In this document: in pieces, positions 1 through 64,000 of the stretch
How the letters are laid out: each line of letters opens with the position of its first letter
Position numbering within the stretch: the stretch's first letter is position 1
Assembly: GCA_034433515.1 (NCBI GenBank)
Contig: DAOUAL010000021.1
Location: 317 to 64,316 of the forward strand
Direction of reading: 5' to 3'
From: Anaerolineae bacterium
Lineage (GTDB): Bacteria; Chloroflexota; Anaerolineae; UBA4142
DNA: 64,000 nt
Position numbers and translations under genes: made by a program
Notes under the pieces: generated by a model
Database searches by the model: none
The model's input: only the letters and a program-made list of their open reading frames with translations
Told to the model about the DNA's origin: nothing

Positions 1-11
1 AAATTGTCTGG

Positions 12-650
12 TCAAACCCGCTTTGACTTGCGCTGGCTCAAACCGAGCAAACCCAGCACGATGCCGGCAGCCAGCCCAAACACAAACGCGCCACGCTGAT
101 CAAACAAGGTTCGCACATTACCGTTGAACTCGCGCGCCAAGACAATGCCCACAAATCCATTCTGGATTTCGACCTTTTGCGCCGCCATCACGGCTGCGCC
201 GCCTTGTCCTACTTGAATCGAATTGCGCGCGACCAGATATTGCGCGCCCCCGGCATCTACTTGGACATTCGTACCTAAGATCGCCACGGCACCTGCGCCG
301 GCAAGATGCATTTCTTCGGCACGCGCCAGCGCGATTGCCCCTTGCGTTACCTCAACGCGTTCGGCTTCCACCTGGGCAAACGTACTTTGCTTGGCGGTCA
401 ACGATGTCGCCGAAACATTCGCCATAGCAGATTGGGTGGCTGTAACGGACTTGGCGTCCACCGTGTTGGCAGCGCTTTGTGCCAGCGTAACTGTCTGGGC
501 AGTTACATCGTGCAAAGAACGAGAATGTAAATCGAGTTGCTCTTTCTCCTTGGCTGGCGTAACCACGAGAGTTGGGGTTACCGCTGGTTTAGCTGTTCGC
601 TTGCGACGCGGCGCACGTCGCTTACCTTCCGATTTTTCCAATTCTGGCAT
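12..650 (-). CDS. hypothetical repeat-rich protein with C-terminal membrane anchor
   Basis: 212-aa ORF. Basic N-terminus (KRRAPRRKRTAKP). Degenerate ~10-aa repeats (VTAQTVTLAQS / NTVDAKSVTATQS / NVSATSLTAKQS). C-terminal hydrophobic helix FVFGLAAGIVLGLLGL followed by RKSKR. No family recognised. Confidence 0.4.
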   Translation of the reverse strand: MPELEKSEGKRRAPRRKRTAKPAVTPTLVVTPAKEKEQLDLHSRSLHDVTAQTVTLAQSAANTVDAKSVTATQSAMANVSATSLTAKQSTFAQVEAERVEVTQGAIALARAEEMHLAGAGAVAILGTNVQVDAGGAQYLVARNSIQVGQGGAAVMAAQKVEIQNGFVGIVLAREFNGNVRTLFDQRGAFVFGLAAGIVLGLLGLSQRKSKRV

Positions 651-718
651 TTCAACCTCCCGGCGCAGCGATGCGACTCCGCTTCGCTCCGTCGCTCTAA
701 ACGCACTTGTTCGCTAAA

Positions 719-1993
719 CTATCCCACCGGTCCCGCAATGGCGAGAGCATAATTGTCAATCTGCGCATACTTTTGTGCAACCGCAAGAATTTGTTCCGCC
801 GTGATCGAGCGAATTAGGGTGGGATATCGTTGCAAATAGTCCAACCCCAACCCAAACAGTTCAATGTCGTTCAACATGGCGGCGACCCCTTCGTTGGTTT
901 CCAAACGCAAAGCGAGCGACCCCGTTACAAAATCTTTCGCCTCGTCCAATTCGTCTTTGGTAACTGGCTCAGTTCGCAAGCGTTTGATTTCGGCAAGGAT
1001 GCCTTCGATGGCGCGGTCAACGTTTTGCGGATTGACGCCGGCGTGAACTGCCCAAGGTCCAGCCCCCAGGTTCGCTTCGACGCCGCTATAGACATAGTAC
1101 GCTAAACCTTGCTTGTCACGCACGTTTGCGCCCAAGCGGCCGTACAAGCCCAGCCGACCAAAAATCAAATCGCCCAGACTGAGCGCGTAGAAATCCGGAT
1201 CGTTGCGGCGCACGCCGGGATAACCGAGCACAATGTCCGCCTGCATTTTGCCGGCAAGCGGCGTTACCTTCTGGACGATTTGTTTGAGGCGCGGCGCATC
1301 CGGAATCGAATGCGGAGCCGGTTCGCCTGTACCTTTCCACTTGCCCAGTTTCTTTTCGATTTTTTCGATCGCCTGCTCCGCCGTGACATCGCCAACGATC
1401 ACCAACGTTAAGACATCTGGGCGAAAATAACGCGCATGAAAATCCACGAGCGATTTGAGCGCAAGTTTCTTGACCGTCTCGACGCGTCCATCGGACAAGC
1501 GATGGTACGGATGCGAGGGGGGATAACACAAGGCGCGAAACTCACGATACGAAACATGTTGGGTGTCGTCATCGGCTTCTTTGAGATCAGCGAGAATATC
1601 CGAGCGTAGTTTTTCGACCTCGCGGCGCGGAAAGGTGGGGTGCATCAACACATCGGCAACAATATCCAGCAAGCGATCGAAATCTTCGATCAGCGATTTA
1701 CCGCTAATGCCAACCGTCTCCATTCCCGCGCCAATGCCAAACGATAGTCCATGGCGATCCAGTTCGGCATTCAATTTTTGAAACGTGCGTTTGCGGGTGC
1801 CACGTTGCAGCGCGGCAACTGCCAAGTGTGCCAATCCCGACGTCTGATCGGTATCGTAGAGACCACCCGCGCGCAACCGACCGCGCAAAGTTACTGAAGC
1901 ATTGGTGTGATTTTCTTTGACCAGAATCGTCAAGCCATTCGGGAGGACCGTTCGAGTAACCGTTTCAGGAGTGATGGGAATGATGGATGCCAT
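719..1993 (-). CDS. M16 (pitrilysin/insulinase) family peptidase, non-catalytic-type subunit
   Basis: 424-aa ORF with M16 two-domain layout. GLAHLAVAALQRGT occupies the place of the HxxEH zinc motif. ATG 1993 abuts the TAA (1994-1996) of the upstream M16 gene, as in a typical paired M16 operon. Confidence 0.8.
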   Translation of the reverse strand: MASIIPITPETVTRTVLPNGLTILVKENHTNASVTLRGRLRAGGLYDTDQTSGLAHLAVAALQRGTRKRTFQKLNAELDRHGLSFGIGAGMETVGISGKSLIEDFDRLLDIVADVLMHPTFPRREVEKLRSDILADLKEADDDTQHVSYREFRALCYPPSHPYHRLSDGRVETVKKLALKSLVDFHARYFRPDVLTLVIVGDVTAEQAIEKIEKKLGKWKGTGEPAPHSIPDAPRLKQIVQKVTPLAGKMQADIVLGYPGVRRNDPDFYALSLGDLIFGRLGLYGRLGANVRDKQGLAYYVYSGVEANLGAGPWAVHAGVNPQNVDRAIEGILAEIKRLRTEPVTKDELDEAKDFVTGSLALRLETNEGVAAMLNDIELFGLGLDYLQRYPTLIRSITAEQILAVAQKYAQIDNYALAIAGPVG

Positions 1994-3301
1994 TTATGTC
2001 CTCCCGCGTTTGGTTGTTGCTGGTTTACCATTTGTGGGGATAAACCAACCCACCGTTCGGTTCGTTTCAGCAAAATATTTTGCCGCCACACGCATCACGT
2101 CTGATTTCTTGACTTGGACCAAAGCATCCAAGAATGTGGCGTAGCGTTTGTACGAGTCCATGATCTCCCATTGTCCCAGCCAATATCCCAGATTCATCAC
2201 ACCATCGGTTGCGTACACGAATTGCGCTTTCACTTGCTTGACGACCTGTGCCAATTCTTGATCGGTAACCGGTTTGGTTGCAATTTTTTCCAGTTCTGCA
2301 AAAATCGTGCGCTCCACTTTTTCGATGGGGACGCCCGGGCGCACCGTTGCCTCCACATCAATCGAACCTGGGTCCAACGTGGCGCGAAAACTGCAACTCA
2401 CGTCTGTTGCCAAACCGGTCTCGACCAATGCTCGATACAAGCGTGATGAGCGTCCCGGACTGGCGCCGCCGGCAAAACTCATTCCACCCACACCCGACAA
2501 AATACCTGCGAGAACAAAAGCGGGAAAGAAATCCGGGTCGCTGGCTTTGGGCGCGTGATACAAGGCGTGAAAATAGGCAAGTGGACCTGGTCGCTTCAAG
2601 GTTACACGCCGCTCACCTTCTTGCGGCGGCTCAACACTAGTTACCGGCGGAATGTCCTTGCCGCGCGGAATCTTGCCAAACGTTTCTTGAATCTTGGCAA
2701 GCATGGTATCGGCATCCAAATCGCCTGCGACAACGATGATCGCATTGTTCGGCACATAGTAGGTTTTATAGTGTTGATACAATTGATCCCGCGTCATGGT
2801 TTGCAAATCAGTTTTCCAACCAATCGTATCGTGATGATATGGATGCACCATAAACGCCAGGGCTTGGACTTGTTCGCTCAACAAAAAGCGCGGCTCATTC
2901 TCCGCGCCTTCGCGTTCGGAAATGATGACGGTGCGCTCGCTGTTGACTTCGTCAGGATCGAACAAGGCATTCACCATGCGATCCGATTCGATGCGCAACG
3001 CCAGATCAATGCGATCGCTGGGTAAGAGTTCAAAGTAGGTGGTAAAATCCATCGAAGTGAAGGCATTGTCCACGCCGCCGTTGCGATTGATGAGATGCAT
3101 AATCTCGCCTTTGCCTAATGTGGGCGTGCCTTTGAACATCATATGTTCGACCCAATGCGAGATGCCAGTGATGCCCGGCACTTCGTTGCGCGATCCCACG
3201 CGATACCAAATCCAAAACGTAGCCACCGGCGCACTATGCACCGGCACAAGCAAAACCATCAATCCATTATCCACCCATGCTTCACGAATCTCATTGTTCA
3301 T
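1994..3301 (-). CDS. M16 family zinc peptidase, catalytic-type subunit
   Basis: HxxEH zinc motif present (GISHWVEHMMFKG). Start placed at ATG 3301 (MNNEIREAW) because GAAGGAG lies 5 nt upstream. The ORF-track start at 3325 would overlap the preceding gene. Confidence 0.85.
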   Translation of the reverse strand: MNNEIREAWVDNGLMVLLVPVHSAPVATFWIWYRVGSRNEVPGITGISHWVEHMMFKGTPTLGKGEIMHLINRNGGVDNAFTSMDFTTYFELLPSDRIDLALRIESDRMVNALFDPDEVNSERTVIISEREGAENEPRFLLSEQVQALAFMVHPYHHDTIGWKTDLQTMTRDQLYQHYKTYYVPNNAIIVVAGDLDADTMLAKIQETFGKIPRGKDIPPVTSVEPPQEGERRVTLKRPGPLAYFHALYHAPKASDPDFFPAFVLAGILSGVGGMSFAGGASPGRSSRLYRALVETGLATDVSCSFRATLDPGSIDVEATVRPGVPIEKVERTIFAELEKIATKPVTDQELAQVVKQVKAQFVYATDGVMNLGYWLGQWEIMDSYKRYATFLDALVQVKKSDVMRVAAKYFAETNRTVGWFIPTNGKPATTKRGRT

Positions 3302-3321
3302 CAATGCTCCTTCTTCGCACA

Positions 3322-4155
3322 TCATTTCACGATAAAAAGAATCTTTGAATGTGCAATATAGGGTTTTTTGTCATAGACAAAAGATACCTCATCAAAAGTC
3401 ACAGTTGCATCAAAGAACTTTTTCACCGCTTTGGCAATGCCATGGAAATCACGCTTGAGTTTCCAGGTTTCAGCCGGATGTTCGGAATCTACCATAATGA
3501 GGAACAGCCGATTGTTAGCACCAAACCTTTGCGCTCCTTGCAACCGGTAGAGATACTCTTCTGCCATCACAGGATTCTTCACCGCATCTTCAAGGGTGTA
3601 TCCGTCTTTGAACCATTCCCGTGGCAAGTTGGTGTGTTTCAGATCCCACGGTTGGCCCAGCCAGAACAAATCTGTCTCTTTCACTTTCTTGATGGTCGGC
3701 ACAACAGCCGGATGTTCTGCGATAATGTCCTCAATGACGACCGTGGTCCAATGATTGTACCAGGTTGCAAGAACATAATTTGTGACCGTCGGTTGCAGGT
3801 TCTGTGTAACCGCCTTCAACAATTCGTCATAGTGATAGAACCTACGCACATAATTTGCCTGAATGTGCCGATCCAGTTCGCCTTGCACGGCACCCCAAAC
3901 ATGCGTCTCGACTCTCGATACCTCACGCTGAATGTCATCATGCGTGTAACCACGCTGCATTTTTACTTGGCGATAAGTGCTACGAATGAAATCATCAATG
4001 ACTGTCTGTGATACTTGGGCACGCAATAAACGGACGATAAGCTCTGCCGCTCTTCCTTTCGTTGAGATGCCAACTCGCTCACACAGACCGCGCAGATACA
4101 CCAAAGGAAGCGTTTGCAACTTGCGATTAGAGACCTGTTCAGGCGAGAATATCAT
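3322..4155 (-). CDS. candidate type II restriction endonuclease (SAP-like N-terminus, PD-DxK-like core)
   Basis: Start ATG 4155-4153 overlaps the methyltransferase stop TGA 4154-4152 (ATGA coupling). N-terminal SAP-like helix-extended-helix (LVYLRGLCERVGISTKGRAAELIVRLL). Possible nuclease motif ETD-x8-DLK (KETDLFWLGQPWDLKHT). AT-rich relative to flanks. No named family recognised by eye. Confidence 0.5.
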   Translation of the reverse strand: MIFSPEQVSNRKLQTLPLVYLRGLCERVGISTKGRAAELIVRLLRAQVSQTVIDDFIRSTYRQVKMQRGYTHDDIQREVSRVETHVWGAVQGELDRHIQANYVRRFYHYDELLKAVTQNLQPTVTNYVLATWYNHWTTVVIEDIIAEHPAVVPTIKKVKETDLFWLGQPWDLKHTNLPREWFKDGYTLEDAVKNPVMAEEYLYRLQGAQRFGANNRLFLIMVDSEHPAETWKLKRDFHGIAKAVKKFFDATVTFDEVSFVYDKKPYIAHSKILFIVK

Positions 4156-5132
4156 GCCTTGTTCCCTTTGGACTTTTGAAAAAACATTACATACTCGTGC
4201 TTGAAGATGTAAAATCCGCCGGCTAATGCGCGCCGTCGCCAAAAATGATCCAGATTGCGCTTGGCGCGCGTATTCACAATATTCTTAACCACAATACTTT
4301 TCAAACGGTAGCCGCATTCAAGGACTCGCTGCATTGTATAAAAACCAAGCGGGACCCACTCTCCTTTGCTATACTTGTCACCGATGACTACAACGAGAAA
4401 GTGGTTCTCCTCAAGAAGCGGATAACTGGCTTTCACGACATGCCCGAAGGCGTCCAGAAAATCTTCCAGACGAGTAGCGTTGCACAAGTCGCGAGGATCA
4501 TCACTGAATTTGATGATATCGTGGTATGGCGGATGCATGATAACCAGTTGCACTTGCTTACGCTCGTGCTGTGCTAGCACTTGGCGTACCTGTTCAAAGG
4601 TTTGCGCTTGGGTGCTATCACCCACCACAACATCCGTCCATACGTTGAATTGATTTGTTTCCGCCTCAATCTTCTTGCGGCTTTCTTCAGCAACGCCTGG
4701 AATTAACTCGATTCCAATTCCATTTCGACCCAATTGTCGGCACTCGATGAGAGTCGTTCCACTGCCCAAGAAGGTATCTAAAACAGTATCACCCATTTTC
4801 GTGTAACGCATCATCGCTTGATAGGGGATTTGCGGAATGAAATTGCCGTGATACTCTCCATTGTGCATGCCCTCTTTGTCACGCGCCCCAATCAGCCAAA
4901 GACTATCCGTAATGATTTGCTTGTATTCCGACCACCGATTCAGGTCAATATCATTGAATGGATTGGTCTTGGGCGGCAAATTAGACCCTCCGGGCTCTTT
5001 GGTTTTGACCGGCGCCTGCCACAAACCCGGTTGAGCGGCATCCGATTCACGCACGATCTCAACTAGATCGTCTATCTTGTAAATTGGATTTGACTCACTC
5101 GGTTTGGGTGTAACTTTCTTCTTGCGTGGCAT
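4152..5132 (-). CDS. DNA methyltransferase (N6-adenine or N4-cytosine type, PF01555-like blocks in permuted order)
   Basis: AdoMet motif I block IPYQAMMRYTKMGDTVLDTFLGSGTTLIECRQLGRNGIGIELIP. About 80 residues later, catalytic motif IV LVIMHPPY, then the IVVKN...FKHEYVMFFQK block. Start placed at ATG 5132 (MPRKKKV) with AAGGGG upstream; the ORF-track start is 5165. Confidence 0.75.
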   Translation of the reverse strand: MPRKKKVTPKPSESNPIYKIDDLVEIVRESDAAQPGLWQAPVKTKEPGGSNLPPKTNPFNDIDLNRWSEYKQIITDSLWLIGARDKEGMHNGEYHGNFIPQIPYQAMMRYTKMGDTVLDTFLGSGTTLIECRQLGRNGIGIELIPGVAEESRKKIEAETNQFNVWTDVVVGDSTQAQTFEQVRQVLAQHERKQVQLVIMHPPYHDIIKFSDDPRDLCNATRLEDFLDAFGHVVKASYPLLEENHFLVVVIGDKYSKGEWVPLGFYTMQRVLECGYRLKSIVVKNIVNTRAKRNLDHFWRRRALAGGFYIFKHEYVMFFQKSKGNKA

Positions 5133-5165
5133 GCTAATTTTCCCCTTTCTCGAACGACGGCGCAC

Positions 5166-6152
5166 TCAAATTCCCATCACCTTGTTCAACGCGCGCACCG
5201 CTTCACCCGACTTTTGCAGCGCGGCGAGTTCATCGGCGTTGAGATCAAGTTTGATGATTTCTTCGATGCCGCGCGAACCCAGTTTGACCGGCACCCCGGC
5301 ATAGACACCGCTGATCCCGTACTCCCCTTCCAAATAAGCGATGCACGGCAAAATTTTCTTCTTGTCCAAGAGGATCGCATCCACCATTTCAACGACCGCT
5401 GCGCTAGGCGCATAGTACGCCGAACCGGTCTTGAAGAGATTCACCACTTCAGCGCCGCCATCTTTGGTGCGTTGCACCAAGGCGGCAATTTTTTCTTTGG
5501 GCAAGAGTTCGGTCAAGGGAACGCCCGCCACAGTCGTGTAACGCGGTAACGGCACCATTTGATCACCATGCGCGCCCAACACATACGCATCCACATTCTG
5601 CACCGAGACGCCCAACTCTTCAGCGATGAATGTGCGGAAACGCGCGCTATCGAGCACGCCGGCTTGGCCCATGACACGCGACTTGGGGAACTGGGTGACG
5701 TGCCACATCAATTGCGTCATCGCATCCACCGGATTTGTCACAACGATGACGATGGCTGAGGGCGCATACTTGGCAATATGTTCCGCCCAACTCGCCACGA
5801 TTTTTTGATTGGTCAAGATCAAATCGTCGCGGCTCATCCCGGGTTTGCGTGCAATCCCGGCGGTCATTATCACGATGTCCGAATCGGCAATCTTTTCTGC
5901 GCCAACGCCCGGTTGTTCAACCAACTTGGCAGTGGCGTAATCATAACGCATCGTCTTGCCAACGGTATAACCGTTGATATTCACGTCGTACCCCAAGATC
6001 GGTCCCGCCTCCCTCAAATCAAGCGCGACCCCCTCAGCCACAAATTCGACGACGTCCATCACCACGAGATCGGCATAGTTTCGTTCTGCCAACCGTTGTG
6101 CCGTCGTCGAACCGACTTTACCCGCGCCAATCACGGTGATTTTTTTACGCAT
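5166..6152 (-). CDS. mdh: malate dehydrogenase (LDH-like family)
   Basis: Rossmann N-terminus [12 protein letters not shown]. Substrate/catalytic region [13 protein letters not shown]. 328 aa, with full-length LDH/MDH similarity. Confidence 0.9.
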
Positions 6153-6250
6153 ACGTGTCTCTCCTTCCGATAGATGATAACAGAACGCGGGTCAGAAGCA
6201 CTCACTTCTGACCCATCGTTCTTCTTACACGCCGTCTCTGGACCTTGCGC

Positions 6251-6571
6251 TCATTTGCGATGATTGATTTTTGAAGCGCAAAGATAAACTACGGGACCAT
6301 TCCCATTCACATCCGCCCAATGGGGGGTATCCGCCGGCAAATCCAAACGATCGCCTGGTCCCAGCACAATCTCTTCGCCGGTTTCAGGTAACCCAATCCG
6401 CAACTTGCCGCGCACCACCACACGCACTTCCGGGTACTCGTGCGTATGAACCGGGTACACCGTGCCGGAGGGATCCGTCCACTCGGATACCGATAACCCT
6501 TCACCCGTCAGGGCGCTCCGCAGTGCCTCCAGAGACGGCGCTGTCTCTTTGTTCCAACGGGTCAATCGCAT
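6251..6571 (-). CDS. cupin domain protein
   Basis: 106 aa with two-motif cupin barrel (VHTHEYPEVRVVVRGKLRI and GDRLDLPADTPHWA). Confidence 0.7.
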   Translation of the reverse strand: MRLTRWNKETAPSLEALRSALTGEGLSVSEWTDPSGTVYPVHTHEYPEVRVVVRGKLRIGLPETGEEIVLGPGDRLDLPADTPHWADVNGNGPVVYLCASKINHRK

Positions 6572-6668
6572 TTCACCCCCTCGATTCGATCCAAATGAAT
6601 TACCGCTCTACCACAACGGCGATTGAATTTTACAACGGAGCCAACACTCTGTCAATCAGGCAAATCTC

Positions 6669-7973
6669 TTATTTTATCCCGGCGATTTCTTCCAACATCG
6701 CGGTCGTCAACGATTTGGGCCGCTCGATGGGTTGACCGAGCGCGCGTGCCCACACCGCATTCGCGGTTACACCGAGCGCGCGCCCCACCCCAAACAACAC
6801 GGTGTAGAAATCGAACTCGCGGATACCATAGTGATATTGCAATGTGCCACTGATCGCATCCACATTGGGCCATGGATTCTTGACTTTGCCGGTTGCTTTT
6901 AACACATCTGGGATCGTCTGATAAACGAGTTCCGCGAGTCGGAACAAATCATCGTTCGGCAAATATTTTTTCCCAAACTCGTACTGCGCGACAAAACGCG
7001 GGTCAGGGGTACGCAAGACGGCATGGCCGTACCCGGGAATCACCTTGCCCGCCGCGAGGGTTTCGTGGGCATACTGGGTGAGTTCTTCTTTCGAGGGCAC
7101 GCGACCAAATTTTTTATACACTCCCAGCAACCACCCCAGACATTCTTGATTGGCTAGACCATGCAACGGACCCGCCAAGCCATTCAGCCCCGCCGAGAAC
7201 GCATAATAAATATCCGAAAGCGCCGAGCCGATGAGATGAACGGCGTGTGCACTCACATTACCACTTTCGTGATCAGAGTGCAAAATAAAATAGAGACGCG
7301 AAAGGTCTTCATACTCCGGGTTTTGGACGCCCATCATTCGTGCAAAGTTGCCGCCCCAATCGAGATTCGAATCGGGAACATAGACTTCGCACTTTGGGTA
7401 TTTGAGGCAATAGATCGTCGCGGCAATTTCCGGCAGTTTCGCAATCAAATTCATACTGTCTTCCAGCATGGGAATCCAGTATTCCTCTTTTTTCATTCCT
7501 GCGCTGTACCGTTTGGCAAACACCGAGGAAGGTTGTAGCGCCAACACCGCCATCGAAAACAGTGTCATGGGGTGCGTGTCTTCGGGCATCCCGCGCAAAA
7601 CATTGACGACATGTTGAGGAACGAACGAACGCGCCTTCCATTCGGCTTCCACTTGTTGGGCTTGCTCAGCCGTAGGAATTTCGCCGGTCAAAAGGAGATA
7701 GTACAGTCCACCCACATAGGGCACGGTTGCCCCCGGTGGCTTGGGCAATTTCTCGAGTACTTCTGGGATAGTAAATCCGCGAAAACGAATACCGGTCTGC
7801 GGATCAACATACGAAATATCGGTAACCAATCCCTCAATGTCGCGCATTCCACCATAAATTTGCTTAATCGTGATGGTACCGACCTGCGTATTGCCGTACT
7901 CTTTGGTGAGTTTTCGGACGCGCTCACGCCATTCCGGGAGCCGCGCCGCAATTTGGTCTTGTAGTTGCATCAT
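6669..7973 (-). CDS. gltA: citrate synthase
   Basis: 434 aa. Citrate synthase signatures HSDHESGNVSAH and GYGHAVLRTPDPR. Confidence 0.9.
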   Translation of the reverse strand: MMQLQDQIAARLPEWRERVRKLTKEYGNTQVGTITIKQIYGGMRDIEGLVTDISYVDPQTGIRFRGFTIPEVLEKLPKPPGATVPYVGGLYYLLLTGEIPTAEQAQQVEAEWKARSFVPQHVVNVLRGMPEDTHPMTLFSMAVLALQPSSVFAKRYSAGMKKEEYWIPMLEDSMNLIAKLPEIAATIYCLKYPKCEVYVPDSNLDWGGNFARMMGVQNPEYEDLSRLYFILHSDHESGNVSAHAVHLIGSALSDIYYAFSAGLNGLAGPLHGLANQECLGWLLGVYKKFGRVPSKEELTQYAHETLAAGKVIPGYGHAVLRTPDPRFVAQYEFGKKYLPNDDLFRLAELVYQTIPDVLKATGKVKNPWPNVDAISGTLQYHYGIREFDFYTVLFGVGRALGVTANAVWARALGQPIERPKSLTTAMLEEIAGIK

Positions 7974-8012
7974 GACATCCTCCGCTGTTTAGATTCCAAA
8001 ACGCCGCAAAAG

Positions 8013-8984
8013 TTACACGCGCCCGGCTTCTTCTGCTTTGACTCGTTGCAACGCCGCGACGGCGACCTCAATCATCCGGTCGTCCGGCTCGCGCGTGGTC
8101 AACGATTGCAACCACAAACTGGGTTTAACCACGAGCCAATCCAGAATCGGATTGCTCCGATGCGCGGAACTAAACTTGATCAACTCGTAACTGAGCGCAG
8201 CAACCACGGGGATGAGCAGCACCCGTGAGGCGATCCGAATGAGCATTGGCGGTTGACCCAGTAACGCAAACACAAAAATCGAAACGACGACGACGGTGAG
8301 TAGAAAGCCGGTGCCACAACGAGGATGCTCTTTGCTGTAGGTCTGGATAATTTCCGGCTTCAACTCTGCCCCGGCTTCATCCGCTGCAATCGTCTTGTGT
8401 TCCGCGCCGTGATATTGAAACACTCGGCGAATATCCGGCATCAAACTGATCACTCCGATATAACCCAAAAAGATGACCAATCGAATCACGCCTTCCAAAA
8501 GATTACTGACCAAAGCCCCTGCCTCAGAGAATTGCGCGTTGAGATAAGGATCAATCAAGCCGACCAATCCCAGCGGCCCCACAAAAAACAAACCAATGCC
8601 AAAGGTTAACGAGACAGCCAGCGTCCCCAGCGCAACGCCAGTCGGCAAAGCCGGGGGTGTATCCGCCGCACGACTTGATTCGGCTAGCGCATCTTTTTTT
8701 GTCTCATCGGCAACGGCAATGTTAGCCGAATGCAACAACATCTTGGTACCTAGCACCAATGTGTCCCATAAAATCGTCCCGGCACGCAAGAACGGAATCT
8801 TGGACCATACCCCGTTGTAGATCGCCGGCGAAATCGGTTCAACGATGGAAACGATTTCGCCTTGGGGATCGCGCACTGCACACGCCACAAAGCGGCGACC
8901 GCGCATCATCACCCCTTCAATCACGGCTTGGCCGCCATACAAAATCTTGTCGCTCACCGTTTCTGACCTCGTTGCAAAGTGCAA
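8013..8984 (-). CDS. DUF1385 family membrane protein
   Basis: N-terminal YGGQAVIEGVMMRG motif and multi-helix hydrophobic C-half with FQYHGAEHK, as in DUF1385 proteins. Confidence 0.75.
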   Translation of the reverse strand: MHFATRSETVSDKILYGGQAVIEGVMMRGRRFVACAVRDPQGEIVSIVEPISPAIYNGVWSKIPFLRAGTILWDTLVLGTKMLLHSANIAVADETKKDALAESSRAADTPPALPTGVALGTLAVSLTFGIGLFFVGPLGLVGLIDPYLNAQFSEAGALVSNLLEGVIRLVIFLGYIGVISLMPDIRRVFQYHGAEHKTIAADEAGAELKPEIIQTYSKEHPRCGTGFLLTVVVVSIFVFALLGQPPMLIRIASRVLLIPVVAALSYELIKFSSAHRSNPILDWLVVKPSLWLQSLTTREPDDRMIEVAVAALQRVKAEEAGRV

Positions 8985-9069
8985 CGATTTTACACGAGAG
9001 GTAGCCCACTGTCAATTCGCTTTGCGTTTTCGCCGCTTATAAGTCATCAACACGAGTTTCAAAATACTT

Positions 9070-9098
9070 TTGACACACCTTGCCCCCTATGGTATTAT
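9070..9098 (+). promoter_or_regulatory. sigma-70-type promoter upstream of lon
   Basis: TTGACA (9070-9075), 17-nt spacer, TATTAT (9093-9098). It lies 28 nt upstream of the lon ATG, with GGAG in between. Confidence 0.5.
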
Positions 9099-9125
9099 TG
9101 CGCTGAATGAAGGTAGGAGTAGTGA

Positions 9126-11519
9126 ATGCCCAAAAAGATCGGCGAAAAGAAATCACCTCCCGTTATACTTGAACCCACCCTCCCACCCACCGAATTGGCG
9201 CTGGTGCCTGTCCGCGATACGGTGATCTTTCCGCACTTGATGAGTCCGCTCGTGGTCGGACGTGATCGTTCGGTGCGCGCGCTTGAAGCCGCCCTCGGCG
9301 CCAATCAACCCATCGTCGTCTTTTTGCAACGCGATCCGGAAATCGCTGAACCCGGCGCCACCGATCTGTTTCAGATCGGCACCTTGGTCACGGTGGGGCG
9401 AATGTTGCGCATGCCCGATGGCACGACTAACGTCATCACCCAAGGCGAAGAGCGCGTCAAACTCATCGAAATCGTTCAAACCGATCCATACCTGCGCGCG
9501 CGTGTGACGCTCATCCACGAACCGCGCGACAAGACGATTGAAACCGAAGCGTTGATGCGCGCCGTCCTGGCACTCTTTGAAAAAGTCGTGCGCCTCAGCC
9601 AAAACTTGTCCGATGATGCCTACATCGCCGCGATGAACGCCGATCGCCCGGGCTGGCTCGCCGATCTCATTGGTTCGACGCTCAATCTGGAATTGAGCAA
9701 ACGGCAAGAATTGCTCGAGACACTTGACCCGGTTGCGCGCTTGCAAAAAGTTTCTGTCTTGCTTGCCCACGAACTCGATGTGCTGGAATTGCAAAATAAA
9801 ATTCACAGCCAAGTGCAAGAAGAAGTTGACAAGAATCAACGCGAATATTATTTACGCGAACAGATGCGCATCATCCAACACGAACTTGGCGAGATGGATG
9901 CCCAAGCGCGCGAAGTGAGCGAACTACGCACCAAGATCGAACAAGCCGGGATGCCCAACGAAGTCGCCGAAAAAGCCAAACACGAATTGGAGCGCTTGGC
10001 GCAAATGCCCAGCGCCGCGCCCGAAGTCGGCATCATCCGAACGTATCTCGATTGGCTCATCGCGTTGCCGTGGACCAAAGCCACCGTAGATAATCTGGAT
10101 GTGGCGGCTGCCGCCAAACTATTGGACGAGCAACACTATGGTTTGAAAAAAGCCAAAGAACGCATCCTGGAATACATTGCGGTGCGCAAACTAGCCGCCG
10201 AAAAAATGCGTTCGCCGATTTTGTGTTTTGTGGGTCCGCCCGGCACCGGCAAAACTTCGATGGGGCGTTCGATTGCCCAAGCACTCGGTCGCTCGTTTGT
10301 GCGCGTCTCGCTCGGCGGCATCCACGATGAAGCCGAAATTCGCGGCCATCGTCGCACCTACATTGGCGCGATGCCGGGGCGCATCATTCAAACGATGAAA
10401 CGCGCCGGGACGATCAACCCGGTCTTTATGCTCGACGAGGTGGACAAGATCGGCGCGGACTTTCGCGGCGATCCCAGCGCGGCCCTGCTCGAAGTCCTCG
10501 ATCCTGAACAAAACAACGCGTTTAGCGATCATTATCTCGATGTCTCGTACGATTTGTCCAAAGTGATGTTCATCACCACCGCCAACATTCTCGATCCCAT
10601 TCCCCCGGCGTTGCGCGACCGAATGGAAGTGATCGAGTTTCCGGGGTACATCGAAGAAGAAAAAGTGGCAATTGCCAAACAATTCCTCATTCCGCGCCAA
10701 AAAGAAGAACACGGCCTCACCGAATCGCCGCGCTTTTCCGACGAAGCGATTCGCAGTCTCATTCGCGAGTACACGTATGAAGCCGGCGTGCGCAACCTTG
10801 AACGCGAAATCGCCAATGTCTGCCGCAAGATCGCCCGAATGATTGCCGAAGGGAAACGCGCACCCACGCACATTACGCGCGAATCGTTGTTCAAGTATTT
10901 AGGTCCTACCAAGTTTACCTACGGCGTCAAAGAAGAACGCGATCAAATCGGCGTGGCAACTGGCGTGGCAGTCTCGGAAGCCGGCGGCGATACGATGGCA
11001 GTTGAAGTCACGTTGATGCGCGGCAAAGGGGGCTTGTTGCTCACCGGGCAACTGGGCGAGGTGATGCAAGAATCAGCTCAAGCCGCGCTCTCTTACGCGC
11101 GCACTCACGCCAAAGAACTGGGGCTCAAAGTGAATTTCGATAAACTCGATATTCACATTCACGTCCCCGAAGGTGCGATTCCCAAGGATGGACCTTCTGC
11201 CGGCATCACGATTGCGACCGCCCTCATCAGCGCGCTTTCGCATCGCGCCGTGCACCGCGATGTGGCAATGACCGGCGAGATCACCTTGCGCGGTCGCGTG
11301 CTACCCATCGGCGGCTTGCGCGACAAAGTGTTGGCGGCACATCGCGCCGGCTTGAAGACGATGCTCATTCCCAAAAAGAACAAAAAAGATATGGTGGACA
11401 TTCCCAAAAAAGTTCAGCGCGAGATGCAGTTTATCTACGTGGACAGGATGGAACAAGTGTTGCCGGTCGCGCTCTCGCGAAGCCCTCAGCCAGCACGTCG
11501 AACCTTGGGAAAAAAGTAA
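9126..11519 (+). CDS. lon: ATP-dependent Lon protease
   Basis: 797 aa. Lon N-domain, Walker [10 protein letters not shown], Walker B FMLDEVDK, proteolytic-domain motif [10 protein letters not shown]. Confidence 0.95.
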
Positions 11520-11561
11520 ACAACATTTCTCTAAATCTATAAATCCGAAAAGGAGTCTGCT

Positions 11562-11936
11562 TTGGTTACCTGCCCCAACTGTGGTAGTTCAGTCGCATCC
11601 ACTCAACGGTACTGCGGCAACTGTGGCACGGACGTGCAAGCGGCAATGGCAGCGCGCGGCGCACCGGTTTCCGATGCCCAGCCCTCTCCGTACGCGTACG
11701 CGCAACCGACGTACGATTACGCACCAACGTACAGCGAACCCTCGCGCGCGCCCATCCGTTTACTCCTGATAGCTGGGGTTGTGCTTTTGGTGGCGTGCTG
11801 CGCCTTTGCGTGCGGCTTGCTCATCGGCTTTGAATTGATTCCCGATGTGCTGGGATTGACCGGCGGCGCGGCAACCCCCAGACCCACGCCGCGCTTTACG
11901 CCGACGCCGCAAGGCATGATTTTGGGGTTCATCTAA
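11562..11936 (+). CDS. zinc-ribbon membrane protein
   Basis: CPNCGSSVASTQRYCGNCG zinc ribbon, Pro/Tyr-rich linker, one TM helix (LLLIAGVVLLVACCAFACGLLIGF). TTG start preceded by AAAGGAG. Confidence 0.6.
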   Translation: MVTCPNCGSSVASTQRYCGNCGTDVQAAMAARGAPVSDAQPSPYAYAQPTYDYAPTYSEPSRAPIRLLLIAGVVLLVACCAFACGLLIGFELIPDVLGLTGGAATPRPTPRFTPTPQGMILGFI

Positions 11937-11994
11937 GGCGAAACCGGCGAGCGGCGCAGAGAACCCGATCGTTCGCCATTGGTCGAGATGTAGC

Positions 11995-13383
11995 ATGCTC
12001 CCAGAAGACATCACGGCGTTATATCGCCAAGGGCAAAGCGAAACGCTAGCGTTCGATGTGGAATCCGTCGCGTTGAATCATCTGGCTCAAGTCCTTGCCG
12101 CGTTTGCGAATGCAGACGGCGGCATTTTGCTTTTGGGTATTGATCCCAAAGGCACGGTGCGCGGCGTCAAAGACCCGGAAGCCACCATCGAAAAAGCCCT
12201 TGCCGCCGGTTTGCGCTGTGAGCCACCGCTGATTCTGCCGCGCCCGGAAATCGCCACGATCGAAGACAAACCCATCATCGTGGTTCAAGTGCCCCCCGGC
12301 TTGCCCCACGCCTATGGTCTGCGCGGCAAGTACGTCATTCGCAGTGGTAAGAAAATTGCCACGCTGGGTCCTCGCCAATTGCGCCAACTGTTGCGCGAAC
12401 GCGGTGAAGCCAACTTTGAATCGCTCCCCGCCCCCGGCGCAACGCTGGACGATTTGGATCAAGCCCTGGTTCACCAATACGCCGCCACCTTTCTCGGCGA
12501 TGCGCCCATCAAAAAAGACGCGCTCATTGAGCTGCTGTATCGGCGCGGATGCATCACCAAAGAAGAAAATGGTTGGCGCCCCACAATATCGGGCTATTTG
12601 CTTTTTGGGCGCGATCCACAACGCGCGTTTCCCAGCGCCGAAATTTTGCTCGCACGCTATTCGGGCAAACACATGACCGATGAATTTGTCCGCGAGGTAG
12701 TACGCGGCTCGCTCCCTGAACAAATTCGCCGCGCCGAAGCGTGGATCGTTGCGAATATGCGCAAAGGTTCGCGCATTGATACCTTCCAACGCGAAGATCG
12801 CACCGAATACCCTCTGCCCGCGGTTCGCGAAGCCATCATCAACGCGGTCGCCCATCGCGATTATGCCATTCGCGGCGATGAGATTCGCGTGATGATGTTT
12901 AGCGATCGCATCGAAGTGTACAGCCCGGGACGATTGGCTGGGCACGTCACCGTCGAGAACATTGTCGAAGAACGTTTCTCGCGCAACGAAGTGATCGCCC
13001 AAGTTCTCGCCGATCTGGGCTTTATCGAGCGACTGGGCTATGGCATTGATCGCATGATTCGTTTGATGCGCGAGTGGGGCTTGCCCGCGCCACGCTTTGC
13101 TGAAACCTCGAACGGCTTTCGGGTTACCTTGCGCGGACCTGGCGAACGTTGGTTGAGCGATGACATTGACAAGAGCAAATGGCGCCGCTTGGTGCTGAAC
13201 GAACGCCAACAAACTGCGCTCGATTTCATCGTCAAGAATCAACGCATTGCCAACCGCGATTTCCGCGATTTGTTCCCCGATGTGAGCGAAGAAACGATCC
13301 GCCGTGACCTGGCCGATTTGGTCGAAAAAGATGTCTTGATCAAGATGGGCGATAAAAAGGGAACGTATTATATTCTCAAATAA
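11995..13383 (+). CDS. AlbA_2/Schlafen-like DNA-binding plus HATPase_c_4-type ATP-binding putative regulator
   Basis: N-terminal QSETLAFD...ANADGGILLLGI (AlbA_2-like). Central REAIINAVAHRDY block. C-terminal winged-helix HTH (ETIRRDLADLVEKDVLIKMG). Confidence 0.7.
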   Translation: MLPEDITALYRQGQSETLAFDVESVALNHLAQVLAAFANADGGILLLGIDPKGTVRGVKDPEATIEKALAAGLRCEPPLILPRPEIATIEDKPIIVVQVPPGLPHAYGLRGKYVIRSGKKIATLGPRQLRQLLRERGEANFESLPAPGATLDDLDQALVHQYAATFLGDAPIKKDALIELLYRRGCITKEENGWRPTISGYLLFGRDPQRAFPSAEILLARYSGKHMTDEFVREVVRGSLPEQIRRAEAWIVANMRKGSRIDTFQREDRTEYPLPAVREAIINAVAHRDYAIRGDEIRVMMFSDRIEVYSPGRLAGHVTVENIVEERFSRNEVIAQVLADLGFIERLGYGIDRMIRLMREWGLPAPRFAETSNGFRVTLRGPGERWLSDDIDKSKWRRLVLNERQQTALDFIVKNQRIANRDFRDLFPDVSEETIRRDLADLVEKDVLIKMGDKKGTYYILK

Positions 13384-13425
13384 GAGCGGGTAGCCCCGCT
13401 CTGGTAGCTCCACAGTCAACTGGGG

Positions 13426-13938
13426 TCATGTGCGCCACCTGGCCATCAAGGCTTTTTCGACAGCCGAGCGCCGTCCTCGGTGAACAGGGGGTGACCAGGC
13501 AGGCGGCGGCACACGGGAGGAGAGCAATTCTTGAACCGTCCAGCAGTGATCGGTGATCCCGGCAGCAGTGGCCGGGGTGCGCGGAATCCACTTGTGACCA
13601 CCGATGAGGCCCGGCACCCGCAGACTACGCTGGTAGGTACAAAAGTTGTAGACGCAGCCCATCAAGTAGATCAAAGGTGCCAGCGTGTGCGGGCGGCGCA
13701 GCAGGGCGCGTGTCCGTCTCGCCAACACCGCTAGTAGTGCACCAACATGAAAGTGCGTCGTGGAAACTTGATACTTTGCCGTCTCGGTAACCATTTTTCC
13801 ATTGGTCTGGTATGCAACTATTTCATGTTGTTGCACTAGGCGCGACCGAAAGGTGGCGTTGAATCGTTCGAGGTAGGCTGTGGGGATGCCGCCGCGAACC
13901 TGTGTGGCTTGTACCAGACGATTGCCGCGATGCCGCAC
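13426..13938 (-). pseudogene. C-terminal fragment of a DDE transposase (IS1-like tail), interrupted by MITE copy 1
   Basis: Reads ...YLERFNATFRSRL[35-aa insert]AVLARRTRALLRRPHTL...YNFCTYQRSL...TPATAAGITDHCWTVQELL. No catalytic N-terminal part, no plausible start, no terminal repeats seen. Confidence 0.6.
13731..13839 (-). mobile_element. MITE-like element copy 1 (109 bp, subfamily A, long form)
   Basis: CTAG at both ends. Terminal inverted repeats GTGCA(A/C)CAACATGAAA. Net 105-bp in-frame insertion in the transposase fragment. Confidence 0.85.
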
Positions 13939-14027
13939 GGGGTGGAAGCGGATACTTGGCGAGTTGGATCAAGTCAGCAGGATGAAGAACGAAGAACTCT
14001 TTTGCCTGTATCCTTTAGGTGTTGACT

Positions 14028-14160
14028 ATGGCAAACGAAAAAAATTCTGATCATTGACGATGACGACGATCGGTGTTGGCGATGCGCTTGCGGCTCGGAG
14101 CCGCGGGGGACACGGGCACGACCTTTGTCATCACTTTTCCAATTTTGATCGAGTTACCGG
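14028..14160 (+). pseudogene. scar fusing a response-regulator N-terminus to a histidine-kinase C-terminus
   Basis: ATG GCA AAC GAA then an A7 tract. One frame gives KILIIDDDDD (receiver start), broken by the poly-A frameshift. A downstream frame gives RLRLGAAGDTGTTFVITFPI, typical of an HATPase_c end. Total length is far too short for either gene. Confidence 0.3.
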
Positions 14161-14215
14161 GTCCAAGTGTCCAAAAGCGTTCAAAAATAATCAGAATTGA
14201 TCCTCAAAAAGATAC

Positions 14216-14244
14216 TTGACGAACAAAAACAATCGTGGTATACT
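14216..14244 (+). promoter_or_regulatory. sigma-70-type promoter of the DeoR regulator gene
   Basis: TTGACG, 17-nt spacer, TGg-TATACT (extended -10). Confidence 0.5.
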
Positions 14245-14247
14245 CAC

Positions 14248-14273
14248 AAGCAGAGACCAACGGGTCTCTGCTT
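14248..14273. promoter_or_regulatory. perfect 11-bp inverted repeat just after the -10 (candidate operator or 5' hairpin)
   Basis: AAGCAGAGACC-aacg-GGTCTCTGCTT, located between the promoter and the DeoR start codon. Confidence 0.4.
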
Positions 14274-14301
14274 GCCTCATTCTATCCCCCTGAGTGTGCC
14301 G

Positions 14302-15111
14302 ATGAAAACGCTGGTTCAGGATGATTTTATTCCAGCTGAACGCCACGAATACATCCTCAATCTGATTCAGCAGAAAAAAGCGGTACGCGTGTCTGCGTTG
14401 AGCAAAGCGCTGGGTGTTTCCGACATCACGATTCGACGTGATTTGGAATACTTGGAAAGGCAAGGTGTTTTGGAGCGCACGCACGGCGGCGCGATTTTGA
14501 CGCAGCGGATGCGGCAAGAGCCGTTGTACACACAAAAAGAACGTCTGCAAATCGAAGCCAAGCGCGCGATTGGGCGCGCCGCCGCGCAATTGGTGCAACC
14601 GGGCGAGACGATTTTTGTCAACAGTGGTTCGACGACGCGCCAGATGTTCGCGCATCTGGGACAGCTGCCACGGTTGCGCGTGATCACCAGCAACGCTGCC
14701 GCCATCGCGGAACTGGGCAATCATTCGGAATCCATCGAGCTGATAGTCGTGGGTGGCACGTATCGCTGGCAGTCCAACAGTTTGGTAGGGCCCCTCGCGC
14801 TGGCTACGATTGCGCGGATCAACGCCTCCAAGACTTTTTTGGGGGTAGATGGCATCAGTATTCAACATGGTTTGACTACACCCATTCAAGACGAAGCCGA
14901 AGTGGCGCGCGCGATGATTGCGCAGACGCGCGGCGCGATTATCGTCGTGGCGGATCACACCAAGATTGGTGTCGTCGCTGACTTTGTGACCTGCCCGCTT
15001 CATCGCGTTGCGACGATTGTGACCGATGCGCGTCTCAATGCCCAGTGGCGCAAGACGCTGGAGGAACAAGGCATTCGCGTTATCGTTGCCAAGTCAACGT
15101 CGCAAGTTTGA
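14302..15111 (+). CDS. DeoR/GlpR family transcriptional regulator
   Basis: N-terminal DeoR HTH (VRVSALSKALGVSDITIRRDLEYLERQG) plus C-terminal sugar-phosphate-binding domain. Start placed at ATG 14302 (MKTLVQ); the ORF-track start 14197 precedes the promoter. Confidence 0.85.
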   Translation: MKTLVQDDFIPAERHEYILNLIQQKKAVRVSALSKALGVSDITIRRDLEYLERQGVLERTHGGAILTQRMRQEPLYTQKERLQIEAKRAIGRAAAQLVQPGETIFVNSGSTTRQMFAHLGQLPRLRVITSNAAAIAELGNHSESIELIVVGGTYRWQSNSLVGPLALATIARINASKTFLGVDGISIQHGLTTPIQDEAEVARAMIAQTRGAIIVVADHTKIGVVADFVTCPLHRVATIVTDARLNAQWRKTLEEQGIRVIVAKSTSQV

Positions 15112-15483
15112 TGGGAAGGGAGGTGAACCACGCCAACGATTCGTTCGACCAATGGTTCGCGGTTTAGACATTTCGAGAATACCTACCGCGCAGCGGTCGG
15201 TTCGCCATCAGAAACCGGCGCGCGCTCCAGAACGTCCCCGAATAATGAATTTCTTCCGTACCCGATGACATTCGCTGCAACCAAGACCCCAAGCCGCCCG
15301 CCGGCGGCTGAACGGCAAACCTGCCTGCGCAGGTTGGAGACGAGTTGGCGACTCGCCTGTCCTAGACGCGATTTCAATCGCCAGAGGTAGGATGTTACCA
15401 ATTTATTTTCTTAAAATTCATACTTCGGGGGCTGACGAGGTGGAAACTCGATCAATCAGGTTGGTCGCGCGCGCTGTGCGGGC

Positions 15484-15505
15484 AACACGCTTCAGCGTGT
15501 TTTTC
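15484..15505 (+). terminator. intrinsic-terminator-like hairpin in the leader of the ABC operon
   Basis: AACACGC-ttca-GCGTGTT followed by TTTT, 65 nt upstream of the SBP start codon. Confidence 0.35.
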
Positions 15506-15570
15506 ATCTCACTGAGCCACCGATTTCAATCGGTGGCAACGCCGCAAATTTCTGGGTAGAAGGAGAACAG

Positions 15571-16977
15571 ATGAAAACCCAAACAGTGATCGTTTTGGTT
15601 TTGCTTGCGTTGGTGTTAGCGGCATGTGCGCCAGCGGCTACGCCGGCGCCGACGGCGACCGTGCCAGCCGCGAAACCGACCACGCCTGCTGCACCTGCGG
15701 CGCCTGCCACGCTGCCGATTGTGGGCGCGGATGTCAAGCCCGCGGCGACGGAAGTATTGTTCTGGCACGCGATGAGTGGGAGTCGCGGGGATGTCATCAA
15801 GGCGTTCGCTGAAGATTTTAACAAGACGAACCAGTACGGCATCACCGTCAAGCCCGAGTACACCGGCTCGTACGCCGAGACGGTGACCAAGGCACTGGCG
15901 GCGTACAAGACCGGCAAGCCCCCCCACATCGTTCAGGTGTACGAAGTGGGAACACAAACGATGCGCGATTCTAAAGCCATCGTGCCGATCTACACGTTGA
16001 ATCGGGGGGATGTGGACTTTGGGGATGTGGTGCAACCCATCGTCAAGTACTACAGTGTGGGCGGTCAAGTGGTGTGTATGCCGTTCAACAGTTCGACCGC
16101 GATGTTGTACTACAACAAGGACGTGTTCAAGAAGGCGGGTCTCGATCCTAACAAACCGCCGACGACGTTCGATGAGATGTACGAGTACGGCAAAAAGATC
16201 GTGAGTAGCGGCGCCGCCAAGGGCGGTGTCTCGTTTGGTTGGCCCGCCTGGATCTTTGAGCAAATGTTCGCGACGCACAATCAGTTGTATGCGAACAATG
16301 ACAACGGGCGCAGTGGTTTGGCAACGGAAGTGTACATCAACAGCCCCTTTGGTGTAAAGGTGTTGGGTGAATGGCAAAAGTGGGCAAAGGAAAAAGTGTT
16401 GGTGTATGGTGGTCGCGAGTACGACGCGAACGCGCCCTTCCTCGCCGGCGAATTTGCGATGCTGGTGCAGTCTACTTCGTCGCTGGGTGGGATCCAGAAC
16501 AGCGCCAAGGGCAAGTTCGAGCTGGGCACCACGTTCTTGCCGCGCTTGCCGGGCTATCCGTCGGGTAACTCGGTTGTCGGCGGGGGCTGTCTGTGGGTGA
16601 TGAAAGGTCGCTCGGACGCGGAGAATCTTGCCGCGTGGGAATTCCTCAAGCACATCAACAAACTGGAGAACCAAATCACCTGGCACAAAAAGACCGGCTA
16701 TTTCCCCGCCACGAACACTGCTGTCACATCGCTCCTGAACGAGGGATGGTTCGCGCAACAACCGAATTACATCACCGCGTTTATGCAAATTCTGTTGGGC
16801 GTGGATACCCCTGCCGCCCGCGGGGTGTTGCTTGGCAACTTTGTCGAAATCCGTGACGTGGTCGGCGCGGCGATTGAAGAAGTCGTTGTCAATATGAAAG
16901 ACCCCAAGACCGTGTTGGACGACGCCGCCAAAAAGACCAATCAGATTTTGAAAGACTACGCCGAAGTCAACAAATAG
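15571..16977 (+). CDS. ABC transporter substrate-binding lipoprotein (family 1, UgpB/MalE-like)
   Basis: Signal peptide with lipobox (LALVLAAC), Ala/Pro/Thr-rich linker, family-1 solute-binding fold. GGAG 8 nt upstream. Confidence 0.85.
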   Translation: MKTQTVIVLVLLALVLAACAPAATPAPTATVPAAKPTTPAAPAAPATLPIVGADVKPAATEVLFWHAMSGSRGDVIKAFAEDFNKTNQYGITVKPEYTGSYAETVTKALAAYKTGKPPHIVQVYEVGTQTMRDSKAIVPIYTLNRGDVDFGDVVQPIVKYYSVGGQVVCMPFNSSTAMLYYNKDVFKKAGLDPNKPPTTFDEMYEYGKKIVSSGAAKGGVSFGWPAWIFEQMFATHNQLYANNDNGRSGLATEVYINSPFGVKVLGEWQKWAKEKVLVYGGREYDANAPFLAGEFAMLVQSTSSLGGIQNSAKGKFELGTTFLPRLPGYPSGNSVVGGGCLWVMKGRSDAENLAAWEFLKHINKLENQITWHKKTGYFPATNTAVTSLLNEGWFAQQPNYITAFMQILLGVDTPAARGVLLGNFVEIRDVVGAAIEEVVVNMKDPKTVLDDAAKKTNQILKDYAEVNK

Positions 16978-17072
16978 TGCGCCGCATTCGCTCGGTCGGC
17001 AGCTCGGATAGTCAGGCGCGTCCGTGCGTCTGACTATCCGACTTGCGACGAGATGCCGCATACAACAAGACT

Positions 17073-17954
17073 ATGCACACGCGTTTCCCCAACAAACTAC
17101 TCCCGTACATTTTGCTTTCACCCAGTATCATCATCGTTCTGATCTTCTTTGTCGTGCCGAGTGTCCAGAGCATTCAACAGAGTGTTTATCGGAGCAATAT
17201 TTCCGGCACGCGACAAATTTTTGTGGGCTTGCGGAATTACGAGCAACTGTTTTCCACCACCGAGTACCTCAACTCGTTACAGGTCACAGCGCTTTTTGCG
17301 TTGTTCGTCGTGGGGGTAGGGCTTACCTTGAGTCTGTTCATCGCGCTCGTGGCGAATCAACGCTATACCGGCTTTACCGTCTATCGCACGTTGCTCATCT
17401 GGCCCTACGCGCTCTCGCCAAATATCGCCGGGGTGATCTGGGGCTTGATGTTGGAGCCAACGATTGGGATGTTGACGAACGCCATCGGTTTTCTCGGTGT
17501 GCATCTGAATTGGCGCGGCGACGCGGTGAGCGCGTTGCTTTTTATCGCGATGGCGGCGACGTGGAAGATGTTGGGTTACAACATCATCTTTTTCTTGGCG
17601 GGCATCCAGGGCTTGCCGCGCGAAATCTTGGAGGCGAGCGAAGTGGATGGCGCGAATCGGTGGACCAAGTTCTGGAAAATTACCTTTCCCTTGCTTTCGC
17701 CAACGACATTTTTCTTGTTCATTATGAACACGCTCTATGCGTTCTTCGAGGGCTTTGGTTTGATCCACGTGACGACGAACGGGGGACCTGGCTACGCCAC
17801 CGATTTGATGGTGTACAAACTCTATCGCGATGGATTTATCGCGATGAACACCGGCTTTGCAGCGGCACAATCCGTCGTGTTGTTGTTGATTGTTGCCTCA
17901 CTGACGTTCTTGCAGTTCCGCTATGCGGGCCGCCATGTCTACTATGGAGGATGA
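17073..17954 (+). CDS. ABC transporter permease (UgpA/MalF-like)
   Basis: Six-TM permease with EAA loop (EASEVDGANRWTKFWKITFPLL). Start uncertain: ATG 17073 (MHTRFPNKLLPYILL) or TTG 17043. Confidence 0.85.
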   Translation: MHTRFPNKLLPYILLSPSIIIVLIFFVVPSVQSIQQSVYRSNISGTRQIFVGLRNYEQLFSTTEYLNSLQVTALFALFVVGVGLTLSLFIALVANQRYTGFTVYRTLLIWPYALSPNIAGVIWGLMLEPTIGMLTNAIGFLGVHLNWRGDAVSALLFIAMAATWKMLGYNIIFFLAGIQGLPREILEASEVDGANRWTKFWKITFPLLSPTTFFLFIMNTLYAFFEGFGLIHVTTNGGPGYATDLMVYKLYRDGFIAMNTGFAAAQSVVLLLIVASLTFLQFRYAGRHVYYGG

Positions 17955-17957
17955 GCG

Positions 17958-18815
17958 ATGACCGTGATGCCTCTGGCACGCCCCCGCTTTTCGCCGCTGC
18001 GTCTTGGGCGCGCGCTCTCGGCGCACGCCGTTATGTTGTTCGCCGTCGCGCTGACCTTGTTCCCGATGTTGTACGCGCTGTTGGTCAGCACGCAGACGAC
18101 GCAAGAGTATTACACCTTTCCGCCCAATCTATTGCCCGGCACAGGCACGCTGCACAACTATACCGTCGCGTTCGAACGCGCCGCGCTGGCGCGCTTGGTC
18201 TTGAACACGACCATCATTTCGCTTGCCGTTGCGTTTGGCAAAATGCTGTTGAGTGTCACGGCGGGCTTTGCCTTCGTCTATTTTGATTTTCGCGGCAAGT
18301 TGGTCTTTTTCGTTCTGATTTTCCTGACCCATATGCTCCCGGTACCGGTGCGGATCGTGCCGACGTTTCAGCTGATGGATCAACTGGGGTGGGTCAATAC
18401 GTACTGGGCGCTAACCGTGCCGTTCTTCGCGAGCGCGACAGGCACACTCTTGTTTCGTCAGTTGTATATGACGGTGCCGGCTTCGCTTGCCGATGCGGCG
18501 CGGATAGACGGTGCGGGACCCTTGCAATTTCTCTGGAACATTATCGTCCCAATCTCGCGCACCAATTTGATGGCACTTTTTTTGATTGAATTTATTTATA
18601 TGTGGAATCAGTACCTGTGGCCCCTCATCGTCGCCAACACCGAAACGACGCGTGTCATTCAAGTCGGCTTGAAGGTACTGATTGCCACCGACGCGGCGGT
18701 GGAGTGGAATATCGTGATGGCGGGTGTCGTTGTGGCAATGATTCCCCCGCTCATTGTCTTGCTGTTGACACAAAAGAGTCTCATCACGGGCTTGTCTTTG
18801 TTCGAGGAGAAGTGA
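17958..18815 (+). CDS. ABC transporter permease (UgpE/MalG-like)
   Basis: EAA loop DAARIDGAGPLQFLWNIIVPI. GGAGGA upstream of ATG 17958. Confidence 0.85.
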   Translation: MTVMPLARPRFSPLRLGRALSAHAVMLFAVALTLFPMLYALLVSTQTTQEYYTFPPNLLPGTGTLHNYTVAFERAALARLVLNTTIISLAVAFGKMLLSVTAGFAFVYFDFRGKLVFFVLIFLTHMLPVPVRIVPTFQLMDQLGWVNTYWALTVPFFASATGTLLFRQLYMTVPASLADAARIDGAGPLQFLWNIIVPISRTNLMALFLIEFIYMWNQYLWPLIVANTETTRVIQVGLKVLIATDAAVEWNIVMAGVVVAMIPPLIVLLLTQKSLITGLSLFEEK

Positions 18816-18969
18816 GCAATCATCCACCTAAACGAACCACACTGTGAAAATATCGCTCCAGTCGCATCTGTGATATAATTGATGAGACCGCGCATGGTAC
18901 ACCTTCGGGGGAAGTGGGGTTCTTCACTCCATAGGGTATCATGCGGGTCATTTTTGTAAAGGCGGCAAA

Positions 18970-19078
18970 CCAGTGCAACAACATAAAATAGTTGCATACC
19001 AGACTGAGGGGAAGACATTGACAGACGTGGCTAAAAATCGAGTTTCTACCACGTACTTTCATGTTGGTGCGCTACTAG
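18970..19078 (+). mobile_element. MITE-like element copy 2 (109 bp, subfamily B)
   Basis: cCAG...CTAG flanks, the same terminal inverted repeats, subfamily B core GGGAAGACATTGACAGACGTGGCTAAAAATCGAG. Confidence 0.85.
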
Positions 19079-19168
19079 CAATGACCTTTTGAGTCGCCCC
19101 AGCCGACTTGGCGACAGTCCTGGGCGCGTGATTCAGGGAACGTGCGTTCGGATGAAAAATGGAGGTTC

Positions 19169-19355
19169 GTCGTAGGCCGTAGGCGATTGATCGCCACATT
19201 GACACGGCACGATGAATCGCACGACTACAAGCCTATGGCGCGATATTGCAATTTTCCAAAATAATCTGATAGAGGATGCTTGAACATCTGGTTTGTAGTA
19301 GGCGATTGATCGCCTATTCAGGCGGCGCGATGAATCGCGTAACTACAAACCTAAA
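19169..19355. repeat. two copies of a ~57-nt double-hairpin repeat
   Basis: Copy 1 at 19169-19235 and copy 2 at 19294-19353. Each has GGCGATTGATCGCC and (G)CGATGAATCG(C) hairpins enclosed by an outer stem (GTCGT/ACGAC versus GTAGT/ACTAC) and ends in TACAA(G/A)CCTA. A partial third tail lies at ~19400-19435. Confidence 0.7.
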
Positions 19356-19425
19356 TCGCGTAGGGTGCGCAAGCCACTATTAGATTATTTTGTTAAACTG
19401 CAAAATCGTGCGATTACAAGCCTAA

Positions 19426-20304
19426 TCAGTGGGGGATCACATGCCAAAACATCTGCCGTGTCTGTTCCCATCGGTTGATCAGCGCGCGTGCCCACTCACT
19501 GCCGGTCACCTCGGCGTGCCGTTGCACGAGTGAATACAAGCGGGACTCGGTCGCCGGGTGGTCCAGGCGTTGCGCGCGCACGAGTTGCGCATTCATCCGC
19601 TTGGCGAGAATGTTTTCGCTATCATAGACGAATGCCTCCCCGCCGGTCATGCCCGCGCCAAAATTTCGCCCGACGGTTCCCAGAATAACGACAGTGCCGC
19701 CTGTCATGTACTCGCATCCGTGATCGCCCACCCCTTCGACGACAGACAGCGAGCCGCAGTTGCGGACGGCAAAGCGTTCGCCGACGCGCCCAGCGGCAAA
19801 AAGCATTCCACCGGTCGCACCATACAACAAGGTATTGCCCGCGATGAAATTTTCGTTCGTCGCCCAACGCGCCTGCGCCGGCGGCCGCAAAACAATTTCG
19901 CCGCCCGCCATGCTTTTACCCACGTAATCGTTTGCCTCGCCGATGAGGGTGAGATGCATGCCGTTGATGCAGAACGCGCCAAAACTCTGCCCCGCACTGC
20001 CGTGGAACGTCACGCGAATGGTGCCCGGCGGCAACCCCGCATCGCCGTAGCGCCGTGCAATTTCGCCGGCAAGTCGCGCGCCTACCGTACGGTCGGTGTT
20101 GTGAATCTCGTGCTCGAGCACAATCGGTGTGCACGCTTCGACGGCGGGCAAGGCAGCAGCACACAACCAATCATCGAGCGTCTCGGCGGGCAGGGGATCG
20201 TTCCGTGCTTGAACATTACGTCGCGGGCGAGTCCACGTAGGATCAGGATCAATCAGCATTCGCCCTAATTCGATTTGTGGCACTTGCCAGGATTGGTTGA
20301 GCAA
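19426..20304 (-). CDS. gltB: glutamate synthase C-terminal GXGXG domain protein
   Basis: GSAGQSFGAF, GEANDYVGKSMAGGEIVL, GATGGMLFAAGRVGERFAVRN, GCEYMTGGTVVILG, GAGMTGGEAFVYD. TTG 20304 has GGGAGA 7 nt upstream; alternative start ATG 20259. Confidence 0.85.
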   Translation of the reverse strand: MLNQSWQVPQIELGRMLIDPDPTWTRPRRNVQARNDPLPAETLDDWLCAAALPAVEACTPIVLEHEIHNTDRTVGARLAGEIARRYGDAGLPPGTIRVTFHGSAGQSFGAFCINGMHLTLIGEANDYVGKSMAGGEIVLRPPAQARWATNENFIAGNTLLYGATGGMLFAAGRVGERFAVRNCGSLSVVEGVGDHGCEYMTGGTVVILGTVGRNFGAGMTGGEAFVYDSENILAKRMNAQLVRAQRLDHPATESRLYSLVQRHAEVTGSEWARALINRWEQTRQMFWHVIPH

Positions 20305-20351
20305 GAATCATCTCCCTGTTGGTAGAGGGCGCGGTATAGCACCCGCCGAAC

Positions 20352-20451
20352 CGAGTGCAACAACATGATAGTTGCATACCAGACGGAGGGGAAAATGGTT
20401 ACCGAGACGGCAAAGTTTCCACTACGCCCTTTCATGTTGGTGCACTACTAG
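20352..20451 (+). mobile_element. MITE-like element copy 3 (100 bp, subfamily A, short form)
   Basis: cGAG...CTAG flanks. Its terminal CTAGTAG provides the TAG stop (20450-20448, minus strand) of the large glutamate synthase ORF. Confidence 0.85.
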
Positions 20452-23400
20452 TCGGTCAGCAACGCGCTGTTGAGGACTGACCATTTGACATCTTGCATCC
20501 CGCGCGCCAGAGTGCCGCGTTCGCCTTTGGGGCGCGGGTTAAATTTCAAGCGTTCAACGTGCCCAATCGCTTCCTCGAACGAGCGCATCCCCAGCGCCGC
20601 GAGATACTCGCGTGTCTCTTCGGCGATGAATTGAAAATAAGCCATAATGCGTGTGGGATCGTTCGGAAATTTTTTGCGCAAGTCTTCGCGCTGGGTGGCG
20701 ATGCCGGTCGGGCAGGTGTTGGTGTGGCACACGCGTGCCATAATGCAGCCCGCCGCCACCAGCACCGCCGTGCCAAAGGACACCTCGTCGGCGCCCAGCA
20801 GGGCAGCAACGATGACGTGGCGCGCTGTTTTGAATCCCCCGTCCACACGCAGCCGCACCCGTCCGCGTAAATTGTTGGCGACGAGCACTTGTTGTGTCTC
20901 GGCGAGTCCCAGTTCCCAGGCGATCCCGGCATGCTTCATCGAACTGAGCGGCGAGGCGCCGGTGCCGCCGGAATGACCACTGATCTGCACAACATCGGCG
21001 AACGCTTTGACGACGCCGGCGGCAATCGTGCCGACGCCGGCTTGGGCGACCAACTTGACCGAGACCTTGGCGCGCGGATTGATGCGTTTCAAATCGTACA
21101 CCAACTGCGCCAAATCTTCGATGCTGTAAATGTCGTGGTGCGGCGGCGGCGAAATCTGCGCCGTGCCCGGCGTCGTGTAGCGAATTGCCGCAATCTCCGC
21201 CGACACTTTGGTGCCCGGCAGTTGCCCGCCTTCCCCAGGTTTTGCACCCTGCGCAATTTTGATTTGCAATTCGTCCACCCAGGTCAAATAGGCGGGCGTC
21301 ACGCCGAACCGCGCGGAGGCGACTTGCTTGATGCGGCTGTTGCTTTCGGTTTGGTAGCGCGAACGATCTTCGCCGCCTTCCCCGGCATTGCTCATTGCGC
21401 CCAAGCGATTCATCGCAATCGCAATGGCTTGGTGCGCTTCGAGCGAGAGAGCACCGTGCGACATAGCAGCCGCCGAAAAGCGTTTGAGAATCGCCGAGGC
21501 GGGCTCGACTTCGGAGAGCGGAATCGGATTGCCGAACAAGATGTCGAGATGGTCGGACAAATCGCCGGACGAATAGTCGTGCACTTGGAGGGTGAATTGG
21601 CGATACTTGTCGTACGCGCTTTGAAAATTGCCGTTCAACACGCCGGGCGCCGTGACGGCGCTGTGCAGGGCTTTGACGACGGCTGGGTTGAAACTGTGAT
21701 ATTCGCCTTCCTTTTTGTATTTGTAAAAGCCATAGTTCTTGAGATGCAAGTGCGCTTCGTCTTCGCGCTGAAAGGCGTGCACGTGATGGGCAAAGACAAT
21801 GCGCGCCAGGTCGCGTAACGAAATCCCGCTGATATGATTCGGCGTACCGGTGAAATAGCGATTCACCACTTGATCCGCCAGTCCGATGATTTCGAAAATC
21901 TGCGCGCCGTGATACGCATCGAGCGTAGCGATGCCCATCTTCGCCATAATTTTGAGCAAGCCCTTTTCTGCCGCACGCACAAAATTTTCTTCGGCGCGCG
22001 CCGGCGAAAGGGCCTTTTCGTCACCTTCGCCTAGCGGTGAGGGGCGACCCGGGCGAAATGCCGCCAAGGTGCGCACACTCGCCAACGCGAGATAGGGATT
22101 GATCGCGTCCGCGCCGTAACCGAGGAGACACGCAAATTGATGCACGTCGCGCGCATCCCCTACTTCGGCGATGAGACTGGTGCGCCAGCGTTTGCCCACG
22201 CGCAAGAGATGATGATGCACCGCGCTGACAGCGAGCAGCATGGGAATCGGCGCGCGGGTGGCTTCGGTCACGCGGTCGCTCAAAATCAAGATGACGTTCC
22301 CAGCATTGACCGCGCGTTCGGCTTGCGCGCACAAGTTTTCTACCGCGCGTTCGAGCGCATCCTCATCCTCGCTCACCGCAAAGGTTGCACTGAGCAACGC
22401 ATGCGGAAATTCGTTGTCCATCGCGCGAATTGCATCGAGTTGCGAGCGCGTGAGCAAAGGACTGTCGAGTTCGATCAGATGCGCGTGTGTAGGGGATTCG
22501 TCGAGCAGGTTGCCGCGTGCGCCCAGTAGTACGCGCAACGACATCACCAACGTTTCGCGCAACGCGTCGAGCGGTGGATTGGTCACCTCGGCAAAGCGTT
22601 GTTTGAAATAGTGATACAACGGCCGCTCAAATTCCGAAAGAACTGCCAGCGGCGTATCGTCGCCCATAGACCCGATCGGTTCGGTGGCTCCGATAGCCAT
22701 AGGGCGCAGCACGACCACCAGTTCCTCGTCGGTGTAACCAAAGAGCGCTTGCTGGCGCGTGACCGAAACGCCTTCGCCTTTGCGCGGCGCGCTCGACGTA
22801 ACCGGCAAGCGTTTCATCTGCGCGTCGAGCCATTGCTGGTAGGGCTGGCGCGTTGCGTAATGATTCTTGATGTCGGCATCGTGCCAGCGTTTGCCGCGCG
22901 ATACATCCACGACGAGGCATTGCCCGGGCCCCAGTTTCCCTTTTTCGACGATGCGCGCCGGATCAACTTCCAAGGCGCCGGCTTCGGAGGCTGCGACAAT
23001 CAAGCCATCATCGGTAACCAGGTAGCGCACCGGACGCAAGCCATTGCGATCGAGGGCGATGCCGACGATTTGTCCATCGGAGTAGGCGACGGCGGCGGGA
23101 CCGTCCCAAGGTTCCATCAAGGTCGAGTGATAGCGATAGAATGCTTTCCACGCTTCCGGCAAGTCGTCAATTTTTTCCCACGCTTCCGGCATCAGCATCA
23201 ATTGCGCGTGCACCAGGTCGCGTCCGGCGAGCGCGAGCAATTCAAGCGCGTTGTCGAGCATTGCCGAATCGCTGCCCGTCGGATCAATCACGGGCAAGAG
23301 CGACTGGGCATCGTCAAAGAGATTCGACGCGAGGTACGGTTCGCGCGCACGCATCCAAGTAACGTTGCCTTGTAAGGTGTTGATTTCGCCATTATGGCAG

Positions 23401-24131
23401 AGGAAGCGAAAGGGTTGGGCGCGTTCCCAGTTGGGAAAGGTGTTGGTGCTATAGCGCTGGTGAAAGAGCGCGAGGGCGGTTTCGTAGGCTGGGTCGCGCA
23501 GGTCGGCATAAAAGTTAGCGAGTTGAAAGGAGATAAGCAAGCCCTTGTACACCAGCGTGCGCGACGAAAGCGACGGGATGTAGAACGGTTCCAGCTCTGC
23601 AACGCGCGCGCGTCGTTCGATTTCTTTGCGCGCCACAAAGAGGGCACGTTCGAAGGCTAGCCCAGCCGCGAGGTGGGACGGTCGTGCCAACAACACTTGC
23701 TCGATGTGCGGACAAATCGAGCGGGCGTGGTCGCCTAGCACATCGAGGTCAATGGGCACGGGCCGCCACGCGAGAATCGGCAGATGGTGCGTTTCGAAAA
23801 CGGCTTGGATGATTTGTTTGGCTTGGCTCCGCGCCGTCACATTGGTGCGCGGTAAAAAGAACACGCCTACCGCCAGATCGCCGCGCGCCGGCGCGACCAA
23901 GCCAAGGCTTTCAAGTTCGCGAGCAAAGAAACGATGCGGAATTTGCGTGAGGACGCCCGCCCCATCGCCGGTGCGCGCATCCGCCGCAATCGCACCACGA
24001 TGCGCCAGACGATTGAGCGTGGCGAGGGCATCTCGCAAAATAGCGTGCGAAGGTTGCCCGGTCAAGTGGGCGATGAAACCGGTCCCGCAGTTGGCACGCT
24101 CGCGCCCAGCAAACGATTCAACCGAAGGCAT
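20448..24131 (-). CDS. gltB: glutamate synthase large chain lacking the GXGXG domain (amidotransferase + central + FMN domains)
   Basis: 1227 aa. Ntn-amidotransferase N-terminus (..RERANCGTGFIAH). FMN domain with GHSGGTGASP. Ends in the linker after the FMN domain (..LNSALLTD*). Confidence 0.9.
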   Translation of the reverse strand: MPSVESFAGRERANCGTGFIAHLTGQPSHAILRDALATLNRLAHRGAIAADARTGDGAGVLTQIPHRFFARELESLGLVAPARGDLAVGVFFLPRTNVTARSQAKQIIQAVFETHHLPILAWRPVPIDLDVLGDHARSICPHIEQVLLARPSHLAAGLAFERALFVARKEIERRARVAELEPFYIPSLSSRTLVYKGLLISFQLANFYADLRDPAYETALALFHQRYSTNTFPNWERAQPFRFLCHNGEINTLQGNVTWMRAREPYLASNLFDDAQSLLPVIDPTGSDSAMLDNALELLALAGRDLVHAQLMLMPEAWEKIDDLPEAWKAFYRYHSTLMEPWDGPAAVAYSDGQIVGIALDRNGLRPVRYLVTDDGLIVAASEAGALEVDPARIVEKGKLGPGQCLVVDVSRGKRWHDADIKNHYATRQPYQQWLDAQMKRLPVTSSAPRKGEGVSVTRQQALFGYTDEELVVVLRPMAIGATEPIGSMGDDTPLAVLSEFERPLYHYFKQRFAEVTNPPLDALRETLVMSLRVLLGARGNLLDESPTHAHLIELDSPLLTRSQLDAIRAMDNEFPHALLSATFAVSEDEDALERAVENLCAQAERAVNAGNVILILSDRVTEATRAPIPMLLAVSAVHHHLLRVGKRWRTSLIAEVGDARDVHQFACLLGYGADAINPYLALASVRTLAAFRPGRPSPLGEGDEKALSPARAEENFVRAAEKGLLKIMAKMGIATLDAYHGAQIFEIIGLADQVVNRYFTGTPNHISGISLRDLARIVFAHHVHAFQREDEAHLHLKNYGFYKYKKEGEYHSFNPAVVKALHSAVTAPGVLNGNFQSAYDKYRQFTLQVHDYSSGDLSDHLDILFGNPIPLSEVEPASAILKRFSAAAMSHGALSLEAHQAIAIAMNRLGAMSNAGEGGEDRSRYQTESNSRIKQVASARFGVTPAYLTWVDELQIKIAQGAKPGEGGQLPGTKVSAEIAAIRYTTPGTAQISPPPHHDIYSIEDLAQLVYDLKRINPRAKVSVKLVAQAGVGTIAAGVVKAFADVVQISGHSGGTGASPLSSMKHAGIAWELGLAETQQVLVANNLRGRVRLRVDGGFKTARHVIVAALLGADEVSFGTAVLVAAGCIMARVCHTNTCPTGIATQREDLRKKFPNDPTRIMAYFQFIAEETREYLAALGMRSFEEAIGHVERLKFNPRPKGERGTLARGMQDVKWSVLNSALLTD

Positions 24132-24527
24132 TCACATCACTCCTCACCCCAACGGCACGGGAGATTCATGAAGCGACGGCGTAGTCGCAAGCGAACAGGG
24201 GCGACACTGCCCGAACTGCACCGGTGAGGGACTACCCGCGAATCGTCGTCACAAAACCCGAATCGAAAACATGCAACGATTCATAACCAATCTACTCATG
24301 CGCGGGTAAGCATTCGTGACTGAGTCAGATCAAACAACAACCACCTGAGCCTGTTTTTCGCACCTCGCCGTGGGATGTTCCCGCTCTCATCCCCCACGCC
24401 GCTTTGCAGCGTGGGAAGAGTCAGGAGGGAAAGGCTATTCCGCTAGCGAAAGTACGAAATTCAGACTGAGCCTCGCTTTTGCACCCTCGCCTGACCAATC
24501 AGAATGGGTGTACCTTGAGCGGCTGAA

Positions 24528-24636
24528 CTAGTGCAACAACATGAAATAGGTACATACCAGACGGATGGGAAGACGTTGACAGATGTGGCTAAAAATTGAG
24601 TTTCTACCACGTCCTTTCATGTTGGTGCACTACTAG
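24528..24636 (+). mobile_element. MITE-like element copy 4 (109 bp, subfamily B)
   Basis: CTAG at both ends. Lies about 400 nt upstream of the gltB start. Confidence 0.85.
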
Positions 24637-25060
24637 CCACCTTGTCTATTCGCCAGGGCAGGTGTGAAATCTAGGCTGAGGTTCAAGCAGTTGGGTAACC
24701 AGACGGGCAACATGGGGATGTGGGATCTGCCTAAACCTTTTCTAGCATAAGGGAGTGTATGCCAAATCTGTCCAGCCGTCTACGGACAAGATATTTAAAT
24801 TGTAACGGCTTGCCTTTGTGTAGGTTGCCTAATTGCACAATGTCCCGGCGGGCTAGCGAGTTCTCATCCGAAAAGCGTAAGAGGTGGGTGACCTTTCTAG
24901 GTCGCTGTGTTTGGCGGGCTAGAAAGCCCACGTCCACGAAAAGCCCACGCCCACGCCACGAAACTGGCGAGCACCGTCTTGTTGCAACAGTGCCGAGCCA
25001 TTCGGCGCCCAAAAATATCCAAGCACGTTCGCGCGCTAACCGAGGCGATGAATGACGGTG

Positions 25061-25390
<330 letters not shown>

Positions 25391-25405
25391 CGGTGCCCAA
25401 CCGCC

Positions 25406-26593
25406 TCACGGCAAGGCGAGCGCCATCTGTGCAGCGCGATAGTGAGGATTATACTTGAGCGCCGTTTCAAATGCCCGCCGCGCTTCGGTGGGGTGTCCCA
25501 ATCCGCGCAATGCCAGACCTTTGTAATAGTACGCTTCTTCAAGGTCTGGCGCTTGGCTCAAAACTTGATTGGCTAACGTCAACGCTTGATCGTATTGTTG
25601 GGTTTGCAAGTACGCCTCGAATGGCTCGAACTGGTACCACATCATTCGCCAGGGCAAACCTTGGGCGCGCGCCCGGTCGAATTCGGTCGCTGCTTCGGCG
25701 TAGCGTTTCAAGCCAACCAAAGTGGTTCCCAGATTGAATCGCGCAAAAGCGTCTTGCGCATCGTGTTCGATTTCGGCGCGCGCACGCGCCACCGCTTGAG
25801 CGTACATCGTTTGATCGTCGCGTGCGTTCCCCAGGATCGCGCGTACCAGCGGTTCTTGCGCCGGCGAATAGATGACGATATAGAGCCGATTGAATTGCCG
25901 CCAAAACGCATCTAGATCGGCGTACGCGATTTTAACGCTGGGACCATCGTACGAATCCATCGTCGTGATTTGCTTGGCATCGTACCCAATCACCAAACGA
26001 TAGTGTCCCATCCACCCCTGCGGCTCTTTGACCAGCCCGGTTTCGATGATCACCGGCAGATCGTTCGACACAAACAACTTGAGTTGATCGAATGTGCCGT
26101 TGACGCGAACGATTGTGCGCAAACCAACGCGGCTGGCGTATGCCACCATCTCGTCGGGCCGCACGTTCTTGTCTTGCGGATTCGGTTTGGTGATTGCGGC
26201 GACATCGGCTTGCGTGTCTTTGAGACCGAAATAACTGAGATTCATTGCGAGTGTAGTTGGACCGCAATTGTTGAACTTTTGATATTCGTGGCGTAGTCCG
26301 CGCAAAAGAAGGCTGGGTTGAATGGGGCGTACTTCAACGGCACGGGTTGGCGTACGCGTGCGAGTGGGCATTGACGGTCGTGGCGTAGCGGTAACGGTTG
26401 GAGGGATGACCGTTTCAGTTGCGGTCGGGTTAGGCGATGGAGAGGGGGGCGCGACCAAAGAGATATTTGAGGGTGTGGGCGGCAGAGGTTGAGTATGATT
26501 CGAACTGGCAACTTGGACAATCAAGAATACCCCAAGCGCCGCACCCAACGCCGCCCCAAAAAGTATGGCGAGGAGTACTTGCCTCCTCGCCAT
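25406..26593 (-). CDS. C39-like cysteine peptidase domain protein with TPR repeats
   Basis: N-terminal TM helix, Pro/Thr/Ser-rich linker, NNCGPTTLAMNLSYFG motif, C-terminal TPR repeats. Start uncertain (ATG 26593 or TTG 26680). Confidence 0.7.
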   Translation of the reverse strand: MARRQVLLAILFGAALGAALGVFLIVQVASSNHTQPLPPTPSNISLVAPPSPSPNPTATETVIPPTVTATPRPSMPTRTRTPTRAVEVRPIQPSLLLRGLRHEYQKFNNCGPTTLAMNLSYFGLKDTQADVAAITKPNPQDKNVRPDEMVAYASRVGLRTIVRVNGTFDQLKLFVSNDLPVIIETGLVKEPQGWMGHYRLVIGYDAKQITTMDSYDGPSVKIAYADLDAFWRQFNRLYIVIYSPAQEPLVRAILGNARDDQTMYAQAVARARAEIEHDAQDAFARFNLGTTLVGLKRYAEAATEFDRARAQGLPWRMMWYQFEPFEAYLQTQQYDQALTLANQVLSQAPDLEEAYYYKGLALRGLGHPTEARRAFETALKYNPHYRAAQMALALP

Positions 26594-26624
26594 TGATGCA
26601 AGTGATGGATTCACACAAACTCGC

Positions 26625-27749
26625 TTATTGTTTTTCGTACGGTTGTCCGTCTGCCGCCGGCGGAACCGCCCGACCGACAAAGCCGGTGAGTACCAGAATC
26701 GTCAACACGTACGGCAACATTTGCGGAAACTGCGATGGAATGTCAGGGCGATTGAAACTTAGGGTGGTGGTGATTGTATTGCCCAAACCAAAGATCAACG
26801 CGCCGGCAAGCGCACCGAACGGCGTCCAGTTGCCAAAGATCATCGCTGCCAGCCCGATGAATCCTAGCCCATTCGTCATCAACGGATTGAACACATCCAC
26901 CGCTTCCAAAGTAAACCATGCGCCACCAAAACCCGCCAGCAAGCCGCCCAACAAGACATTGATATAGCGCACGCGGTACACATCAATGCCCAATGTGTCT
27001 GCCGCGCGCGGATTCTCGCCGACCGCGCGCGTGCGCAACCCCCAAGGCGTGTAGAACAGGACGTAGTGAATCAGCAACGTTACCAGAATCATAAAATAGA
27101 CAATTGGTTTTTGCCCGGAAAAGATAATGGGGCCTAGCACCGGGATTTGCGACAAGAGGGGAATATCGAAAGGCGGAAAGGTGCCAGGTCCTGGCGGAAT
27201 ATTTTGCGCGAGATATTGGCGATAGAAATAACCGGTGATGCCGATGGCAAGAATATTGATCACGGTTCCGCTGATGATCTGATCGGATTTAAAGCGGATG
27301 GATACAACCCCGTGCAACAAAGCCAGCAAGCCACTGGCTGACACCGCCAAGCCAAGGGCTAACCAACGACTGATTTCGCCGGCAACCACCACATCAACAC
27401 CCGTGGTCTTCATCCAGGTAAAAGCATACACATTGACGCCGTAGGCCACCATTGCGCCCATCAACATCATTCCTTCGATGCCAATGTTGATCACGGCGGC
27501 GCGCTCGCACATCAAGCCGCAGTACGCCGCCAACGCCACCGGCGCGGCGTAGCGAATCGTTTGATTCAGCGTCCCAATGACACACTGCGCATCGCATTGA
27601 CCGCCAATCATTGCATTAAACACCAGATAAAACGCAACTGCCGCCGCGATGCCAAAAATCAAAGTGATGACTTGGCGATAATTGATCAACCCCTTGCGTT
27701 GCGGAGGAACTGCCATTGCCGTGTTACTCACCTTAACCTCCCCAGCCAC
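26625..27749 (-). CDS. ABC transporter permease (BMP-type, YufQ/NupQ-like)
   Basis: Multi-TM permease downstream of the paired permease and ATPase. Start uncertain (GTG 27749 or ATG 27716). Confidence 0.8.
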   Translation of the reverse strand: MAGEVKVSNTAMAVPPQRKGLINYRQVITLIFGIAAAVAFYLVFNAMIGGQCDAQCVIGTLNQTIRYAAPVALAAYCGLMCERAAVINIGIEGMMLMGAMVAYGVNVYAFTWMKTTGVDVVVAGEISRWLALGLAVSASGLLALLHGVVSIRFKSDQIISGTVINILAIGITGYFYRQYLAQNIPPGPGTFPPFDIPLLSQIPVLGPIIFSGQKPIVYFMILVTLLIHYVLFYTPWGLRTRAVGENPRAADTLGIDVYRVRYINVLLGGLLAGFGGAWFTLEAVDVFNPLMTNGLGFIGLAAMIFGNWTPFGALAGALIFGLGNTITTTLSFNRPDIPSQFPQMLPYVLTILVLTGFVGRAVPPAADGQPYEKQ

Positions 27750-29097
27750 GGGTCAACGGTTCGATTTCGACCTCACGCACCGCTTTCATCCGCAACAGAT
27801 AGCGCACCATCGCGGGCGCGGCAACGAACAAGAGCACCAACGCTTGAATCAAGGCGATGACATATTTGCTGACACCCGATTGCAGTTCCATCAGATCCGC
27901 TCCATTGCGCATCGCGCCAAACAGAAATGCCGCCCCCAAGATGCCAAACGGATGATTCTTGGCGATGAGGGCAATCGCAATGCTGTCAAAACCATAACCA
28001 CTTGAAAAGAACAACGGCAGACAACGACAAATCGAAACACCCAGCACTTCAATGGTGCCGGCAATCCCCGCCAACCCACCCGAGATGAGCATCGTGATGA
28101 TGATGACGCGCGCGCTGTGAATGCCGGCATACTTGGCGGCATCGGGATTGGCGCCTACCGTGCGCATCTCAAACCCAATCGTCGTCTTCCACATCAATCG
28201 CCACACTGCCACCGCAGCGATCAATGCGAGAAAGATACCAATGTGCATCCGGTCGTACGGATCGGTGATGGGCCACCAAAGATGGGTAAGCGATGGCAAG
28301 CCCACTAAAGTCACCAATCCAATGCCAGCGCCAATGCCGACGGCAATGCCATGCCTTTGCAACCAAGTCAAGCGTTTGATCCACCTAGGTTGCAAAAATG
28401 TCCATTCGGTTAACGTCCAAGCGATAAAGGCAAACACCAGCGCGACAAACAAGGCGTTAAAGGGGTCTTGCAAACGTTCTGGGATTTGATGCAACGACCA
28501 TAGTTCGGCGTTCGGTGAGACGCGCAACGTTTGCACCGCACTCGATTTAGTATCGCGCAAAGGATAACTGACCAGATACTCGGTCAGACGAAACGCGATA
28601 TAATTCATCATCATCGTGGTGATGACTTCGTGTGCCCCGGTGCGCACCTTGAGGAGTGCCGGGATGCCCGCCCAAATCGCTCCCCCCACTGCGCCGGCAA
28701 GAATGACGAGTGGGAGATGAATAAAAGTTGGCAGACCGGTGAAGGCAATCCCAGCCCAGACGGCACTAATGGCACCAATGTAAAACTGCCCTTCGGCACC
28801 AATGTTGAACAAGCCTGTTTTGAATCCTACGGCAAGTCCCAGTCCAAGAAAGACGTACGGCGTCATTGCCACCAGCGTTTCCGAAAAGCCGCGGGTTTTG
28901 AAAAATGCGCCGTTGATCATCCCTAGGTATGCCACGCCCACCGTTTCCAAACTACCACTAGTAATCCAAATGATGATGGCGCCACCAGCAAACCCTAACA
29001 GGATGGCAAGGGCGGGCATACTCAGCACATCCAGCCAGCGAAGGAGGATCGCCAGCCCAGGAGCGCGGCGGGCGCCGGTTTCGGTGATGCTAGACAT
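27733..29097 (-). CDS. ABC transporter permease (BMP-type, YufP/NupP-like)
   Basis: 454-aa multi-TM permease. Overlaps the ATPase stop by 8 nt. Confidence 0.8.
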   Translation of the reverse strand: MSSITETGARRAPGLAILLRWLDVLSMPALAILLGFAGGAIIIWITSGSLETVGVAYLGMINGAFFKTRGFSETLVAMTPYVFLGLGLAVGFKTGLFNIGAEGQFYIGAISAVWAGIAFTGLPTFIHLPLVILAGAVGGAIWAGIPALLKVRTGAHEVITTMMMNYIAFRLTEYLVSYPLRDTKSSAVQTLRVSPNAELWSLHQIPERLQDPFNALFVALVFAFIAWTLTEWTFLQPRWIKRLTWLQRHGIAVGIGAGIGLVTLVGLPSLTHLWWPITDPYDRMHIGIFLALIAAVAVWRLMWKTTIGFEMRTVGANPDAAKYAGIHSARVIIITMLISGGLAGIAGTIEVLGVSICRCLPLFFSSGYGFDSIAIALIAKNHPFGILGAAFLFGAMRNGADLMELQSGVSKYVIALIQALVLLFVAAPAMVRYLLRMKAVREVEIEPLTRGWGG

Positions 29098-30682
29098 GGA
29101 CGCCCCCTTTGACGCCTGCCATCAACAAACCCAGTTGTTCGCGTGTGGCGGCACCTGCCTCCATGGTCTCTAAAATACGTCCTTTATACATTACCGCAAT
29201 CCGATCGGCTAACGACATGATTTCATCCAATTCCGCGGAAACGAGCAACACCGCTGCCCCACGATCGCGCGCCTGCACAATCCGCCGATGAATGAATTCA
29301 ATCGAACCAACATCCAAGCCGCGCGTGGGTTGATTGACGATGAGTAATTTCACCGGGCGATCGAGTTCGCGCGCGACAATCACTTTTTGTTGATTGCCCC
29401 CAGAGAGCGACCCCGCGGTCGTGCGTATACTGGGTGTCCGCACATCGAACTCGGTGACCAATTTCTGACTCCGTTCGGCAATTGCATACTCGTCAATTTC
29501 CAAGCCGCGTGCAAACGGCGGTTGATAATAGGTGCACAACACCAAATTGTCCCGCACTGGAAAGGAAAGCACCAACCCATGCTTGTGGCGATCTTCGGGA
29601 ACATGCCCGGTGCCCAACTCGGTAATGCGGCGCGGCGTTTCGTGCGTTACATCTTTGCCCAACAAGACAACTTTGCCGCTGACGACACGTCGCAAGCCGG
29701 TCAACGCTTCCACCAATTCGCGTTGTCCGTTGCCCTGCACCCCCGCAATGCCCAGAATCTCTCCTTCCCGCACCTCGAAAGAAACATCGTGCACGGTGGT
29801 TGCATGCCGATCGTCTTGCACTTGCAAATTCTCAACCCGCAAAACCGTATTGCCGGGATGGGCGGGCGATTTGTCAATCTGCAAAATCACTTTGCGCCCC
29901 ACCATCATTTCGGCGAGCATTTCAGAGGTAGCGGCTTGGGGTGTTACGGTGCCAATCATCTTGCCGGCGCGCATCACACTGATGCGGTCCGCCACCGCAA
30001 ACATCTCGCGCAACTTGTGTGTGATGAAAACAATGGATTTACCTTGCCGCACCAACTCTTTCATAATGACAAAGAGTTCATCGGCTTCTTGCGGCGTCAA
30101 GACCGCCGTGGGTTCATCCAAAATCAGAATCTCGGCGCGACGATACAAGGCTTTGACGATTTCCACGCGTTGTTGCAACCCGACAGGCAAATCTTTGATA
30201 TACGCATCGGGATCCACATCCAGGCGATATTGGTGCGAGAGTTCGCGAATGCGTTGCGCCGCCGTGCGCCGATCGAGTGCAGACAACTGCCCCATGAATC
30301 GGGTGGCGGGTTGCAACGATTCTTGACCCAAGATGATATTTTCGGTTACGGTGAGCGGTGGCACGAGCATAAAATGCTGGTGCACCATACCGATGCCTTG
30401 CGCAATCGCATCGTGGGGACTCGTAATGCGAGTGGAGCGTCCGTTGATGCGAATCTCTCCTTCATCGGGTTGGTACAAACCGTAGAGAATATTCATCAAC
30501 GTGGACTTGCCGGCACCATTCTCGCCGAGCAGCCCGTGAATCTCGCCGGGGCGCAGATCGAAATGAACGTGATCGTTGGCTAACACCCCAGGAAAACGCT
30601 TGGTGATTCCGACGGCTTGCAGAACCGGGATCATCGAATCGGGAGGGCTCGTGGTGCTTGCTTGGGGCAAGACGGTGGTCAT
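29090..30682 (-). CDS. ABC transporter ATP-binding protein with duplicated nucleotide-binding domains
   Basis: Walker A GENGAGKST, signatures LPVGLQQRVEI and LSGGNQQKV, Walker B ILILDEPT and LLIVNQPT. Confidence 0.9.
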   Translation of the reverse strand: MTTVLPQASTTSPPDSMIPVLQAVGITKRFPGVLANDHVHFDLRPGEIHGLLGENGAGKSTLMNILYGLYQPDEGEIRINGRSTRITSPHDAIAQGIGMVHQHFMLVPPLTVTENIILGQESLQPATRFMGQLSALDRRTAAQRIRELSHQYRLDVDPDAYIKDLPVGLQQRVEIVKALYRRAEILILDEPTAVLTPQEADELFVIMKELVRQGKSIVFITHKLREMFAVADRISVMRAGKMIGTVTPQAATSEMLAEMMVGRKVILQIDKSPAHPGNTVLRVENLQVQDDRHATTVHDVSFEVREGEILGIAGVQGNGQRELVEALTGLRRVVSGKVVLLGKDVTHETPRRITELGTGHVPEDRHKHGLVLSFPVRDNLVLCTYYQPPFARGLEIDEYAIAERSQKLVTEFDVRTPSIRTTAGSLSGGNQQKVIVARELDRPVKLLIVNQPTRGLDVGSIEFIHRRIVQARDRGAAVLLVSAELDEIMSLADRIAVMYKGRILETMEAGAATREQLGLLMAGVKGGVHV

Positions 30683-30695
30683 GCTTTCTCCTCAA

Positions 30696-30724
30696 TGTAG
30701 GACAAATTTGAAATTTGTCCTACA
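30696..30724. repeat. perfect 14-bp-arm palindrome directly upstream of the ATPase ribosome-binding site
   Basis: TGTAGGACAAATTT-g-AAATTTGTCCTACA. On the coding (minus) strand it is followed by TTGAGGAGAAAGC-ATG. Confidence 0.6.
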
Positions 30725-30863
30725 CGCAGTCCATTTTCATTCGACCGCTGGTGCGCCAACGGCGAATGAACAACTCAGACAAGTGAATTGGAACAAAAGA
30801 CTATAATTGAGGAAAAGGAATCCTCTGGGATAAAACGAGCGTCACGTAAGATTCTTGTAAAAT

Positions 30864-30891
30864 GGGTGCTATGCCGATGGGCATAGCACCC
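30864..30891 (-). terminator. intra-operon hairpin after the substrate-binding protein gene (attenuator/stabiliser)
   Basis: GGGTGCTATGCC-gatg-GGCATAGCACCC. On the minus strand it is followed by CATTTTAC (weak U-tract). Confidence 0.4.
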
Positions 30892-30913
30892 TGCTGGATG
30901 AGCCGCGTGCCAA

Positions 30914-31966
30914 TTATGGCTTGTAACCGGTTTGGAGTTTTCCGCTCTTGAGGTCTTCGGTGGCTTGTTTGATCTTGTCCTTGACCGATTGCGGAATCTT
31001 GCTGTCCCAATCGTGGAACGGGGCAAGCCCCACCCCGCCATTCTGGAGATTGGCGGTTAGAATGCCGGCTTTGACGGTCTTGGCGTTGACGGATTTCAAG
31101 AAATTGTACACTGCCACGTCAACATTCTTGGCGGCACTGCTCAACAAGGCATCCTTGACTTCGGGATACGTGTTGTATTGATCCACGTCCACGCCGATCG
31201 CCATCAAGCCCTTTTCCTTGGCGGCGAGCAAACCACCGTTGCCGGTGTTGCCACCCACGCCAAAGACCACATCGCAACCTTGGGCAATCATTGATTGCGC
31301 GGTTTCTTTACCCTTGGCAGGATCGGTGAAGGAGGGGATATAGACATTCAACGGCTTGACATCCGGCTTGATCCACTTGGCGCCGTTCTGGAACCCGACG
31401 ACAAAGCGAACCACGGGTGGAATTTCCATACCCGAGACGGTGCAGACCACCCCGGTCTTGGTCATGCCACCGGCTAACACACCCGCGAGGAAACCGACTT
31501 GGTCTTCTTGGAACATCAATGAGGTAATGTTCTTGAGTCCGCCATCGTCGTAGCAATCTTTCTTGGTGTCATCGCAGTACGCCACGCCCTTGGTGGGGAA
31601 GTACGCATAGTCCACAATCGCAAACTTGATGTTAGGATATTGCTTTGCTTTGATCGCCGTCGCATCGCCCATCAAGAAACCGACCGTGATAATGACATCG
31701 TACTTTTCGGTGGCGAACTGGTCAATGTTCTTTTCATAGTCGGTGGGTTGCTTGGATTCGATGAACTTGGCTTCCCAACCCAATTCCTTCGCCGCTTTTT
31801 GCGTGCCTTCCCAAGCGGATTGGTTGAAGGACTTGTCGTTCACACCACCCACATCGGTAACCAATCCTACTTTGAGTTTCGCCGCCGGTGCAGCGCCGCC
31901 GCACCCGCTCAAGACGATTGCCAGCAATAACGCAAACAGGCACACCACAAACAATCGGGAACGCAT
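30914..31966 (-). CDS. BMP family (PnrA/Med-like) ABC substrate-binding lipoprotein
   Basis: Lipobox LSGCGG, BMP-family fold. Start placed at ATG 31966 (MRSRLFVVCLF) with GGAGGAG upstream. Confidence 0.85.
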   Translation of the reverse strand: MRSRLFVVCLFALLLAIVLSGCGGAAPAAKLKVGLVTDVGGVNDKSFNQSAWEGTQKAAKELGWEAKFIESKQPTDYEKNIDQFATEKYDVIITVGFLMGDATAIKAKQYPNIKFAIVDYAYFPTKGVAYCDDTKKDCYDDGGLKNITSLMFQEDQVGFLAGVLAGGMTKTGVVCTVSGMEIPPVVRFVVGFQNGAKWIKPDVKPLNVYIPSFTDPAKGKETAQSMIAQGCDVVFGVGGNTGNGGLLAAKEKGLMAIGVDVDQYNTYPEVKDALLSSAAKNVDVAVYNFLKSVNAKTVKAGILTANLQNGGVGLAPFHDWDSKIPQSVKDKIKQATEDLKSGKLQTGYKP

Positions 31967-32223
31967 TCTTTCTCCTCCTTGAAAAAATGTTTGAACTCTA
32001 CCTCGAGCATCTCGGTGAAACGATGGGCTTGCGGCACCACCTCCTCTCATCGCTGTACGGCGTTGGACAGCCCTTTCGATTGTTGAGGGGAAACCGGTCA
32101 GAAAGGTTCCAAGAGGTTTACCCCATCTATTATATAACAGATTTCACAAACTACCAAAGTGTCTTGTTGTGAATTTTGAGAATAGAAACCAACGGAATTC
32201 AGGGTAGCGTTGTGGGAATAAAT

Positions 32224-32252
32224 TTGACGGATTGATGAGGGGCGAGTAAAAT
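32224..32252 (+). promoter_or_regulatory. sigma-70-type promoter of the DASS transporter leader
   Basis: TTGACG, 17-nt spacer, TAAAAT. Confidence 0.45.
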
Positions 32253-32306
32253 GGAATTGAAAATGTGCGATGGCGCACTCATCATTGCTTGTATTGCAAG
32301 GTGGCG

Positions 32307-32339
32307 AATGCCTCTCCCTCGTGAGAGGCATTTTTTGTT
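32307..32339 (+). terminator. intrinsic terminator inside the 5' leader of the DASS transporter gene
   Basis: AATGCCTCTC-cctcgt-GAGAGGCATT followed by TTTTTGTTG. It lies 63 nt upstream of ATG 32402. Confidence 0.55.
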
Positions 32340-32401
32340 GTACTGGGATTCTCGCTTGCATCGAGCAAGCAGAAAAAATAATTCATTCTCATGGAGGAGA
32401 A

Positions 32402-33868
32402 ATGAAACTCAATTGGAAAGTCGTTATTCCACTCGCCGCGTGGGCAATCTTGGCACTCTACGGCTATGCTTTTGGCGCGCCCACCGGCTTGACGATGAGT
32501 GCGTGGCTTTACTTTGCCCTCTTCGTCGCTGTGATTCTGGGCTTGGTGTTGGAACCCATTCCCGCCGCTGCCGTTGGGTTGATTGGTGTGACGTTTGCCG
32601 CCGCCATGCGCTACGTCAATGCCAACATCGGTCAATCCATTAACTGGGCACTGGCCGGTTTTGCAGACACAACCGTGTGGCTCATCTTTGGCGCGTTCGT
32701 GTTTTCGATGGGGTACAACAAAACTGGCTTGGGACGCCGCATCGCGTTGATGTTGGTGCGCTGGCTGGGGGGACGCACGCTGGGGCTAGGTTACGCGATC
32801 ACATTGGCAGATCTCGTTCTTGCGCCGGGGACGCCTTCGAACACGGCGCGCAGTGCCGGCACAATTTTCCCGGTCATTCGGAACATCCCGGCATTGTACG
32901 GTTCTGAACCGAACAATACGACCTCGCGCAAGATCGGTTCGTACATCATGTGGGTTGCGTTCGCGGCGACTTGTGTCACCTCTTCGATGTTCATCACCTC
33001 GCTCGCCCCAACTGCCGCCGCACTCGCGATTGTCAAAAGCACAGCCAAGATTGATGTCAACTGGCTACAGTACGCCCAAGGATTCCTCCCCGTCGGCATC
33101 GTTCTGATTGTGCTGGTTCCCTTGCTGGTCTATTGGCTCTACCCACCCGAAATCAAATCGAGTAAAGAAATTCCAGAGTGGGCAAACCAGGAACTCGGTA
33201 AACTCGGTAAGGTTACCACCAAAGAACTCGTCATGGTGGGCTTGGTCGTCCTTGCTATTTTCCTGTGGATCACCGGCTCCAATGACTTGATCCAACTCCC
33301 TTACTTTGGCAAGAATTTTATCAACGCTACTACCGTGGTGTTGATAGGTATCGCCCTGATGCTGGTCACCAACATTGTAACCTGGGACGAAATCCTGGCA
33401 AACAAAGCGGCGTGGAATGTACTGGTCTGGTTCGCCACGTTGGTAACGTTGGCAAACGGCTTGAATCTGGTAGGGTTCGTCCGCTGGTTTGCCGATCTCG
33501 CCTCGCAACCTCTTAAAGGTTTGGATCCGATGCTGGTCTTGGCATTGCTGGTTGCGCTGTTCTTCTTCATTCACTATTTCTTTGCTTCGCTGAGCGCACA
33601 CACCAGCGCGGTTTTGCCCCTCGTGTTGGGCGTTGGCATCAAACTGTTGCCTGCCAATCTAGTGATGCCGTTTGCGTTGCTTTGCGTCTATGCACTTGGC
33701 TTAATGGGCGTCATCACCCCCTACGCCACTGGGCCTGCACCGGTGTACTATGGTAGCGGCTATATCTCGCGCACTGATTTCTGGAAACTGGGTCTGATCT
33801 TTGGCGTGATTTTCTTGGTTGCCTTGCTCGTGATTGGCATCCCATATCTCACTTCAATCAAACTTTAA
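32402..33868 (+). CDS. DASS family anion/dicarboxylate transporter (2-oxoglutarate/malate translocator-like)
   Basis: 488-aa multi-TM protein with DASS-like repeats (GTPSNTARSAGTIFPV and ATGPAPVYYGSGY). Start placed at ATG 32402 with GGAGGAG upstream. Confidence 0.8.
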   Translation: MKLNWKVVIPLAAWAILALYGYAFGAPTGLTMSAWLYFALFVAVILGLVLEPIPAAAVGLIGVTFAAAMRYVNANIGQSINWALAGFADTTVWLIFGAFVFSMGYNKTGLGRRIALMLVRWLGGRTLGLGYAITLADLVLAPGTPSNTARSAGTIFPVIRNIPALYGSEPNNTTSRKIGSYIMWVAFAATCVTSSMFITSLAPTAAALAIVKSTAKIDVNWLQYAQGFLPVGIVLIVLVPLLVYWLYPPEIKSSKEIPEWANQELGKLGKVTTKELVMVGLVVLAIFLWITGSNDLIQLPYFGKNFINATTVVLIGIALMLVTNIVTWDEILANKAAWNVLVWFATLVTLANGLNLVGFVRWFADLASQPLKGLDPMLVLALLVALFFFIHYFFASLSAHTSAVLPLVLGVGIKLLPANLVMPFALLCVYALGLMGVITPYATGPAPVYYGSGYISRTDFWKLGLIFGVIFLVALLVIGIPYLTSIKL

Positions 33869-33884
33869 TTGAATACCTTACAAA

Positions 33885-33923
33885 AAACCGGCGATGGGAT
33901 TTTCCATCGCCGGTTTGATTTTT
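33885..33923 (+). terminator. rho-independent terminator
   Basis: AAACCGGCGATGG-gatttt-CCATCGCCGGTTT followed by GATTTTT. Confidence 0.75.
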
Positions 33924-34009
33924 CAAACATCCAATGTCCGTTGAGCAAATGCTTGCACCAAAATTGGATTCAACGTACCGGGCAAGTACACCAAGCATCC
34001 TTGTCCTCC

Positions 34010-34038
34010 CCAAAATAGGCGAGATACTCGATCTCGCC
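34010..34038 (-). terminator. rho-independent terminator of gyrB
   Basis: Minus strand GGCGAGAT-cgagt-ATCTCGCC followed by TATTTTG. Confidence 0.55.
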
Positions 34039-34065
34039 CATCGTCAGTGAATTGATGCGTTGATT

Positions 34066-36991
<2,926 letters not shown>

Positions 36992-37046
36992 CGTTCATCA
37001 TTATATCAGAACGCTTGTACAGGTCAAATGATGCTGCGCCAAACGT

Positions 37047-37075
37047 TTGACAAGGAGCGAGGGCTTTGGTATAAT
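37047..37075 (+). promoter_or_regulatory. consensus sigma-70 promoter of the TetR operon
   Basis: TTGACA, 17-nt spacer, TGg-TATAAT (both hexamers consensus, extended -10). Confidence 0.6.
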
Positions 37076-37101
37076 AAATCTACCAAACGGTCGGTAGATT
37101 T
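37076..37101. promoter_or_regulatory. candidate TetR operator
   Basis: 9-bp inverted repeat AAATCTACC-n8-GGTAGATTT beginning immediately after the -10 hexamer. Confidence 0.5.
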
Positions 37102-37119
37102 GCGACAACGAGGTGTGCG

Positions 37120-37719
37120 ATGCGGAAAAGCGTCAGCGTGGACGCCGCGCGGATGGATGAAAAAATTTTTACCGAAGCCGTCAAGGTTTTTCGGCAAAAA
37201 GGGTATCACGCTGCCTCGATGCAAAACATCGCCGATGCGGTGGGGCTCCAAAAAGGATCCCTCTATCACTATATCGCCAGCAAAGAAGAACTCCTCTTTA
37301 AGATTTTTGAACGCAGTACCGGCGCACTGACCCGCCAACTCGAAGAAATCATCGCCGCCAAAGTCGCCCCCTCTGAAAAATTACGCCAAGCCATTCGAGC
37401 CCATCTGGTCGCCTTGTGCGAACAACTCGATATCTATTCGGTCTATTTGTCTGAACGGCGTGCGTTGAGCGGGCGCTATCACACCAAAGTCCGTGCAGAA
37501 GGCGAACGCCACGCCATGCTCCTCGAAAAAATTTTGCAACAAGGGATTGACCGCAAAGAATTCCGCGCGATGGATACCAAGATGGTTGCCTTGGCAATCT
37601 TGGGAATGTGCAATTGGCTCTATCAGTGGTATTCGCCCACCGGACGTTTGTCTCCGCAGGAAATTTCCATCATCTTTGCTGATCTCGTGGTGAATGGCTT
37701 GGCACGCAAGCGTAAATGA
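37120..37719 (+). CDS. TetR/AcrR family transcriptional regulator
   Basis: N-terminal TetR HTH (FRQKGYHAASMQNIADAVGLQKGSLYHYIASKEELL). Confidence 0.85.
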   Translation: MRKSVSVDAARMDEKIFTEAVKVFRQKGYHAASMQNIADAVGLQKGSLYHYIASKEELLFKIFERSTGALTRQLEEIIAAKVAPSEKLRQAIRAHLVALCEQLDIYSVYLSERRALSGRYHTKVRAEGERHAMLLEKILQQGIDRKEFRAMDTKMVALAILGMCNWLYQWYSPTGRLSPQEISIIFADLVVNGLARKRK

Positions 37720-37790
37720 TTTTCGAGGGCGGATTGCTCAACGCATCGAAAATCATCAAAGATAAAAACAAAAAATTCAAGGAGGAAGCA

Positions 37791-38222
37791 ATGGCCTTGT
37801 TAGCGGTGGGCACCCCTGCCCCAATGTTCAAAGCAATGAACTTGACGGGACCCGAAATCAATTTGGAGAACTACAAAGGCAAGAAACCGGTCGTTCTGAT
37901 GTTTTCCAGTACGCGCGTGGACCCCGCGCAAATCGCCCAAGTCCGCGATTTGTGGAAAAAGTACCGCGAAAAAGTTGAGATCATCACCATTTCGTTCAAA
38001 CTCCCCAGCGTCTCGATGGCAAAAGCGTTTATGCAACAAATGGGCGCCAAATTCCCAGCCACGTACGACCCCGCCCAAAACATTTACAAAATGTACGGTG
38101 TTGAGAATCCCGTCGCCCTCGTGGTCATTGACGTGAATGGGAACGTCGCGTACGCTGCCGAAGCGTTGGACACCAAAGACACCAAAACGCTCGAAGACGC
38201 TATCGTCGCACATATACAATAA
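37791..38222 (+). CDS. thioredoxin-fold (AhpC/TSA/redoxin-like) protein without any cysteine
   Basis: Redoxin-like N-terminus (VGTPAPMFKAMNLTGPEINLENYKGKKPVVLMF). The PxxxTxxC position reads ..FSSTRVD.. and there is no Cys in the 143 aa. Start ATG 37791 with AAGGAGGA upstream. Confidence 0.6.
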   Translation: MALLAVGTPAPMFKAMNLTGPEINLENYKGKKPVVLMFSSTRVDPAQIAQVRDLWKKYREKVEIITISFKLPSVSMAKAFMQQMGAKFPATYDPAQNIYKMYGVENPVALVVIDVNGNVAYAAEALDTKDTKTLEDAIVAHIQ

Positions 38223-38260
38223 AGTATTGGCAAGCCCACCGAGAGGGAGCCATTCGTTGG

Positions 38261-39448
38261 ATGACTGAACGAACCGCCACTAATGCTTCGCCGTTGCGCG
38301 GCATTCGCATACTCGATCTCTCGCGCTTGTTGCCCGGTCCCTACGCGACTATGTTGTTGGGCGATTTAGGTGCTCAAGTGATCAAGATCGAAACGCCGGG
38401 GCTGGGCGATTATATGCGCGTGATTCCTCCTTTCATCAAAGACGCGCGAACCGGTGAAGAGGTCGGGGCAGCGTTCTTGATGGTGAATCGCAACAAAAAA
38501 AGTGTGGCGCTCAACTTTCGCAACGCGCGCGGCAAAGAAATTTTCTTGCGCTTGGTGCGTACCGCCGACGTCATCCTCGAAACGTTTCGCCCGGGCGCCG
38601 CGGAGAAATGGGGCATTGGCTACAGCGCCACCCGTGCGATCAATCCACGCATTGTTTACTGCTCGCTCAGTGGGTACGGTCAAAGTGGACCATACCGTGA
38701 TCGCGCGGGTCACGATCTCAATTATATCGCGCTGGCCGGCTTGCTTGCCGCCAACGGCGCAGCGGACGGTCCGCCCATTCCCCCGATGGTTCAAGTGGCT
38801 GACCTCAGCGGCGGAATGCTCGCCGCGATTTCGATTTTGGCGGCGCTCATCGGACGCGAGAAAACCGGCGTTGGTCAATATCTCGATGTCAGTTTGTTCG
38901 ATGGTGCGCTCTCGTGGGCAAGCACGATGATGGGGGGCACGTATGCCGCCGGCAAATCCGTGCAGCGCGGCAAGATGCAATTGAACGGCGGGATGGCATG
39001 CTACAACGTGTACGAAACGCGCGATGGCAAATACCTCACGCTCGGTGCGATCGAACCGCACTTTTGGGCGGCGTTCTGCAAAGCGGTGGGGCGCGAGGAT
39101 TTGAATCCGCGCGCTCAAGAGTTTGAAGCGATCCCGGAAGTCGCCGCCATTTTCAAGACGCGCACGTTTGATGAATGGATGGAGCTTTTCAAAAATGTGG
39201 ATGCGTGCGTTGAGCCGGTGCGCGAGTTTGCCGAAACGTTGAATGACCCGCACGTCCAGCAGCGCGGTTTGGTGACGGAGGTAGATGGTGTCAAGCAAAT
39301 TGGCTCGGTGTTCGTGTTTGCCGAAAATCCCAACTTGCCGCCGCCGCGTCAAGGCGAGCATACTCGCGAGGTGTTGCGCGAGATTGGGATGAGTGATGAA
39401 GAAATTACGCAATTGCATCAAGCCGAAATCATCAAGATCGCAGAATAA
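38261..39448 (+). CDS. family III CoA-transferase (CaiB/BaiF/AMACR-like)
   Basis: LRGIRILDLSRLLPGPYATMLLGDLGAQVIKIE N-terminal signature. 395 aa. Confidence 0.85.
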   Translation: MTERTATNASPLRGIRILDLSRLLPGPYATMLLGDLGAQVIKIETPGLGDYMRVIPPFIKDARTGEEVGAAFLMVNRNKKSVALNFRNARGKEIFLRLVRTADVILETFRPGAAEKWGIGYSATRAINPRIVYCSLSGYGQSGPYRDRAGHDLNYIALAGLLAANGAADGPPIPPMVQVADLSGGMLAAISILAALIGREKTGVGQYLDVSLFDGALSWASTMMGGTYAAGKSVQRGKMQLNGGMACYNVYETRDGKYLTLGAIEPHFWAAFCKAVGREDLNPRAQEFEAIPEVAAIFKTRTFDEWMELFKNVDACVEPVREFAETLNDPHVQQRGLVTEVDGVKQIGSVFVFAENPNLPPPRQGEHTREVLREIGMSDEEITQLHQAEIIKIAE

Positions 39449-39467
39449 TTGATGGGAGGGACAAACA

Positions 39468-40238
39468 ATGGCGTTTGAATTCTTGTTGTTTGAAAAATCG
39501 AATGGGGTGGCAACGTTGACGCTCAATCATCCGCCCGCCAATACCCTGCGCGTGGCATTACTCAAAGAAATCGGCGCGGCGTTGGATGAGATTGAAAAGG
39601 ACGAGAGCGTACGCGCCATCGTCATTACCGGCGCGGGCGAAAAATTTTTTAGCGGCGGTGCCGAGATCAAAGAGTTTAACGTGGTTGATCCTAATGAGCA
39701 GATGCAATTGGGACAAGGATTATTTCGCCGCATCGAAACGTTCAGCAAACCGGTCATTGCCGCGATCAATGGTTTTGCGCTCGGCGGCGGTTGTGAACTC
39801 GCAATGAGTTGCCACATTCGCTATGCGGCAGACACCGCCAAACTGGGACAGCCGGAAATCAATCTGGGCATTATCCCGGGTTGGGGCGGCACGCAACGTT
39901 TGCCGCGTCTGGTGGGACGCGGACGCGCGATTGAGTTGATGATCACCGGCGATATGCTCACTGCAGAGGACGCCCAGCGCTGGGGACTGGTCAATCGCGT
40001 CTTCCCCGCCGCCGAGTTGAAAGACGCCACATTGAAACTAGCCCAACGCCTTGCCAACAATGCGCCGCTTGCCGTCCGTGCAATTCTGCACGCGGTGGAT
40101 GAAGGATTACAGGTGGGCTTGGTCAAAGGCATGGACGTCGAACGCACTGCGTTTGTCGGCATTGTCAACAGCGAAGATGCTCATGCTGGCATTCAAGCGT
40201 TCTTGACCAAACAGAAACCGGTCTTCAAGGGCAAGTAA
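39468..40238 (+). CDS. enoyl-CoA hydratase/isomerase (crotonase family)
   Basis: ITGAGEKFFSGGAEI and AAINGFALGGGCELAMSC crotonase motifs. Confidence 0.85.
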   Translation: MAFEFLLFEKSNGVATLTLNHPPANTLRVALLKEIGAALDEIEKDESVRAIVITGAGEKFFSGGAEIKEFNVVDPNEQMQLGQGLFRRIETFSKPVIAAINGFALGGGCELAMSCHIRYAADTAKLGQPEINLGIIPGWGGTQRLPRLVGRGRAIELMITGDMLTAEDAQRWGLVNRVFPAAELKDATLKLAQRLANNAPLAVRAILHAVDEGLQVGLVKGMDVERTAFVGIVNSEDAHAGIQAFLTKQKPVFKGK

Positions 40239-40255
40239 TGCGGGAGAGTGTAGAG

Positions 40256-40357
40256 CTAGTGCACCAACATGAAATAGTTGCATACCAGACCGATGGAAAA
40301 ATGGTTACCGAGACGGCTAAGTTTCCACTACGCACTTTCATGTTGGTGCACTACTAG
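40256..40357 (+). mobile_element. MITE-like element copy 5 (102 bp, subfamily A, short form)
   Basis: CTAG at both ends. Perfectly complementary 16-nt terminal repeats GTGCACCAACATGAAA / TTTCATGTTGGTGCAC. Confidence 0.85.
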
Positions 40358-40419
40358 AGTGATGCGGTAACACTCTAATTCCCGACTCTATTCTCTAACT
40401 CTCAACTTTGGAGGAACAC

Positions 40420-41583
40420 ATGATTGGATTCGATCTGACCGAAGAGCAAAAGCAGATGAAAGAAATGGCGCACGAGTTCGCTGAAAAAGAAATGCGCCCG
40501 GTCGCGCACGAGTACGATGAGAAGGAAGAATTTCCATGGCCCGTCATAAAAAAGGCATTTGACCTGAACCTGCTCACGTACGCTATCCCCGAAGAGTACG
40601 GCGGCGCCGGCGTAACGAGCCACGTAACCGACTGCATCGTGCAAGAAGAATTGTTCTGGGGTTGCGCGGGGATCGCCACCTCGATGGGCGGCATTATGCT
40701 GGGTGCGCTTCCCATTCTCATCGCAGGGAACGAAGCGCAAAAGAAAAAATATCTGACGATGCTCACGCAACCCAAACCCGATGGGATGCCGCGCTTGGGC
40801 GCGTTCGCGCTCACCGAGCCGGAAGCCGGGAGCGATGCCGCCTCCATCAAAACCACAGCGAAAAAAGTGGAGGGGGGCTATGTCCTGAACGGCACCAAAC
40901 ATTTCATCACGAATGGTGGCATCGCGGATGTGTACACCGTCTTTGCAACGCGCGATCCCAGTCTGGGTGCAGACGGCATTGATGGCTTTATCGTCGAAGG
41001 AAATTGGAAAGGCGTCATTCCCGGCAAAAAAGAGAAAAAGATGGGCATCCGCGCTTCGCACACCGCCCAAGTTCATTTTGAGGATTGCTTTGTGCCGGCA
41101 GAAAATCGGTTGGGCGAGGAAGGCGATGGCTTTGGCATCGTCCTGCAAACGCTCGATCATTCCCGCCCGATTGTGGCGGCAGGCGCGGTGGGTGTGGCGC
41201 GCGCGGCATTTGAATTTGCGTTGCAGTACAGTCAAGAACGCAAACAATTCGGTCGCCCCATCGCCAAGCAACAAGCGATCCAATTTATGCTCGCCGATAT
41301 GGCAACCGAAATTGACGCGGCGCGTTTGCTCTGCTGGCGCGCGGCGTATCTGCTCGATCAAGAAGAACCCAACAGCGTTGCCGCTTCGATGGCAAAAGTA
41401 TTTGCGGGTGACACTGCGATGAAAGTAACCACCGATGCTCTGCAAATCGTGGGCGGGATGGGCTATATGCGCGACTATCCGATGGAAAAGTTTATGCGCG
41501 ATGCCAAGATTATGCAGATTTACGAAGGCACCGCACAGATTCAACGCCTGGTGATTAGCCGCTTTATGATTGGGTTTGGATAA
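40420..41583 (+). CDS. acyl-CoA dehydrogenase
   Basis: ACAD family over the full length (ALTEPEAGSDAAS, QIYEGTAQIQRLVI). ATG 40420 with GGAGG 5 nt upstream. Confidence 0.9.
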   Translation: MIGFDLTEEQKQMKEMAHEFAEKEMRPVAHEYDEKEEFPWPVIKKAFDLNLLTYAIPEEYGGAGVTSHVTDCIVQEELFWGCAGIATSMGGIMLGALPILIAGNEAQKKKYLTMLTQPKPDGMPRLGAFALTEPEAGSDAASIKTTAKKVEGGYVLNGTKHFITNGGIADVYTVFATRDPSLGADGIDGFIVEGNWKGVIPGKKEKKMGIRASHTAQVHFEDCFVPAENRLGEEGDGFGIVLQTLDHSRPIVAAGAVGVARAAFEFALQYSQERKQFGRPIAKQQAIQFMLADMATEIDAARLLCWRAAYLLDQEEPNSVAASMAKVFAGDTAMKVTTDALQIVGGMGYMRDYPMEKFMRDAKIMQIYEGTAQIQRLVISRFMIGFG

Positions 41584-41610
41584 AACGCGACGCTTGTTGC
41601 GTTCGTACCC

Positions 41611-41660
41611 GGGTAGCCGAATAAGGCATTGTGCACCTTCGGCTACCCGCTTTGTTTTTG
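41611..41660 (+). terminator. rho-independent terminator
   Basis: GGGTAGCCGAA-n16-TTCGGCTACCC followed by GCTTTGTTTTT. Confidence 0.6.
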
Positions 41661-41734
41661 CTTGCTTTTGCAATTGAGCCGGGTTATAATTGACTTGGGT
41701 AGCGATTCTGAATTTTCTTGCCCGGGAGGAAGTT

Positions 41735-44206
41735 GTGATAGCGGATGAAACGCTTCGGCAAGCCGAGCCGGAAAATCTCCCTCAAGATCCCGAAGACTGG
41801 GCACGTGCGTTCGTTGAGCATAGCCCAGAGGTCATTTGGGCTTGCGATGCCAAGGGACGGATTATCTTCGCCAATGATGCGGCTTGCCGGTTCTTTGAGT
41901 ACGATCGTGCCACGTTGCTCACGCTGCACATCACCGACCTCCTCGCCCCCGACCAAATCTTTCCTCACGATCTAGAGCAAAATTTTGCGCAAATTTTTCC
42001 GGCTCATCACATTGTCAAATTTCGGACTAGCACCGACCAGGTCCGCGACGCCAGTTACATTCCCACCCCCATCCGCAATGCCGAAAACCAAGTCATTGGT
42101 TATCAGATCATTTTGCATGATACGACCGAACAACAACGCGCCCTGGAACAGTTGAAACAACGCAACGAAGAACTTGCCGCGCTCAACGCCATCGCCGATA
42201 TTCTCAGCAATCCGCGCGATTTTATGCGCGCGCTTGATCAAGTGTGTGAACAAATCGTTTCGATTACCGGGATGGAATCGGCAGTCATCCTCCTCGTGAA
42301 CCAGGACCAACAATGCACCGAAATCGTTGCCCACCGCGGCATCAGCCAGCAATTGTATCAAGCCGGCTACCGGGTTGACTTGAACGATCCCGTCACCCAT
42401 TACATTGCGGTCGAAGGCAACGTCTTTGCGATGGACGACCTCAGTACTTATCAAGGCAACGGGCTTGCCGGACCACGTGCCGAAGGATACCGCGCCGGCA
42501 TCGGCGTGCCGATTTTGAAACGCGACAAGCCGGTAGGCATCATCGGAGTCGGCAGCAAACTCCGCGTCAAGTACGATCCCACCGATATCAACTTGCTCCT
42601 CACCATCGGACGCCAGATCGGCAAAGCACTGGAAAATGCGGAATTGTACGCGCAGATGGAACGCCGCTTGAAAGAACTTGATGGAATCGCCAAAATGACG
42701 GCGGCGTGTAGCGGCACTTTGGATCCCATCGAATTAGCCCAGATCGCCGTGCATTGGACAGCTCAACTTTTGGCATGCGATTCGGCGACCGTGCGTTTAC
42801 TTTACGAGAACAAAATGCGCCTCGCCGCAAATTATGCGCGCCATCCCATGCCATTGCGTTTCGAGCTAGAGGTGGACGATGTATTCAGTCCTATCTTTAC
42901 TCAGTCCCGTCCTCTCATCATCGAAAACGTGGAGCAATATGATTTGCCAACTACCCATCGCCAAGGTTTCCTCTCGGTAGGCATTCGCGCGATCGCCATT
43001 CTGCCGATGCAAGCCCGGGAACATGTGTTGGGTGGGTTGGCGGTAATTTTTGAACAACCCCATCGTTGGCAAGCCAATGAACTTGGTCTGGCGCAAACGA
43101 TTGCCAACCACGTCGCCAGCGCGATTGAAGGCGCACAGTTATATCAAAACGTCTTGAGCGAACAACGCAAAGTCCAAGCCATCTTCGATAGTGGACTCAG
43201 TGGCTTGTTTGCGACCGATGCAGAAGGGCGCATCACAATGTTCAACCACGCCGCCGAAAGTATTACCGGTTGGTCATACAACGAAGTGTCCGGCAAAAAG
43301 TGGGAAGAGGTTTTCAGCGACGCGTCTCCAGATTCCCCCGAGCCACTCATCCACGATGCCTTGTATCGCAAAAAGACAGTCTTTGTGCAAGAGGGCAAAC
43401 AGATCCGTACGCGCGATGGACGTCTGATTCCGGTTGCCAAAGCGGTGGCGCCTCTCCTGGACGCCCAAGGCAATGTAACGGGTGCCGTCGGCGCGTTTTG
43501 GGATCTGTCGCGGGAGCAAGCCGCCGAGATGGCGCGCGAAGAGTTGCTCAAAGAAATTACGCACCAATTGCGCTCGCCACTGACCGCCGTTCTTGCCGCC
43601 TTGCAATTATTGGAGCGTCCCAATCTTTCGGTCGAAAGACGCGCGGAAATGTGGACCGCCCTCAAACGGGATGGGCAACGCCTCCGACGCTTTGCCGATC
43701 AATTCCTCGATCTAGAGGCAACCTTGAAATCGGTGCGCCCGCTGAATATGGAACCGCTTTCCATCGCCGTGCTTGTCCGCGCGCTGGTCCGTTCATTCCA
43801 AACCCAGAAAAGCCGGCATCGTTTTCATGTGAAATCTACGCCAAAAAATTTATTGGCTTTTGCCGATGAATGGCGCGTGGAAAATGTGCTCCGCAATCTG
43901 CTCGATAATGCCATTGCCTATTCACCTCCCGAAACCCTGATTACCATCACGATCAAACCCATCCCGGATCAGATGATCCTGATCTCGGTGCGCGATCAAG
44001 GTCCCGGCATCCCGCTCGAAAACCAAACCAAAATTTTTGCCCCCTTCTATCGTTCCGCCTACCCACAAAAGCGAAATACCTATGGCCATGGCTTGGGCCT
44101 CGCCATCGCCAAACGCAATGTGGAAGAAATGGGGGGACACATTTGGGTCGAAAGTAAAACAGGACACGGCGCGACATTCTTTTTTACCTTACGGAGGTAC
44201 CAATGA
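41735..44206 (+). CDS. sensor histidine kinase (PAS-GAF-GAF-PAS-HisKA-HATPase_c)
   Basis: H-box ITHQLRSPLTAV, N-box LLDNAIAYS, G-boxes DQGPGIP and GHGLGLAIAK. Start placed at GTG 41735 (GGGAGGAAG upstream), because a TTGCTT-17-TATAAT promoter ends at 41690. Confidence 0.85.
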   Translation: MIADETLRQAEPENLPQDPEDWARAFVEHSPEVIWACDAKGRIIFANDAACRFFEYDRATLLTLHITDLLAPDQIFPHDLEQNFAQIFPAHHIVKFRTSTDQVRDASYIPTPIRNAENQVIGYQIILHDTTEQQRALEQLKQRNEELAALNAIADILSNPRDFMRALDQVCEQIVSITGMESAVILLVNQDQQCTEIVAHRGISQQLYQAGYRVDLNDPVTHYIAVEGNVFAMDDLSTYQGNGLAGPRAEGYRAGIGVPILKRDKPVGIIGVGSKLRVKYDPTDINLLLTIGRQIGKALENAELYAQMERRLKELDGIAKMTAACSGTLDPIELAQIAVHWTAQLLACDSATVRLLYENKMRLAANYARHPMPLRFELEVDDVFSPIFTQSRPLIIENVEQYDLPTTHRQGFLSVGIRAIAILPMQAREHVLGGLAVIFEQPHRWQANELGLAQTIANHVASAIEGAQLYQNVLSEQRKVQAIFDSGLSGLFATDAEGRITMFNHAAESITGWSYNEVSGKKWEEVFSDASPDSPEPLIHDALYRKKTVFVQEGKQIRTRDGRLIPVAKAVAPLLDAQGNVTGAVGAFWDLSREQAAEMAREELLKEITHQLRSPLTAVLAALQLLERPNLSVERRAEMWTALKRDGQRLRRFADQFLDLEATLKSVRPLNMEPLSIAVLVRALVRSFQTQKSRHRFHVKSTPKNLLAFADEWRVENVLRNLLDNAIAYSPPETLITITIKPIPDQMILISVRDQGPGIPLENQTKIFAPFYRSAYPQKRNTYGHGLGLAIAKRNVEEMGGHIWVESKTGHGATFFFTLRRYQ

Positions 44207-44892
44207 CACACCCGGACACCATCTTGATTGCGGATGACGATGCGTCGCTGCGTCAGGTGATTACTACGTTGCTGCAGGAAGAAGGATTCAACGTCCTGCA
44301 AGCCGCCGATGGGAACGAATGTCTGCACATTGCTTACGAGCAACGGCCGGATCTCATCCTCCTCGATATCATGATGCCGAACAAGGACGGGCGCGAGGTT
44401 TGCCAACGTTTGCGCGAGTTTTCCACCATTCCGATTATTATGCTGACCGCGATCTCACAGGAACGCGAAATTATTGATCGCTTGCTGGGCGGCGCGGACG
44501 ATTACATCACCAAACCGTTTGACAACGATGAGTTGGTCGCCCGCATCCGCGCTGTCTTGCGGCGCACCCGGCAGCATAGCCGCCAGCCGCCGTACGATGA
44601 TGGGTATCTATATATTGATTTTGACGCGCGTCAAGTCCGGGTTCAGGGCAATCTCGTTTCCATCACCCCCAAAGAGTGGCGCCTGCTCGAATATTTGATC
44701 AAGAATGCCAACCGAGTGGTGCCGCGCCAGACTTTACTCCGTCATGTGTGGGGCGCTGGCTATGAAGACCAATACAACTATCTCAAAGTCTTTATCGCGC
44801 ATCTGCGTCAAAAATTGAATGATCATGCGCGCCGTCCTCGCTATATCCTCACCGAGCATAACATCGGCTATCGGTTTCAGACGCACCATTAA
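44203..44892 (+). CDS. OmpR-family response regulator
   Basis: Receiver (ILIADDD...LILLDIMMP...KPF) plus winged-helix output domain. ATGA overlap with the kinase stop. Confidence 0.9.
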   Translation: MTHPDTILIADDDASLRQVITTLLQEEGFNVLQAADGNECLHIAYEQRPDLILLDIMMPNKDGREVCQRLREFSTIPIIMLTAISQEREIIDRLLGGADDYITKPFDNDELVARIRAVLRRTRQHSRQPPYDDGYLYIDFDARQVRVQGNLVSITPKEWRLLEYLIKNANRVVPRQTLLRHVWGAGYEDQYNYLKVFIAHLRQKLNDHARRPRYILTEHNIGYRFQTHH

Positions 44893-44932
44893 AAAACCAG
44901 GGAGGTTGCGGAAACCTTCCTGGTTTGATTTT
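44891..44932. terminator. bidirectional terminator between convergent genes
   Basis: A-run, CCAGGGAGGTT-gcgga-AACCTTCCTGG, then TTTGATTTT. Confidence 0.65.
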
Positions 44933-46199
44933 AGCCATCAATGCCCGGCACCGGGAACTGACACGCAAATTTCACCACCGCGCGATGCACCCGTTCACAC
45001 AAGGCGTCATCATCCAGATGCGTAATCACATCCGCAATCCAATCGGCGATCTGGCGCATATCGTTCTCTTTCATGCCACGCGTCGTTAACGCCGGCGTGC
45101 CAAGGCGCACTCCGCTCGTTACCGTCGCCGGGAGCGGATCGAATGGAATCAAATTCTTGTTCACGGTGATGCCAACCTCGTGCAACTTGTTTGCCACGTC
45201 CTGGCCACTCACCTTTTGCCGCGTCAAGTCCACCAAGAGCAGATGATTATCTGTCCCGCCGGACACTAGACGAATCCCACGCGCCTGCAACTGTTCGCCC
45301 AAGGCGCGCGCGTTGGCGATCACTTGCTTTTGATACTCAACGAACGAGGGTTGCAACGCTTCATAAAGTGCCACCGCTTTGCCGGCAATGACGTGTTCCA
45401 AGGGCCCCCCTTGCGAGCCGGGAAAAATGGCTTTGTCCACCGCCTTGGCAAATTCAGCGGTGCAGAGAATCATCCCGCCGCGCGGACCACGCAAGGTTTT
45501 GTGTGTTGTCGTCGTAACAATGTCCGCCACCGGAATTGGATCGGGGTGCACCTTTGCCGCCACCAAGCCGGCAATGTGCGCCATATCCACCATCAAGCGT
45601 GCGCCCACCGCTTGGGCGATCTGGCGCATGCGGGCAAAATCAATTTGGCGCGGATACGCGGTGGCACCCGCCACAATCAACTGGGGACGATGTTGTTCGG
45701 CGAGGCGCAAAATTTCTTCGTAATCGAGGACTTCGGTTTCGCGATGAACGCCATAACCGATGAATTTGTAAAGTTGGCCGGACAAGTTGACCGGCGCACC
45801 GTGCGTGAGATGTCCACCTTGCGCGAGTGACATTGCCAAGACCGTATCGCCCGGTTGAATGACCGCGTTGTACGCGCCCAGATTCGCCTGCGAACCGGAA
45901 TGCGGTTGCACATTCGCGTGCTCTGCGCCAAACAACTTTTTCGCCCGTTCGATGGCAAGCGTTTCTGCCTGATCCACAAATTCACAACCACTATAGTAGC
46001 GTTTGGCAGGATACCCTTCCGCGTACTTGTTGGTCAAGACTGAACCGACCGCTTCCAAGACCGCACGACTTGCATAGTTTTCGGACGCGATCATTTCCAG
46101 CCCTTCTTTTTGACGTTGCCGCTCGCGTTCAATGATCGCCGCAATGTCTGGATCCACCTGCTGAATCGTCAACGGCAATGTCTGCGTCATTGCACACAT
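44931..46199 (-). CDS. glyA: serine hydroxymethyltransferase
   Basis: SHMT over the full length, including the PLP-lysine region [21 protein letters not shown] 9 nt upstream of ATG 46199. Confidence 0.95.
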
Positions 46200-46272
46200 C
46201 GAAACAAACTCCTTTCTGATTTTTCAACTCCATCGTTCAGTATAGCACACCCACATCAATCGCACAAATTAT

Positions 46273-46301
46273 TTGACGAAAACCCCGGTCTCTGCTATAC
46301 T
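46273..46301 (+). promoter_or_regulatory. sigma-70-type promoter of the tRNA operon
   Basis: TTGACG, 17-nt spacer, TATACT. It ends 12 nt before the first tRNA. Confidence 0.55.
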
Positions 46302-46313
46302 GTGTCTGCTTGT

Positions 46314-46397
46314 GGAGGAGTGCCGGAGTGGACTATCGGCGCCGCCTTGAAAGCGGATGGGTCAAAAGCCACGGAGGTTCGAATCCTTCCTCCTCCG
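46314..46397 (+). tRNA. tRNA-Ser (anticodon TGA), no encoded CCA
   Basis: Hand-folded cloverleaf. Acceptor GGAGGAG/CTCCTCC, anticodon loop CTTGAAA, long variable region, T-arm GGAGG-TTCGAAT-CCTTC, discriminator G. Confidence 0.85.
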
Positions 46398-46473
46398 TCG
46401 GAGTGACGTGCGGCGAGTGCCGAGTGTCGTGCGCAAGTGCCACGTCACCCGACCCTTGGCACACGCAACATTT

Positions 46474-46569
46474 GGAGGGGTCGCATAGCCTGGTCTAGTG
46501 CGGTCGCCTGCTAAGTGACTGTAGGGGTCTTGAAAGCCTCTACCGCGGGTTCAAATCCCGCCCCCTCCG
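46474..46569 (+). tRNA. tRNA-Ser (anticodon GCT), no encoded CCA
   Basis: Acceptor GGAGGGG/CCCCTCC, anticodon stem GTCGC/GTGAC with loop CTGCTAA, 7-bp variable arm, T-arm GCGGG-TTCAAAT-CCCGC. Confidence 0.85.
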
Positions 46570-46660
46570 CTCTAATTCGTTGCATCGTTTCATCGTTACG
46601 TCGTTGGTGTGGTTCAATGCTTTTATCAAAGCAACGATTGAACGAAGCAACGCCGAAGAA

Positions 46661-46734
46661 CTCCCCGTAGCGCAATTGGATAGCGCGCAGCCCTGCGGAG
46701 GCTGAGGTTGCGAGTTCAAGCCTCGCCGGGGAGG
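46661..46734 (+). tRNA. tRNA-Arg (anticodon GCG), no encoded CCA
   Basis: Acceptor CTCCCCG/CGGGGAG (C1-G72), D-arm GCGC-AATTGGATA-GCGC, anticodon stem CAGCC/GGCTG with loop CTGCGGA, T-arm GCGAG-TTCAAGC-CTCGC. Confidence 0.8.
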
Positions 46735-46738
46735 CAAC

Positions 46739-46775
46739 AAAACGCTTCGAGTTTGCTCGGAGCGTTTTTGTTTTG
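46739..46775 (+). terminator. rho-independent terminator of the tRNA operon
   Basis: 13-bp stem AAAACGCTTCGAG-tttg-CTCGGAGCGTTTT running into TTTTTGTTTTG. Confidence 0.75.
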
Positions 46776-46801
46776 TATTCGACTGTGTTATAATTCTGGA
46801 C

Positions 46802-49363
46802 GTGGACGCCATCCTCACTCACGAAAACGCCGATTTCGATGCCTTGGCTGCCCTGCTCGGCGCCAAAAAAATCTATCCCGCCGCGCTCGCCGTCTTGCCA
46901 CGCCGCCTCAATCGCAACGTGCGCGATTTTCACGCGCTCTATTGTGATGCCTTGCCCTTCATCGCCAGCGATGATTTACCCAAACAATCTTTTCGCCAAG
47001 TGCTCATTGTGGATACCCAAGGCATCCAATCGGTGCGCGGCGTTACTGCCAAGACCCGCATTCATTTTGTGGATCATCATCCCCTTGCGCGCCATTTGAA
47101 AAACGGGATGACTTTTTTTGGCGGCGAAACCGGTGCCACCACCACTCTTTTCGTCGAACAAATCCGGGAAAAGGAAATTCCGCTCACGCCGATTGAAGCC
47201 ACCCTCTTGTTGCTCGGCATCTATGAAGATACCGGCTCGCTCTCTTACACCACCACCACGCCGCGCGATGCGCACGCGACCGCCTTCTTGCTTGAACACG
47301 GCGCGAGTCTCCAAGTGGTCAACGATTTCTTGCATCATCCGCTCACCCCCGAACAACACAAACTGTACCAACGCTTGATGGATCATTTGGAAACGGTGAA
47401 CATTGCCGGCCATGCCATTGTCGTTGCCGCCGCACGCGCTGACACCTACACCGAAGAAATTTCCACGCTGGCGCATCAACTGCGCGAACTGTACGATCCC
47501 GCCGCCATTTTTATCTTGGTGCAAATGGACGATCACATTCAACTCGTTGCCCGATCCGATCAAGCCGAGATTGATGTGGCAAAAATCGCCGAAGCGTTTG
47601 GGGGCGGCGGACACGATAAAGCTTCGGCTGCGCTCATTCGCGGCATCACCTTGCGGCAAGCCAAATCGAAATTACTCAAACTGCTCAAAACATCGGTTAA
47701 ACCCTCGGTGACGGTACGTCAATTGATGTCGTTTGGCGTGCACACGTTGGAGCCCACCATGACCGTCGCCCAAGCCGCCGAGGCTGCCAATCGCTATGGC
47801 CACGAAGGTTTCCCCATCGCCCGCAACGGCAAGTTGGTGGGTGTGTTGACGCGTCGTGAAATTGACCGCGCGATGCATCACAAATTAGGAAACACGCCGA
47901 TCAAAAACTTGATGCACAAACCGGTCTTTGTGTCACCGGACGATTCGCTCGACAAGTTGCGCGCGGTGATGATCGCGTCCGATCTGGGCCAAGTGCCGGT
48001 GGTGGACAAGCACCACAAAATCATCGGTATTGTTACCCGGACCGATTTGATCAAACCCTTTGGCATCGCGCGCCCCACCCGTGCCGAAACGATGGTGCAA
48101 CGTTTGGAACAATGGCTTCCGCCGGACCTCGATAACTTGTTGCGCCAAGCCAGTCAAACAGCCCGCGAATTGGGGTTTAGTCTCTACATCGTTGGCGGCT
48201 TTGTGCGCGATCTGTTGCTTAATCAACCCAACCTTGACCTTGATCTCGTCGTAGAAGGCGATGCGATTGAACTTGCACGCGCGTTGGCGAAAAAGTTTGG
48301 CGGACGTGTGCATGGACACACGCGTTTTGGAACTGCCAAATGGATTCTGGGCAAACGCAATGGGATGCAAATTGATCACCTCGATTTCACGACGGCGCGC
48401 ACGGAATTTTACGCGCACCCCTCTGCTCTGCCCGAAGTGGAAAAGAGTTCGATCAAGCAAGACTTGCGCCGCCGCGATTTTACCATCAATACGCTCGCGC
48501 TCTGCCTTGATCCGGATCGCTACGGACAATTGCTCGATCCGTTTGGTGGCGAAGAAGATTTGCGGCGCGGCTTGATTCGTGTCTTGCACAGTTTGAGTTT
48601 TATCGAAGACCCGACGCGCATGTTGCGCGCGGTACGCTTTGAGCAACGTTTTGGTTTCCAAATCGAACCGCGCACCGCTCAACTCATTGGTAACGCCCTT
48701 GATATGATCGAGCGGGTGAGCGGTGAACGTTTGGCGCACGAATTAGAATTGATTTTCCAAGAAGACGCCCCGGAAAAAATCTTGGCGCGCTTGTACACTT
48801 TGGGAGTCTTGCGGGCGATCTATGCGGCGCTTGAATTCACCGATTGGCACGCGGACAAGTTTCGCGCCGCGCGGGAAACCATCGAGTCCATCACACCAAT
48901 CATCTATTGGGGCTTGCTGGCATATCACCTCAAACCCTCGGCGATCACCGAATTGTGCCGCCGCTTGAAATTTCCCAACGCCAATGGCGATACCTTGATG
49001 CAAGTCATCGAACTACGCGACGAAGTGAGTGCGGCATTGCGCCAACCCACGCTCCCTCCCAGTGCCCTCTATCGCTTGCTCGAAGCGTATGACGACACCG
49101 CCTTGCTCATCTTTCAAATCGCTACCGATGATCCACTCGTGCGCGAACGCATTGAACTCTATCGTTCACAGTTACGCCATGTTCACATCGAACTGAACGG
49201 CAATGATTTGAAAAAGATGGGCCTCCCGCCAGGACCCACCTACAAAGACCTTCTGACGCAATTGCGGGACGCGCGGTTGGATGGCGTGATTACGAACCGC
49301 GAACAAGAAATCGCATGGGTGAAACAAGCGCTGGCGCGCACCGCGTCAGACCAATCGGCTTGA
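46802..49363 (+). CDS. DHH/DHHA1 - CBS pair - tRNA nucleotidyltransferase/poly(A) polymerase family fusion protein (candidate CCA-adding enzyme)
   Basis: DHH motif I (THENADFDALAA), GGGH (DHHA1), two CBS modules (VMSFGVHTLEP.., LMHKPVFVSPDD..). Nucleotidyltransferase head (LYIVGGFVRDLLL...DLDLVVEGD, RRDFTINTLA). GTG start. Confidence 0.85.
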   Translation: MDAILTHENADFDALAALLGAKKIYPAALAVLPRRLNRNVRDFHALYCDALPFIASDDLPKQSFRQVLIVDTQGIQSVRGVTAKTRIHFVDHHPLARHLKNGMTFFGGETGATTTLFVEQIREKEIPLTPIEATLLLLGIYEDTGSLSYTTTTPRDAHATAFLLEHGASLQVVNDFLHHPLTPEQHKLYQRLMDHLETVNIAGHAIVVAAARADTYTEEISTLAHQLRELYDPAAIFILVQMDDHIQLVARSDQAEIDVAKIAEAFGGGGHDKASAALIRGITLRQAKSKLLKLLKTSVKPSVTVRQLMSFGVHTLEPTMTVAQAAEAANRYGHEGFPIARNGKLVGVLTRREIDRAMHHKLGNTPIKNLMHKPVFVSPDDSLDKLRAVMIASDLGQVPVVDKHHKIIGIVTRTDLIKPFGIARPTRAETMVQRLEQWLPPDLDNLLRQASQTARELGFSLYIVGGFVRDLLLNQPNLDLDLVVEGDAIELARALAKKFGGRVHGHTRFGTAKWILGKRNGMQIDHLDFTTARTEFYAHPSALPEVEKSSIKQDLRRRDFTINTLALCLDPDRYGQLLDPFGGEEDLRRGLIRVLHSLSFIEDPTRMLRAVRFEQRFGFQIEPRTAQLIGNALDMIERVSGERLAHELELIFQEDAPEKILARLYTLGVLRAIYAALEFTDWHADKFRAARETIESITPIIYWGLLAYHLKPSAITELCRRLKFPNANGDTLMQVIELRDEVSAALRQPTLPPSALYRLLEAYDDTALLIFQIATDDPLVRERIELYRSQLRHVHIELNGNDLKKMGLPPGPTYKDLLTQLRDARLDGVITNREQEIAWVKQALARTASDQSA

Positions 49364-49394
49364 ATGAGCATTGCCGAACATGTGAGGGAAAAAT

Positions 49395-50306
49395 ATGGCA
49401 GGCAAATTTTTGATCGCATCCAAGAATCGCAAAACGGTGGGCGTGATTGAAAACGCGCTCAAGTCCGATCGCCACAAGGTTTTCATCACACCGAGCGGAA
49501 TGGAGACGATTGATCTCGCGTTGGACAAGCAACCCAATGCCATCTTTCTCAGCGTCGCGCTCAAAGACCTGAACGGCTTGGAAACTGCACGCGCTTTGCG
49601 TTCTCTCACGCCCACCGAAAACGTGCCGATTATTTTCCTCGCCGAGAATGCCGAGCAAGCCACTCAAGTTGCCAACGCGCGTTTCCCATTAACCGAATGC
49701 CTCACCGCTCCCTTTGATCCTGCCCAAGTCCGCGCACACGCCGTTGGGGACTGGCGCGCCGGCGGACACGTGACCACGTTGCGTCAATCCAAAACCGAGA
49801 ACGCGTGGATGCTGGCAATTATTGATCCCCTCACCCAATTGTATCATCGCCGCTATCTCATGCATCGGTTAGCGTACGAAGCCAAACGCAGTTTGCGGTA
49901 CCATAATCCGCTGGCGGTGATGTTGGTGGACATTGATAACCTTAAAGAAATCAACCGGCAATATGGTATTGTGACGGGCGATGCGGTACTGATCGAAGTG
50001 GGGCAACTCCTTCTCTCGAGTATGCGTAAAGCCGAGATTGTGGGACGCAACGATGTGCAAGACTTTCTCGTCATTGTGCCACAAACCGATGAACCCGGCG
50101 TCCACCAACTGGCGGAACGCCTTCGGCACACCATCGCCGAGCATCATTTTGTTTTAGAGAAACTGGATCTGCATGTAACAGTGAGCGTGGGAACCGCATG
50201 GACAAACGGCGCGGACTTGGCCGAGAGTCTTGCGCTCATTGCTCGTGCCGAGGTCGCCTTATCGCGTGCAAAGCGCGCCGGGAAAAACCGTGTGGAGGTG
50301 GGCTGA
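49395..50306 (+). CDS. pseudo-receiver plus degenerate GGDEF domain protein
   Basis: REC-like fold with SK for the acidic pair, S for the phospho-Asp (AIFLSVAL) and A for the conserved Lys (LTAPF). GGDEF-domain fold with DVQDF in place of GGDEF. Confidence 0.8.
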   Translation: MAGKFLIASKNRKTVGVIENALKSDRHKVFITPSGMETIDLALDKQPNAIFLSVALKDLNGLETARALRSLTPTENVPIIFLAENAEQATQVANARFPLTECLTAPFDPAQVRAHAVGDWRAGGHVTTLRQSKTENAWMLAIIDPLTQLYHRRYLMHRLAYEAKRSLRYHNPLAVMLVDIDNLKEINRQYGIVTGDAVLIEVGQLLLSSMRKAEIVGRNDVQDFLVIVPQTDEPGVHQLAERLRHTIAEHHFVLEKLDLHVTVSVGTAWTNGADLAESLALIARAEVALSRAKRAGKNRVEVG

Positions 50307-50307
50307 A

Positions 50308-50778
50308 ATGGTGCCAGCGGTCCGAACCTACATCGAAATCCTGCGTGCCCGTCGCGCCGATGTGCTGAACACGTTGAATGGCTTGAACGAGGACGCGCTC
50401 ACCTGGCGCCCCCTCCCCAACGACACCAACTCGATGTACGCGCTGGCGGTTCACGTCTTGGGCGCGGAACGCAAATGGATTCACGAAATTATTGGGGGAC
50501 GCAAAATCGAACGGGATCGCGAAGCCGAATTCCGCGCGCTTGCCACTGATATTCGCTCGCTCCGCACCCAATACGACCTCACTGCCAACGAGAGCGAAGA
50601 GATTCTCGCGCGCCTCCTCCTCACCGAATTGGAGACCACCCGGCAAGCGATGCGCTATGGTGAGCAATCGGTGCGGTGGTGTATTTTGCACGTGATTGAA
50701 CATTACAACGAACCCCTGGGGCAAATGTGGCTAACGCGGCAACTATGGGAGAATCAATCCAGGATTGCACCACGCTGA
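50308..50778 (+). CDS. DinB family (DinB_2-like) protein
   Basis: Four-helix-bundle pattern with His-containing motifs (LAVHVLGAERKWIHE, CILHVIEHYNEPLGQ). ATG 50308 follows the upstream TGA by 1 nt. Confidence 0.65.
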   Translation: MVPAVRTYIEILRARRADVLNTLNGLNEDALTWRPLPNDTNSMYALAVHVLGAERKWIHEIIGGRKIERDREAEFRALATDIRSLRTQYDLTANESEEILARLLLTELETTRQAMRYGEQSVRWCILHVIEHYNEPLGQMWLTRQLWENQSRIAPR

Positions 50779-50785
50779 ATAAAAA

Positions 50786-50826
50786 GAACAGACGACCGGT
50801 TTCGTCGTCTGTTCTCTGTCTTTTCT
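50786..50826. terminator. bidirectional terminator between convergent genes
   Basis: GAACAGACGAC-cggtttc-GTCGTCTGTTC, flanked by an A-run and TCTGTCTTTTCTC. Confidence 0.7.
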
Positions 50827-51189
50827 CTACATGGCGGCACGTCGCGCCGCTTTTTCTAACTCATTCTTGCATTTGACGCAGAGCGTAGTTTCTGGCAACG
50901 CTTTGAGTCGTTCAGGATCAATCGGCTTGCCACACCGTTCGCACACACCATAGGCACCTTTCTTGGCAATTTCGAGCGCCTTGTCAATCTCTTCAATTTT
51001 CTTTTCCAGCCGGCGCACTAACGCCAGATTTTTTTCGCGCTCGTACACGTCGAGGTCCACTTCGTCACTGGTGCGTTCGGGTTCGGTTTTCAAATATTCA
51101 CGCAACCGATTGAGTTCCGCCAACGTTTGCTCGCGTTCTTTTTCGAGTTCTTTGCGTTCAACAGGAGTCAGAGTCTTGTTTTTTGCCAT
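50827..51189 (-). CDS. DksA/TraR family C4-type zinc-finger protein
   Basis: Coiled-coil N-half and CERCGKPI...LCVKCK zinc finger. Start placed at ATG 51189 (MAKNKTL). Confidence 0.75.
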   Translation of the reverse strand: MAKNKTLTPVERKELEKEREQTLAELNRLREYLKTEPERTSDEVDLDVYEREKNLALVRRLEKKIEEIDKALEIAKKGAYGVCERCGKPIDPERLKALPETTLCVKCKNELEKAARRAAM

Positions 51190-51281
51190 CTTGCTTGCTC
51201 CCTTTGAAAGGTAAATTTGGCGCACCTTATAGCACAACTTTGACATCCCGTCAATTGAATCGTTTTTTAACGGAGGAGGTC

Positions 51282-52130
51282 ATGCCTCTCTTCAAACCCA
51301 ACCTGACCACACTCAAAGACAAACGTGATGTCGCCGGATTGATTCAAGCGCTCAAGACTAGAGATGCGCGCCTGCGTCGCGACGCACTCAAAGCATTGGG
51401 CGATCTAGGTGATCCGCGTGCACTTGACGCAGTGGTGCAAGCGTTGTTAGCAGACGAAAAAGAATTGGGCGATAAAGTGTACGCGGCAGAAGCGTTGGGC
51501 AAACTCGGCGATGCGGCAGTCATCGAACCCTTGGTGCGTGCATACGAAACGAGCCAACGTCGCGAACAAGAAACCATTGCCGCAATTCTGGCTTCACCCG
51601 ACCGGCGTTACCGCGATAATTTTTACGTGAATCGCATCTCGACCGATGAGCTGGAACTCCGCACGACGATTGCCCAAGCCCTCGCTCAAATTGGCGGAAC
51701 GGCTGCCCTCCACGCCCTCTTGACTCTGCTTGCCACCGAACAAGGTGCGATGGAAACCAGCATCAAGAACAAACTGCGCGAGGCAATTCAAGAGGTCGCC
51801 CGAAAACTAGGCAACGCGGCAGTCCCAATCTTCTGTGAGCAATTACGCCATCCTTTGATGCACGTACGGGAATGGGCGGCACACTGCCTTGGCGAGTTTG
51901 AGGATGGGCCAGCAATTCAGCACCTGGTCCGTGTGGCAATGAACGAAGACGAGACCTTTGATGTGCGGATTGCCGCGCTCAATAGTCTGGGACAGATCGG
52001 CAATCACGATGCTCTCGCCTACATCGAAGAATTGATTCATTCACCTAATCGTGTGATTGCGCGCGACGCCAAGCAGTGTGTAACGACCATTCGAACCCGG
52101 CTAGGTCTGCCGCGTTTACCTGGGTTTTAA
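51282..52130 (+). CDS. HEAT-repeat (PBS-lyase-like) protein
   Basis: Repeats ALGDLGDPRALDAVVQAL, ALGKLGDAAVIEPLV, ALAQIGGTAALHAL, SLGQIGNHDALAYI. ATG 51282 with GGAGGAGG upstream. Confidence 0.75.
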   Translation: MPLFKPNLTTLKDKRDVAGLIQALKTRDARLRRDALKALGDLGDPRALDAVVQALLADEKELGDKVYAAEALGKLGDAAVIEPLVRAYETSQRREQETIAAILASPDRRYRDNFYVNRISTDELELRTTIAQALAQIGGTAALHALLTLLATEQGAMETSIKNKLREAIQEVARKLGNAAVPIFCEQLRHPLMHVREWAAHCLGEFEDGPAIQHLVRVAMNEDETFDVRIAALNSLGQIGNHDALAYIEELIHSPNRVIARDAKQCVTTIRTRLGLPRLPGF

Positions 52131-52135
52131 TCAGA

Positions 52136-52744
52136 ATGGGATTACCTCATCGTCTATTGATCATCGCCGATGATGTTCTCGTACGCACCGGTCTGGCAAC
52201 CCTGTTGAGCCAACCATCCGAGTGTGTGGTCGTTGGGCAAATTGCGAGCGAGACCGAATTATCTGACGCCCAAGCACTGTATCGTCCCAACGTGATCGTG
52301 TGGGATTGGCATGCCCCCGCGATCAACTTGCGCGATATTGGCCTACCGATCATCGTCTTGCTTTCTGAAGCGAACGATGCGTTGGAGGCGTGGAATGCTG
52401 GCGCACGCGGAATCTTGAGACGCAACGCCACAGCCGAGTTGCTTGCCTCTGCCATCGCCGCTATCGCGGAAGGACTCGTTGTCATTGATCCAACCATCGC
52501 AGAAAAATTGTTTCCACTCCGCGAGCCGTTACCAGCACGTCCCATCGAAGAATTGACGCCGCGCGAACTTGAAGTCTTGCGCTGGATGGCAGAAGGTCAA
52601 TCGAACAAAACGATTGCGCGTGAACTGGGCATTAGCGAGTCCACGGTCAAATTCCACGTCAATGCCATCCTCGGCAAACTTGGCGTGCAAAGCCGCACCG
52701 AAGCGGTTGTTCACGCCACGCGGTTAGGATTGATTCTCCTCTAA
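52136..52744 (+). CDS. LuxR/NarL-family response regulator
   Basis: Receiver (LLIIADD...VIVWDW) plus GerE HTH (LTPRELEVLRWMAEGQSNKTIARELGISESTVKFHV). Confidence 0.85.
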   Translation: MGLPHRLLIIADDVLVRTGLATLLSQPSECVVVGQIASETELSDAQALYRPNVIVWDWHAPAINLRDIGLPIIVLLSEANDALEAWNAGARGILRRNATAELLASAIAAIAEGLVVIDPTIAEKLFPLREPLPARPIEELTPRELEVLRWMAEGQSNKTIARELGISESTVKFHVNAILGKLGVQSRTEAVVHATRLGLILL

Positions 52745-52835
52745 CACCTATACTTTTTTCCGGGTTGCCTCCTCATCCAAAGTTGGATGCTTTTCTCCCT
52801 ATCGCCAATTAGAATGGATGCTTAGGAGGATCAAC

Positions 52836-53729
52836 ATGTCTGTTTTATCCGATTTATCGCAAGCGATTGCCGCAACCGTTGAAACCGCCGGCGCAAGTGT
52901 GGTACGTGTGGAAGCACGCCCCCGTTTCCCGGCAAGCGGGATCGTTTGGTCGAGTGATGGGATCATCGTTACAGCGCATCACATTGTCGAGGAGGAAGAC
53001 AATATTCAAATCGGTCTCGGCGATGGACGCACCCTTGGCGCAAAATTGATTGGGCGCGATCCAACGACGGACATTGCGGTGTTGCGCACGCCGGCATCGG
53101 GCCTGGACACGCGCGCATGGACAGACCCGAAGGCAATTCACGTGGGGCATCTCGTTCTCGCACTGGGGCGCCCCGGTACAACGGTGATGGCGACGATGGG
53201 GATCGTCAGTGCCTATGGTGAAGCGTGGCGCACGCCGGCGGGCGGCAAACTCGACCGCTACTTGCAAACCGATGTCGTGATGTATCCCGGTTTTTCTGGC
53301 GGCCCCCTTGTGGATGCAAACGGTCAGTTTATCGGCTTGAACACGTCGGCACTGCTCCGCGGCATCAGTCTGACAATTCCAGCGACCACGATCAAATCGG
53401 TGGTCGAAACGCTTTTGTCGAAAGGGCGCATCAGTCGCGGTTATCTCGGTATAGGCGCGCAACCGGTGCGATTGCCGGTAACATTGGCGAAACAATTGAA
53501 TCAAGAAACCGGCTTGCTCATCGTTTCGGTTGAGCCGGGTGGTCCCGCCGAAAAAGCCAACTTGCTGTTAGGCGATGTCATCGTCGCCCTAGGGAATGAC
53601 CCCGTGCGCCATCTGGATGATTTGCTCGCCGCGTTGAGCGGTGATCGCGTGGGCGCAACGGTGCCGGTGCACATCGTGCGCGGCGGTCAAACGATGGAAC
53701 TCAAAGCAACCGTGGGCGAGCGCAACTAG
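52836..53729 (+). CDS. S1C (HtrA-like) serine protease with PDZ domain, no signal peptide seen
   Basis: Catalytic triad contexts TAHHIV, TDIAVL, GFSGGPL. C-terminal PDZ (GYLGIGAQPV...GDVIVALGN). Confidence 0.8.
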   Translation: MSVLSDLSQAIAATVETAGASVVRVEARPRFPASGIVWSSDGIIVTAHHIVEEEDNIQIGLGDGRTLGAKLIGRDPTTDIAVLRTPASGLDTRAWTDPKAIHVGHLVLALGRPGTTVMATMGIVSAYGEAWRTPAGGKLDRYLQTDVVMYPGFSGGPLVDANGQFIGLNTSALLRGISLTIPATTIKSVVETLLSKGRISRGYLGIGAQPVRLPVTLAKQLNQETGLLIVSVEPGGPAEKANLLLGDVIVALGNDPVRHLDDLLAALSGDRVGATVPVHIVRGGQTMELKATVGERN

Positions 53730-53744
53730 TCAGTGGAGATTTCA

Positions 53745-54374
53745 ATGAATTTGATACAGCAACTCAACGACGATCTTGCCGCGAAGGTTGCGAAAGCACG
53801 GCCAAGTCTCGTCGAGATACATAACGGTCACGGTGGCGCGGGCGCCGGCATCATCGTCCGTGCCGATGGTTTGATTATCACGAACGCGCACGTCATCGGA
53901 CGGCGTGGCTTGCATGCCATCTTGCCGGATGGCCAAGTCTTGCCGGTACGGCTCATCGCCTATGATCGGGCTCATGATCTCGCCGCGTTGCGCGTGGAGG
54001 CGGACACTTTGCCAACCATCGAGTTTGGCGATTCGAAAAATCTGCGTCCTGGGGACTGGGTGATCGCCCTGGGGCATCCGTGGGGCGTCGTCGGCGCGGC
54101 GACGGCGGGCATTGTCATTGGGAGTGGTACGGATTTTCCAGAGTTTCAAACAGGCGGGCGTGAATTCATCGTTGCCAGTTTGCATCTGCGACCCGGGCAT
54201 TCCGGCGGGCTGATGGTGGATAGCAACGGCTGTCTCGTTGGTGTGAATGTGATGATCAACGGACCCGATGTAGGCATGGCAATCCCGGTTCATGTCGTCA
54301 AGCAATTCCTCAAAGAACTGGATGAGGTGCAACCGGCGCGGCGACCATACCACGCCGAAAGGATGATGGTGTAA
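53745..54374 (+). CDS. S1C trypsin-like serine protease without PDZ domain
   Basis: TNAHVI, HDLAALRV, RPGHSGGLMVD triad contexts. 209 aa. Confidence 0.8.
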   Translation: MNLIQQLNDDLAAKVAKARPSLVEIHNGHGGAGAGIIVRADGLIITNAHVIGRRGLHAILPDGQVLPVRLIAYDRAHDLAALRVEADTLPTIEFGDSKNLRPGDWVIALGHPWGVVGAATAGIVIGSGTDFPEFQTGGREFIVASLHLRPGHSGGLMVDSNGCLVGVNVMINGPDVGMAIPVHVVKQFLKELDEVQPARRPYHAERMMV

Positions 54375-54380
54375 AATAAA

Positions 54381-54414
54381 ACGGGCAACCTGGGTCGGGT
54401 TGCCCGTATCTTTA
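54381..54414. terminator. bidirectional terminator between convergent genes
   Basis: ACGGGCAACC-tgggtcg-GGTTGCCCGT, flanked by AAAATAAA and ATCTTTAT. Confidence 0.65.
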
Positions 54415-54837
54415 TCCGCCCGCCTTGCCCAGTGCAAAACTCAGCACCAAGACTATCAACACAAACCCGGTAATCGCCACGTACAACCAATCGCGTTCGA
54501 TTGCAAATGCAATGACAGAAACGGCAACACGTACCACCGGAATCGCAATGAGTACGAGCAAGCCCAAACTGATGATGGCGTACGGTTTGAGCGCAAGCAC
54601 GCCGCTAAACACATCGCCTAACGTGGTGGGAAAATCCGGGCGCGGATGATAGGCAACAATGCGGGGCAGATCGTCCAGTGGAATCTGATGATAGCCCGTT
54701 CCACCGGTGAGAACAACCGCCACAATTCCGATGCCGACGATTACAAAACTGAGAATCACGCCCCCGCGCAACAACCGCGCGATAACACGTTCAACCCGCA
54801 ACGTTTCGTCATGATTATTTGTCTGACTCGCTGACAT
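54412..54837 (-). CDS. DUF1634-like small membrane protein
   Basis: Start at ATG 54837 (MSASQTNNHDETLRVERVIARLLRGG). 3-4 TM helices. Position downstream of a TauE/SafE gene is typical for DUF1634. Confidence 0.6.
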   Translation of the reverse strand: MSASQTNNHDETLRVERVIARLLRGGVILSFVIVGIGIVAVVLTGGTGYHQIPLDDLPRIVAYHPRPDFPTTLGDVFSGVLALKPYAIISLGLLVLIAIPVVRVAVSVIAFAIERDWLYVAITGFVLIVLVLSFALGKAGG

Positions 54838-55183
54838 TTTCCGTCTCGCTCCAATCCGATGACTCGTCCATAGCGTTGAATTCCGGTGGACTAAGACGAT
54901 CCAGCGCCCATAATACCCCATGGATGGATAACACACCGACCGCAGCGCTAATCACTGTCGGAATCAAATTAACATCGCCAATCACGATGGCATTCAGCGT
55001 ATCGGCTTGGAAAAAATTCGGCGCCGCCCACGCACTCAGGAAACCGAGCAACCACGTTGCGCCCCATAGCACCCGATCAAACATCGGCGATTGGCGCGCC
55101 CGTGGAATCAGCAACACCGCTGGAATAGTCCATACCGCTGACACAGCGGCAAAAATCAGAAATTGAGTGAACGACACTCGCAA
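54815..55183 (-). CDS. hypothetical membrane protein
   Basis: 122 aa with 3-4 hydrophobic helices and an acidic C-terminus. No family recognised. Confidence 0.45.
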   Translation of the reverse strand: MRVSFTQFLIFAAVSAVWTIPAVLLIPRARQSPMFDRVLWGATWLLGFLSAWAAPNFFQADTLNAIVIGDVNLIPTVISAAVGVLSIHGVLWALDRLSPPEFNAMDESSDWSETENVSESDK

Positions 55184-55189
55184 CCTCTC

Positions 55190-56035
55190 TCAAAACGATA
55201 AGCCGAGCCCTTTGACGAGCATTTGCAAGGCAATGAAAATCATCACGCCGATAAAGATGTGGCGCAGCCAAGTGCTGCGCAAGCGCATCATGATTCGTGT
55301 GCCGAACATCGCACCGATCAACACACCCATGGCGACCGGCGCGGCAATGAAGGGATTGATGTCACCGCGAATAAAGTACACGCCCGCGCTCGCCGCCGCC
55401 GTTACCCCGATCATAAAATTGCTGGTTGCCGTCGAAACTTTCATTGGCAACTTCATCGCCAAGTCCATCGCCGGGACTTTGAGAACGCCACTCCCAATGC
55501 CGAGCAAGCCAGACACCACCCCGGCAATGAACATCAAGGGCAAACCGTACCGTGCGCCGCGCACGTTGTAATTCACTTGCTGATTCAGCACCGAATCGTA
55601 ATACGAACTTCCCAGGTGCAGAAAATTCGCCAAGGGTCCCATCTCTACGCCCACCGGTAATTCGGCATCGCGCTGGCGAAACATCGCGTACGCCGAGTAC
55701 AGCAAGACAAGACTAAAGATGACAAATAACCCGGACCCACCCACAAAGCCGGCGAGGAATGCGCCACAGATCGCTCCCAGCGTTGTCCCGATTTCGAGGA
55801 ACATCGCCACGCGAATGTTGGTTATCCCATCCCGTAAATACGCCGCCGCTGCACCAGACGAGGTTGCGATCACCGAAACAATGCTCGCGCCAATGGCATA
55901 ATGAATGTCAATACCTAACAGCAACGTGAGCATCGGCACCAAGATCACCCCGCCGCCCAACCCCAGCAATGCGCCGAACACTCCCGCACCCGTAGATACG
56001 ATAAAGGTTTCGATGAGAAAAAGAATGGCTGCCAT
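55190..56035 (-). CDS. sulfite exporter TauE/SafE family protein
   Basis: 281-aa polytopic protein with the duplicated Gly-rich helices typical of TauE/SafE (GALLGLGGGVILVP, GLLGIGSGVLKVP). Confidence 0.8.
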   Translation of the reverse strand: MAAILFLIETFIVSTGAGVFGALLGLGGGVILVPMLTLLLGIDIHYAIGASIVSVIATSSGAAAAYLRDGITNIRVAMFLEIGTTLGAICGAFLAGFVGGSGLFVIFSLVLLYSAYAMFRQRDAELPVGVEMGPLANFLHLGSSYYDSVLNQQVNYNVRGARYGLPLMFIAGVVSGLLGIGSGVLKVPAMDLAMKLPMKVSTATSNFMIGVTAAASAGVYFIRGDINPFIAAPVAMGVLIGAMFGTRIMMRLRSTWLRHIFIGVMIFIALQMLVKGLGLSF

Positions 56036-56236
56036 TTCAATGACTCTGCAAGAATGCCAATTCTAAACGATGCAATTCTAGTCTGATGAATCGAATGTGT
56101 CAACACATTCCTGCTGCTGGTGATTACCCAAAACTCACCGCAGAGGCGCAGAGGTCGCCGAGTTGTCTTATTTTTTTCTCTGCGTTCTCGGCGTCTCGGC
56201 GGTAAAATGGAGATGTGAGTAATCACCAGATTCCTG

Positions 56237-56264
56237 TTGACAACGACACAAGAAATAGTACAAT
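56237..56264 (+). promoter_or_regulatory. sigma-70-type promoter of the peroxiredoxin gene
   Basis: TTGACA, 16-nt spacer, TACAAT. Confidence 0.5.
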
Positions 56265-56315
56265 CATCGCGCGTTACCGATGATCATAAAATTTTCCCTA
56301 AATGGAGGTTGAGCC

Positions 56316-56801
56316 ATGTCCGAACTCAAGATCGGTGATGTCGCGCCGGATTTTACCGCACCCGGCGTCATCACCAAACCCGAAGTGCAACGCCTCGAAA
56401 TCAAACTAAGTGATTATCGCGGCAAAAAGAATGTGGTGTTGGCATTCCATCCCTTTGCCTTTACCGCCCTCTGAGACAAGCAAATTCCTTCCTACGAAGC
56501 GCAACTCGCCGAGTTCGAAGGATTGAATAGCCAGGTTCTGGCTATCAGTTGTGATCCGATTTTTTCCAAGCAAGCGTGGGGCAAATCGCTGGGCGGTATC
56601 TCTTATCCCCTCGTTGCCGATTTCTGGCCCCATGGCCAAGTCTCTCTCGCGTACGGCATTTTTAACGAAAAACTTGGACGCCCCGATCGAGCGATCTTTC
56701 TGGTGGATACAAACGGAATTTTGCGTTGGATCAAAAAATATGAACCCGGAATCCTGCCCGATAATGGTGAACTCTTGACCGAATTGCGCAAACTACGATA
56801 A
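56316..56801 (+). CDS. peroxiredoxin (AhpC/TSA family) with in-frame TGA at the peroxidatic position: candidate selenocysteine protein (or fresh nonsense pseudogene)
   Basis: ATG 56316 (GGAGG upstream). Reads ...[16 protein letters not shown](56472-56474)-DKQIPSYE... and continues in the same frame as ORF 56523..56801 to TAA. PFAFTAL+TGA matches the Prx motif PxxxTxxC. The downstream Arg context RAIFLVD is intact. Confidence 0.7.
56487..56545 (+). promoter_or_regulatory. candidate SECIS-like stem-loops downstream of the in-frame UGA
   Basis: Hairpin 1 at 56487-56521: CCUU/AAGG, CGAA/UUCG, GCG/CGC, loop CAACU, starting 13 nt after the UGA. Hairpin 2 at 56527-56545: AUAGCCAG-GUU-CUGGCUAU, a perfect 8 bp. 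Confidence 0.35.
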
Positions 56802-56817
56802 CGCCAAGCCGGGTTTC

Positions 56818-56926
56818 CTAGTCGTGCACCAACATGCAAGTGCGTGGTGAAAACTCGATTTTTAGCCACATCTGTCAACGTCTTCCCCTCGGTCTGGTAT
56901 GCAACGATTTCATGTTGTTGCACTGG
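56818..56926 (-). mobile_element. MITE-like element copy 6 (109 bp, subfamily B)
   Basis: CTAG...CTGG flanks. Lies 17 nt after the peroxiredoxin stop codon. Confidence 0.85.
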
Positions 56927-56949
56927 CAACCCGGCTTTTTCCAAATCTA

Positions 56950-57321
56950 ATGAGAATCTTTACTCTGGAACAAGCCAATCAACTTATCCCTTACCTCAAC
57001 CAAACCATTGACCAATTAATCGAAATCCGCGATCAACTTGCCCGCGAGGGCGTGCACCTTCATTCCTTGTTGCAACGTGCCAGCGGCAACGGCGGCAATC
57101 AACATAGCAATGCGTACTATCTTTTGCTCGAACGGTTCAATGCGCGCTTGAGCGAATTGGAAGCGTTGGGCTGTGAACTCAAAGACCTGGATCAAGGTCT
57201 AGTGGATTTTCCTTCTTATCGCGACGGCAAGTTCGTTTATCTCTGTTGGCAACGCGGCGAAGATCGCATCCGTTATTGGCACACACGAGAAGCCGGCTTT
57301 GCTGGACGGCAACCTTTGTAA
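56950..57321 (+). CDS. DUF2203 family protein
   Basis: MRIFTLEQANQLIPYL..., GCELKDLDQGLVDFPS, YLCWQRGEDRIRYWH pattern characteristic of DUF2203. Confidence 0.65.
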   Translation: MRIFTLEQANQLIPYLNQTIDQLIEIRDQLAREGVHLHSLLQRASGNGGNQHSNAYYLLLERFNARLSELEALGCELKDLDQGLVDFPSYRDGKFVYLCWQRGEDRIRYWHTREAGFAGRQPL

Positions 57322-57327
57322 TCCACC

Positions 57328-58038
57328 ATGACTCAACTCTGGCTGGTCAATCTCGACCTCGTTCCTTACGCTGACGCGCTTGCGCTGCAACATCGCCTTG
57401 TGGCTGCACGCAAGCGCGGCGCATTAAACGATACCCTCTTGCTCTTGGAACATCCGCCGGTGTTCACGTTGGGGCGGAACGCCACTGACGCGAACATTAT
57501 CGCCACGCCGGAATTTCTTGAACAACAGGGCATCCAAGTCTTTCGCGTGGAACGTGGCGGCGATGTAACGTATCACGGACCTGGGCAACTCGTCGGCTAT
57601 CCCATTCTCGATCTGCACAATTTTCGATTAGACGTGGGCTGGTTTGTGCGATCGCTGGAAGAAATGCTCATTCGTGTCGTCCGCGATTTTGGCATCCCAG
57701 GGAAACGCCTTGACAAGTTGGTGGGCGCGTGGCTGGATACTCCCACCGGCGAAGCCAAGATTGCGCAAATCGGCGCGCGTATCGAGCAATGGATTACCTA
57801 TCACGGTTTTGCGCTCAACGTGGATCCGAATATGGCGCACTTTGATTTGATCGTCCCCTGCGGCATCGCCGATAAAGCCGTCACCTCGCTCCGACGCGTG
57901 CTGAATCATCCCATCGAGATGCGCGCCGTGCGCGAACGCGTTGCCGCACGCTTTGGCGAAGTGTTTGGCGCAAAGATCGTCGAGGTATCGTCCGAAGAGT
58001 TCCAAGTCAGGTTAGAACAAGCCACGGCACCGAGTTGA
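57328..58038 (+). CDS. lipB: octanoyltransferase (lipoyl(octanoyl) transferase)
   Basis: RGGDVTYHGPGQLVGYPIL, KIAQIGARI, VPCGI motifs. Confidence 0.9.
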   Translation: MTQLWLVNLDLVPYADALALQHRLVAARKRGALNDTLLLLEHPPVFTLGRNATDANIIATPEFLEQQGIQVFRVERGGDVTYHGPGQLVGYPILDLHNFRLDVGWFVRSLEEMLIRVVRDFGIPGKRLDKLVGAWLDTPTGEAKIAQIGARIEQWITYHGFALNVDPNMAHFDLIVPCGIADKAVTSLRRVLNHPIEMRAVRERVAARFGEVFGAKIVEVSSEEFQVRLEQATAPS

Positions 58039-58041
58039 TGC

Positions 58042-58734
58042 TCAGGGCAGTTTTTGTTTTTCCGCTTGCTCGATCACATCCCAATGTCGCGCCCGCGCGA
58101 GTGCGGCAAGTTGAGCATCGGGATAAACTGCTACCGGATGTCCCACCATCTCCAACAACGCCAAGTCGCTAATCGAATCGGCATACGCATAACTCGCTGC
58201 AAAATCAAGCGTGATGCCGCGCGCGTTCAACCATTCTTTGGTTAAGCGCGCCTTGTCTGCACCCATACATACCGGCGGAATCACGCGACCAGTACATCGC
58301 CCATCCACAAATTCGAGTGCGGTGCCGACTGTACCAGCAACGCCCAAATGCTCGCCAATCAACTCTAGCGCCGGCGCCAGCATCGCCGAAACAAGTACTA
58401 CGGTGTGGCCATGCGTCACGTGATTACGCAAACGCATAATCAAATCGGGATTCGCGGTGGCTTCGATATAGTGCTCCACCACCCAACGGAACGCCGCCTC
58501 GGTTTGCGCCGTGTCCCAATCTTTGATGAGCGAACCCAGCGTCATCACCCACGGCGTGCGAAATGTCTCTTCATCAATCCATTTGAGTTTGCGCAAATAA
58601 TAAAAAGGCAAATTGCGCAGCATATACCAACGCGTCCGAGCCTTGCCGCCGTGTGCGGCAACATACTGCAACAAGCCGCGCCACATCGTGGCATTGTAAA
58701 GTGTGCCATCTACATCAAAGAATGCCCCAATCAT
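58042..58734 (-). CDS. HAD-IB family hydrolase
   Basis: Motif I FFDVDGTLY and later HAD motifs (VVLVSAM, YADSISDL). Start placed at ATG 58734 with GAGGGA upstream. The ORF-track start 58884 would overlap the divergent gene. Confidence 0.7.
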   Translation of the reverse strand: MIGAFFDVDGTLYNATMWRGLLQYVAAHGGKARTRWYMLRNLPFYYLRKLKWIDEETFRTPWVMTLGSLIKDWDTAQTEAAFRWVVEHYIEATANPDLIMRLRNHVTHGHTVVLVSAMLAPALELIGEHLGVAGTVGTALEFVDGRCTGRVIPPVCMGADKARLTKEWLNARGITLDFAASYAYADSISDLALLEMVGHPVAVYPDAQLAALARARHWDVIEQAEKQKLP

Positions 58735-58877
58735 TCCCTCATCGCCTCCAACGTGATTATAGCACAATTGATATAACGCTACGGGCTCCCGAACAGAAAT
58801 CCCCGGCATCATGCCAACTTGAAACTCGTTGGGCTTGATGTTATAATCCGCCCAAATCTTTTCGATGGAGGGTCGAG

Positions 58878-59561
58878 ATGACAATCAAACTCACGTGGTA
58901 CGGGCATGCTTGTTGGAATATCGAAACTCCCCAAGGGACTATTCTCATTGATCCCTTCTTCACGGGCAATCCCAGCGCGCCCACTACCGCCGATCAAGCG
59001 AAAGCGGATTTTATTCTCATTTCGCATGGGCATGGTGATCATTTAGGCGATGCGGTACCGATCGCCAAACGCACCGGCGCACTCATCATCAGCAACTATG
59101 AAATTGCCTCGTATTGCCAGAGCCAAGGTTGCAAAGCGCATCCCCAGCATATCGGGGGCAGCCGCGATTATCCGTTTGGTAATCTGAAATTGACGATTGC
59201 GCATCACGGCTCCTCCTTCCCCGATGGTCGCTACGCGGGCAACCCTGCCGGTTTCTTGCTCACTCTGGGCAAAACCAAAATTTACGATGCCGCCGACACC
59301 GGCTTGTTTTTCGATATGAAACTGATCGGTGAAGAGGGCATTGATCTGGCTCTGTTACCGATTGGCGATAATTTTACTATGGGGCCCGCTGACGCGGTAC
59401 GCGCCGTGAAACTCATTAAGCCCAAAGTCGTCATCCCTATGCATTACAACACGTTCGATGTAATTAGCCAAGACCCCAAATCGTTTGCCACGCGGGTGAA
59501 AAAGGTCTCCCCCAAAACCAAGGTAGTTGTCCTCAAACCCGGTGACTCGTTTTCGATTTAA
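58878..59561 (+). CDS. metallo-beta-lactamase-fold hydrolase (UPF0173-like)
   Basis: MTIKLTWYGHACW N-terminus and ILISHGHGDHLGD (HxHxDH) motif. Confidence 0.8.
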   Translation: MTIKLTWYGHACWNIETPQGTILIDPFFTGNPSAPTTADQAKADFILISHGHGDHLGDAVPIAKRTGALIISNYEIASYCQSQGCKAHPQHIGGSRDYPFGNLKLTIAHHGSSFPDGRYAGNPAGFLLTLGKTKIYDAADTGLFFDMKLIGEEGIDLALLPIGDNFTMGPADAVRAVKLIKPKVVIPMHYNTFDVISQDPKSFATRVKKVSPKTKVVVLKPGDSFSI

Positions 59562-59628
59562 CGGAATACGCAACACGTGCTACGCGATCCGTGTTCCGTC
59601 TAACAAACATTGAGAAGGAGAAGGATCA

Positions 59629-60486
59629 ATGGAGATCAAAACCGTAGGCGTTGTTGGGTGTGGCTTGATGGGCAGCGGCATTGCTGAATTGGTTGCTCGC
59701 AAGGGCTACACCGTCATCGTCCGTGAGATCAACAACGATTTCTTGGCAAAAGGATTGCAACGTATCCAAGACTCGACGGCGTACGCGGTCAAGAAAGAAA
59801 AAATGACCGCTGCCGAGCGCGAAGCGTTGCTGGCACGCATTCGCGGAACAACCCAGATGGACGATTTAGCCACCGCTGATCTGGTCATCGAAGCCGCGAT
59901 TGAAAACCTTGAACTCAAGAAATCCATCTTTGAGGAACTGGATCGCATCACCCGCCCCGATGTGATCCTGGCTTCCAACACCTCCTCGCTTGCCGTCACC
60001 GAGATGGCGAGCAAGACCCGTCGCCCGGACAAGGTGCTGGGTTTGCACTTTTTCAATCCGGTCCCGGTGATGCCCTTGCTCGAAATGGTGCGCACGTTTC
60101 TCACCAGCGAAGAGACGTATCAAACCGCGCGGCGCTGGGGCGAAGGGTTGGGCAAGACCATTATCGTGTCCAAAGATGCACCGGGCTTTATCGTCAATGC
60201 CTTGCTCATCCCGTACCTTCTGGACGCCGTGCGAATGTACGAAAACGGCTTTGCCACGAAAGAGGATATTGACACCGGCATCAAACTGGGGCTGAATCAT
60301 CCGATGGGTCCGCTCACGCTCCTGGATTTCGTCGGACTCGATACTACCCTCTTTATCGCCGACGAAATGTTCAAAGAGACCAAAGACCCACGCTTTGCCG
60401 TCCCCACGTTGTTGCGTCGTATGGTTACCGCCGGCTATCTCGGACGCAAGAGCGGCAAGGGGTTTTACGATTATTCCAGTCGCTAG
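59629..60486 (+). CDS. hbd: 3-hydroxyacyl-CoA (3-hydroxybutyryl-CoA) dehydrogenase
   Basis: Rossmann VGVVGCGLMGSGIA. HFFNPVPVMPLLE and GFIVNALLIPY motifs. Confidence 0.9.
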   Translation: MEIKTVGVVGCGLMGSGIAELVARKGYTVIVREINNDFLAKGLQRIQDSTAYAVKKEKMTAAEREALLARIRGTTQMDDLATADLVIEAAIENLELKKSIFEELDRITRPDVILASNTSSLAVTEMASKTRRPDKVLGLHFFNPVPVMPLLEMVRTFLTSEETYQTARRWGEGLGKTIIVSKDAPGFIVNALLIPYLLDAVRMYENGFATKEDIDTGIKLGLNHPMGPLTLLDFVGLDTTLFIADEMFKETKDPRFAVPTLLRRMVTAGYLGRKSGKGFYDYSSR

Positions 60487-60518
60487 TCGTTAGTCGTTAG
60501 TCATTAGTTGTTAGTAGC
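60484..60518 (+). repeat. five tandem heptamers TAGTCGT-like starting at the hbd stop codon
   Basis: TAGTCGT TAGTCGT TAGTCAT TAGTTGT TAGTAGC. TAG recurs in all three frames. Confidence 0.8.
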
Positions 60519-60641
60519 CAGATGCGAGTTTTGATGGCTGAGCGTTGGAGGGCAAAAACCCAATTGGGTTTCAAACGCGCCTTTTGGCGTGTGGTGGTTT
60601 GCGCTGGCAAACGGATTTGCCGCGCCGCCCGTCGCGTGGCA

Positions 60642-60747
60642 CGAGTAGTGCAACCATATAAAAGTGCGTGGTGAAAACTCGATTTTTAGCCACGTCCGTC
60701 AACGTCTTCCCATCAGTCTGGTAAACTATTTCATGTTGTTGCACTAG
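60642..60747 (-). mobile_element. MITE-like element copy 7 (106 bp, subfamily B with 3-nt deletion)
   Basis: cGAG...CTAG flanks. One terminal repeat is degraded (GTGCAACCATATAAAA). Confidence 0.8.
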
Positions 60748-60787
60748 TTCAAAAACAAAGATGTGGAGCCGGATAGTCCGGCTCCAC
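60748..60787 (-). terminator. rho-independent terminator of the inositol-phosphate synthase gene
   Basis: Minus strand GTGGAGCCGGA-cta-TCCGGCTCCAC followed by ATCTTTGTTTTTG. Confidence 0.7.
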
Positions 60788-60794
60788 GTGCCAT

Positions 60795-61880
60795 TTATTT
60801 CCCGCGAATGAATTCTTCTACCATCTCGCGCGCTTGATCATCCGGGAATTGCTTGGGCGGCGATTTCATAAAGTATGAACTCGGCGCCACCAGCGCGCCC
60901 TTCAGTCCGCGATCCAACGCAATTTTGGCACAGCGCACGGCATCAATCACCACGCCGGCACTGTTCGGCGAATCCCACACTTCGAGTTTCAATTCCAAAT
61001 TGAGTGGCACATCACCAAACGTCGTCCCTTCCATTCGAATGTAACACCACTTGCGATCGGTCAGCCACGGCACATAATCACTGGGACCGACGTGCACATT
61101 CTCCGCCGGCAACTCGTGCCCCAGCATCGAAGTAACCGCATTCGTCTTGGAAATCTTTTTCGATTCGAGCCGCTCGCGTTCCAGCATATTCAAGAAATCG
61201 GTGTTGCCACCAAAGTTGAGTTGATACGTTCGATCCAAGCGCACGCCGCGATCTTCGAACAAGCGCGTCAGAACGCGATGCGTGATCGTCGCGCCCACCT
61301 GCGATTTGATGTCATCGCCGATGATGGGCAAGCCACGTTCCTCAAATCGTTTCTGCCAATATTTTTCTTTGGCGATAAATACCGGGATACAGTTCACCAT
61401 CGCACAGCCCGCATCCAACACCTGCTCCACGTACCACTTGGTTGCTTCTTCCGAGCCGACCGGCAAATAGTTGATGACCACATCGGCTTTGGTGGCTTTC
61501 AAGATGCCCACCACATCATCCGTGGGACCCGGTGCTTTTTCGATCACCTGGGACAGATACTTGCCCAGCCCATCGTGCGTCATTCCGCGATGCACCTTGA
61601 CGCCCAGTTTCGGCACATCGGTAAACTTGTAGGTGTTGTTCGGCGCGGTAAAGATCGCTTCGGCAACATCCTTGCCTACCTTGTTCTTGTCAATGTCAAA
61701 GGCAGCAACGATTTCAATATCGCCCACATGATACCCGCCCAAATTCACGTGCATCAAGCCGGGCACTTGGGTATCCACCGGCGCATCTTGATAGTAATGA
61801 ATCCCTTGCACAAAACTACTGGCGCAGTTTCCCACCCCAATGATGGCAACGCGCACCTTACGACTTTTTGCTTTTGGCAC
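60795..61880 (-). CDS. ino1: inositol-3-phosphate synthase (myo-inositol-1-phosphate synthase)
   Basis: NAD-binding N-terminus [18 protein letters not shown] and full-length similarity to the prokaryotic MIPS family. 361 aa. Confidence 0.85.
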
Positions 61881-61962
61881 AAATCCCTCCTAGGTTTTTA
61901 TTGCTGATGATCGTGCTGATACTTGATGATTAAAACCCCGAACCTCACCTCGCGTTGCAGAA

Positions 61963-62952
61963 TTAGGCGCGCGCCCATTTTTGCAAACGATCGTTGGGGG
62001 TGATGCCGGGGATGCGCCCGCGTTTGGCAATCGGCTTGCCTTCGATTTCTTTGAGATCGCCGGTAAAGTCAATCGGCGGGGCGCCGCTGATCGCACTCCC
62101 CACGCCATAGCCATCCACCGGCGCGCCTTCGCGTTTGAACAATTCGATCCGTTCGAGGTCCACGCCGCCGCTCACAAAAATTTTCACGCGTGGGAATCCG
62201 GCTTGATCGAGGCGCGCCCGAACTTCTTTGACCAGATCAGGGGTTACGCGCCCGCGTTCCGCTGGCGTATCCAGCCGAACGCCCCACAGATGATCGCCCA
62301 ACGCTTGCGCCACGCGAATCGCTTCTTCCGCTTCATCGCGAAACGTGTCCACAAGCGCAATACGACTCACGTCGGGCGGCATCCATTTATCGAAGGCTTG
62401 CACCGCGCGTACCGTATCGCCAAAGATGAGGATCATGGCATGCGGCATGGTGCCGGCCGGTTGTTTGCCAGCCAGTCGCGCACCCGCTGGCGTGGCGCAC
62501 GTGCTACATCCACCGATGATCGCGGCATACTCCATTTGCGCCGCAACGTTGGGATGGACGTGGCGTGCCCCAAACGAAATAACCGGGATAGGATGCGCGG
62601 CTTGGACGATGCGATGCGCCGCCGTTGCCCAGCCGCTTTGCGAGGCAAGGATTCCCAGGATCGCCGTCTCGTATAAACCGAACGTCGAGTACGGCGCACG
62701 AATGCGCAACACGATTTCCTTGGCGCGCATCGGTGCCCCTTCCGCGAGCATCCAAACTTGCGCATCGTGCGGAAGCACTGCCGCCAACAATCGTGTTACT
62801 TCGTTGATGCCGCACAGGATTCCATCACGCGATGGAAAAATTTCCATCGTTACCACCGGGTCGAGTCCTTCGCGGTGCAAAATCTCGCGCGTGCGATGAA
62901 AGTACAGGTCGGCGGTGTCGCCGATGAGAATTGCGTCTGCAATGTTCGGCAT
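61963..62952 (-). CDS. pncB: nicotinate phosphoribosyltransferase (short archaeal/thermophile-type)
   Basis: Type II PRTase fold (ADLYFHRT.., FGARHVHP, GTMPHAMI, VRLDTP, VSGG). Start placed at ATG 62952 with GAGGA upstream, 6 nt after the upstream gene stop. Confidence 0.7.
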   Translation of the reverse strand: MPNIADAILIGDTADLYFHRTREILHREGLDPVVTMEIFPSRDGILCGINEVTRLLAAVLPHDAQVWMLAEGAPMRAKEIVLRIRAPYSTFGLYETAILGILASQSGWATAAHRIVQAAHPIPVISFGARHVHPNVAAQMEYAAIIGGCSTCATPAGARLAGKQPAGTMPHAMILIFGDTVRAVQAFDKWMPPDVSRIALVDTFRDEAEEAIRVAQALGDHLWGVRLDTPAERGRVTPDLVKEVRARLDQAGFPRVKIFVSGGVDLERIELFKREGAPVDGYGVGSAISGAPPIDFTGDLKEIEGKPIAKRGRIPGITPNDRLQKWARA

Positions 62953-62957
62953 ATTTT

Positions 62958-63995
62958 TTATCCTCGTTGAATTCCTTGCCACTGTTCAAGGGGGTCGGTG
63001 GAACGAACCACGTGCATCCCGGCTTGCGCAAAGCGTTGAAACGCCGCATCGGCTTGGTCAGTATAGTCAATCACGCCGGGCACTACCACCGGCGAGGTAC
63101 AATCTTCGAGCAGATAAACTTTATGCGCGAGCGCGGGATCGGTCGCGCGAATATCCTCGAGTAAATCCGCAATCGTCCATGCAACACAGTGACTCTTGGC
63201 TTCGCCGGCGATAATGACCGCATCAAATTCCTTGAGCAAGTTGATGAACTTGGAACTTTTGTCCGCCAAGAGTTTGTGATCGAAACTTGTTCTGACTTCG
63301 GGTCCCAATACCGAATAGTGTTCGGTCAGCGGAACATCGCCCTTGATGTGAAAATCGGGCCGACTGTACCGCGCAACACTGTGAAAGAACACGGCTTCTT
63401 CAAACGCCGGCACCAACGCATGTCCAATCCCACCGAGCATGGCGTGATAGGGCCAAATGGTGAGCGCGTATTTACCGCTGGCTTCAAGTTGCTGGGCATA
63501 GTATTCGAGATGGCGTTGACCATATTCGGGTGTGATGCCCAAACTAGACGCAATTGCCGGATTGAATTTCCACACGCCGTGCCGAATGTCGTCAAGTGAG
63601 ATGAGGGTGTACGGGGCGGGGTGTTCGCCTTGATCGTTGATGAGATAAACGGCGTGGAAAATTTGGATGGCTTGATGCGTGTCCATCGTGGGAACGATTT
63701 GCGTAATCACAGCGAGGTTGCGATAAATAAATTCACACAATCGGCGCGTATCGTCCACCGCGCCGGTGCCGGAGCGTCCGCCGACGTACAACTCAAAGCT
63801 GGGAATACAAAAGGTGTTTTGGACATCCACCGCGATCAAACTGATTTTGAAACGGTCGTGTGCAGCGGGCTGAAGTTGATGTTGGGTTGCCCATACTCGC
63901 GCTTGAGTAGCGCGCTCTTGATACGGGACCTGCCACACCTGTCCAACTTTTTCCGCCGTGAAATGCGGCGGCAAGGGCAAAGCTGAACGAGTCAT
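62958..63995 (-). CDS. isochorismatase-family hydrolase (nicotinamidase-like, long form)
   Basis: [15 protein letters not shown] (Asp motif) and [14 protein letters not shown] (nucleophile Cys). Adjacent to the PRTase gene. 345 aa, longer than classical PncA. Confidence 0.65.
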
Positions 63996-64000
63996 TTCTC

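Follow-up and report, generated by a model that had tools for sequence, protein, structure and literature searches.

A CTAG-targeting MITE family in an uncultured Chloroflexota genome, most likely moved by an IS630/Tc1-mariner-type transposase

Results

The sequence analysed here, referred to as the window, is a 64-kb stretch of a Chloroflexota MAG, the same strain as GCA_037444225.1. It holds seven copies of a 100–109 bp element (Table 1), all of which lie between Pfam-supported genes. Copy 1 is in a spacer of ~800 nt that separates a SLFN/AlbA_2-HATPase_c_4 gene (stop 13383) from a DeoR regulator ORF (14197-15111). A 170-aa minus-strand ORF overlapping copy 1 (13426-13938) had no Pfam match. 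Copies 2 and 7 are each found between convergent 3' ends, those of an ABC permease gene (stop 18815) and a GXGXG gene (stop 19426) for copy 2, and those of the genes for 3-hydroxyacyl-CoA dehydrogenase (stop 60486) and inositol-1-phosphate synthase (stop 60795) for copy 7. Copy 3 occupies the short spacer between gltB-N, which encodes a three-domain glutamate synthase of 1227 aa, and a separate GXGXG-domain gene, while copy 4 lies ~400 nt upstream of the gltB-N start (24131). Copy 5 begins 17 nt past the stop of an enoyl-CoA hydratase gene (40238). Copy 6 interrupts the loop of a hairpin that resembles a terminator and precedes a DUF2203 gene by ~25 nt. The DUF2203 ORF overlaps copy 6 by a 17-codon over-extension, which is missing in the relative with an empty site. 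The first-pass annotation had recognized the intergenic placement but counted six such copies rather than seven.

Table 1. Element copies and associated features in the window
Feature	Coordinates	Strand	Description
MITE copy 1	13731..13839	-	subfamily A, 109 bp, CTAG both ends; HMM E=5e-35
MITE copy 2	18970..19078	+	subfamily B, 109 bp, flanks CCAG left / CTAG right; HMM E=1e-35
MITE copy 3	20352..20451	+	subfamily A, 100 bp, flanks CGAG left / CTAG right; HMM match
MITE copy 4	24528..24636	+	subfamily B, 109 bp, CTAG both ends; HMM E=3e-36
MITE copy 5	40256..40357	+	subfamily A, 102 bp, CTAG both ends; HMM match
MITE copy 6	56818..56926	-	subfamily B, 109 bp, CTAG / CTGG (= CCAG); HMM E=2e-36
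MITE copy 7	60642..60747	-	subfamily B, 106 bp, CTAG / CTCG; HMM E=1e-32
Target CTAG of copy 3	20448..20451	.	minus strand 20450-20448 = TAG stop codon of gltB-N
Hairpin arms (56806-56815, 56928-56937) and T-run	56806..56942	+	flank copy 6

A profile HMM generated from the copies retrieved exactly these seven in the window (E = 1e-30 to 1e-36), and no other match rose above noise. When up to 3 mismatches were allowed, a 16-nt TIR pattern occurred 15 times in the window compared with 1.0 expected from shuffled sequences, and 13/15 matches are ends of the seven copies. The coordinates, strands and lengths proposed in the first-pass annotation were all borne out, as were its TIR sequences and its division of the copies into two core subfamilies. 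Its tally of flanks, four copies with CTAG at both ends and three with a variant, is reversed: 3/7 copies (1, 4 and 5) have CTAG at both ends and 4/7 have one variant tetranucleotide. The variants are CCAG in copies 2 and 6 (+ strand CTGG in the latter), CGAG in copy 3 and CTCG in copy 7 (+ strand CGAG).

The TIRs of the window copies are ~17–25 nt long. The outer TIR (AGTGCAMCAACATGAAA) of ~17 nt is nearly invariant; if a small indel is allowed, the TIR reaches ~25 nt. The outer TIR is perfect in copy 5, where TIR position 6 is C-G, while the right TIR of copy 7 is degraded. An inner motif (TGC[A/G]T or ACTGCG) is located at an equal distance from CTAG at both ends. The ends are asymmetric in that the right end always carries 3 additional nt (..GTGCAC-TAC-TAG vs CTAG-TGCAAC..). 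An asymmetry of this kind is atypical for IS630-type MITEs. No ORF is conserved among the 100–109 bp copies.

About 30 further copies were identified in metagenomes. They have the same termini, CTAG-TGCAACAACATGA ... TCATGTTGNTGCAC-TAC-TAG, and unrelated cores. Among 40 copies representing five subfamilies, CTAG is present at 35/40 left ends and 36/40 right ends. The core varies by subfamily while the ends stay constant, with an outer TIR of 14–17 bp that is nearly invariant among 22–40 copies from the five subfamilies. The tandem copies in locus L126 have one CTAG in common. A second, symmetric MITE family (CTAG-TGCAGCATTAACC...GGTTAATGATGCA-CTAG) occurs in the same contigs and uses the same CTAG junction. 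These Chloroflexota genomes are strongly depleted in CTAG, and MITE ends comprise 17–48% of all CTAG sites; in loci with IS630-family IS adjacency they comprise 60/125 CTAGs.

Orthologous sites were compared with a sister MAG, GCA_037440625.1, which has 93–96% nucleotide identity in the flanks. Site 3 is empty in locus L103 of the sister MAG, where a 47-nt spacer has ..GAC-TAG-GTTCGG.. against ..GAC-TAG-[96 nt]..TCG-GTTCGG.. in the window; it is empty in outgroup loci L104–L106 as well. Site 6 is empty in the sister MAG (L175) and in an 87% outgroup relative (L176), where a single CTAG lies in the hairpin loop. In both cases the unoccupied site has one CTAG in place of the window's CTAG-element-CTAG. 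The sister MAG also lacks copies 4 and 7, and in it the spacer corresponding to copy 4 and the flanks of copy 7 have diverged. Synteny with the sister MAG stops at 19426, near copy 2. The sister MAG has at least seven copies in other contigs, and those loci match the window at the elements only. The empty-site comparison suggested by the first-pass annotation thus came out in favor of mobility, since the sister MAG and distant relatives lack the element and retain one CTAG.

The element is small and non-coding, with conserved TIRs, dispersed multiple copies, and presence or absence at orthologous sites with a repeated target. The seven repeats are genuine MITE copies, recently inserted at CTAG in an uncultured member of the Chloroflexota. 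Since the copies differ from one another by 8–31%, transposition may be old rather than ongoing. The family is undescribed so far; the kind of element is well known.

A copy of the distant Ga0070741 subfamily in locus L112 probably lies at the gltB-N stop codon ('GAC TAG') in the orientation opposite to copy 3. Given the opposite orientation and the empty sites in intermediate relatives, it would be an independent insertion at the same stop-codon CTAG. At the empty site 6 of the sister MAG, the hairpin arms pair over 12 bp around a 3-nt loop (TAG), and T5 follows the stem (-19.8 kcal/mol, z=-3.5). Fold prediction on the window indicates that this outer stem persists around the MITE hairpin of copy 6. 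The structure may function as a terminator; a consensus scan did not list it. With a long hairpin placed in the gltB-N/GXGXG spacer and another in a terminator loop, effects on neighboring genes are possible.

Both empty sites fit duplication of C, CT, TA, CTA or CTAG (1–4 bp). In two copies (L018 and L135) the left flank is TTAG but the right one CTAG, a difference that argues against a full 4-bp duplication. Their flanks favor a duplication of at most 3 bp, in which the right-hand C would belong to the element. Duplication of the central TA would be compatible with the flanks and the empty sites. IS630 and ISY100 target TA and duplicate it (PMC2170065), and a preference of IS630 for TA within CTAG is mentioned in the same paper, which cites Tenzen & Ohtsubo 1991. 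CTAG flanks by themselves are not diagnostic of IS630, as the IS5-derived MITEPsy1 likewise duplicates CTAG (PMC3189936).

An IS630-type transposase was sought in the 64-kb window using tblastn and an HMM of 120 IS630 homologues against six-frame ORFs. Neither gave a hit at E<=10, in agreement with the first-pass annotation. No IS with the TIRs of the MITE at its ends turned up in the window, in the fetched loci or among 61 metagenome-scan hits, where an autonomous IS would show as two opposed TIR hits ~1.2 kb apart. What does occur, together with a sister subfamily of the MITE in several metagenomes including Ga0070741, is an IS630-family IS that often abuts MITE ends. The example in locus L146 is 1222 bp long with CTAG on both sides, and encodes HTH_32 (orfA) and DDE_3 (orfB) domains. 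It is a bona fide IS630-family member (NCBIfam IS630, 157 bits vs a cutoff of 100). Aligned in register from CTAG, its TIR and the right TIR of the MITE agree at 14/25 positions, a weak match (shuffle p~0.001). Unbiased local alignment of the MITEs with three IS630-type IS copies gave nothing above the shuffled null. The MITE thus did not arise by deletion from the IS seen here.

Discussion

The reading that we prefer, with a probability of roughly three in four, is that the element is a non-autonomous Chloroflexota MITE that targets CTAG and is most likely moved by an IS630/Tc1-mariner-type transposase. Movement would be cut-and-paste in trans, with integration at the tetranucleotide CTAG by a DDE transposase of this type and duplication of the central TA. 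The element has G as its first and C as its last base, so CTAG would be remade on both sides, and each insertion would add a target. Regeneration of CTAG at both ends would explain tandem copies with one common CTAG. An IS630-type mobilizer is likely on the sequence evidence, namely the target preference together with the co-occurrence and adjacency of IS630-family IS with weakly similar TIRs. The first-pass annotation had also proposed IS630/Tc1-mariner mobilization; the CTAG target, found also at both empty sites, supports that proposal. A close match to the TIRs of an IS630-family IS was not found, the best candidate agreeing at 14/25 positions.

A narrower proposal is that the co-resident 1222-bp IS of the L146 type (TIR TACTCYGTCACACTGATATTG), or relatives with 77–81% nucleotide identity, mobilizes the MITE. 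We regard this as doubtful. No other IS630 elements were seen in metagenomes with the Ga0070741 subfamily (L132, L155, L157, L186), and the IS has the same CTAG|TA junction, the 14 TIR positions in register, and a TTGCA at the CTAG distance of the MITE inner motif. However, MITE/IS pairs usually share far more than the ~56% TIR identity measured here, there is no local similarity outside the TIR, and the IS is known from metagenomes with the sister subfamily, with none in the 64-kb window. The frequent adjacency of IS and MITE is accounted for by the scarcity of CTAG, nearly half of which are MITE ends in these loci.

The observations can be combined into a more speculative picture, which we consider improbable. 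In it the MITE would be a self-renewing CTAG landing pad that draws MITEs and IS630-family IS, and the universally conserved 3 nt at the right end, with their compensating internal indel, would reflect either asymmetric end recognition by an unsampled IS630-like transposase or a fossil excision footprint that became part of the element. Some copies might have been kept as operon or terminator hairpins, a possibility raised by the probably independent hit at the gltB-N stop codon and by the insertion into a terminator loop. If this were true, MITEs and IS630-family IS would pile onto MITE ends as tandem or nested arrays, sparing genes.

Mobilization by another transposase was weighed against the IS630/Tc1-mariner reading. 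An IS5-family DDE transposase, or another one that targets YTAR/CTAG, might have moved the MITE with duplication of all 4 bp of CTAG, as in MITEPsy1/ISPsy2. A 4-bp duplication fits both empty sites as well as TA does, and MITEPsy1 offers a precedent of 100 nt with 18-nt TIRs that duplicates CTAG or YTAA (PMC3189936). We nevertheless think it unlikely, as the fetched loci contain no IS5-type transposase but repeatedly show neighboring IS630-family IS, and the TTAG/CTAG flanks in L018 and L135 are not predicted by a 4-bp duplication without later mutation. The MITE termini (TGCAAC.. / TAGTGCA..) are presumably unlike the ends of the IS5 group.

Very improbable is a single-strand HUH/Y1 element, of the REPIN/RAYT type or a PATE of the IS200/IS605 type, that would integrate on the 3' side of CTAG, leave the target unduplicated and bring a CTAG cleavage site of its own at the opposite end. 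Formally, the comparison of filled with empty sites allows it. The ends are asymmetric, the right end (CTA-GTAG-TGCA) contains the REP GTAG tag, each copy folds as one long hairpin, and GTAG repeats have been reported in Chloroflexi (PMC3733652). Yet the ends are genuine inverted repeats of one another, not a pair of similar subterminal hairpins on a single strand; GTAG is found at the right end only; and the subfamilies have no conserved palindrome at either end. In the same contigs, the symmetric second MITE family and the IS630 IS share this CTAG junction, and a non-systematic look found no Y1 transposase adjoining any copy. Membership of the REP/REPIN elements was considered separately and rejected, with GTAG one-sided, the ends not individually palindromic and CTAG repeated at both ends.

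The folding of the element was also examined. Most copies fold better than shuffled sequences, the best being copy 5 (MFE -37.1 kcal/mol, z=-5.4). RNAalifold on 22 diverse copies recovered a 14-bp TIR stem only; the covariation term was +0.23 and the number of compensatory pairs 0. In most window copies the stem accommodates an A.G mismatch. Rfam gave no hit at the gathering threshold, the sole hit at E<=1 being the plant MIR847 (E=0.44), which is noise. Covarying stems, a longer conserved unit and an Rfam family, which the analysis treated as points against mobility in line with the first-pass annotation, were looked for and none was found. A non-mobile RNA with a conserved structure, or a hairpin with a regulatory role as terminator, RNase III site or sRNA, under intergenic selection would suit the folding and the positions near gene 3' ends and within a terminator loop, but is extremely improbable given the empty orthologous sites in close relatives, the occurrence of both orientations relative to neighboring genes, the tolerated mismatch without compensatory pairs, and the unrelated cores of the subfamilies without an Rfam match.

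Comparison with known systems

The MITE can be set beside several known elements. It resembles RUP (Repeat Unit of Pneumococcus), which is ~107 bp, non-coding, bounded by TIRs and present in many intergenic copies (PMC3049150). Its movement has been attributed, from TIR similarity, to a transposase supplied in trans by IS630-Spn1, an IS630-family element, and RUP is reported in or near IS elements (PMC3049150). It differs in sequence and in its Firmicutes host, and its TIRs clearly resemble those of a resident IS, whereas no matching IS was found for the MITE described here. The window MITE also targets the full CTAG and has ends offset by 3 nt.

Nezha, a cyanobacterial MITE with an ISNpu3-like IS630-family partner, is likewise a bacterial MITE with a proposed IS630-family mobilizer. 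Nezha differs from the window MITE in sequence and host phylum, and its partner IS has been identified. As presented in PMC3049150, its mobilization by an IS630-family IS was proposed from TIR similarity.

IS630 of Shigella sonnei and ISY100 of Synechocystis share the TA target, with IS630 preferring TA in CTAG, and use transposases with HTH and DDE domains (PMC2170065). Unlike the window element, which has no ORF and has TIRs unrelated to theirs as far as tested, they are autonomous and ~1.0–1.2 kb long.

The Correia repeat-enclosed elements of Neisseria are similar in size (~100–150 bp), TIRs, TA targets and the lack of a known resident transposase (PMC2649163). They form hairpins in transcripts and affect neighboring genes via promoters, IHF binding and RNase III (PMC2649163). 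They have no sequence similarity to the MITE and are not tied to CTAG, and the window MITE, unlike them, is known from sequence alone.

Finally, MITEPsy1 of Pseudomonas syringae, which belongs with the IS5-family ISPsy2, is like the window MITE in being a 100-nt element with 18-nt TIRs at CTAG or YTAA with a flanking target repeat (PMC3189936). It differs in deriving from the IS5 family, in duplicating 4 nt and in its TIRs (GGAAGGTCTGAAAAAGCC).

Copies and ends of the element

All seven MITE copies reported for the window in the first-pass annotation were extracted and could be aligned (109, 109, 100, 109, 102, 109 and 106 bp). An HMM built from them matched exactly those seven in the 64-kb window, with E values of 1e-30 to 1e-36, and no further copy rose above noise. 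A 16-nt terminal inverted repeat (TIR) motif, with at most 3 mismatches allowed, occurred 15 times in the window vs 1.0 expected, and 13/15 occurrences were ends of the seven copies. The two subfamilies that had been proposed were both recovered, and both are also present in the sister genome, MAG GCA_037440625.1. CTAG had been placed on both sides of four copies; it was found there in three only (13731, 24528 and 40256), and the other four have a one-base variant.

The ends of the element are asymmetric: CTAG-TGCAAC.. stands on the left and ..GTGCAC-TAC-TAG on the right. The 3 extra nucleotides of the right end (TAC) are present in every window copy and form the most variable part of that end. 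A 3-4 nt indel inside the TIR offsets the TAC extension, and an inner motif, TGC[A/G]T or ACTGCG, is therefore equidistant from CTAG at both ends. One speculation is that TAC is a fossil excision footprint (TA-C-TA).

Coordinates of the features in the window and in L-numbered contigs compared with it
Feature	Location	Description
MITE subfamily A	window 13731, 20352, 40256	
MITE subfamily B	window 18970, 24528, 56818, 60642	
Second MITE family	L146 1352-1457; also L107, L114, L117, L157, L165, L182	symmetric, ~100 bp; CTAG-TGCAGCATTAACC...GGTTAATGATGCA-CTAG
IS630-family IS	L146 25-1246; also L168-L174, L179-L186	1222 bp
Split glutamate synthase large subunit	window 19426-24131, minus strand; also L103-L106	1227-aa gene (GATase_2 + central + FMN domains) and separate 292-aa GXGXG-domain gene
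Repeat structure after GXGXG gene	window 19179-19414	REP-like in look
GTAG-tagged palindrome GTAGGCGATTGATCGCC	window 19179, 19298	two exact copies
45-nt direct repeat	window 19198, 19316	76% identical
41-nt inverted repeat	window 19235-19275 / 19374-19414	
Degenerate 7-nt tandem repeat	window 60487-60520	GTCGTTA GTCGTTA GTCATTA GTTGTTA GTAG
tRNA cluster	window 46313-46735	Ser-TGA, Ser-GCT, Arg-GCG
AhpC/TSA-like short ORFs upstream of copy 6	window 56316-56474; L176 7881-8432	52 aa; 74 + 95 aa

Relatives of the window and empty sites

The flanking genes point to a Chloroflexota bacterium; their closest named homologues belong to MAGs annotated as Chloroflexi or Anaerolineae. Over 16.7 kb the window matches MAG GCA_037444225.1 (JBBIMV010000039) at 99.99% identity; Logan contigs of SRR11582170 are 100% identical to the window and break inside MITE copies. 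Genome contigs were also scanned with the 16-nt TIR; the matches listed were mostly chance, and the sister MAG (JBBITT01, 'Chloroflexota bacterium RVF170221_bin_402') alone was informative. Its GltB and LipB share 95-96% amino-acid identity with those of the window, and aligned flanking blocks share 89-96% nucleotide identity. The same element was found on at least seven other contigs of the sister MAG, at loci that resemble the window at the element alone.

Comparison with empty sites, which the first-pass annotation had called for, was possible at sites 3 and 6; both are empty in the sister MAG, with a single CTAG or (C)TAG in place of the element. At site 3 (20352-20451) the sister locus L103 reads ..CTGACAGAC-TAG-GTTCGGCGG.. 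in a 47-nt spacer between gltB-N, the three-domain glutamate synthase gene, and the GXGXG gene, and the window reads ..GAC-TAG-TAGTGCACC...GTTGCAC-TCG-GTTCGGCGG... Site 3 is also empty in three outgroup loci (L104-L106, 77% nucleotide identity). At site 6 (56818-56926), L175 of the sister MAG and L176, an 87% relative, each show one (C)TAG within a hairpin loop, the stem being 12 bp long with T5 after it; in the window the element occupies that loop. Copies 4 and 7 are likewise absent from the sister MAG, with flanks too diverged to define exact junctions. Because the outgroups are empty, the sites were read as insertions in the window lineage and not as excisions in the sister.

Synteny with the sister MAG around 18815-25369 is confined to the gltB-N/GXGXG block. 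Upstream (window 24677-25369 vs L103 9080-9686) the 3' end of leuB (Iso_dh) is kept as a remnant, 74-83% identical, and downstream (window 18815-19426) homology ends at the GXGXG stop codon. Copies 4 and 2 adjoin the two breakpoints.

The empty sites contain a single CTAG and are compatible with the TA duplication that had been expected, yet duplications of 1-4 bp fit equally, since CTA is repeated and C, CT, TA, CTA or CTAG could each have been duplicated. A symmetric GTGCA..TGCAC element flanked by TA on both sides was rejected because it needs an empty site CTACTAG, and the observed empty sites are CTAG. At two loci, L018 and L135, the left flank is TTAG and the right flank CTAG; judged from these flanks, a duplication of at most 3 bp is favoured, with the right-hand C being part of the element. 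The IS630 model would give the same placement of that C, C-TA-[G...C]-TA-G.

Copies beyond the window

Scanning metagenomes for an 18-nt TIR yielded ~30 additional copies, most from one metagenome (Ga0070741); the host there is a related Chloroflexota, partly syntenic with the window and sharing 64-73% nucleotide identity with it. The metagenome copies have the length and termini of the window copies (CTAG-TGCAACAACATGA ... TTTCATGTTGTTGCAC-TAC-TAG) and an unrelated core. Three more subfamilies (L133/L166, L135 and L145) follow a like pattern, with termini kept and cores unrelated. CTAG is the left tetranucleotide in 35/40 copies and C-TAG the right one in 36/40. One CTAG is common to two adjacent copies on contig L126. 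PLSDB plasmids contained no sequence similar to the MITE, and a scan of viral contigs found nothing relevant to it or its parent IS.

At the start of contig L112, '..GAC TAG' is followed directly by a Ga0070741-type copy, and the GXGXG gene lies 89 nt downstream of that copy. The stop-codon CTAG of gltB-N that was hit at window site 3 is probably its target too, a grade set by the upstream flank of just 9 nt. In that case the two insertions would be independent, since the L112 copy has the opposite orientation and belongs to another subfamily, and the intermediate relatives are empty.

CTAG is scarce in these genomes, with 59 in the window vs 246 expected (10 of them at MITE ends) and 125 in the Ga0070741 loci vs 947 expected (60 at MITE ends). 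MITE ends supply much of the CTAG in these CTAG-poor genomes. CTAG-to-CCAG is the direction of change expected from Vsr-type very-short-patch repair. Among the decayed MITE flanks 2/4 show this change, both in left flanks.

A second multicopy MITE family was seen on the same contigs, and often directly adjoins the first family or an IS630-type IS.

Candidate mobilisers

The window was said to encode no IS630-type transposase, and this held when it was searched by tblastn and with an HMM of 120 IS630 homologues over six-frame ORFs. TA as target, TA duplication and the CTAG preference of IS630 are established for IS630-family chemistry (PMC2170065). CTAG alone is not diagnostic of IS630, because the IS5-derived MITEPsy1 has a documented CTAG duplication also (PMC3189936). 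The mobiliser of the MITE is probably IS630-type. No IS with the MITE's own opposed ends (AGTGCAMCAACATGA) was found in the metagenome scan, in which no opposed pair of the 18-nt TIR lay ~1 kb apart.

The IS630-family IS on contig L146 has TIRs of TACTCYGTCACACTGATATTG and CTAG on both sides. Its orfA encodes HTH_32 and its orfB DDE_3 (NCBIfam IS630 family, 157 bits vs a cutoff of 100); the two overlap at an A8 run (L146 535-542), which suggests a programmed frameshift. A 99.9% identical IS occurs in six other metagenomes, seven JGI metagenomes in all, suggesting recent IS activity or one widespread host population. Relatives with 77-81% nucleotide identity were found in Ga0070741 and several NCBI assemblies; all of them share this TIR and are flanked by CTAG. 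Three more clusters of IS630 homologues all have TACTCYGTCAC-type TIRs.

With CTAG as the common register, 14/25 positions agree between the TIR of the IS and the right TIR of the MITE (shuffle p~0.001). An unbiased local alignment of MITE and IS gave nothing above null; cross-mobilisation by an L146-type IS is therefore only a possibility, and the MITE is not an internal-deletion derivative of that IS. The IS abuts a MITE end in 7/9 readable junctions of the first set, as a composite transposon (MITE, IS and inverted MITE as one unit) would have it. Elsewhere, however, the IS has a MITE on just one of its sides, adjoins the other MITE end, or occupies unique CTAG sites (L171, L172 and L174), including a palindrome, TCCA-CTAG|IS|CTAG-TGGA, on L171; short-read contigs spanning the IS may be chimeric, as L168 and L171 have a common right flank and different left flanks. 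On these grounds, and because the scarcity of CTAG accounts for the adjacency of IS and MITE, the composite was rejected.

Tests of the element as a structured RNA

Folded singly, copies form one long hairpin (MFE between -24 and -37 kcal/mol, z between 0.0 and -5.4). Across 22 diverse copies RNAalifold retained the 14-bp TIR stem alone, with no compensatory pairs and a covariation term of +0.23. At TIR position 6 an A.G mismatch is tolerated in most window copies; a C-G pair is found there in one window copy and an A-T pair in the Ga0070741 family. Internal-hairpin covariation, seen by eye in subfamily B, had no consistent register across subfamilies. Rfam matched three tRNAs and nothing else in the window, and with the element gave only a plant miRNA at E=0.44, which is noise. 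Copies occur in both orientations relative to neighbouring genes. The first-pass annotation had named covarying stems as what would speak against mobility; with neither covarying pairs nor an Rfam match for the element, we conclude that the MITE is not a structured RNA.

Predicted effects on neighbouring genes

Copy 3 is predicted to place a hairpin of ~-29 kcal/mol in the gltB-N/GXGXG spacer, and this hairpin takes in the stop codon of the upstream glutamate-synthase gene. Copy 6 occupies a terminator-like loop that lies ~25 nt upstream of DUF2203; in the predicted fold the outer stem and U-run are retained. DUF2203 ORF calls run 17 codons into copy 6 (140 aa vs 123 aa). The AhpC/TSA-like short ORFs upstream look like a decaying peroxiredoxin gene.

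The split of glutamate synthase was not caused by the MITE: the sister MAG is split without it, and over 50 homologues, the most distant at 59% identity, are three-domain too, which makes the split a lineage trait. The GXGXG-domain gene has its own SD-like GGGAG and a TTG start. The REP-like structure after it is absent from the rest of the window and from the fetched loci. The 7-nt tandem repeat directly follows the 3-hydroxyacyl-CoA dehydrogenase stop and is lacking in the sister MAG.

Comparison with known elements

The MITE family is genuine, previously undescribed and of a known kind. It is a well-supported addition, with clean empty sites, to Chloroflexota, and its mechanism is not new. 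The CTAG target overlaps TAG stop codons and terminator loops, and the family offers a concrete case of a rare tetranucleotide concentrating mobile-element traffic. The element breaks short-read assemblies, inflates ORF calls (DUF2203) and is a marker of recent genomic change between two closely related MAGs. No description of a MITE from Chloroflexota or Chloroflexi was found in the literature searched (full text). The closest known analogues include RUP/IS630-Spn1 of pneumococcus (PMC3049150), Nezha and the Correia elements (PMC2649163), and MITEPsy1 is an analogue as to the CTAG flank (PMC3189936).

Follow-up and report, generated by a model that had tools for sequence, protein, structure and literature searches.

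The UGA codon at positions 56472-56474 of a peroxiredoxin gene from an Anaerolineae bacterium almost certainly encodes selenocysteine (Sec). The gene lies on the forward strand of a 64-kb stretch of contig DAOUAL010000021.1 (hereafter referred to as the window), and its product, 161 residues in length, is with a probability of about 0.88 an AhpC/TSA peroxiredoxin of the AhpE-like branch, presumably of the 1-Cys type, in which Sec encoded by this UGA takes the place of the peroxidatic cysteine. The coding sequence that follows the UGA contains two hairpins which together form a conserved, Sec-linked structure, and this element is well supported by covariation and by comparison with cysteine-containing relatives. 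An initial annotation made from the sequence alone had described the gene as a candidate selenoprotein; the present analysis supports this reading, and none of the checks that could be carried out refuted it.

Gene structure and protein family

The coding sequence extends from the ATG at 56316 to the TAA at 56799-56801 and consists of one frame of 161 codons (56316-56801, forward strand) with a single internal TGA, which is preceded by 52 codons and followed by 108. Re-reading of the sequence bore out the start, the in-frame TGA and the stop given in the initial annotation, as well as the frame shared with the open reading frame at 56523-56801. A Shine-Dalgarno sequence (GGAGG, 56305-56309, forward strand) can be read directly 6 nt upstream of the ATG. 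The putative sigma-70-like promoter TTGACA-16-TACAAT (56237-56264, forward strand) is present as annotated and agrees with the consensus at 11 of 12 positions, a match on which the prediction of this promoter is based. The same promoter arrangement is found upstream of the orthologue in three relatives (L001, L082 and L083). An inverted repeat in the 5'-UTR was considered as a candidate operator and dropped, as it is absent even from a relative with 98% identity.

On its 3' side the gene is followed by two conserved neighbors on the forward strand, a DUF2203 gene (56899-57321) and a gene encoding a lipoate-protein ligase with an LplA/B catalytic domain (57328-58038). The DUF2203 gene also follows the Sec-encoding orthologues L165 and L166 and the Cys-encoding orthologue L162, and the lipoate-protein ligase gene is kept in L162-L166. 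Of the 54 genes in the window that are 100 amino acids or longer, approximately 20 have TGA as their stop codon, including the gene at 41690-44206, which agrees with the earlier statement that the genome is not globally recoded. A scan of the 64-kb window for other genes interrupted by TGA gave no convincing candidate.

With a cysteine placed at position 53, residues 6-138 matched the Pfam family AhpC-TSA (PF00578) with 103.5 bits, above the cutoff of 26. The best matches in the PDB were entries of AhpE from Mycobacterium tuberculosis (Rv2238c; 1XXU, 1XVW, 4X0X, and 5C04), with E-values from 2e-33 to 5e-32 over residues 4-150; when all AhpE entries are counted, the E-values extend to 3.5e-31. 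The next peroxiredoxin subfamily, the typical 2-Cys peroxiredoxins, followed at 3e-22, eleven orders of magnitude behind. In the alignment with M. tuberculosis AhpE, P46-x3-T50-x2-TGA53 coincides with the PxxxTxxC motif and R125 with the catalytic arginine, and the UGA (residue 53) falls on the peroxidatic cysteine of AhpE. Both the active-site motif with TGA at the peroxidatic position and the conserved arginine context, which had been recognized from the sequence, are therefore confirmed by the alignment. In NCBIfam the top match was PrxU (NF040737), and no equivalog cutoff was passed; as the score of 77.1 bits is below the curated cutoff of 270, identity with the PrxU equivalog was rejected.

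By homology with AhpE, the selenolate of U53, activated and positioned by T50 and R125, would attack the peroxide and be converted to a selenenic acid, and a thiol reductant resembling glutaredoxin or mycoredoxin may then recycle this acid. The AhpE protein of M. tuberculosis uses mycoredoxin, a dependence that is echoed by the JGI name of family member P0091. Fusions to a glutaredoxin domain are found in the family members P0077, P0115, and L033, and these fusions, together with the mycoredoxin dependence of AhpE, point to a glutaredoxin-like reductant. The canonical resolving positions of the window protein do not contain cysteine. An additional cysteine, Cys79 (in AISCDP), is kept in the clade with Ser in its place in L084, and could be a candidate partner for a selenenylsulfide.

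Conservation of the UGA codon

The Sec/Cys column was mapped by tblastn in 160 loci, 80 from genomes and 80 from metagenomes. Column 53 contains TGA in 91 of these 160 loci, TGC in 52 and TGT in 17, and no other codon was found. The alignment with Cys-containing homologues, which had been suggested as a check, thus confirmed the identity of the column (91 TGA versus 69 TGC or TGT). The TGA loci comprise 81 distinct sequences with 40-98% identity and come from Chloroflexota, Myxococcota, Planctomycetota, Acidobacteriota, Dehalococcoidia, and Sulfobacillus; the cultured Myxococcota Anaeromyxobacter terrae and A. soli have the TGA form and share its SECIS. The metagenome scan added only four sequences to the close clade. 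All nine relatives with 74-98% identity are Chloroflexota and all carry TGA.

The nearest Cys forms (P0002-P0004) are 62-64% identical and share the prx-(DUF2203)-lipoate ligase context with the window gene and with the Sec orthologues on long contigs. This common synteny indicates that the genes encoding the Sec and Cys forms are orthologous. In other parts of the family the identity between the two forms reaches 78%, indicating recent switching between them. In the window clade dN/dS was 0.05-0.2 on each flank of the TGA (34 codons upstream and 100 codons downstream), for pairs with diverged or saturated synonymous sites, and the low values upstream indicate that the N-terminal piece is maintained as protein. 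A search of the protein database returned dozens of "peroxiredoxins" of 91-105 amino acids whose matches are confined to the C-terminal 57-65% of the query, fragments which result from gene callers stopping at the conserved TGA.

Two hairpins downstream of the UGA codon

The initial annotation had proposed scoring the region after the UGA for a SECIS-like fold against shuffled controls. Over the 60 nt from the codon, the folding energy relative to shuffled sequences gave a mean z of -1.58 for the Sec loci (n = 75) and +0.39 for the Cys loci (n = 66); the GC content of the two groups is equal, and the difference has p = 1e-19. Since the reading frame fixes the register, the alignment of the 81 distinct Sec sequences needs no gaps, and in a two-hairpin model built on them 88.5% of the cells are paired, compared to 32-50% in controls in which the model was slid along the alignment. 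Compensatory changes occur in 13 of the 17 pairs, and not one of 500 shuffles matched any of the observed measures, so that the family-wide signal is far beyond chance. In the close clade, identity at synonymous codons is 0.69 over codons +3 to +24 versus 0.54 elsewhere (p = 0.004), with a peak at nt +43 to +78.

Hairpin 2 (AUAGCCAG-GUU-CUGGCUAU, 56527-56545, forward strand) consists of an 8 bp stem with the loop GUU at 56535-56537, 60 nt past the UGA, and has an MFE of -9.5 to -11.0 kcal/mol. In the 81 Sec sequences pairing in this hairpin (alignment columns 56-74) reaches 96%, and five of its eight pairs carry compensatory changes. Its loop is GUC, GUU, GUG, or GGUCG and always begins with G64-U65, which is invariant. 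RNAalifold, used independently, found hairpin 2 as the only helix predicted family-wide. The perfect 8-bp hairpin that had been noticed at these positions is therefore real and Sec-linked: a stem of 7 bp or more with a spacing of 59-60 is present in 95% of the Sec loci versus 7% of the Cys loci, and with a stability criterion the values are 99 and 12%. The Cys controls encode the same or nearly identical peptides at this place (for example DAQVVGI, NTQVLAI, or DAQVLGI). In the nearest Cys orthologues, which have Q-I-L in place of Q-V-L, hairpin 2 is reduced to 3 bp.

Hairpin 1 (56486-56522, forward strand) starts 11 nt past the UGA and is composed of a lower stem (56486-56491 with 56517-56522) and an upper stem (56499-56501 with 56507-56509) closed by the loop CAACU. 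Family-wide, pairing amounts to 86% in the lower and 78% in the upper stem, and eight of the nine pairs show compensatory changes (5/5 in the upper and 3/4 in the lower stem); the sequence varies between phyla while the pairing register is constant. The apical loop lies 27-28 nt after the UGA, and the MFE is -9.1 to -11.8 kcal/mol. An upper stem of 4 bp or more with a spacing of 26-30 is found in 69% of the Sec loci versus 6% of the Cys loci. The window allele has 3 bp in the upper stem versus 4-5 bp in the clade consensus, owing to a G-to-U change (Arg to Leu) common to the window and L001. The stem-loop annotated earlier at 56487-56521 thus exists, covaries and is Sec-linked, but in the window sequence taken alone its fold is no better than chance (z = -1.17). 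The 52 nt that separate the UGA from hairpin 2 form one hairpin in the Sec loci (mean 1.05 helices), where this interval has an MFE of -18.6 kcal/mol versus -12.5 kcal/mol in the Cys loci. The unpaired leader before hairpin 1 is mostly 8-11 nt long, and hairpin 1 ends 0-3 nt upstream of hairpin 2.

Bacterial SECIS (bSECIS) elements are described by a loop of 3-9 nt on a stem of 4-16 bp, a G in the first two loop positions, a distance of 16-37 nt from the UGA and an MFE of at most -7.5 kcal/mol (PMC13188914). Hairpin 2 agrees with this description in loop and stem (3 nt and 8 bp), in the position of the G (GUU) and in MFE, and departs from it in distance (60 nt). Hairpin 1 agrees in distance and MFE and departs from it in the upper stem (3 bp) and in its loop, which lacks G (CAACU). 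No single hairpin of the window therefore combines all four properties, as the GU loop is located at +60 and not at 16-37 nt. Rfam gave no SECIS match, either for the whole window at gathering thresholds or for 56200-56900 at E ≤ 10, a result that is uninformative because few curated bacterial SECIS models exist. A fold specific to the window, with a GCC triloop at a spacing of 33, was set aside, being weak (-1.7 to -6.9 kcal/mol) and not conserved in relatives. A conserved long-range helix between the UGA region and the sequence beyond hairpin 2 was not found.

With respect to function, the downstream mRNA structure would recruit SelB with Sec-tRNA(Sec) to the ribosome at the UGA. Hairpin 2, with its GU triloop and G+C-rich 8 bp stem, is the most likely SelB-binding element, and hairpin 1, folded as a side branch, would turn the linear 60 nt into an effective path of approximately 17-22 nt. 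We prefer, as an inference, an arrangement in which SelB would bind to hairpin 2, with hairpin 1 as a folded spacer. A measure of effective spacing that was devised to examine the spacer role gave no separation between Sec and Cys loci (p = 0.47). As a tentative and rather doubtful extension, the AhpE-like Sec-peroxiredoxins may use a distinct bipartite class of SECIS, in which a GU-loop hairpin is fixed at 59-60 nt and a covarying spacer hairpin provides the working distance.

Conversely, hairpin 1 could itself be the SelB-binding SECIS, as the first reading of the sequence suggested from its loop approximately 30 nt after the UGA, with hairpin 2 in an accessory role such as a ribosome pause or a stabilizer. 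We consider this possible but not probable. Hairpin 1 is Sec-linked and covaries, its apical loop lies within 16-37 nt of the UGA, and its base lies 8-11 nt past the UGA, a spacing comparable to that of the minimal SECIS of Escherichia coli. However, when the bSECIS criteria are applied family-wide in the canonical range, 75% of the Sec loci and 64% of the Cys loci pass, which hardly separates the two groups. Hairpin 2, with its invariant GU and nearly complete pairing, separates them best. The assignment of SelB binding to hairpin 2, with hairpin 1 as the spacer, is retained as the preferred reading.

Selenocysteine machinery and the reading of the UGA codon

Among the approximately 50 ORFs of the 64-kb window no SelA, SelB, or SelD domain was detected with Pfam, no tblastn match to SelA, SelB, or SelD of E. 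coli was obtained in the window at E ≤ 1e-4, and neither ARAGORN nor Rfam found a tRNA-Sec in it. As 64 kb is a small part of a genome, the absence of sel genes from the window means little. In a Thermoflexales MAG of the Chloroflexota (L033), the Sec-peroxiredoxin is fused to a glutaredoxin-like domain and is followed after approximately 330 nt by selD. This selD has an in-frame TGA of its own, which aligns with Cys17 of E. coli SelD, and a canonical SECIS with a 6 bp stem, the loop CGUGU and a spacing of 32. The prx gene of L033 has hairpin 1 followed by a hairpin with a GUU loop at +60. The GU in the loop of the selD SECIS resembles the loop of hairpin 2. The Chloroflexi are listed among the Sec-decoding phyla (PMC1794560; PMC5322559), their tRNA-Sec is of the 8/4 type (PMC5389517), and Sec-type hydrogenases have been found together with Sec genes in Chloroflexota (PMC13582414).

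The lack of Sec machinery in the window would also fit a genome that has recently lost it, so that the UGA now terminates translation in a sequence that still looks intact. Bacteria have commonly lost selenoproteins (PMC1794560), and the weakened upper stem of hairpin 1 in the window allele and in L001 points in the same direction. Nevertheless, the window covers too little of the genome for this absence to carry weight. Upstream of the TGA, the differences between the window allele and L001, an independent MAG with 98% identity, are conservative replacements, and hairpin 2 is perfect in both. In addition, dN/dS between the window gene and L081 is 0.05 upstream and 0.14 downstream of the TGA, showing that purifying selection is still acting. 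A relic is very improbable.

Equally, the UGA might be recoded as an amino acid other than Sec, either as Cys by a tRNA-Sec-like tRNA-Cys (selC*/tRNAReC) together with SelB and the same SECIS, or by near-cognate read-through, for example as Trp. SelB-dependent insertion of Cys at a SECIS-marked UGA is documented in PMC5389517 and in Vargas-Rodriguez 2018 as cited in PMC13582414. However, selC* has been reported from Firmicutes, Thermodesulfobacteria, Nitrospirae, and Proteobacteria and not from Chloroflexi, and the genomes carrying it also had the full Sec apparatus. The selD of L033, with its own Sec codon beside prx, points to genuine use of selenium, and a TGA with a costly SECIS would offer no obvious benefit over TGC if Cys were inserted. 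We regard non-Sec recoding as very improbable.

A dead peroxiredoxin gene that owes its TGA to a sequencing error or to a recent nonsense mutation of TGC, as the splitting of the gene by gene callers (pieces of 52 and 92 amino acids in the ORF list of the window) might suggest, is practically excluded by the conservation of TGA in 91 independent loci, the constraint on both of its flanks and the orthology of Sec and Cys forms, and is further contradicted by the absence of frameshifts and extra stops, the intact promoter and ribosome binding site and the covarying, Sec-specific hairpins. The initial annotation had named close relatives with TGC, combined with decay of this allele, as a sign of a pseudogene; the close relatives all carry TGA and the gene is under constraint.

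Significance and comparison with known systems

The window gene and dozens of public relatives are annotated as fragments of 91-105 amino acids, as split ORFs or with TGA translated as Trp. Reading them as one Sec-containing protein corrects the inventory of antioxidant genes in Anaerolineae-type Chloroflexota, and the presence of the Sec-prx gene marks the host as a probable selenium user. What goes beyond expectation is the family-wide two-hairpin SECIS with a GU loop fixed at +60. The family offers a large natural dataset, with 81 distinct Sec sequences and matched Cys controls that encode similar peptides. If confirmed, the +60 layout would widen the range of spacings accepted for SECIS elements in bacteria and account for a part of the cases known to depart from the model, and if the bipartite class exists, selenoprotein finders built on the canonical SECIS would mis-assign or miss the element.

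Peroxiredoxins with a TxxU motif (PF00578) are an established family of bacterial selenoproteins, in line with the earlier remark that Sec-for-Cys peroxiredoxins occur in prokaryotic surveys (PMC1794560; PMC1088965; PMC13188914). They are listed as experimentally verified and had been counted in Anaeromyxobacter, Acidobacteria, and Chloroflexi by 2006. The window gene therefore adds a mis-annotated member and not a new family. It shares with this family the AhpC/TSA fold, the PxxxTxxU motif, the existence of Sec/Cys homologue pairs, a SECIS inside the coding sequence 3' of the UGA, and the distribution over Deltaproteobacteria (Anaeromyxobacter), Acidobacteria, and Chloroflexi. It differs in that reviews index the family under COG1225/Bcp, whereas the window member falls in the AhpE-like branch.

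With AhpE of M. tuberculosis the window protein has in common the active-site loop FxPxAFTxxC/U, the DFWPHG motif and the catalytic arginine. The two proteins are moderately identical; AhpE has Cys where the window protein has Sec, and Val at the position of the additional Cys79, and the window protein comes from a Chloroflexota bacterium. PrxU of clostridia of the Eubacterium acidaminophilum type is likewise a Sec-containing peroxiredoxin, but it is a longer, 2-Cys-type protein (233-position model).

Compared to the published bSECIS model, the GU loop of the Sec-prx family sits 59-60 nt from the UGA, outside the range of 16-37 nt. Reviews, PMC13188914 among them, mention that a subset of bSECIS elements fails the model and do not describe a two-hairpin arrangement. 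A literature search for bacterial SECIS elements with two stem-loops, the scope of which left out the original bSECISearch paper, found none described. The closest likeness is to fdhF of E. coli, in which the experimentally defined SelB-binding mini-helix GCA-GGUC-UGC resembles CCAG-GU[UCG]-CUGG or CCA-GGUCG-UGG of hairpin 2, with a G+C-rich stem in both. In fdhF, however, the loop is located 18 nt after the UGA, whereas in the Sec-prx family it lies at 59-60 nt and a separate covarying hairpin of approximately 39-43 nt is placed between the UGA and the loop hairpin. The gap of 42 nt between the two loop distances approximately equals the length of hairpin 1.

Annotation and genomic context of the Sec-form peroxiredoxin

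The Sec-form peroxiredoxin gene is wrongly handled in public annotations (database protein P0001; related locus L165, 9785-10279). Its TGA is rendered as Trp in one JGI call (FAFTATWDKQIP), the NCBI and Logan calls split the gene into ORFs of 55 and 92 aa, and many database entries are fragments of 91-105 aa.

Sec and Cys orthologues alike sit in a conserved prx - DUF2203 - (creatininase) - lipoate-protein ligase arrangement (window 56899-58038; related loci L162, L163, L165 and L166), which hints that the peroxiredoxin, DUF2203 and lipoylation are functionally connected. On the upstream side, a TauE/SafE-family membrane protein gene (55190-56035, minus strand) is divergently transcribed and is paired with a DUF1634 gene (54412-54936, minus strand). 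This pair (54412-56103, minus strand) has its own promoter-like sequence, TTGACA-17-TAGAAT, at 56103-56075, and this neighbourhood is not kept in the relatives examined. An inverted repeat, ATCATCG-N8-CGATGAT (56263-56284, plus strand), overlaps the prx -10 box and 5'-UTR. In L001, a relative of 98% identity, mutation has already altered one of its two arms, which makes a conserved operator improbable.

Elsewhere in the window, a second gene of the AhpC/TSA-Redoxin family (37716-38222, plus strand) is directly preceded by a TetR-family regulator gene (37120-37719, plus strand). A cluster of tRNA-Ser(TGA), tRNA-Ser(GCT) and tRNA-Arg(GCG) at 46313-46735 (plus strand) contains no tRNA-Sec. Glutamate synthase is split over two ORFs (19426-24131, minus strand): the first encodes a protein of 1227 aa that carries the amidotransferase, central and FMN domains, and the second a separate GXGXG-domain protein of 292 aa. 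Two trypsin-like (Trypsin_2) protease genes lie in tandem at 52818-54374 (plus strand), the first with a PDZ domain and the second without. Three long minus-strand ORFs of 306, 328 and 345 aa (3322-4242, 36005-36991 and 62958-63995) gave no Pfam match at E <= 1e-5.

Hairpin 2 in Cys forms and a paired selD locus

A few Cys-form genes, namely the Acidobacteriaceae loci L038, L075, L117, L126 and L144, retain a hairpin of 8-9 bp at the position of hairpin 2, approximately +59 nt relative to the Cys codon, with the loops changed to AGUCG, GGUUG, GCUGG, ACUGG and GCUCG. Sec and Cys forms are up to 78% identical in the group with these loci, and the hairpins may be leftovers of a recent Sec-to-Cys conversion.

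In L033 (2995-4819), a locus of the Thermoflexales MAG contig JBGSMF010000430.1, selD comes next after a Sec-form peroxiredoxin with its TGA at 3130 and a C-terminal fusion to a glutaredoxin-like domain (CPSC). The selD gene contains an in-frame TGA of its own at 3818, which aligns with Cys17 of E. coli SelD. L033 carries two adjoining selenoprotein genes, of which selD itself belongs to the Sec pathway.
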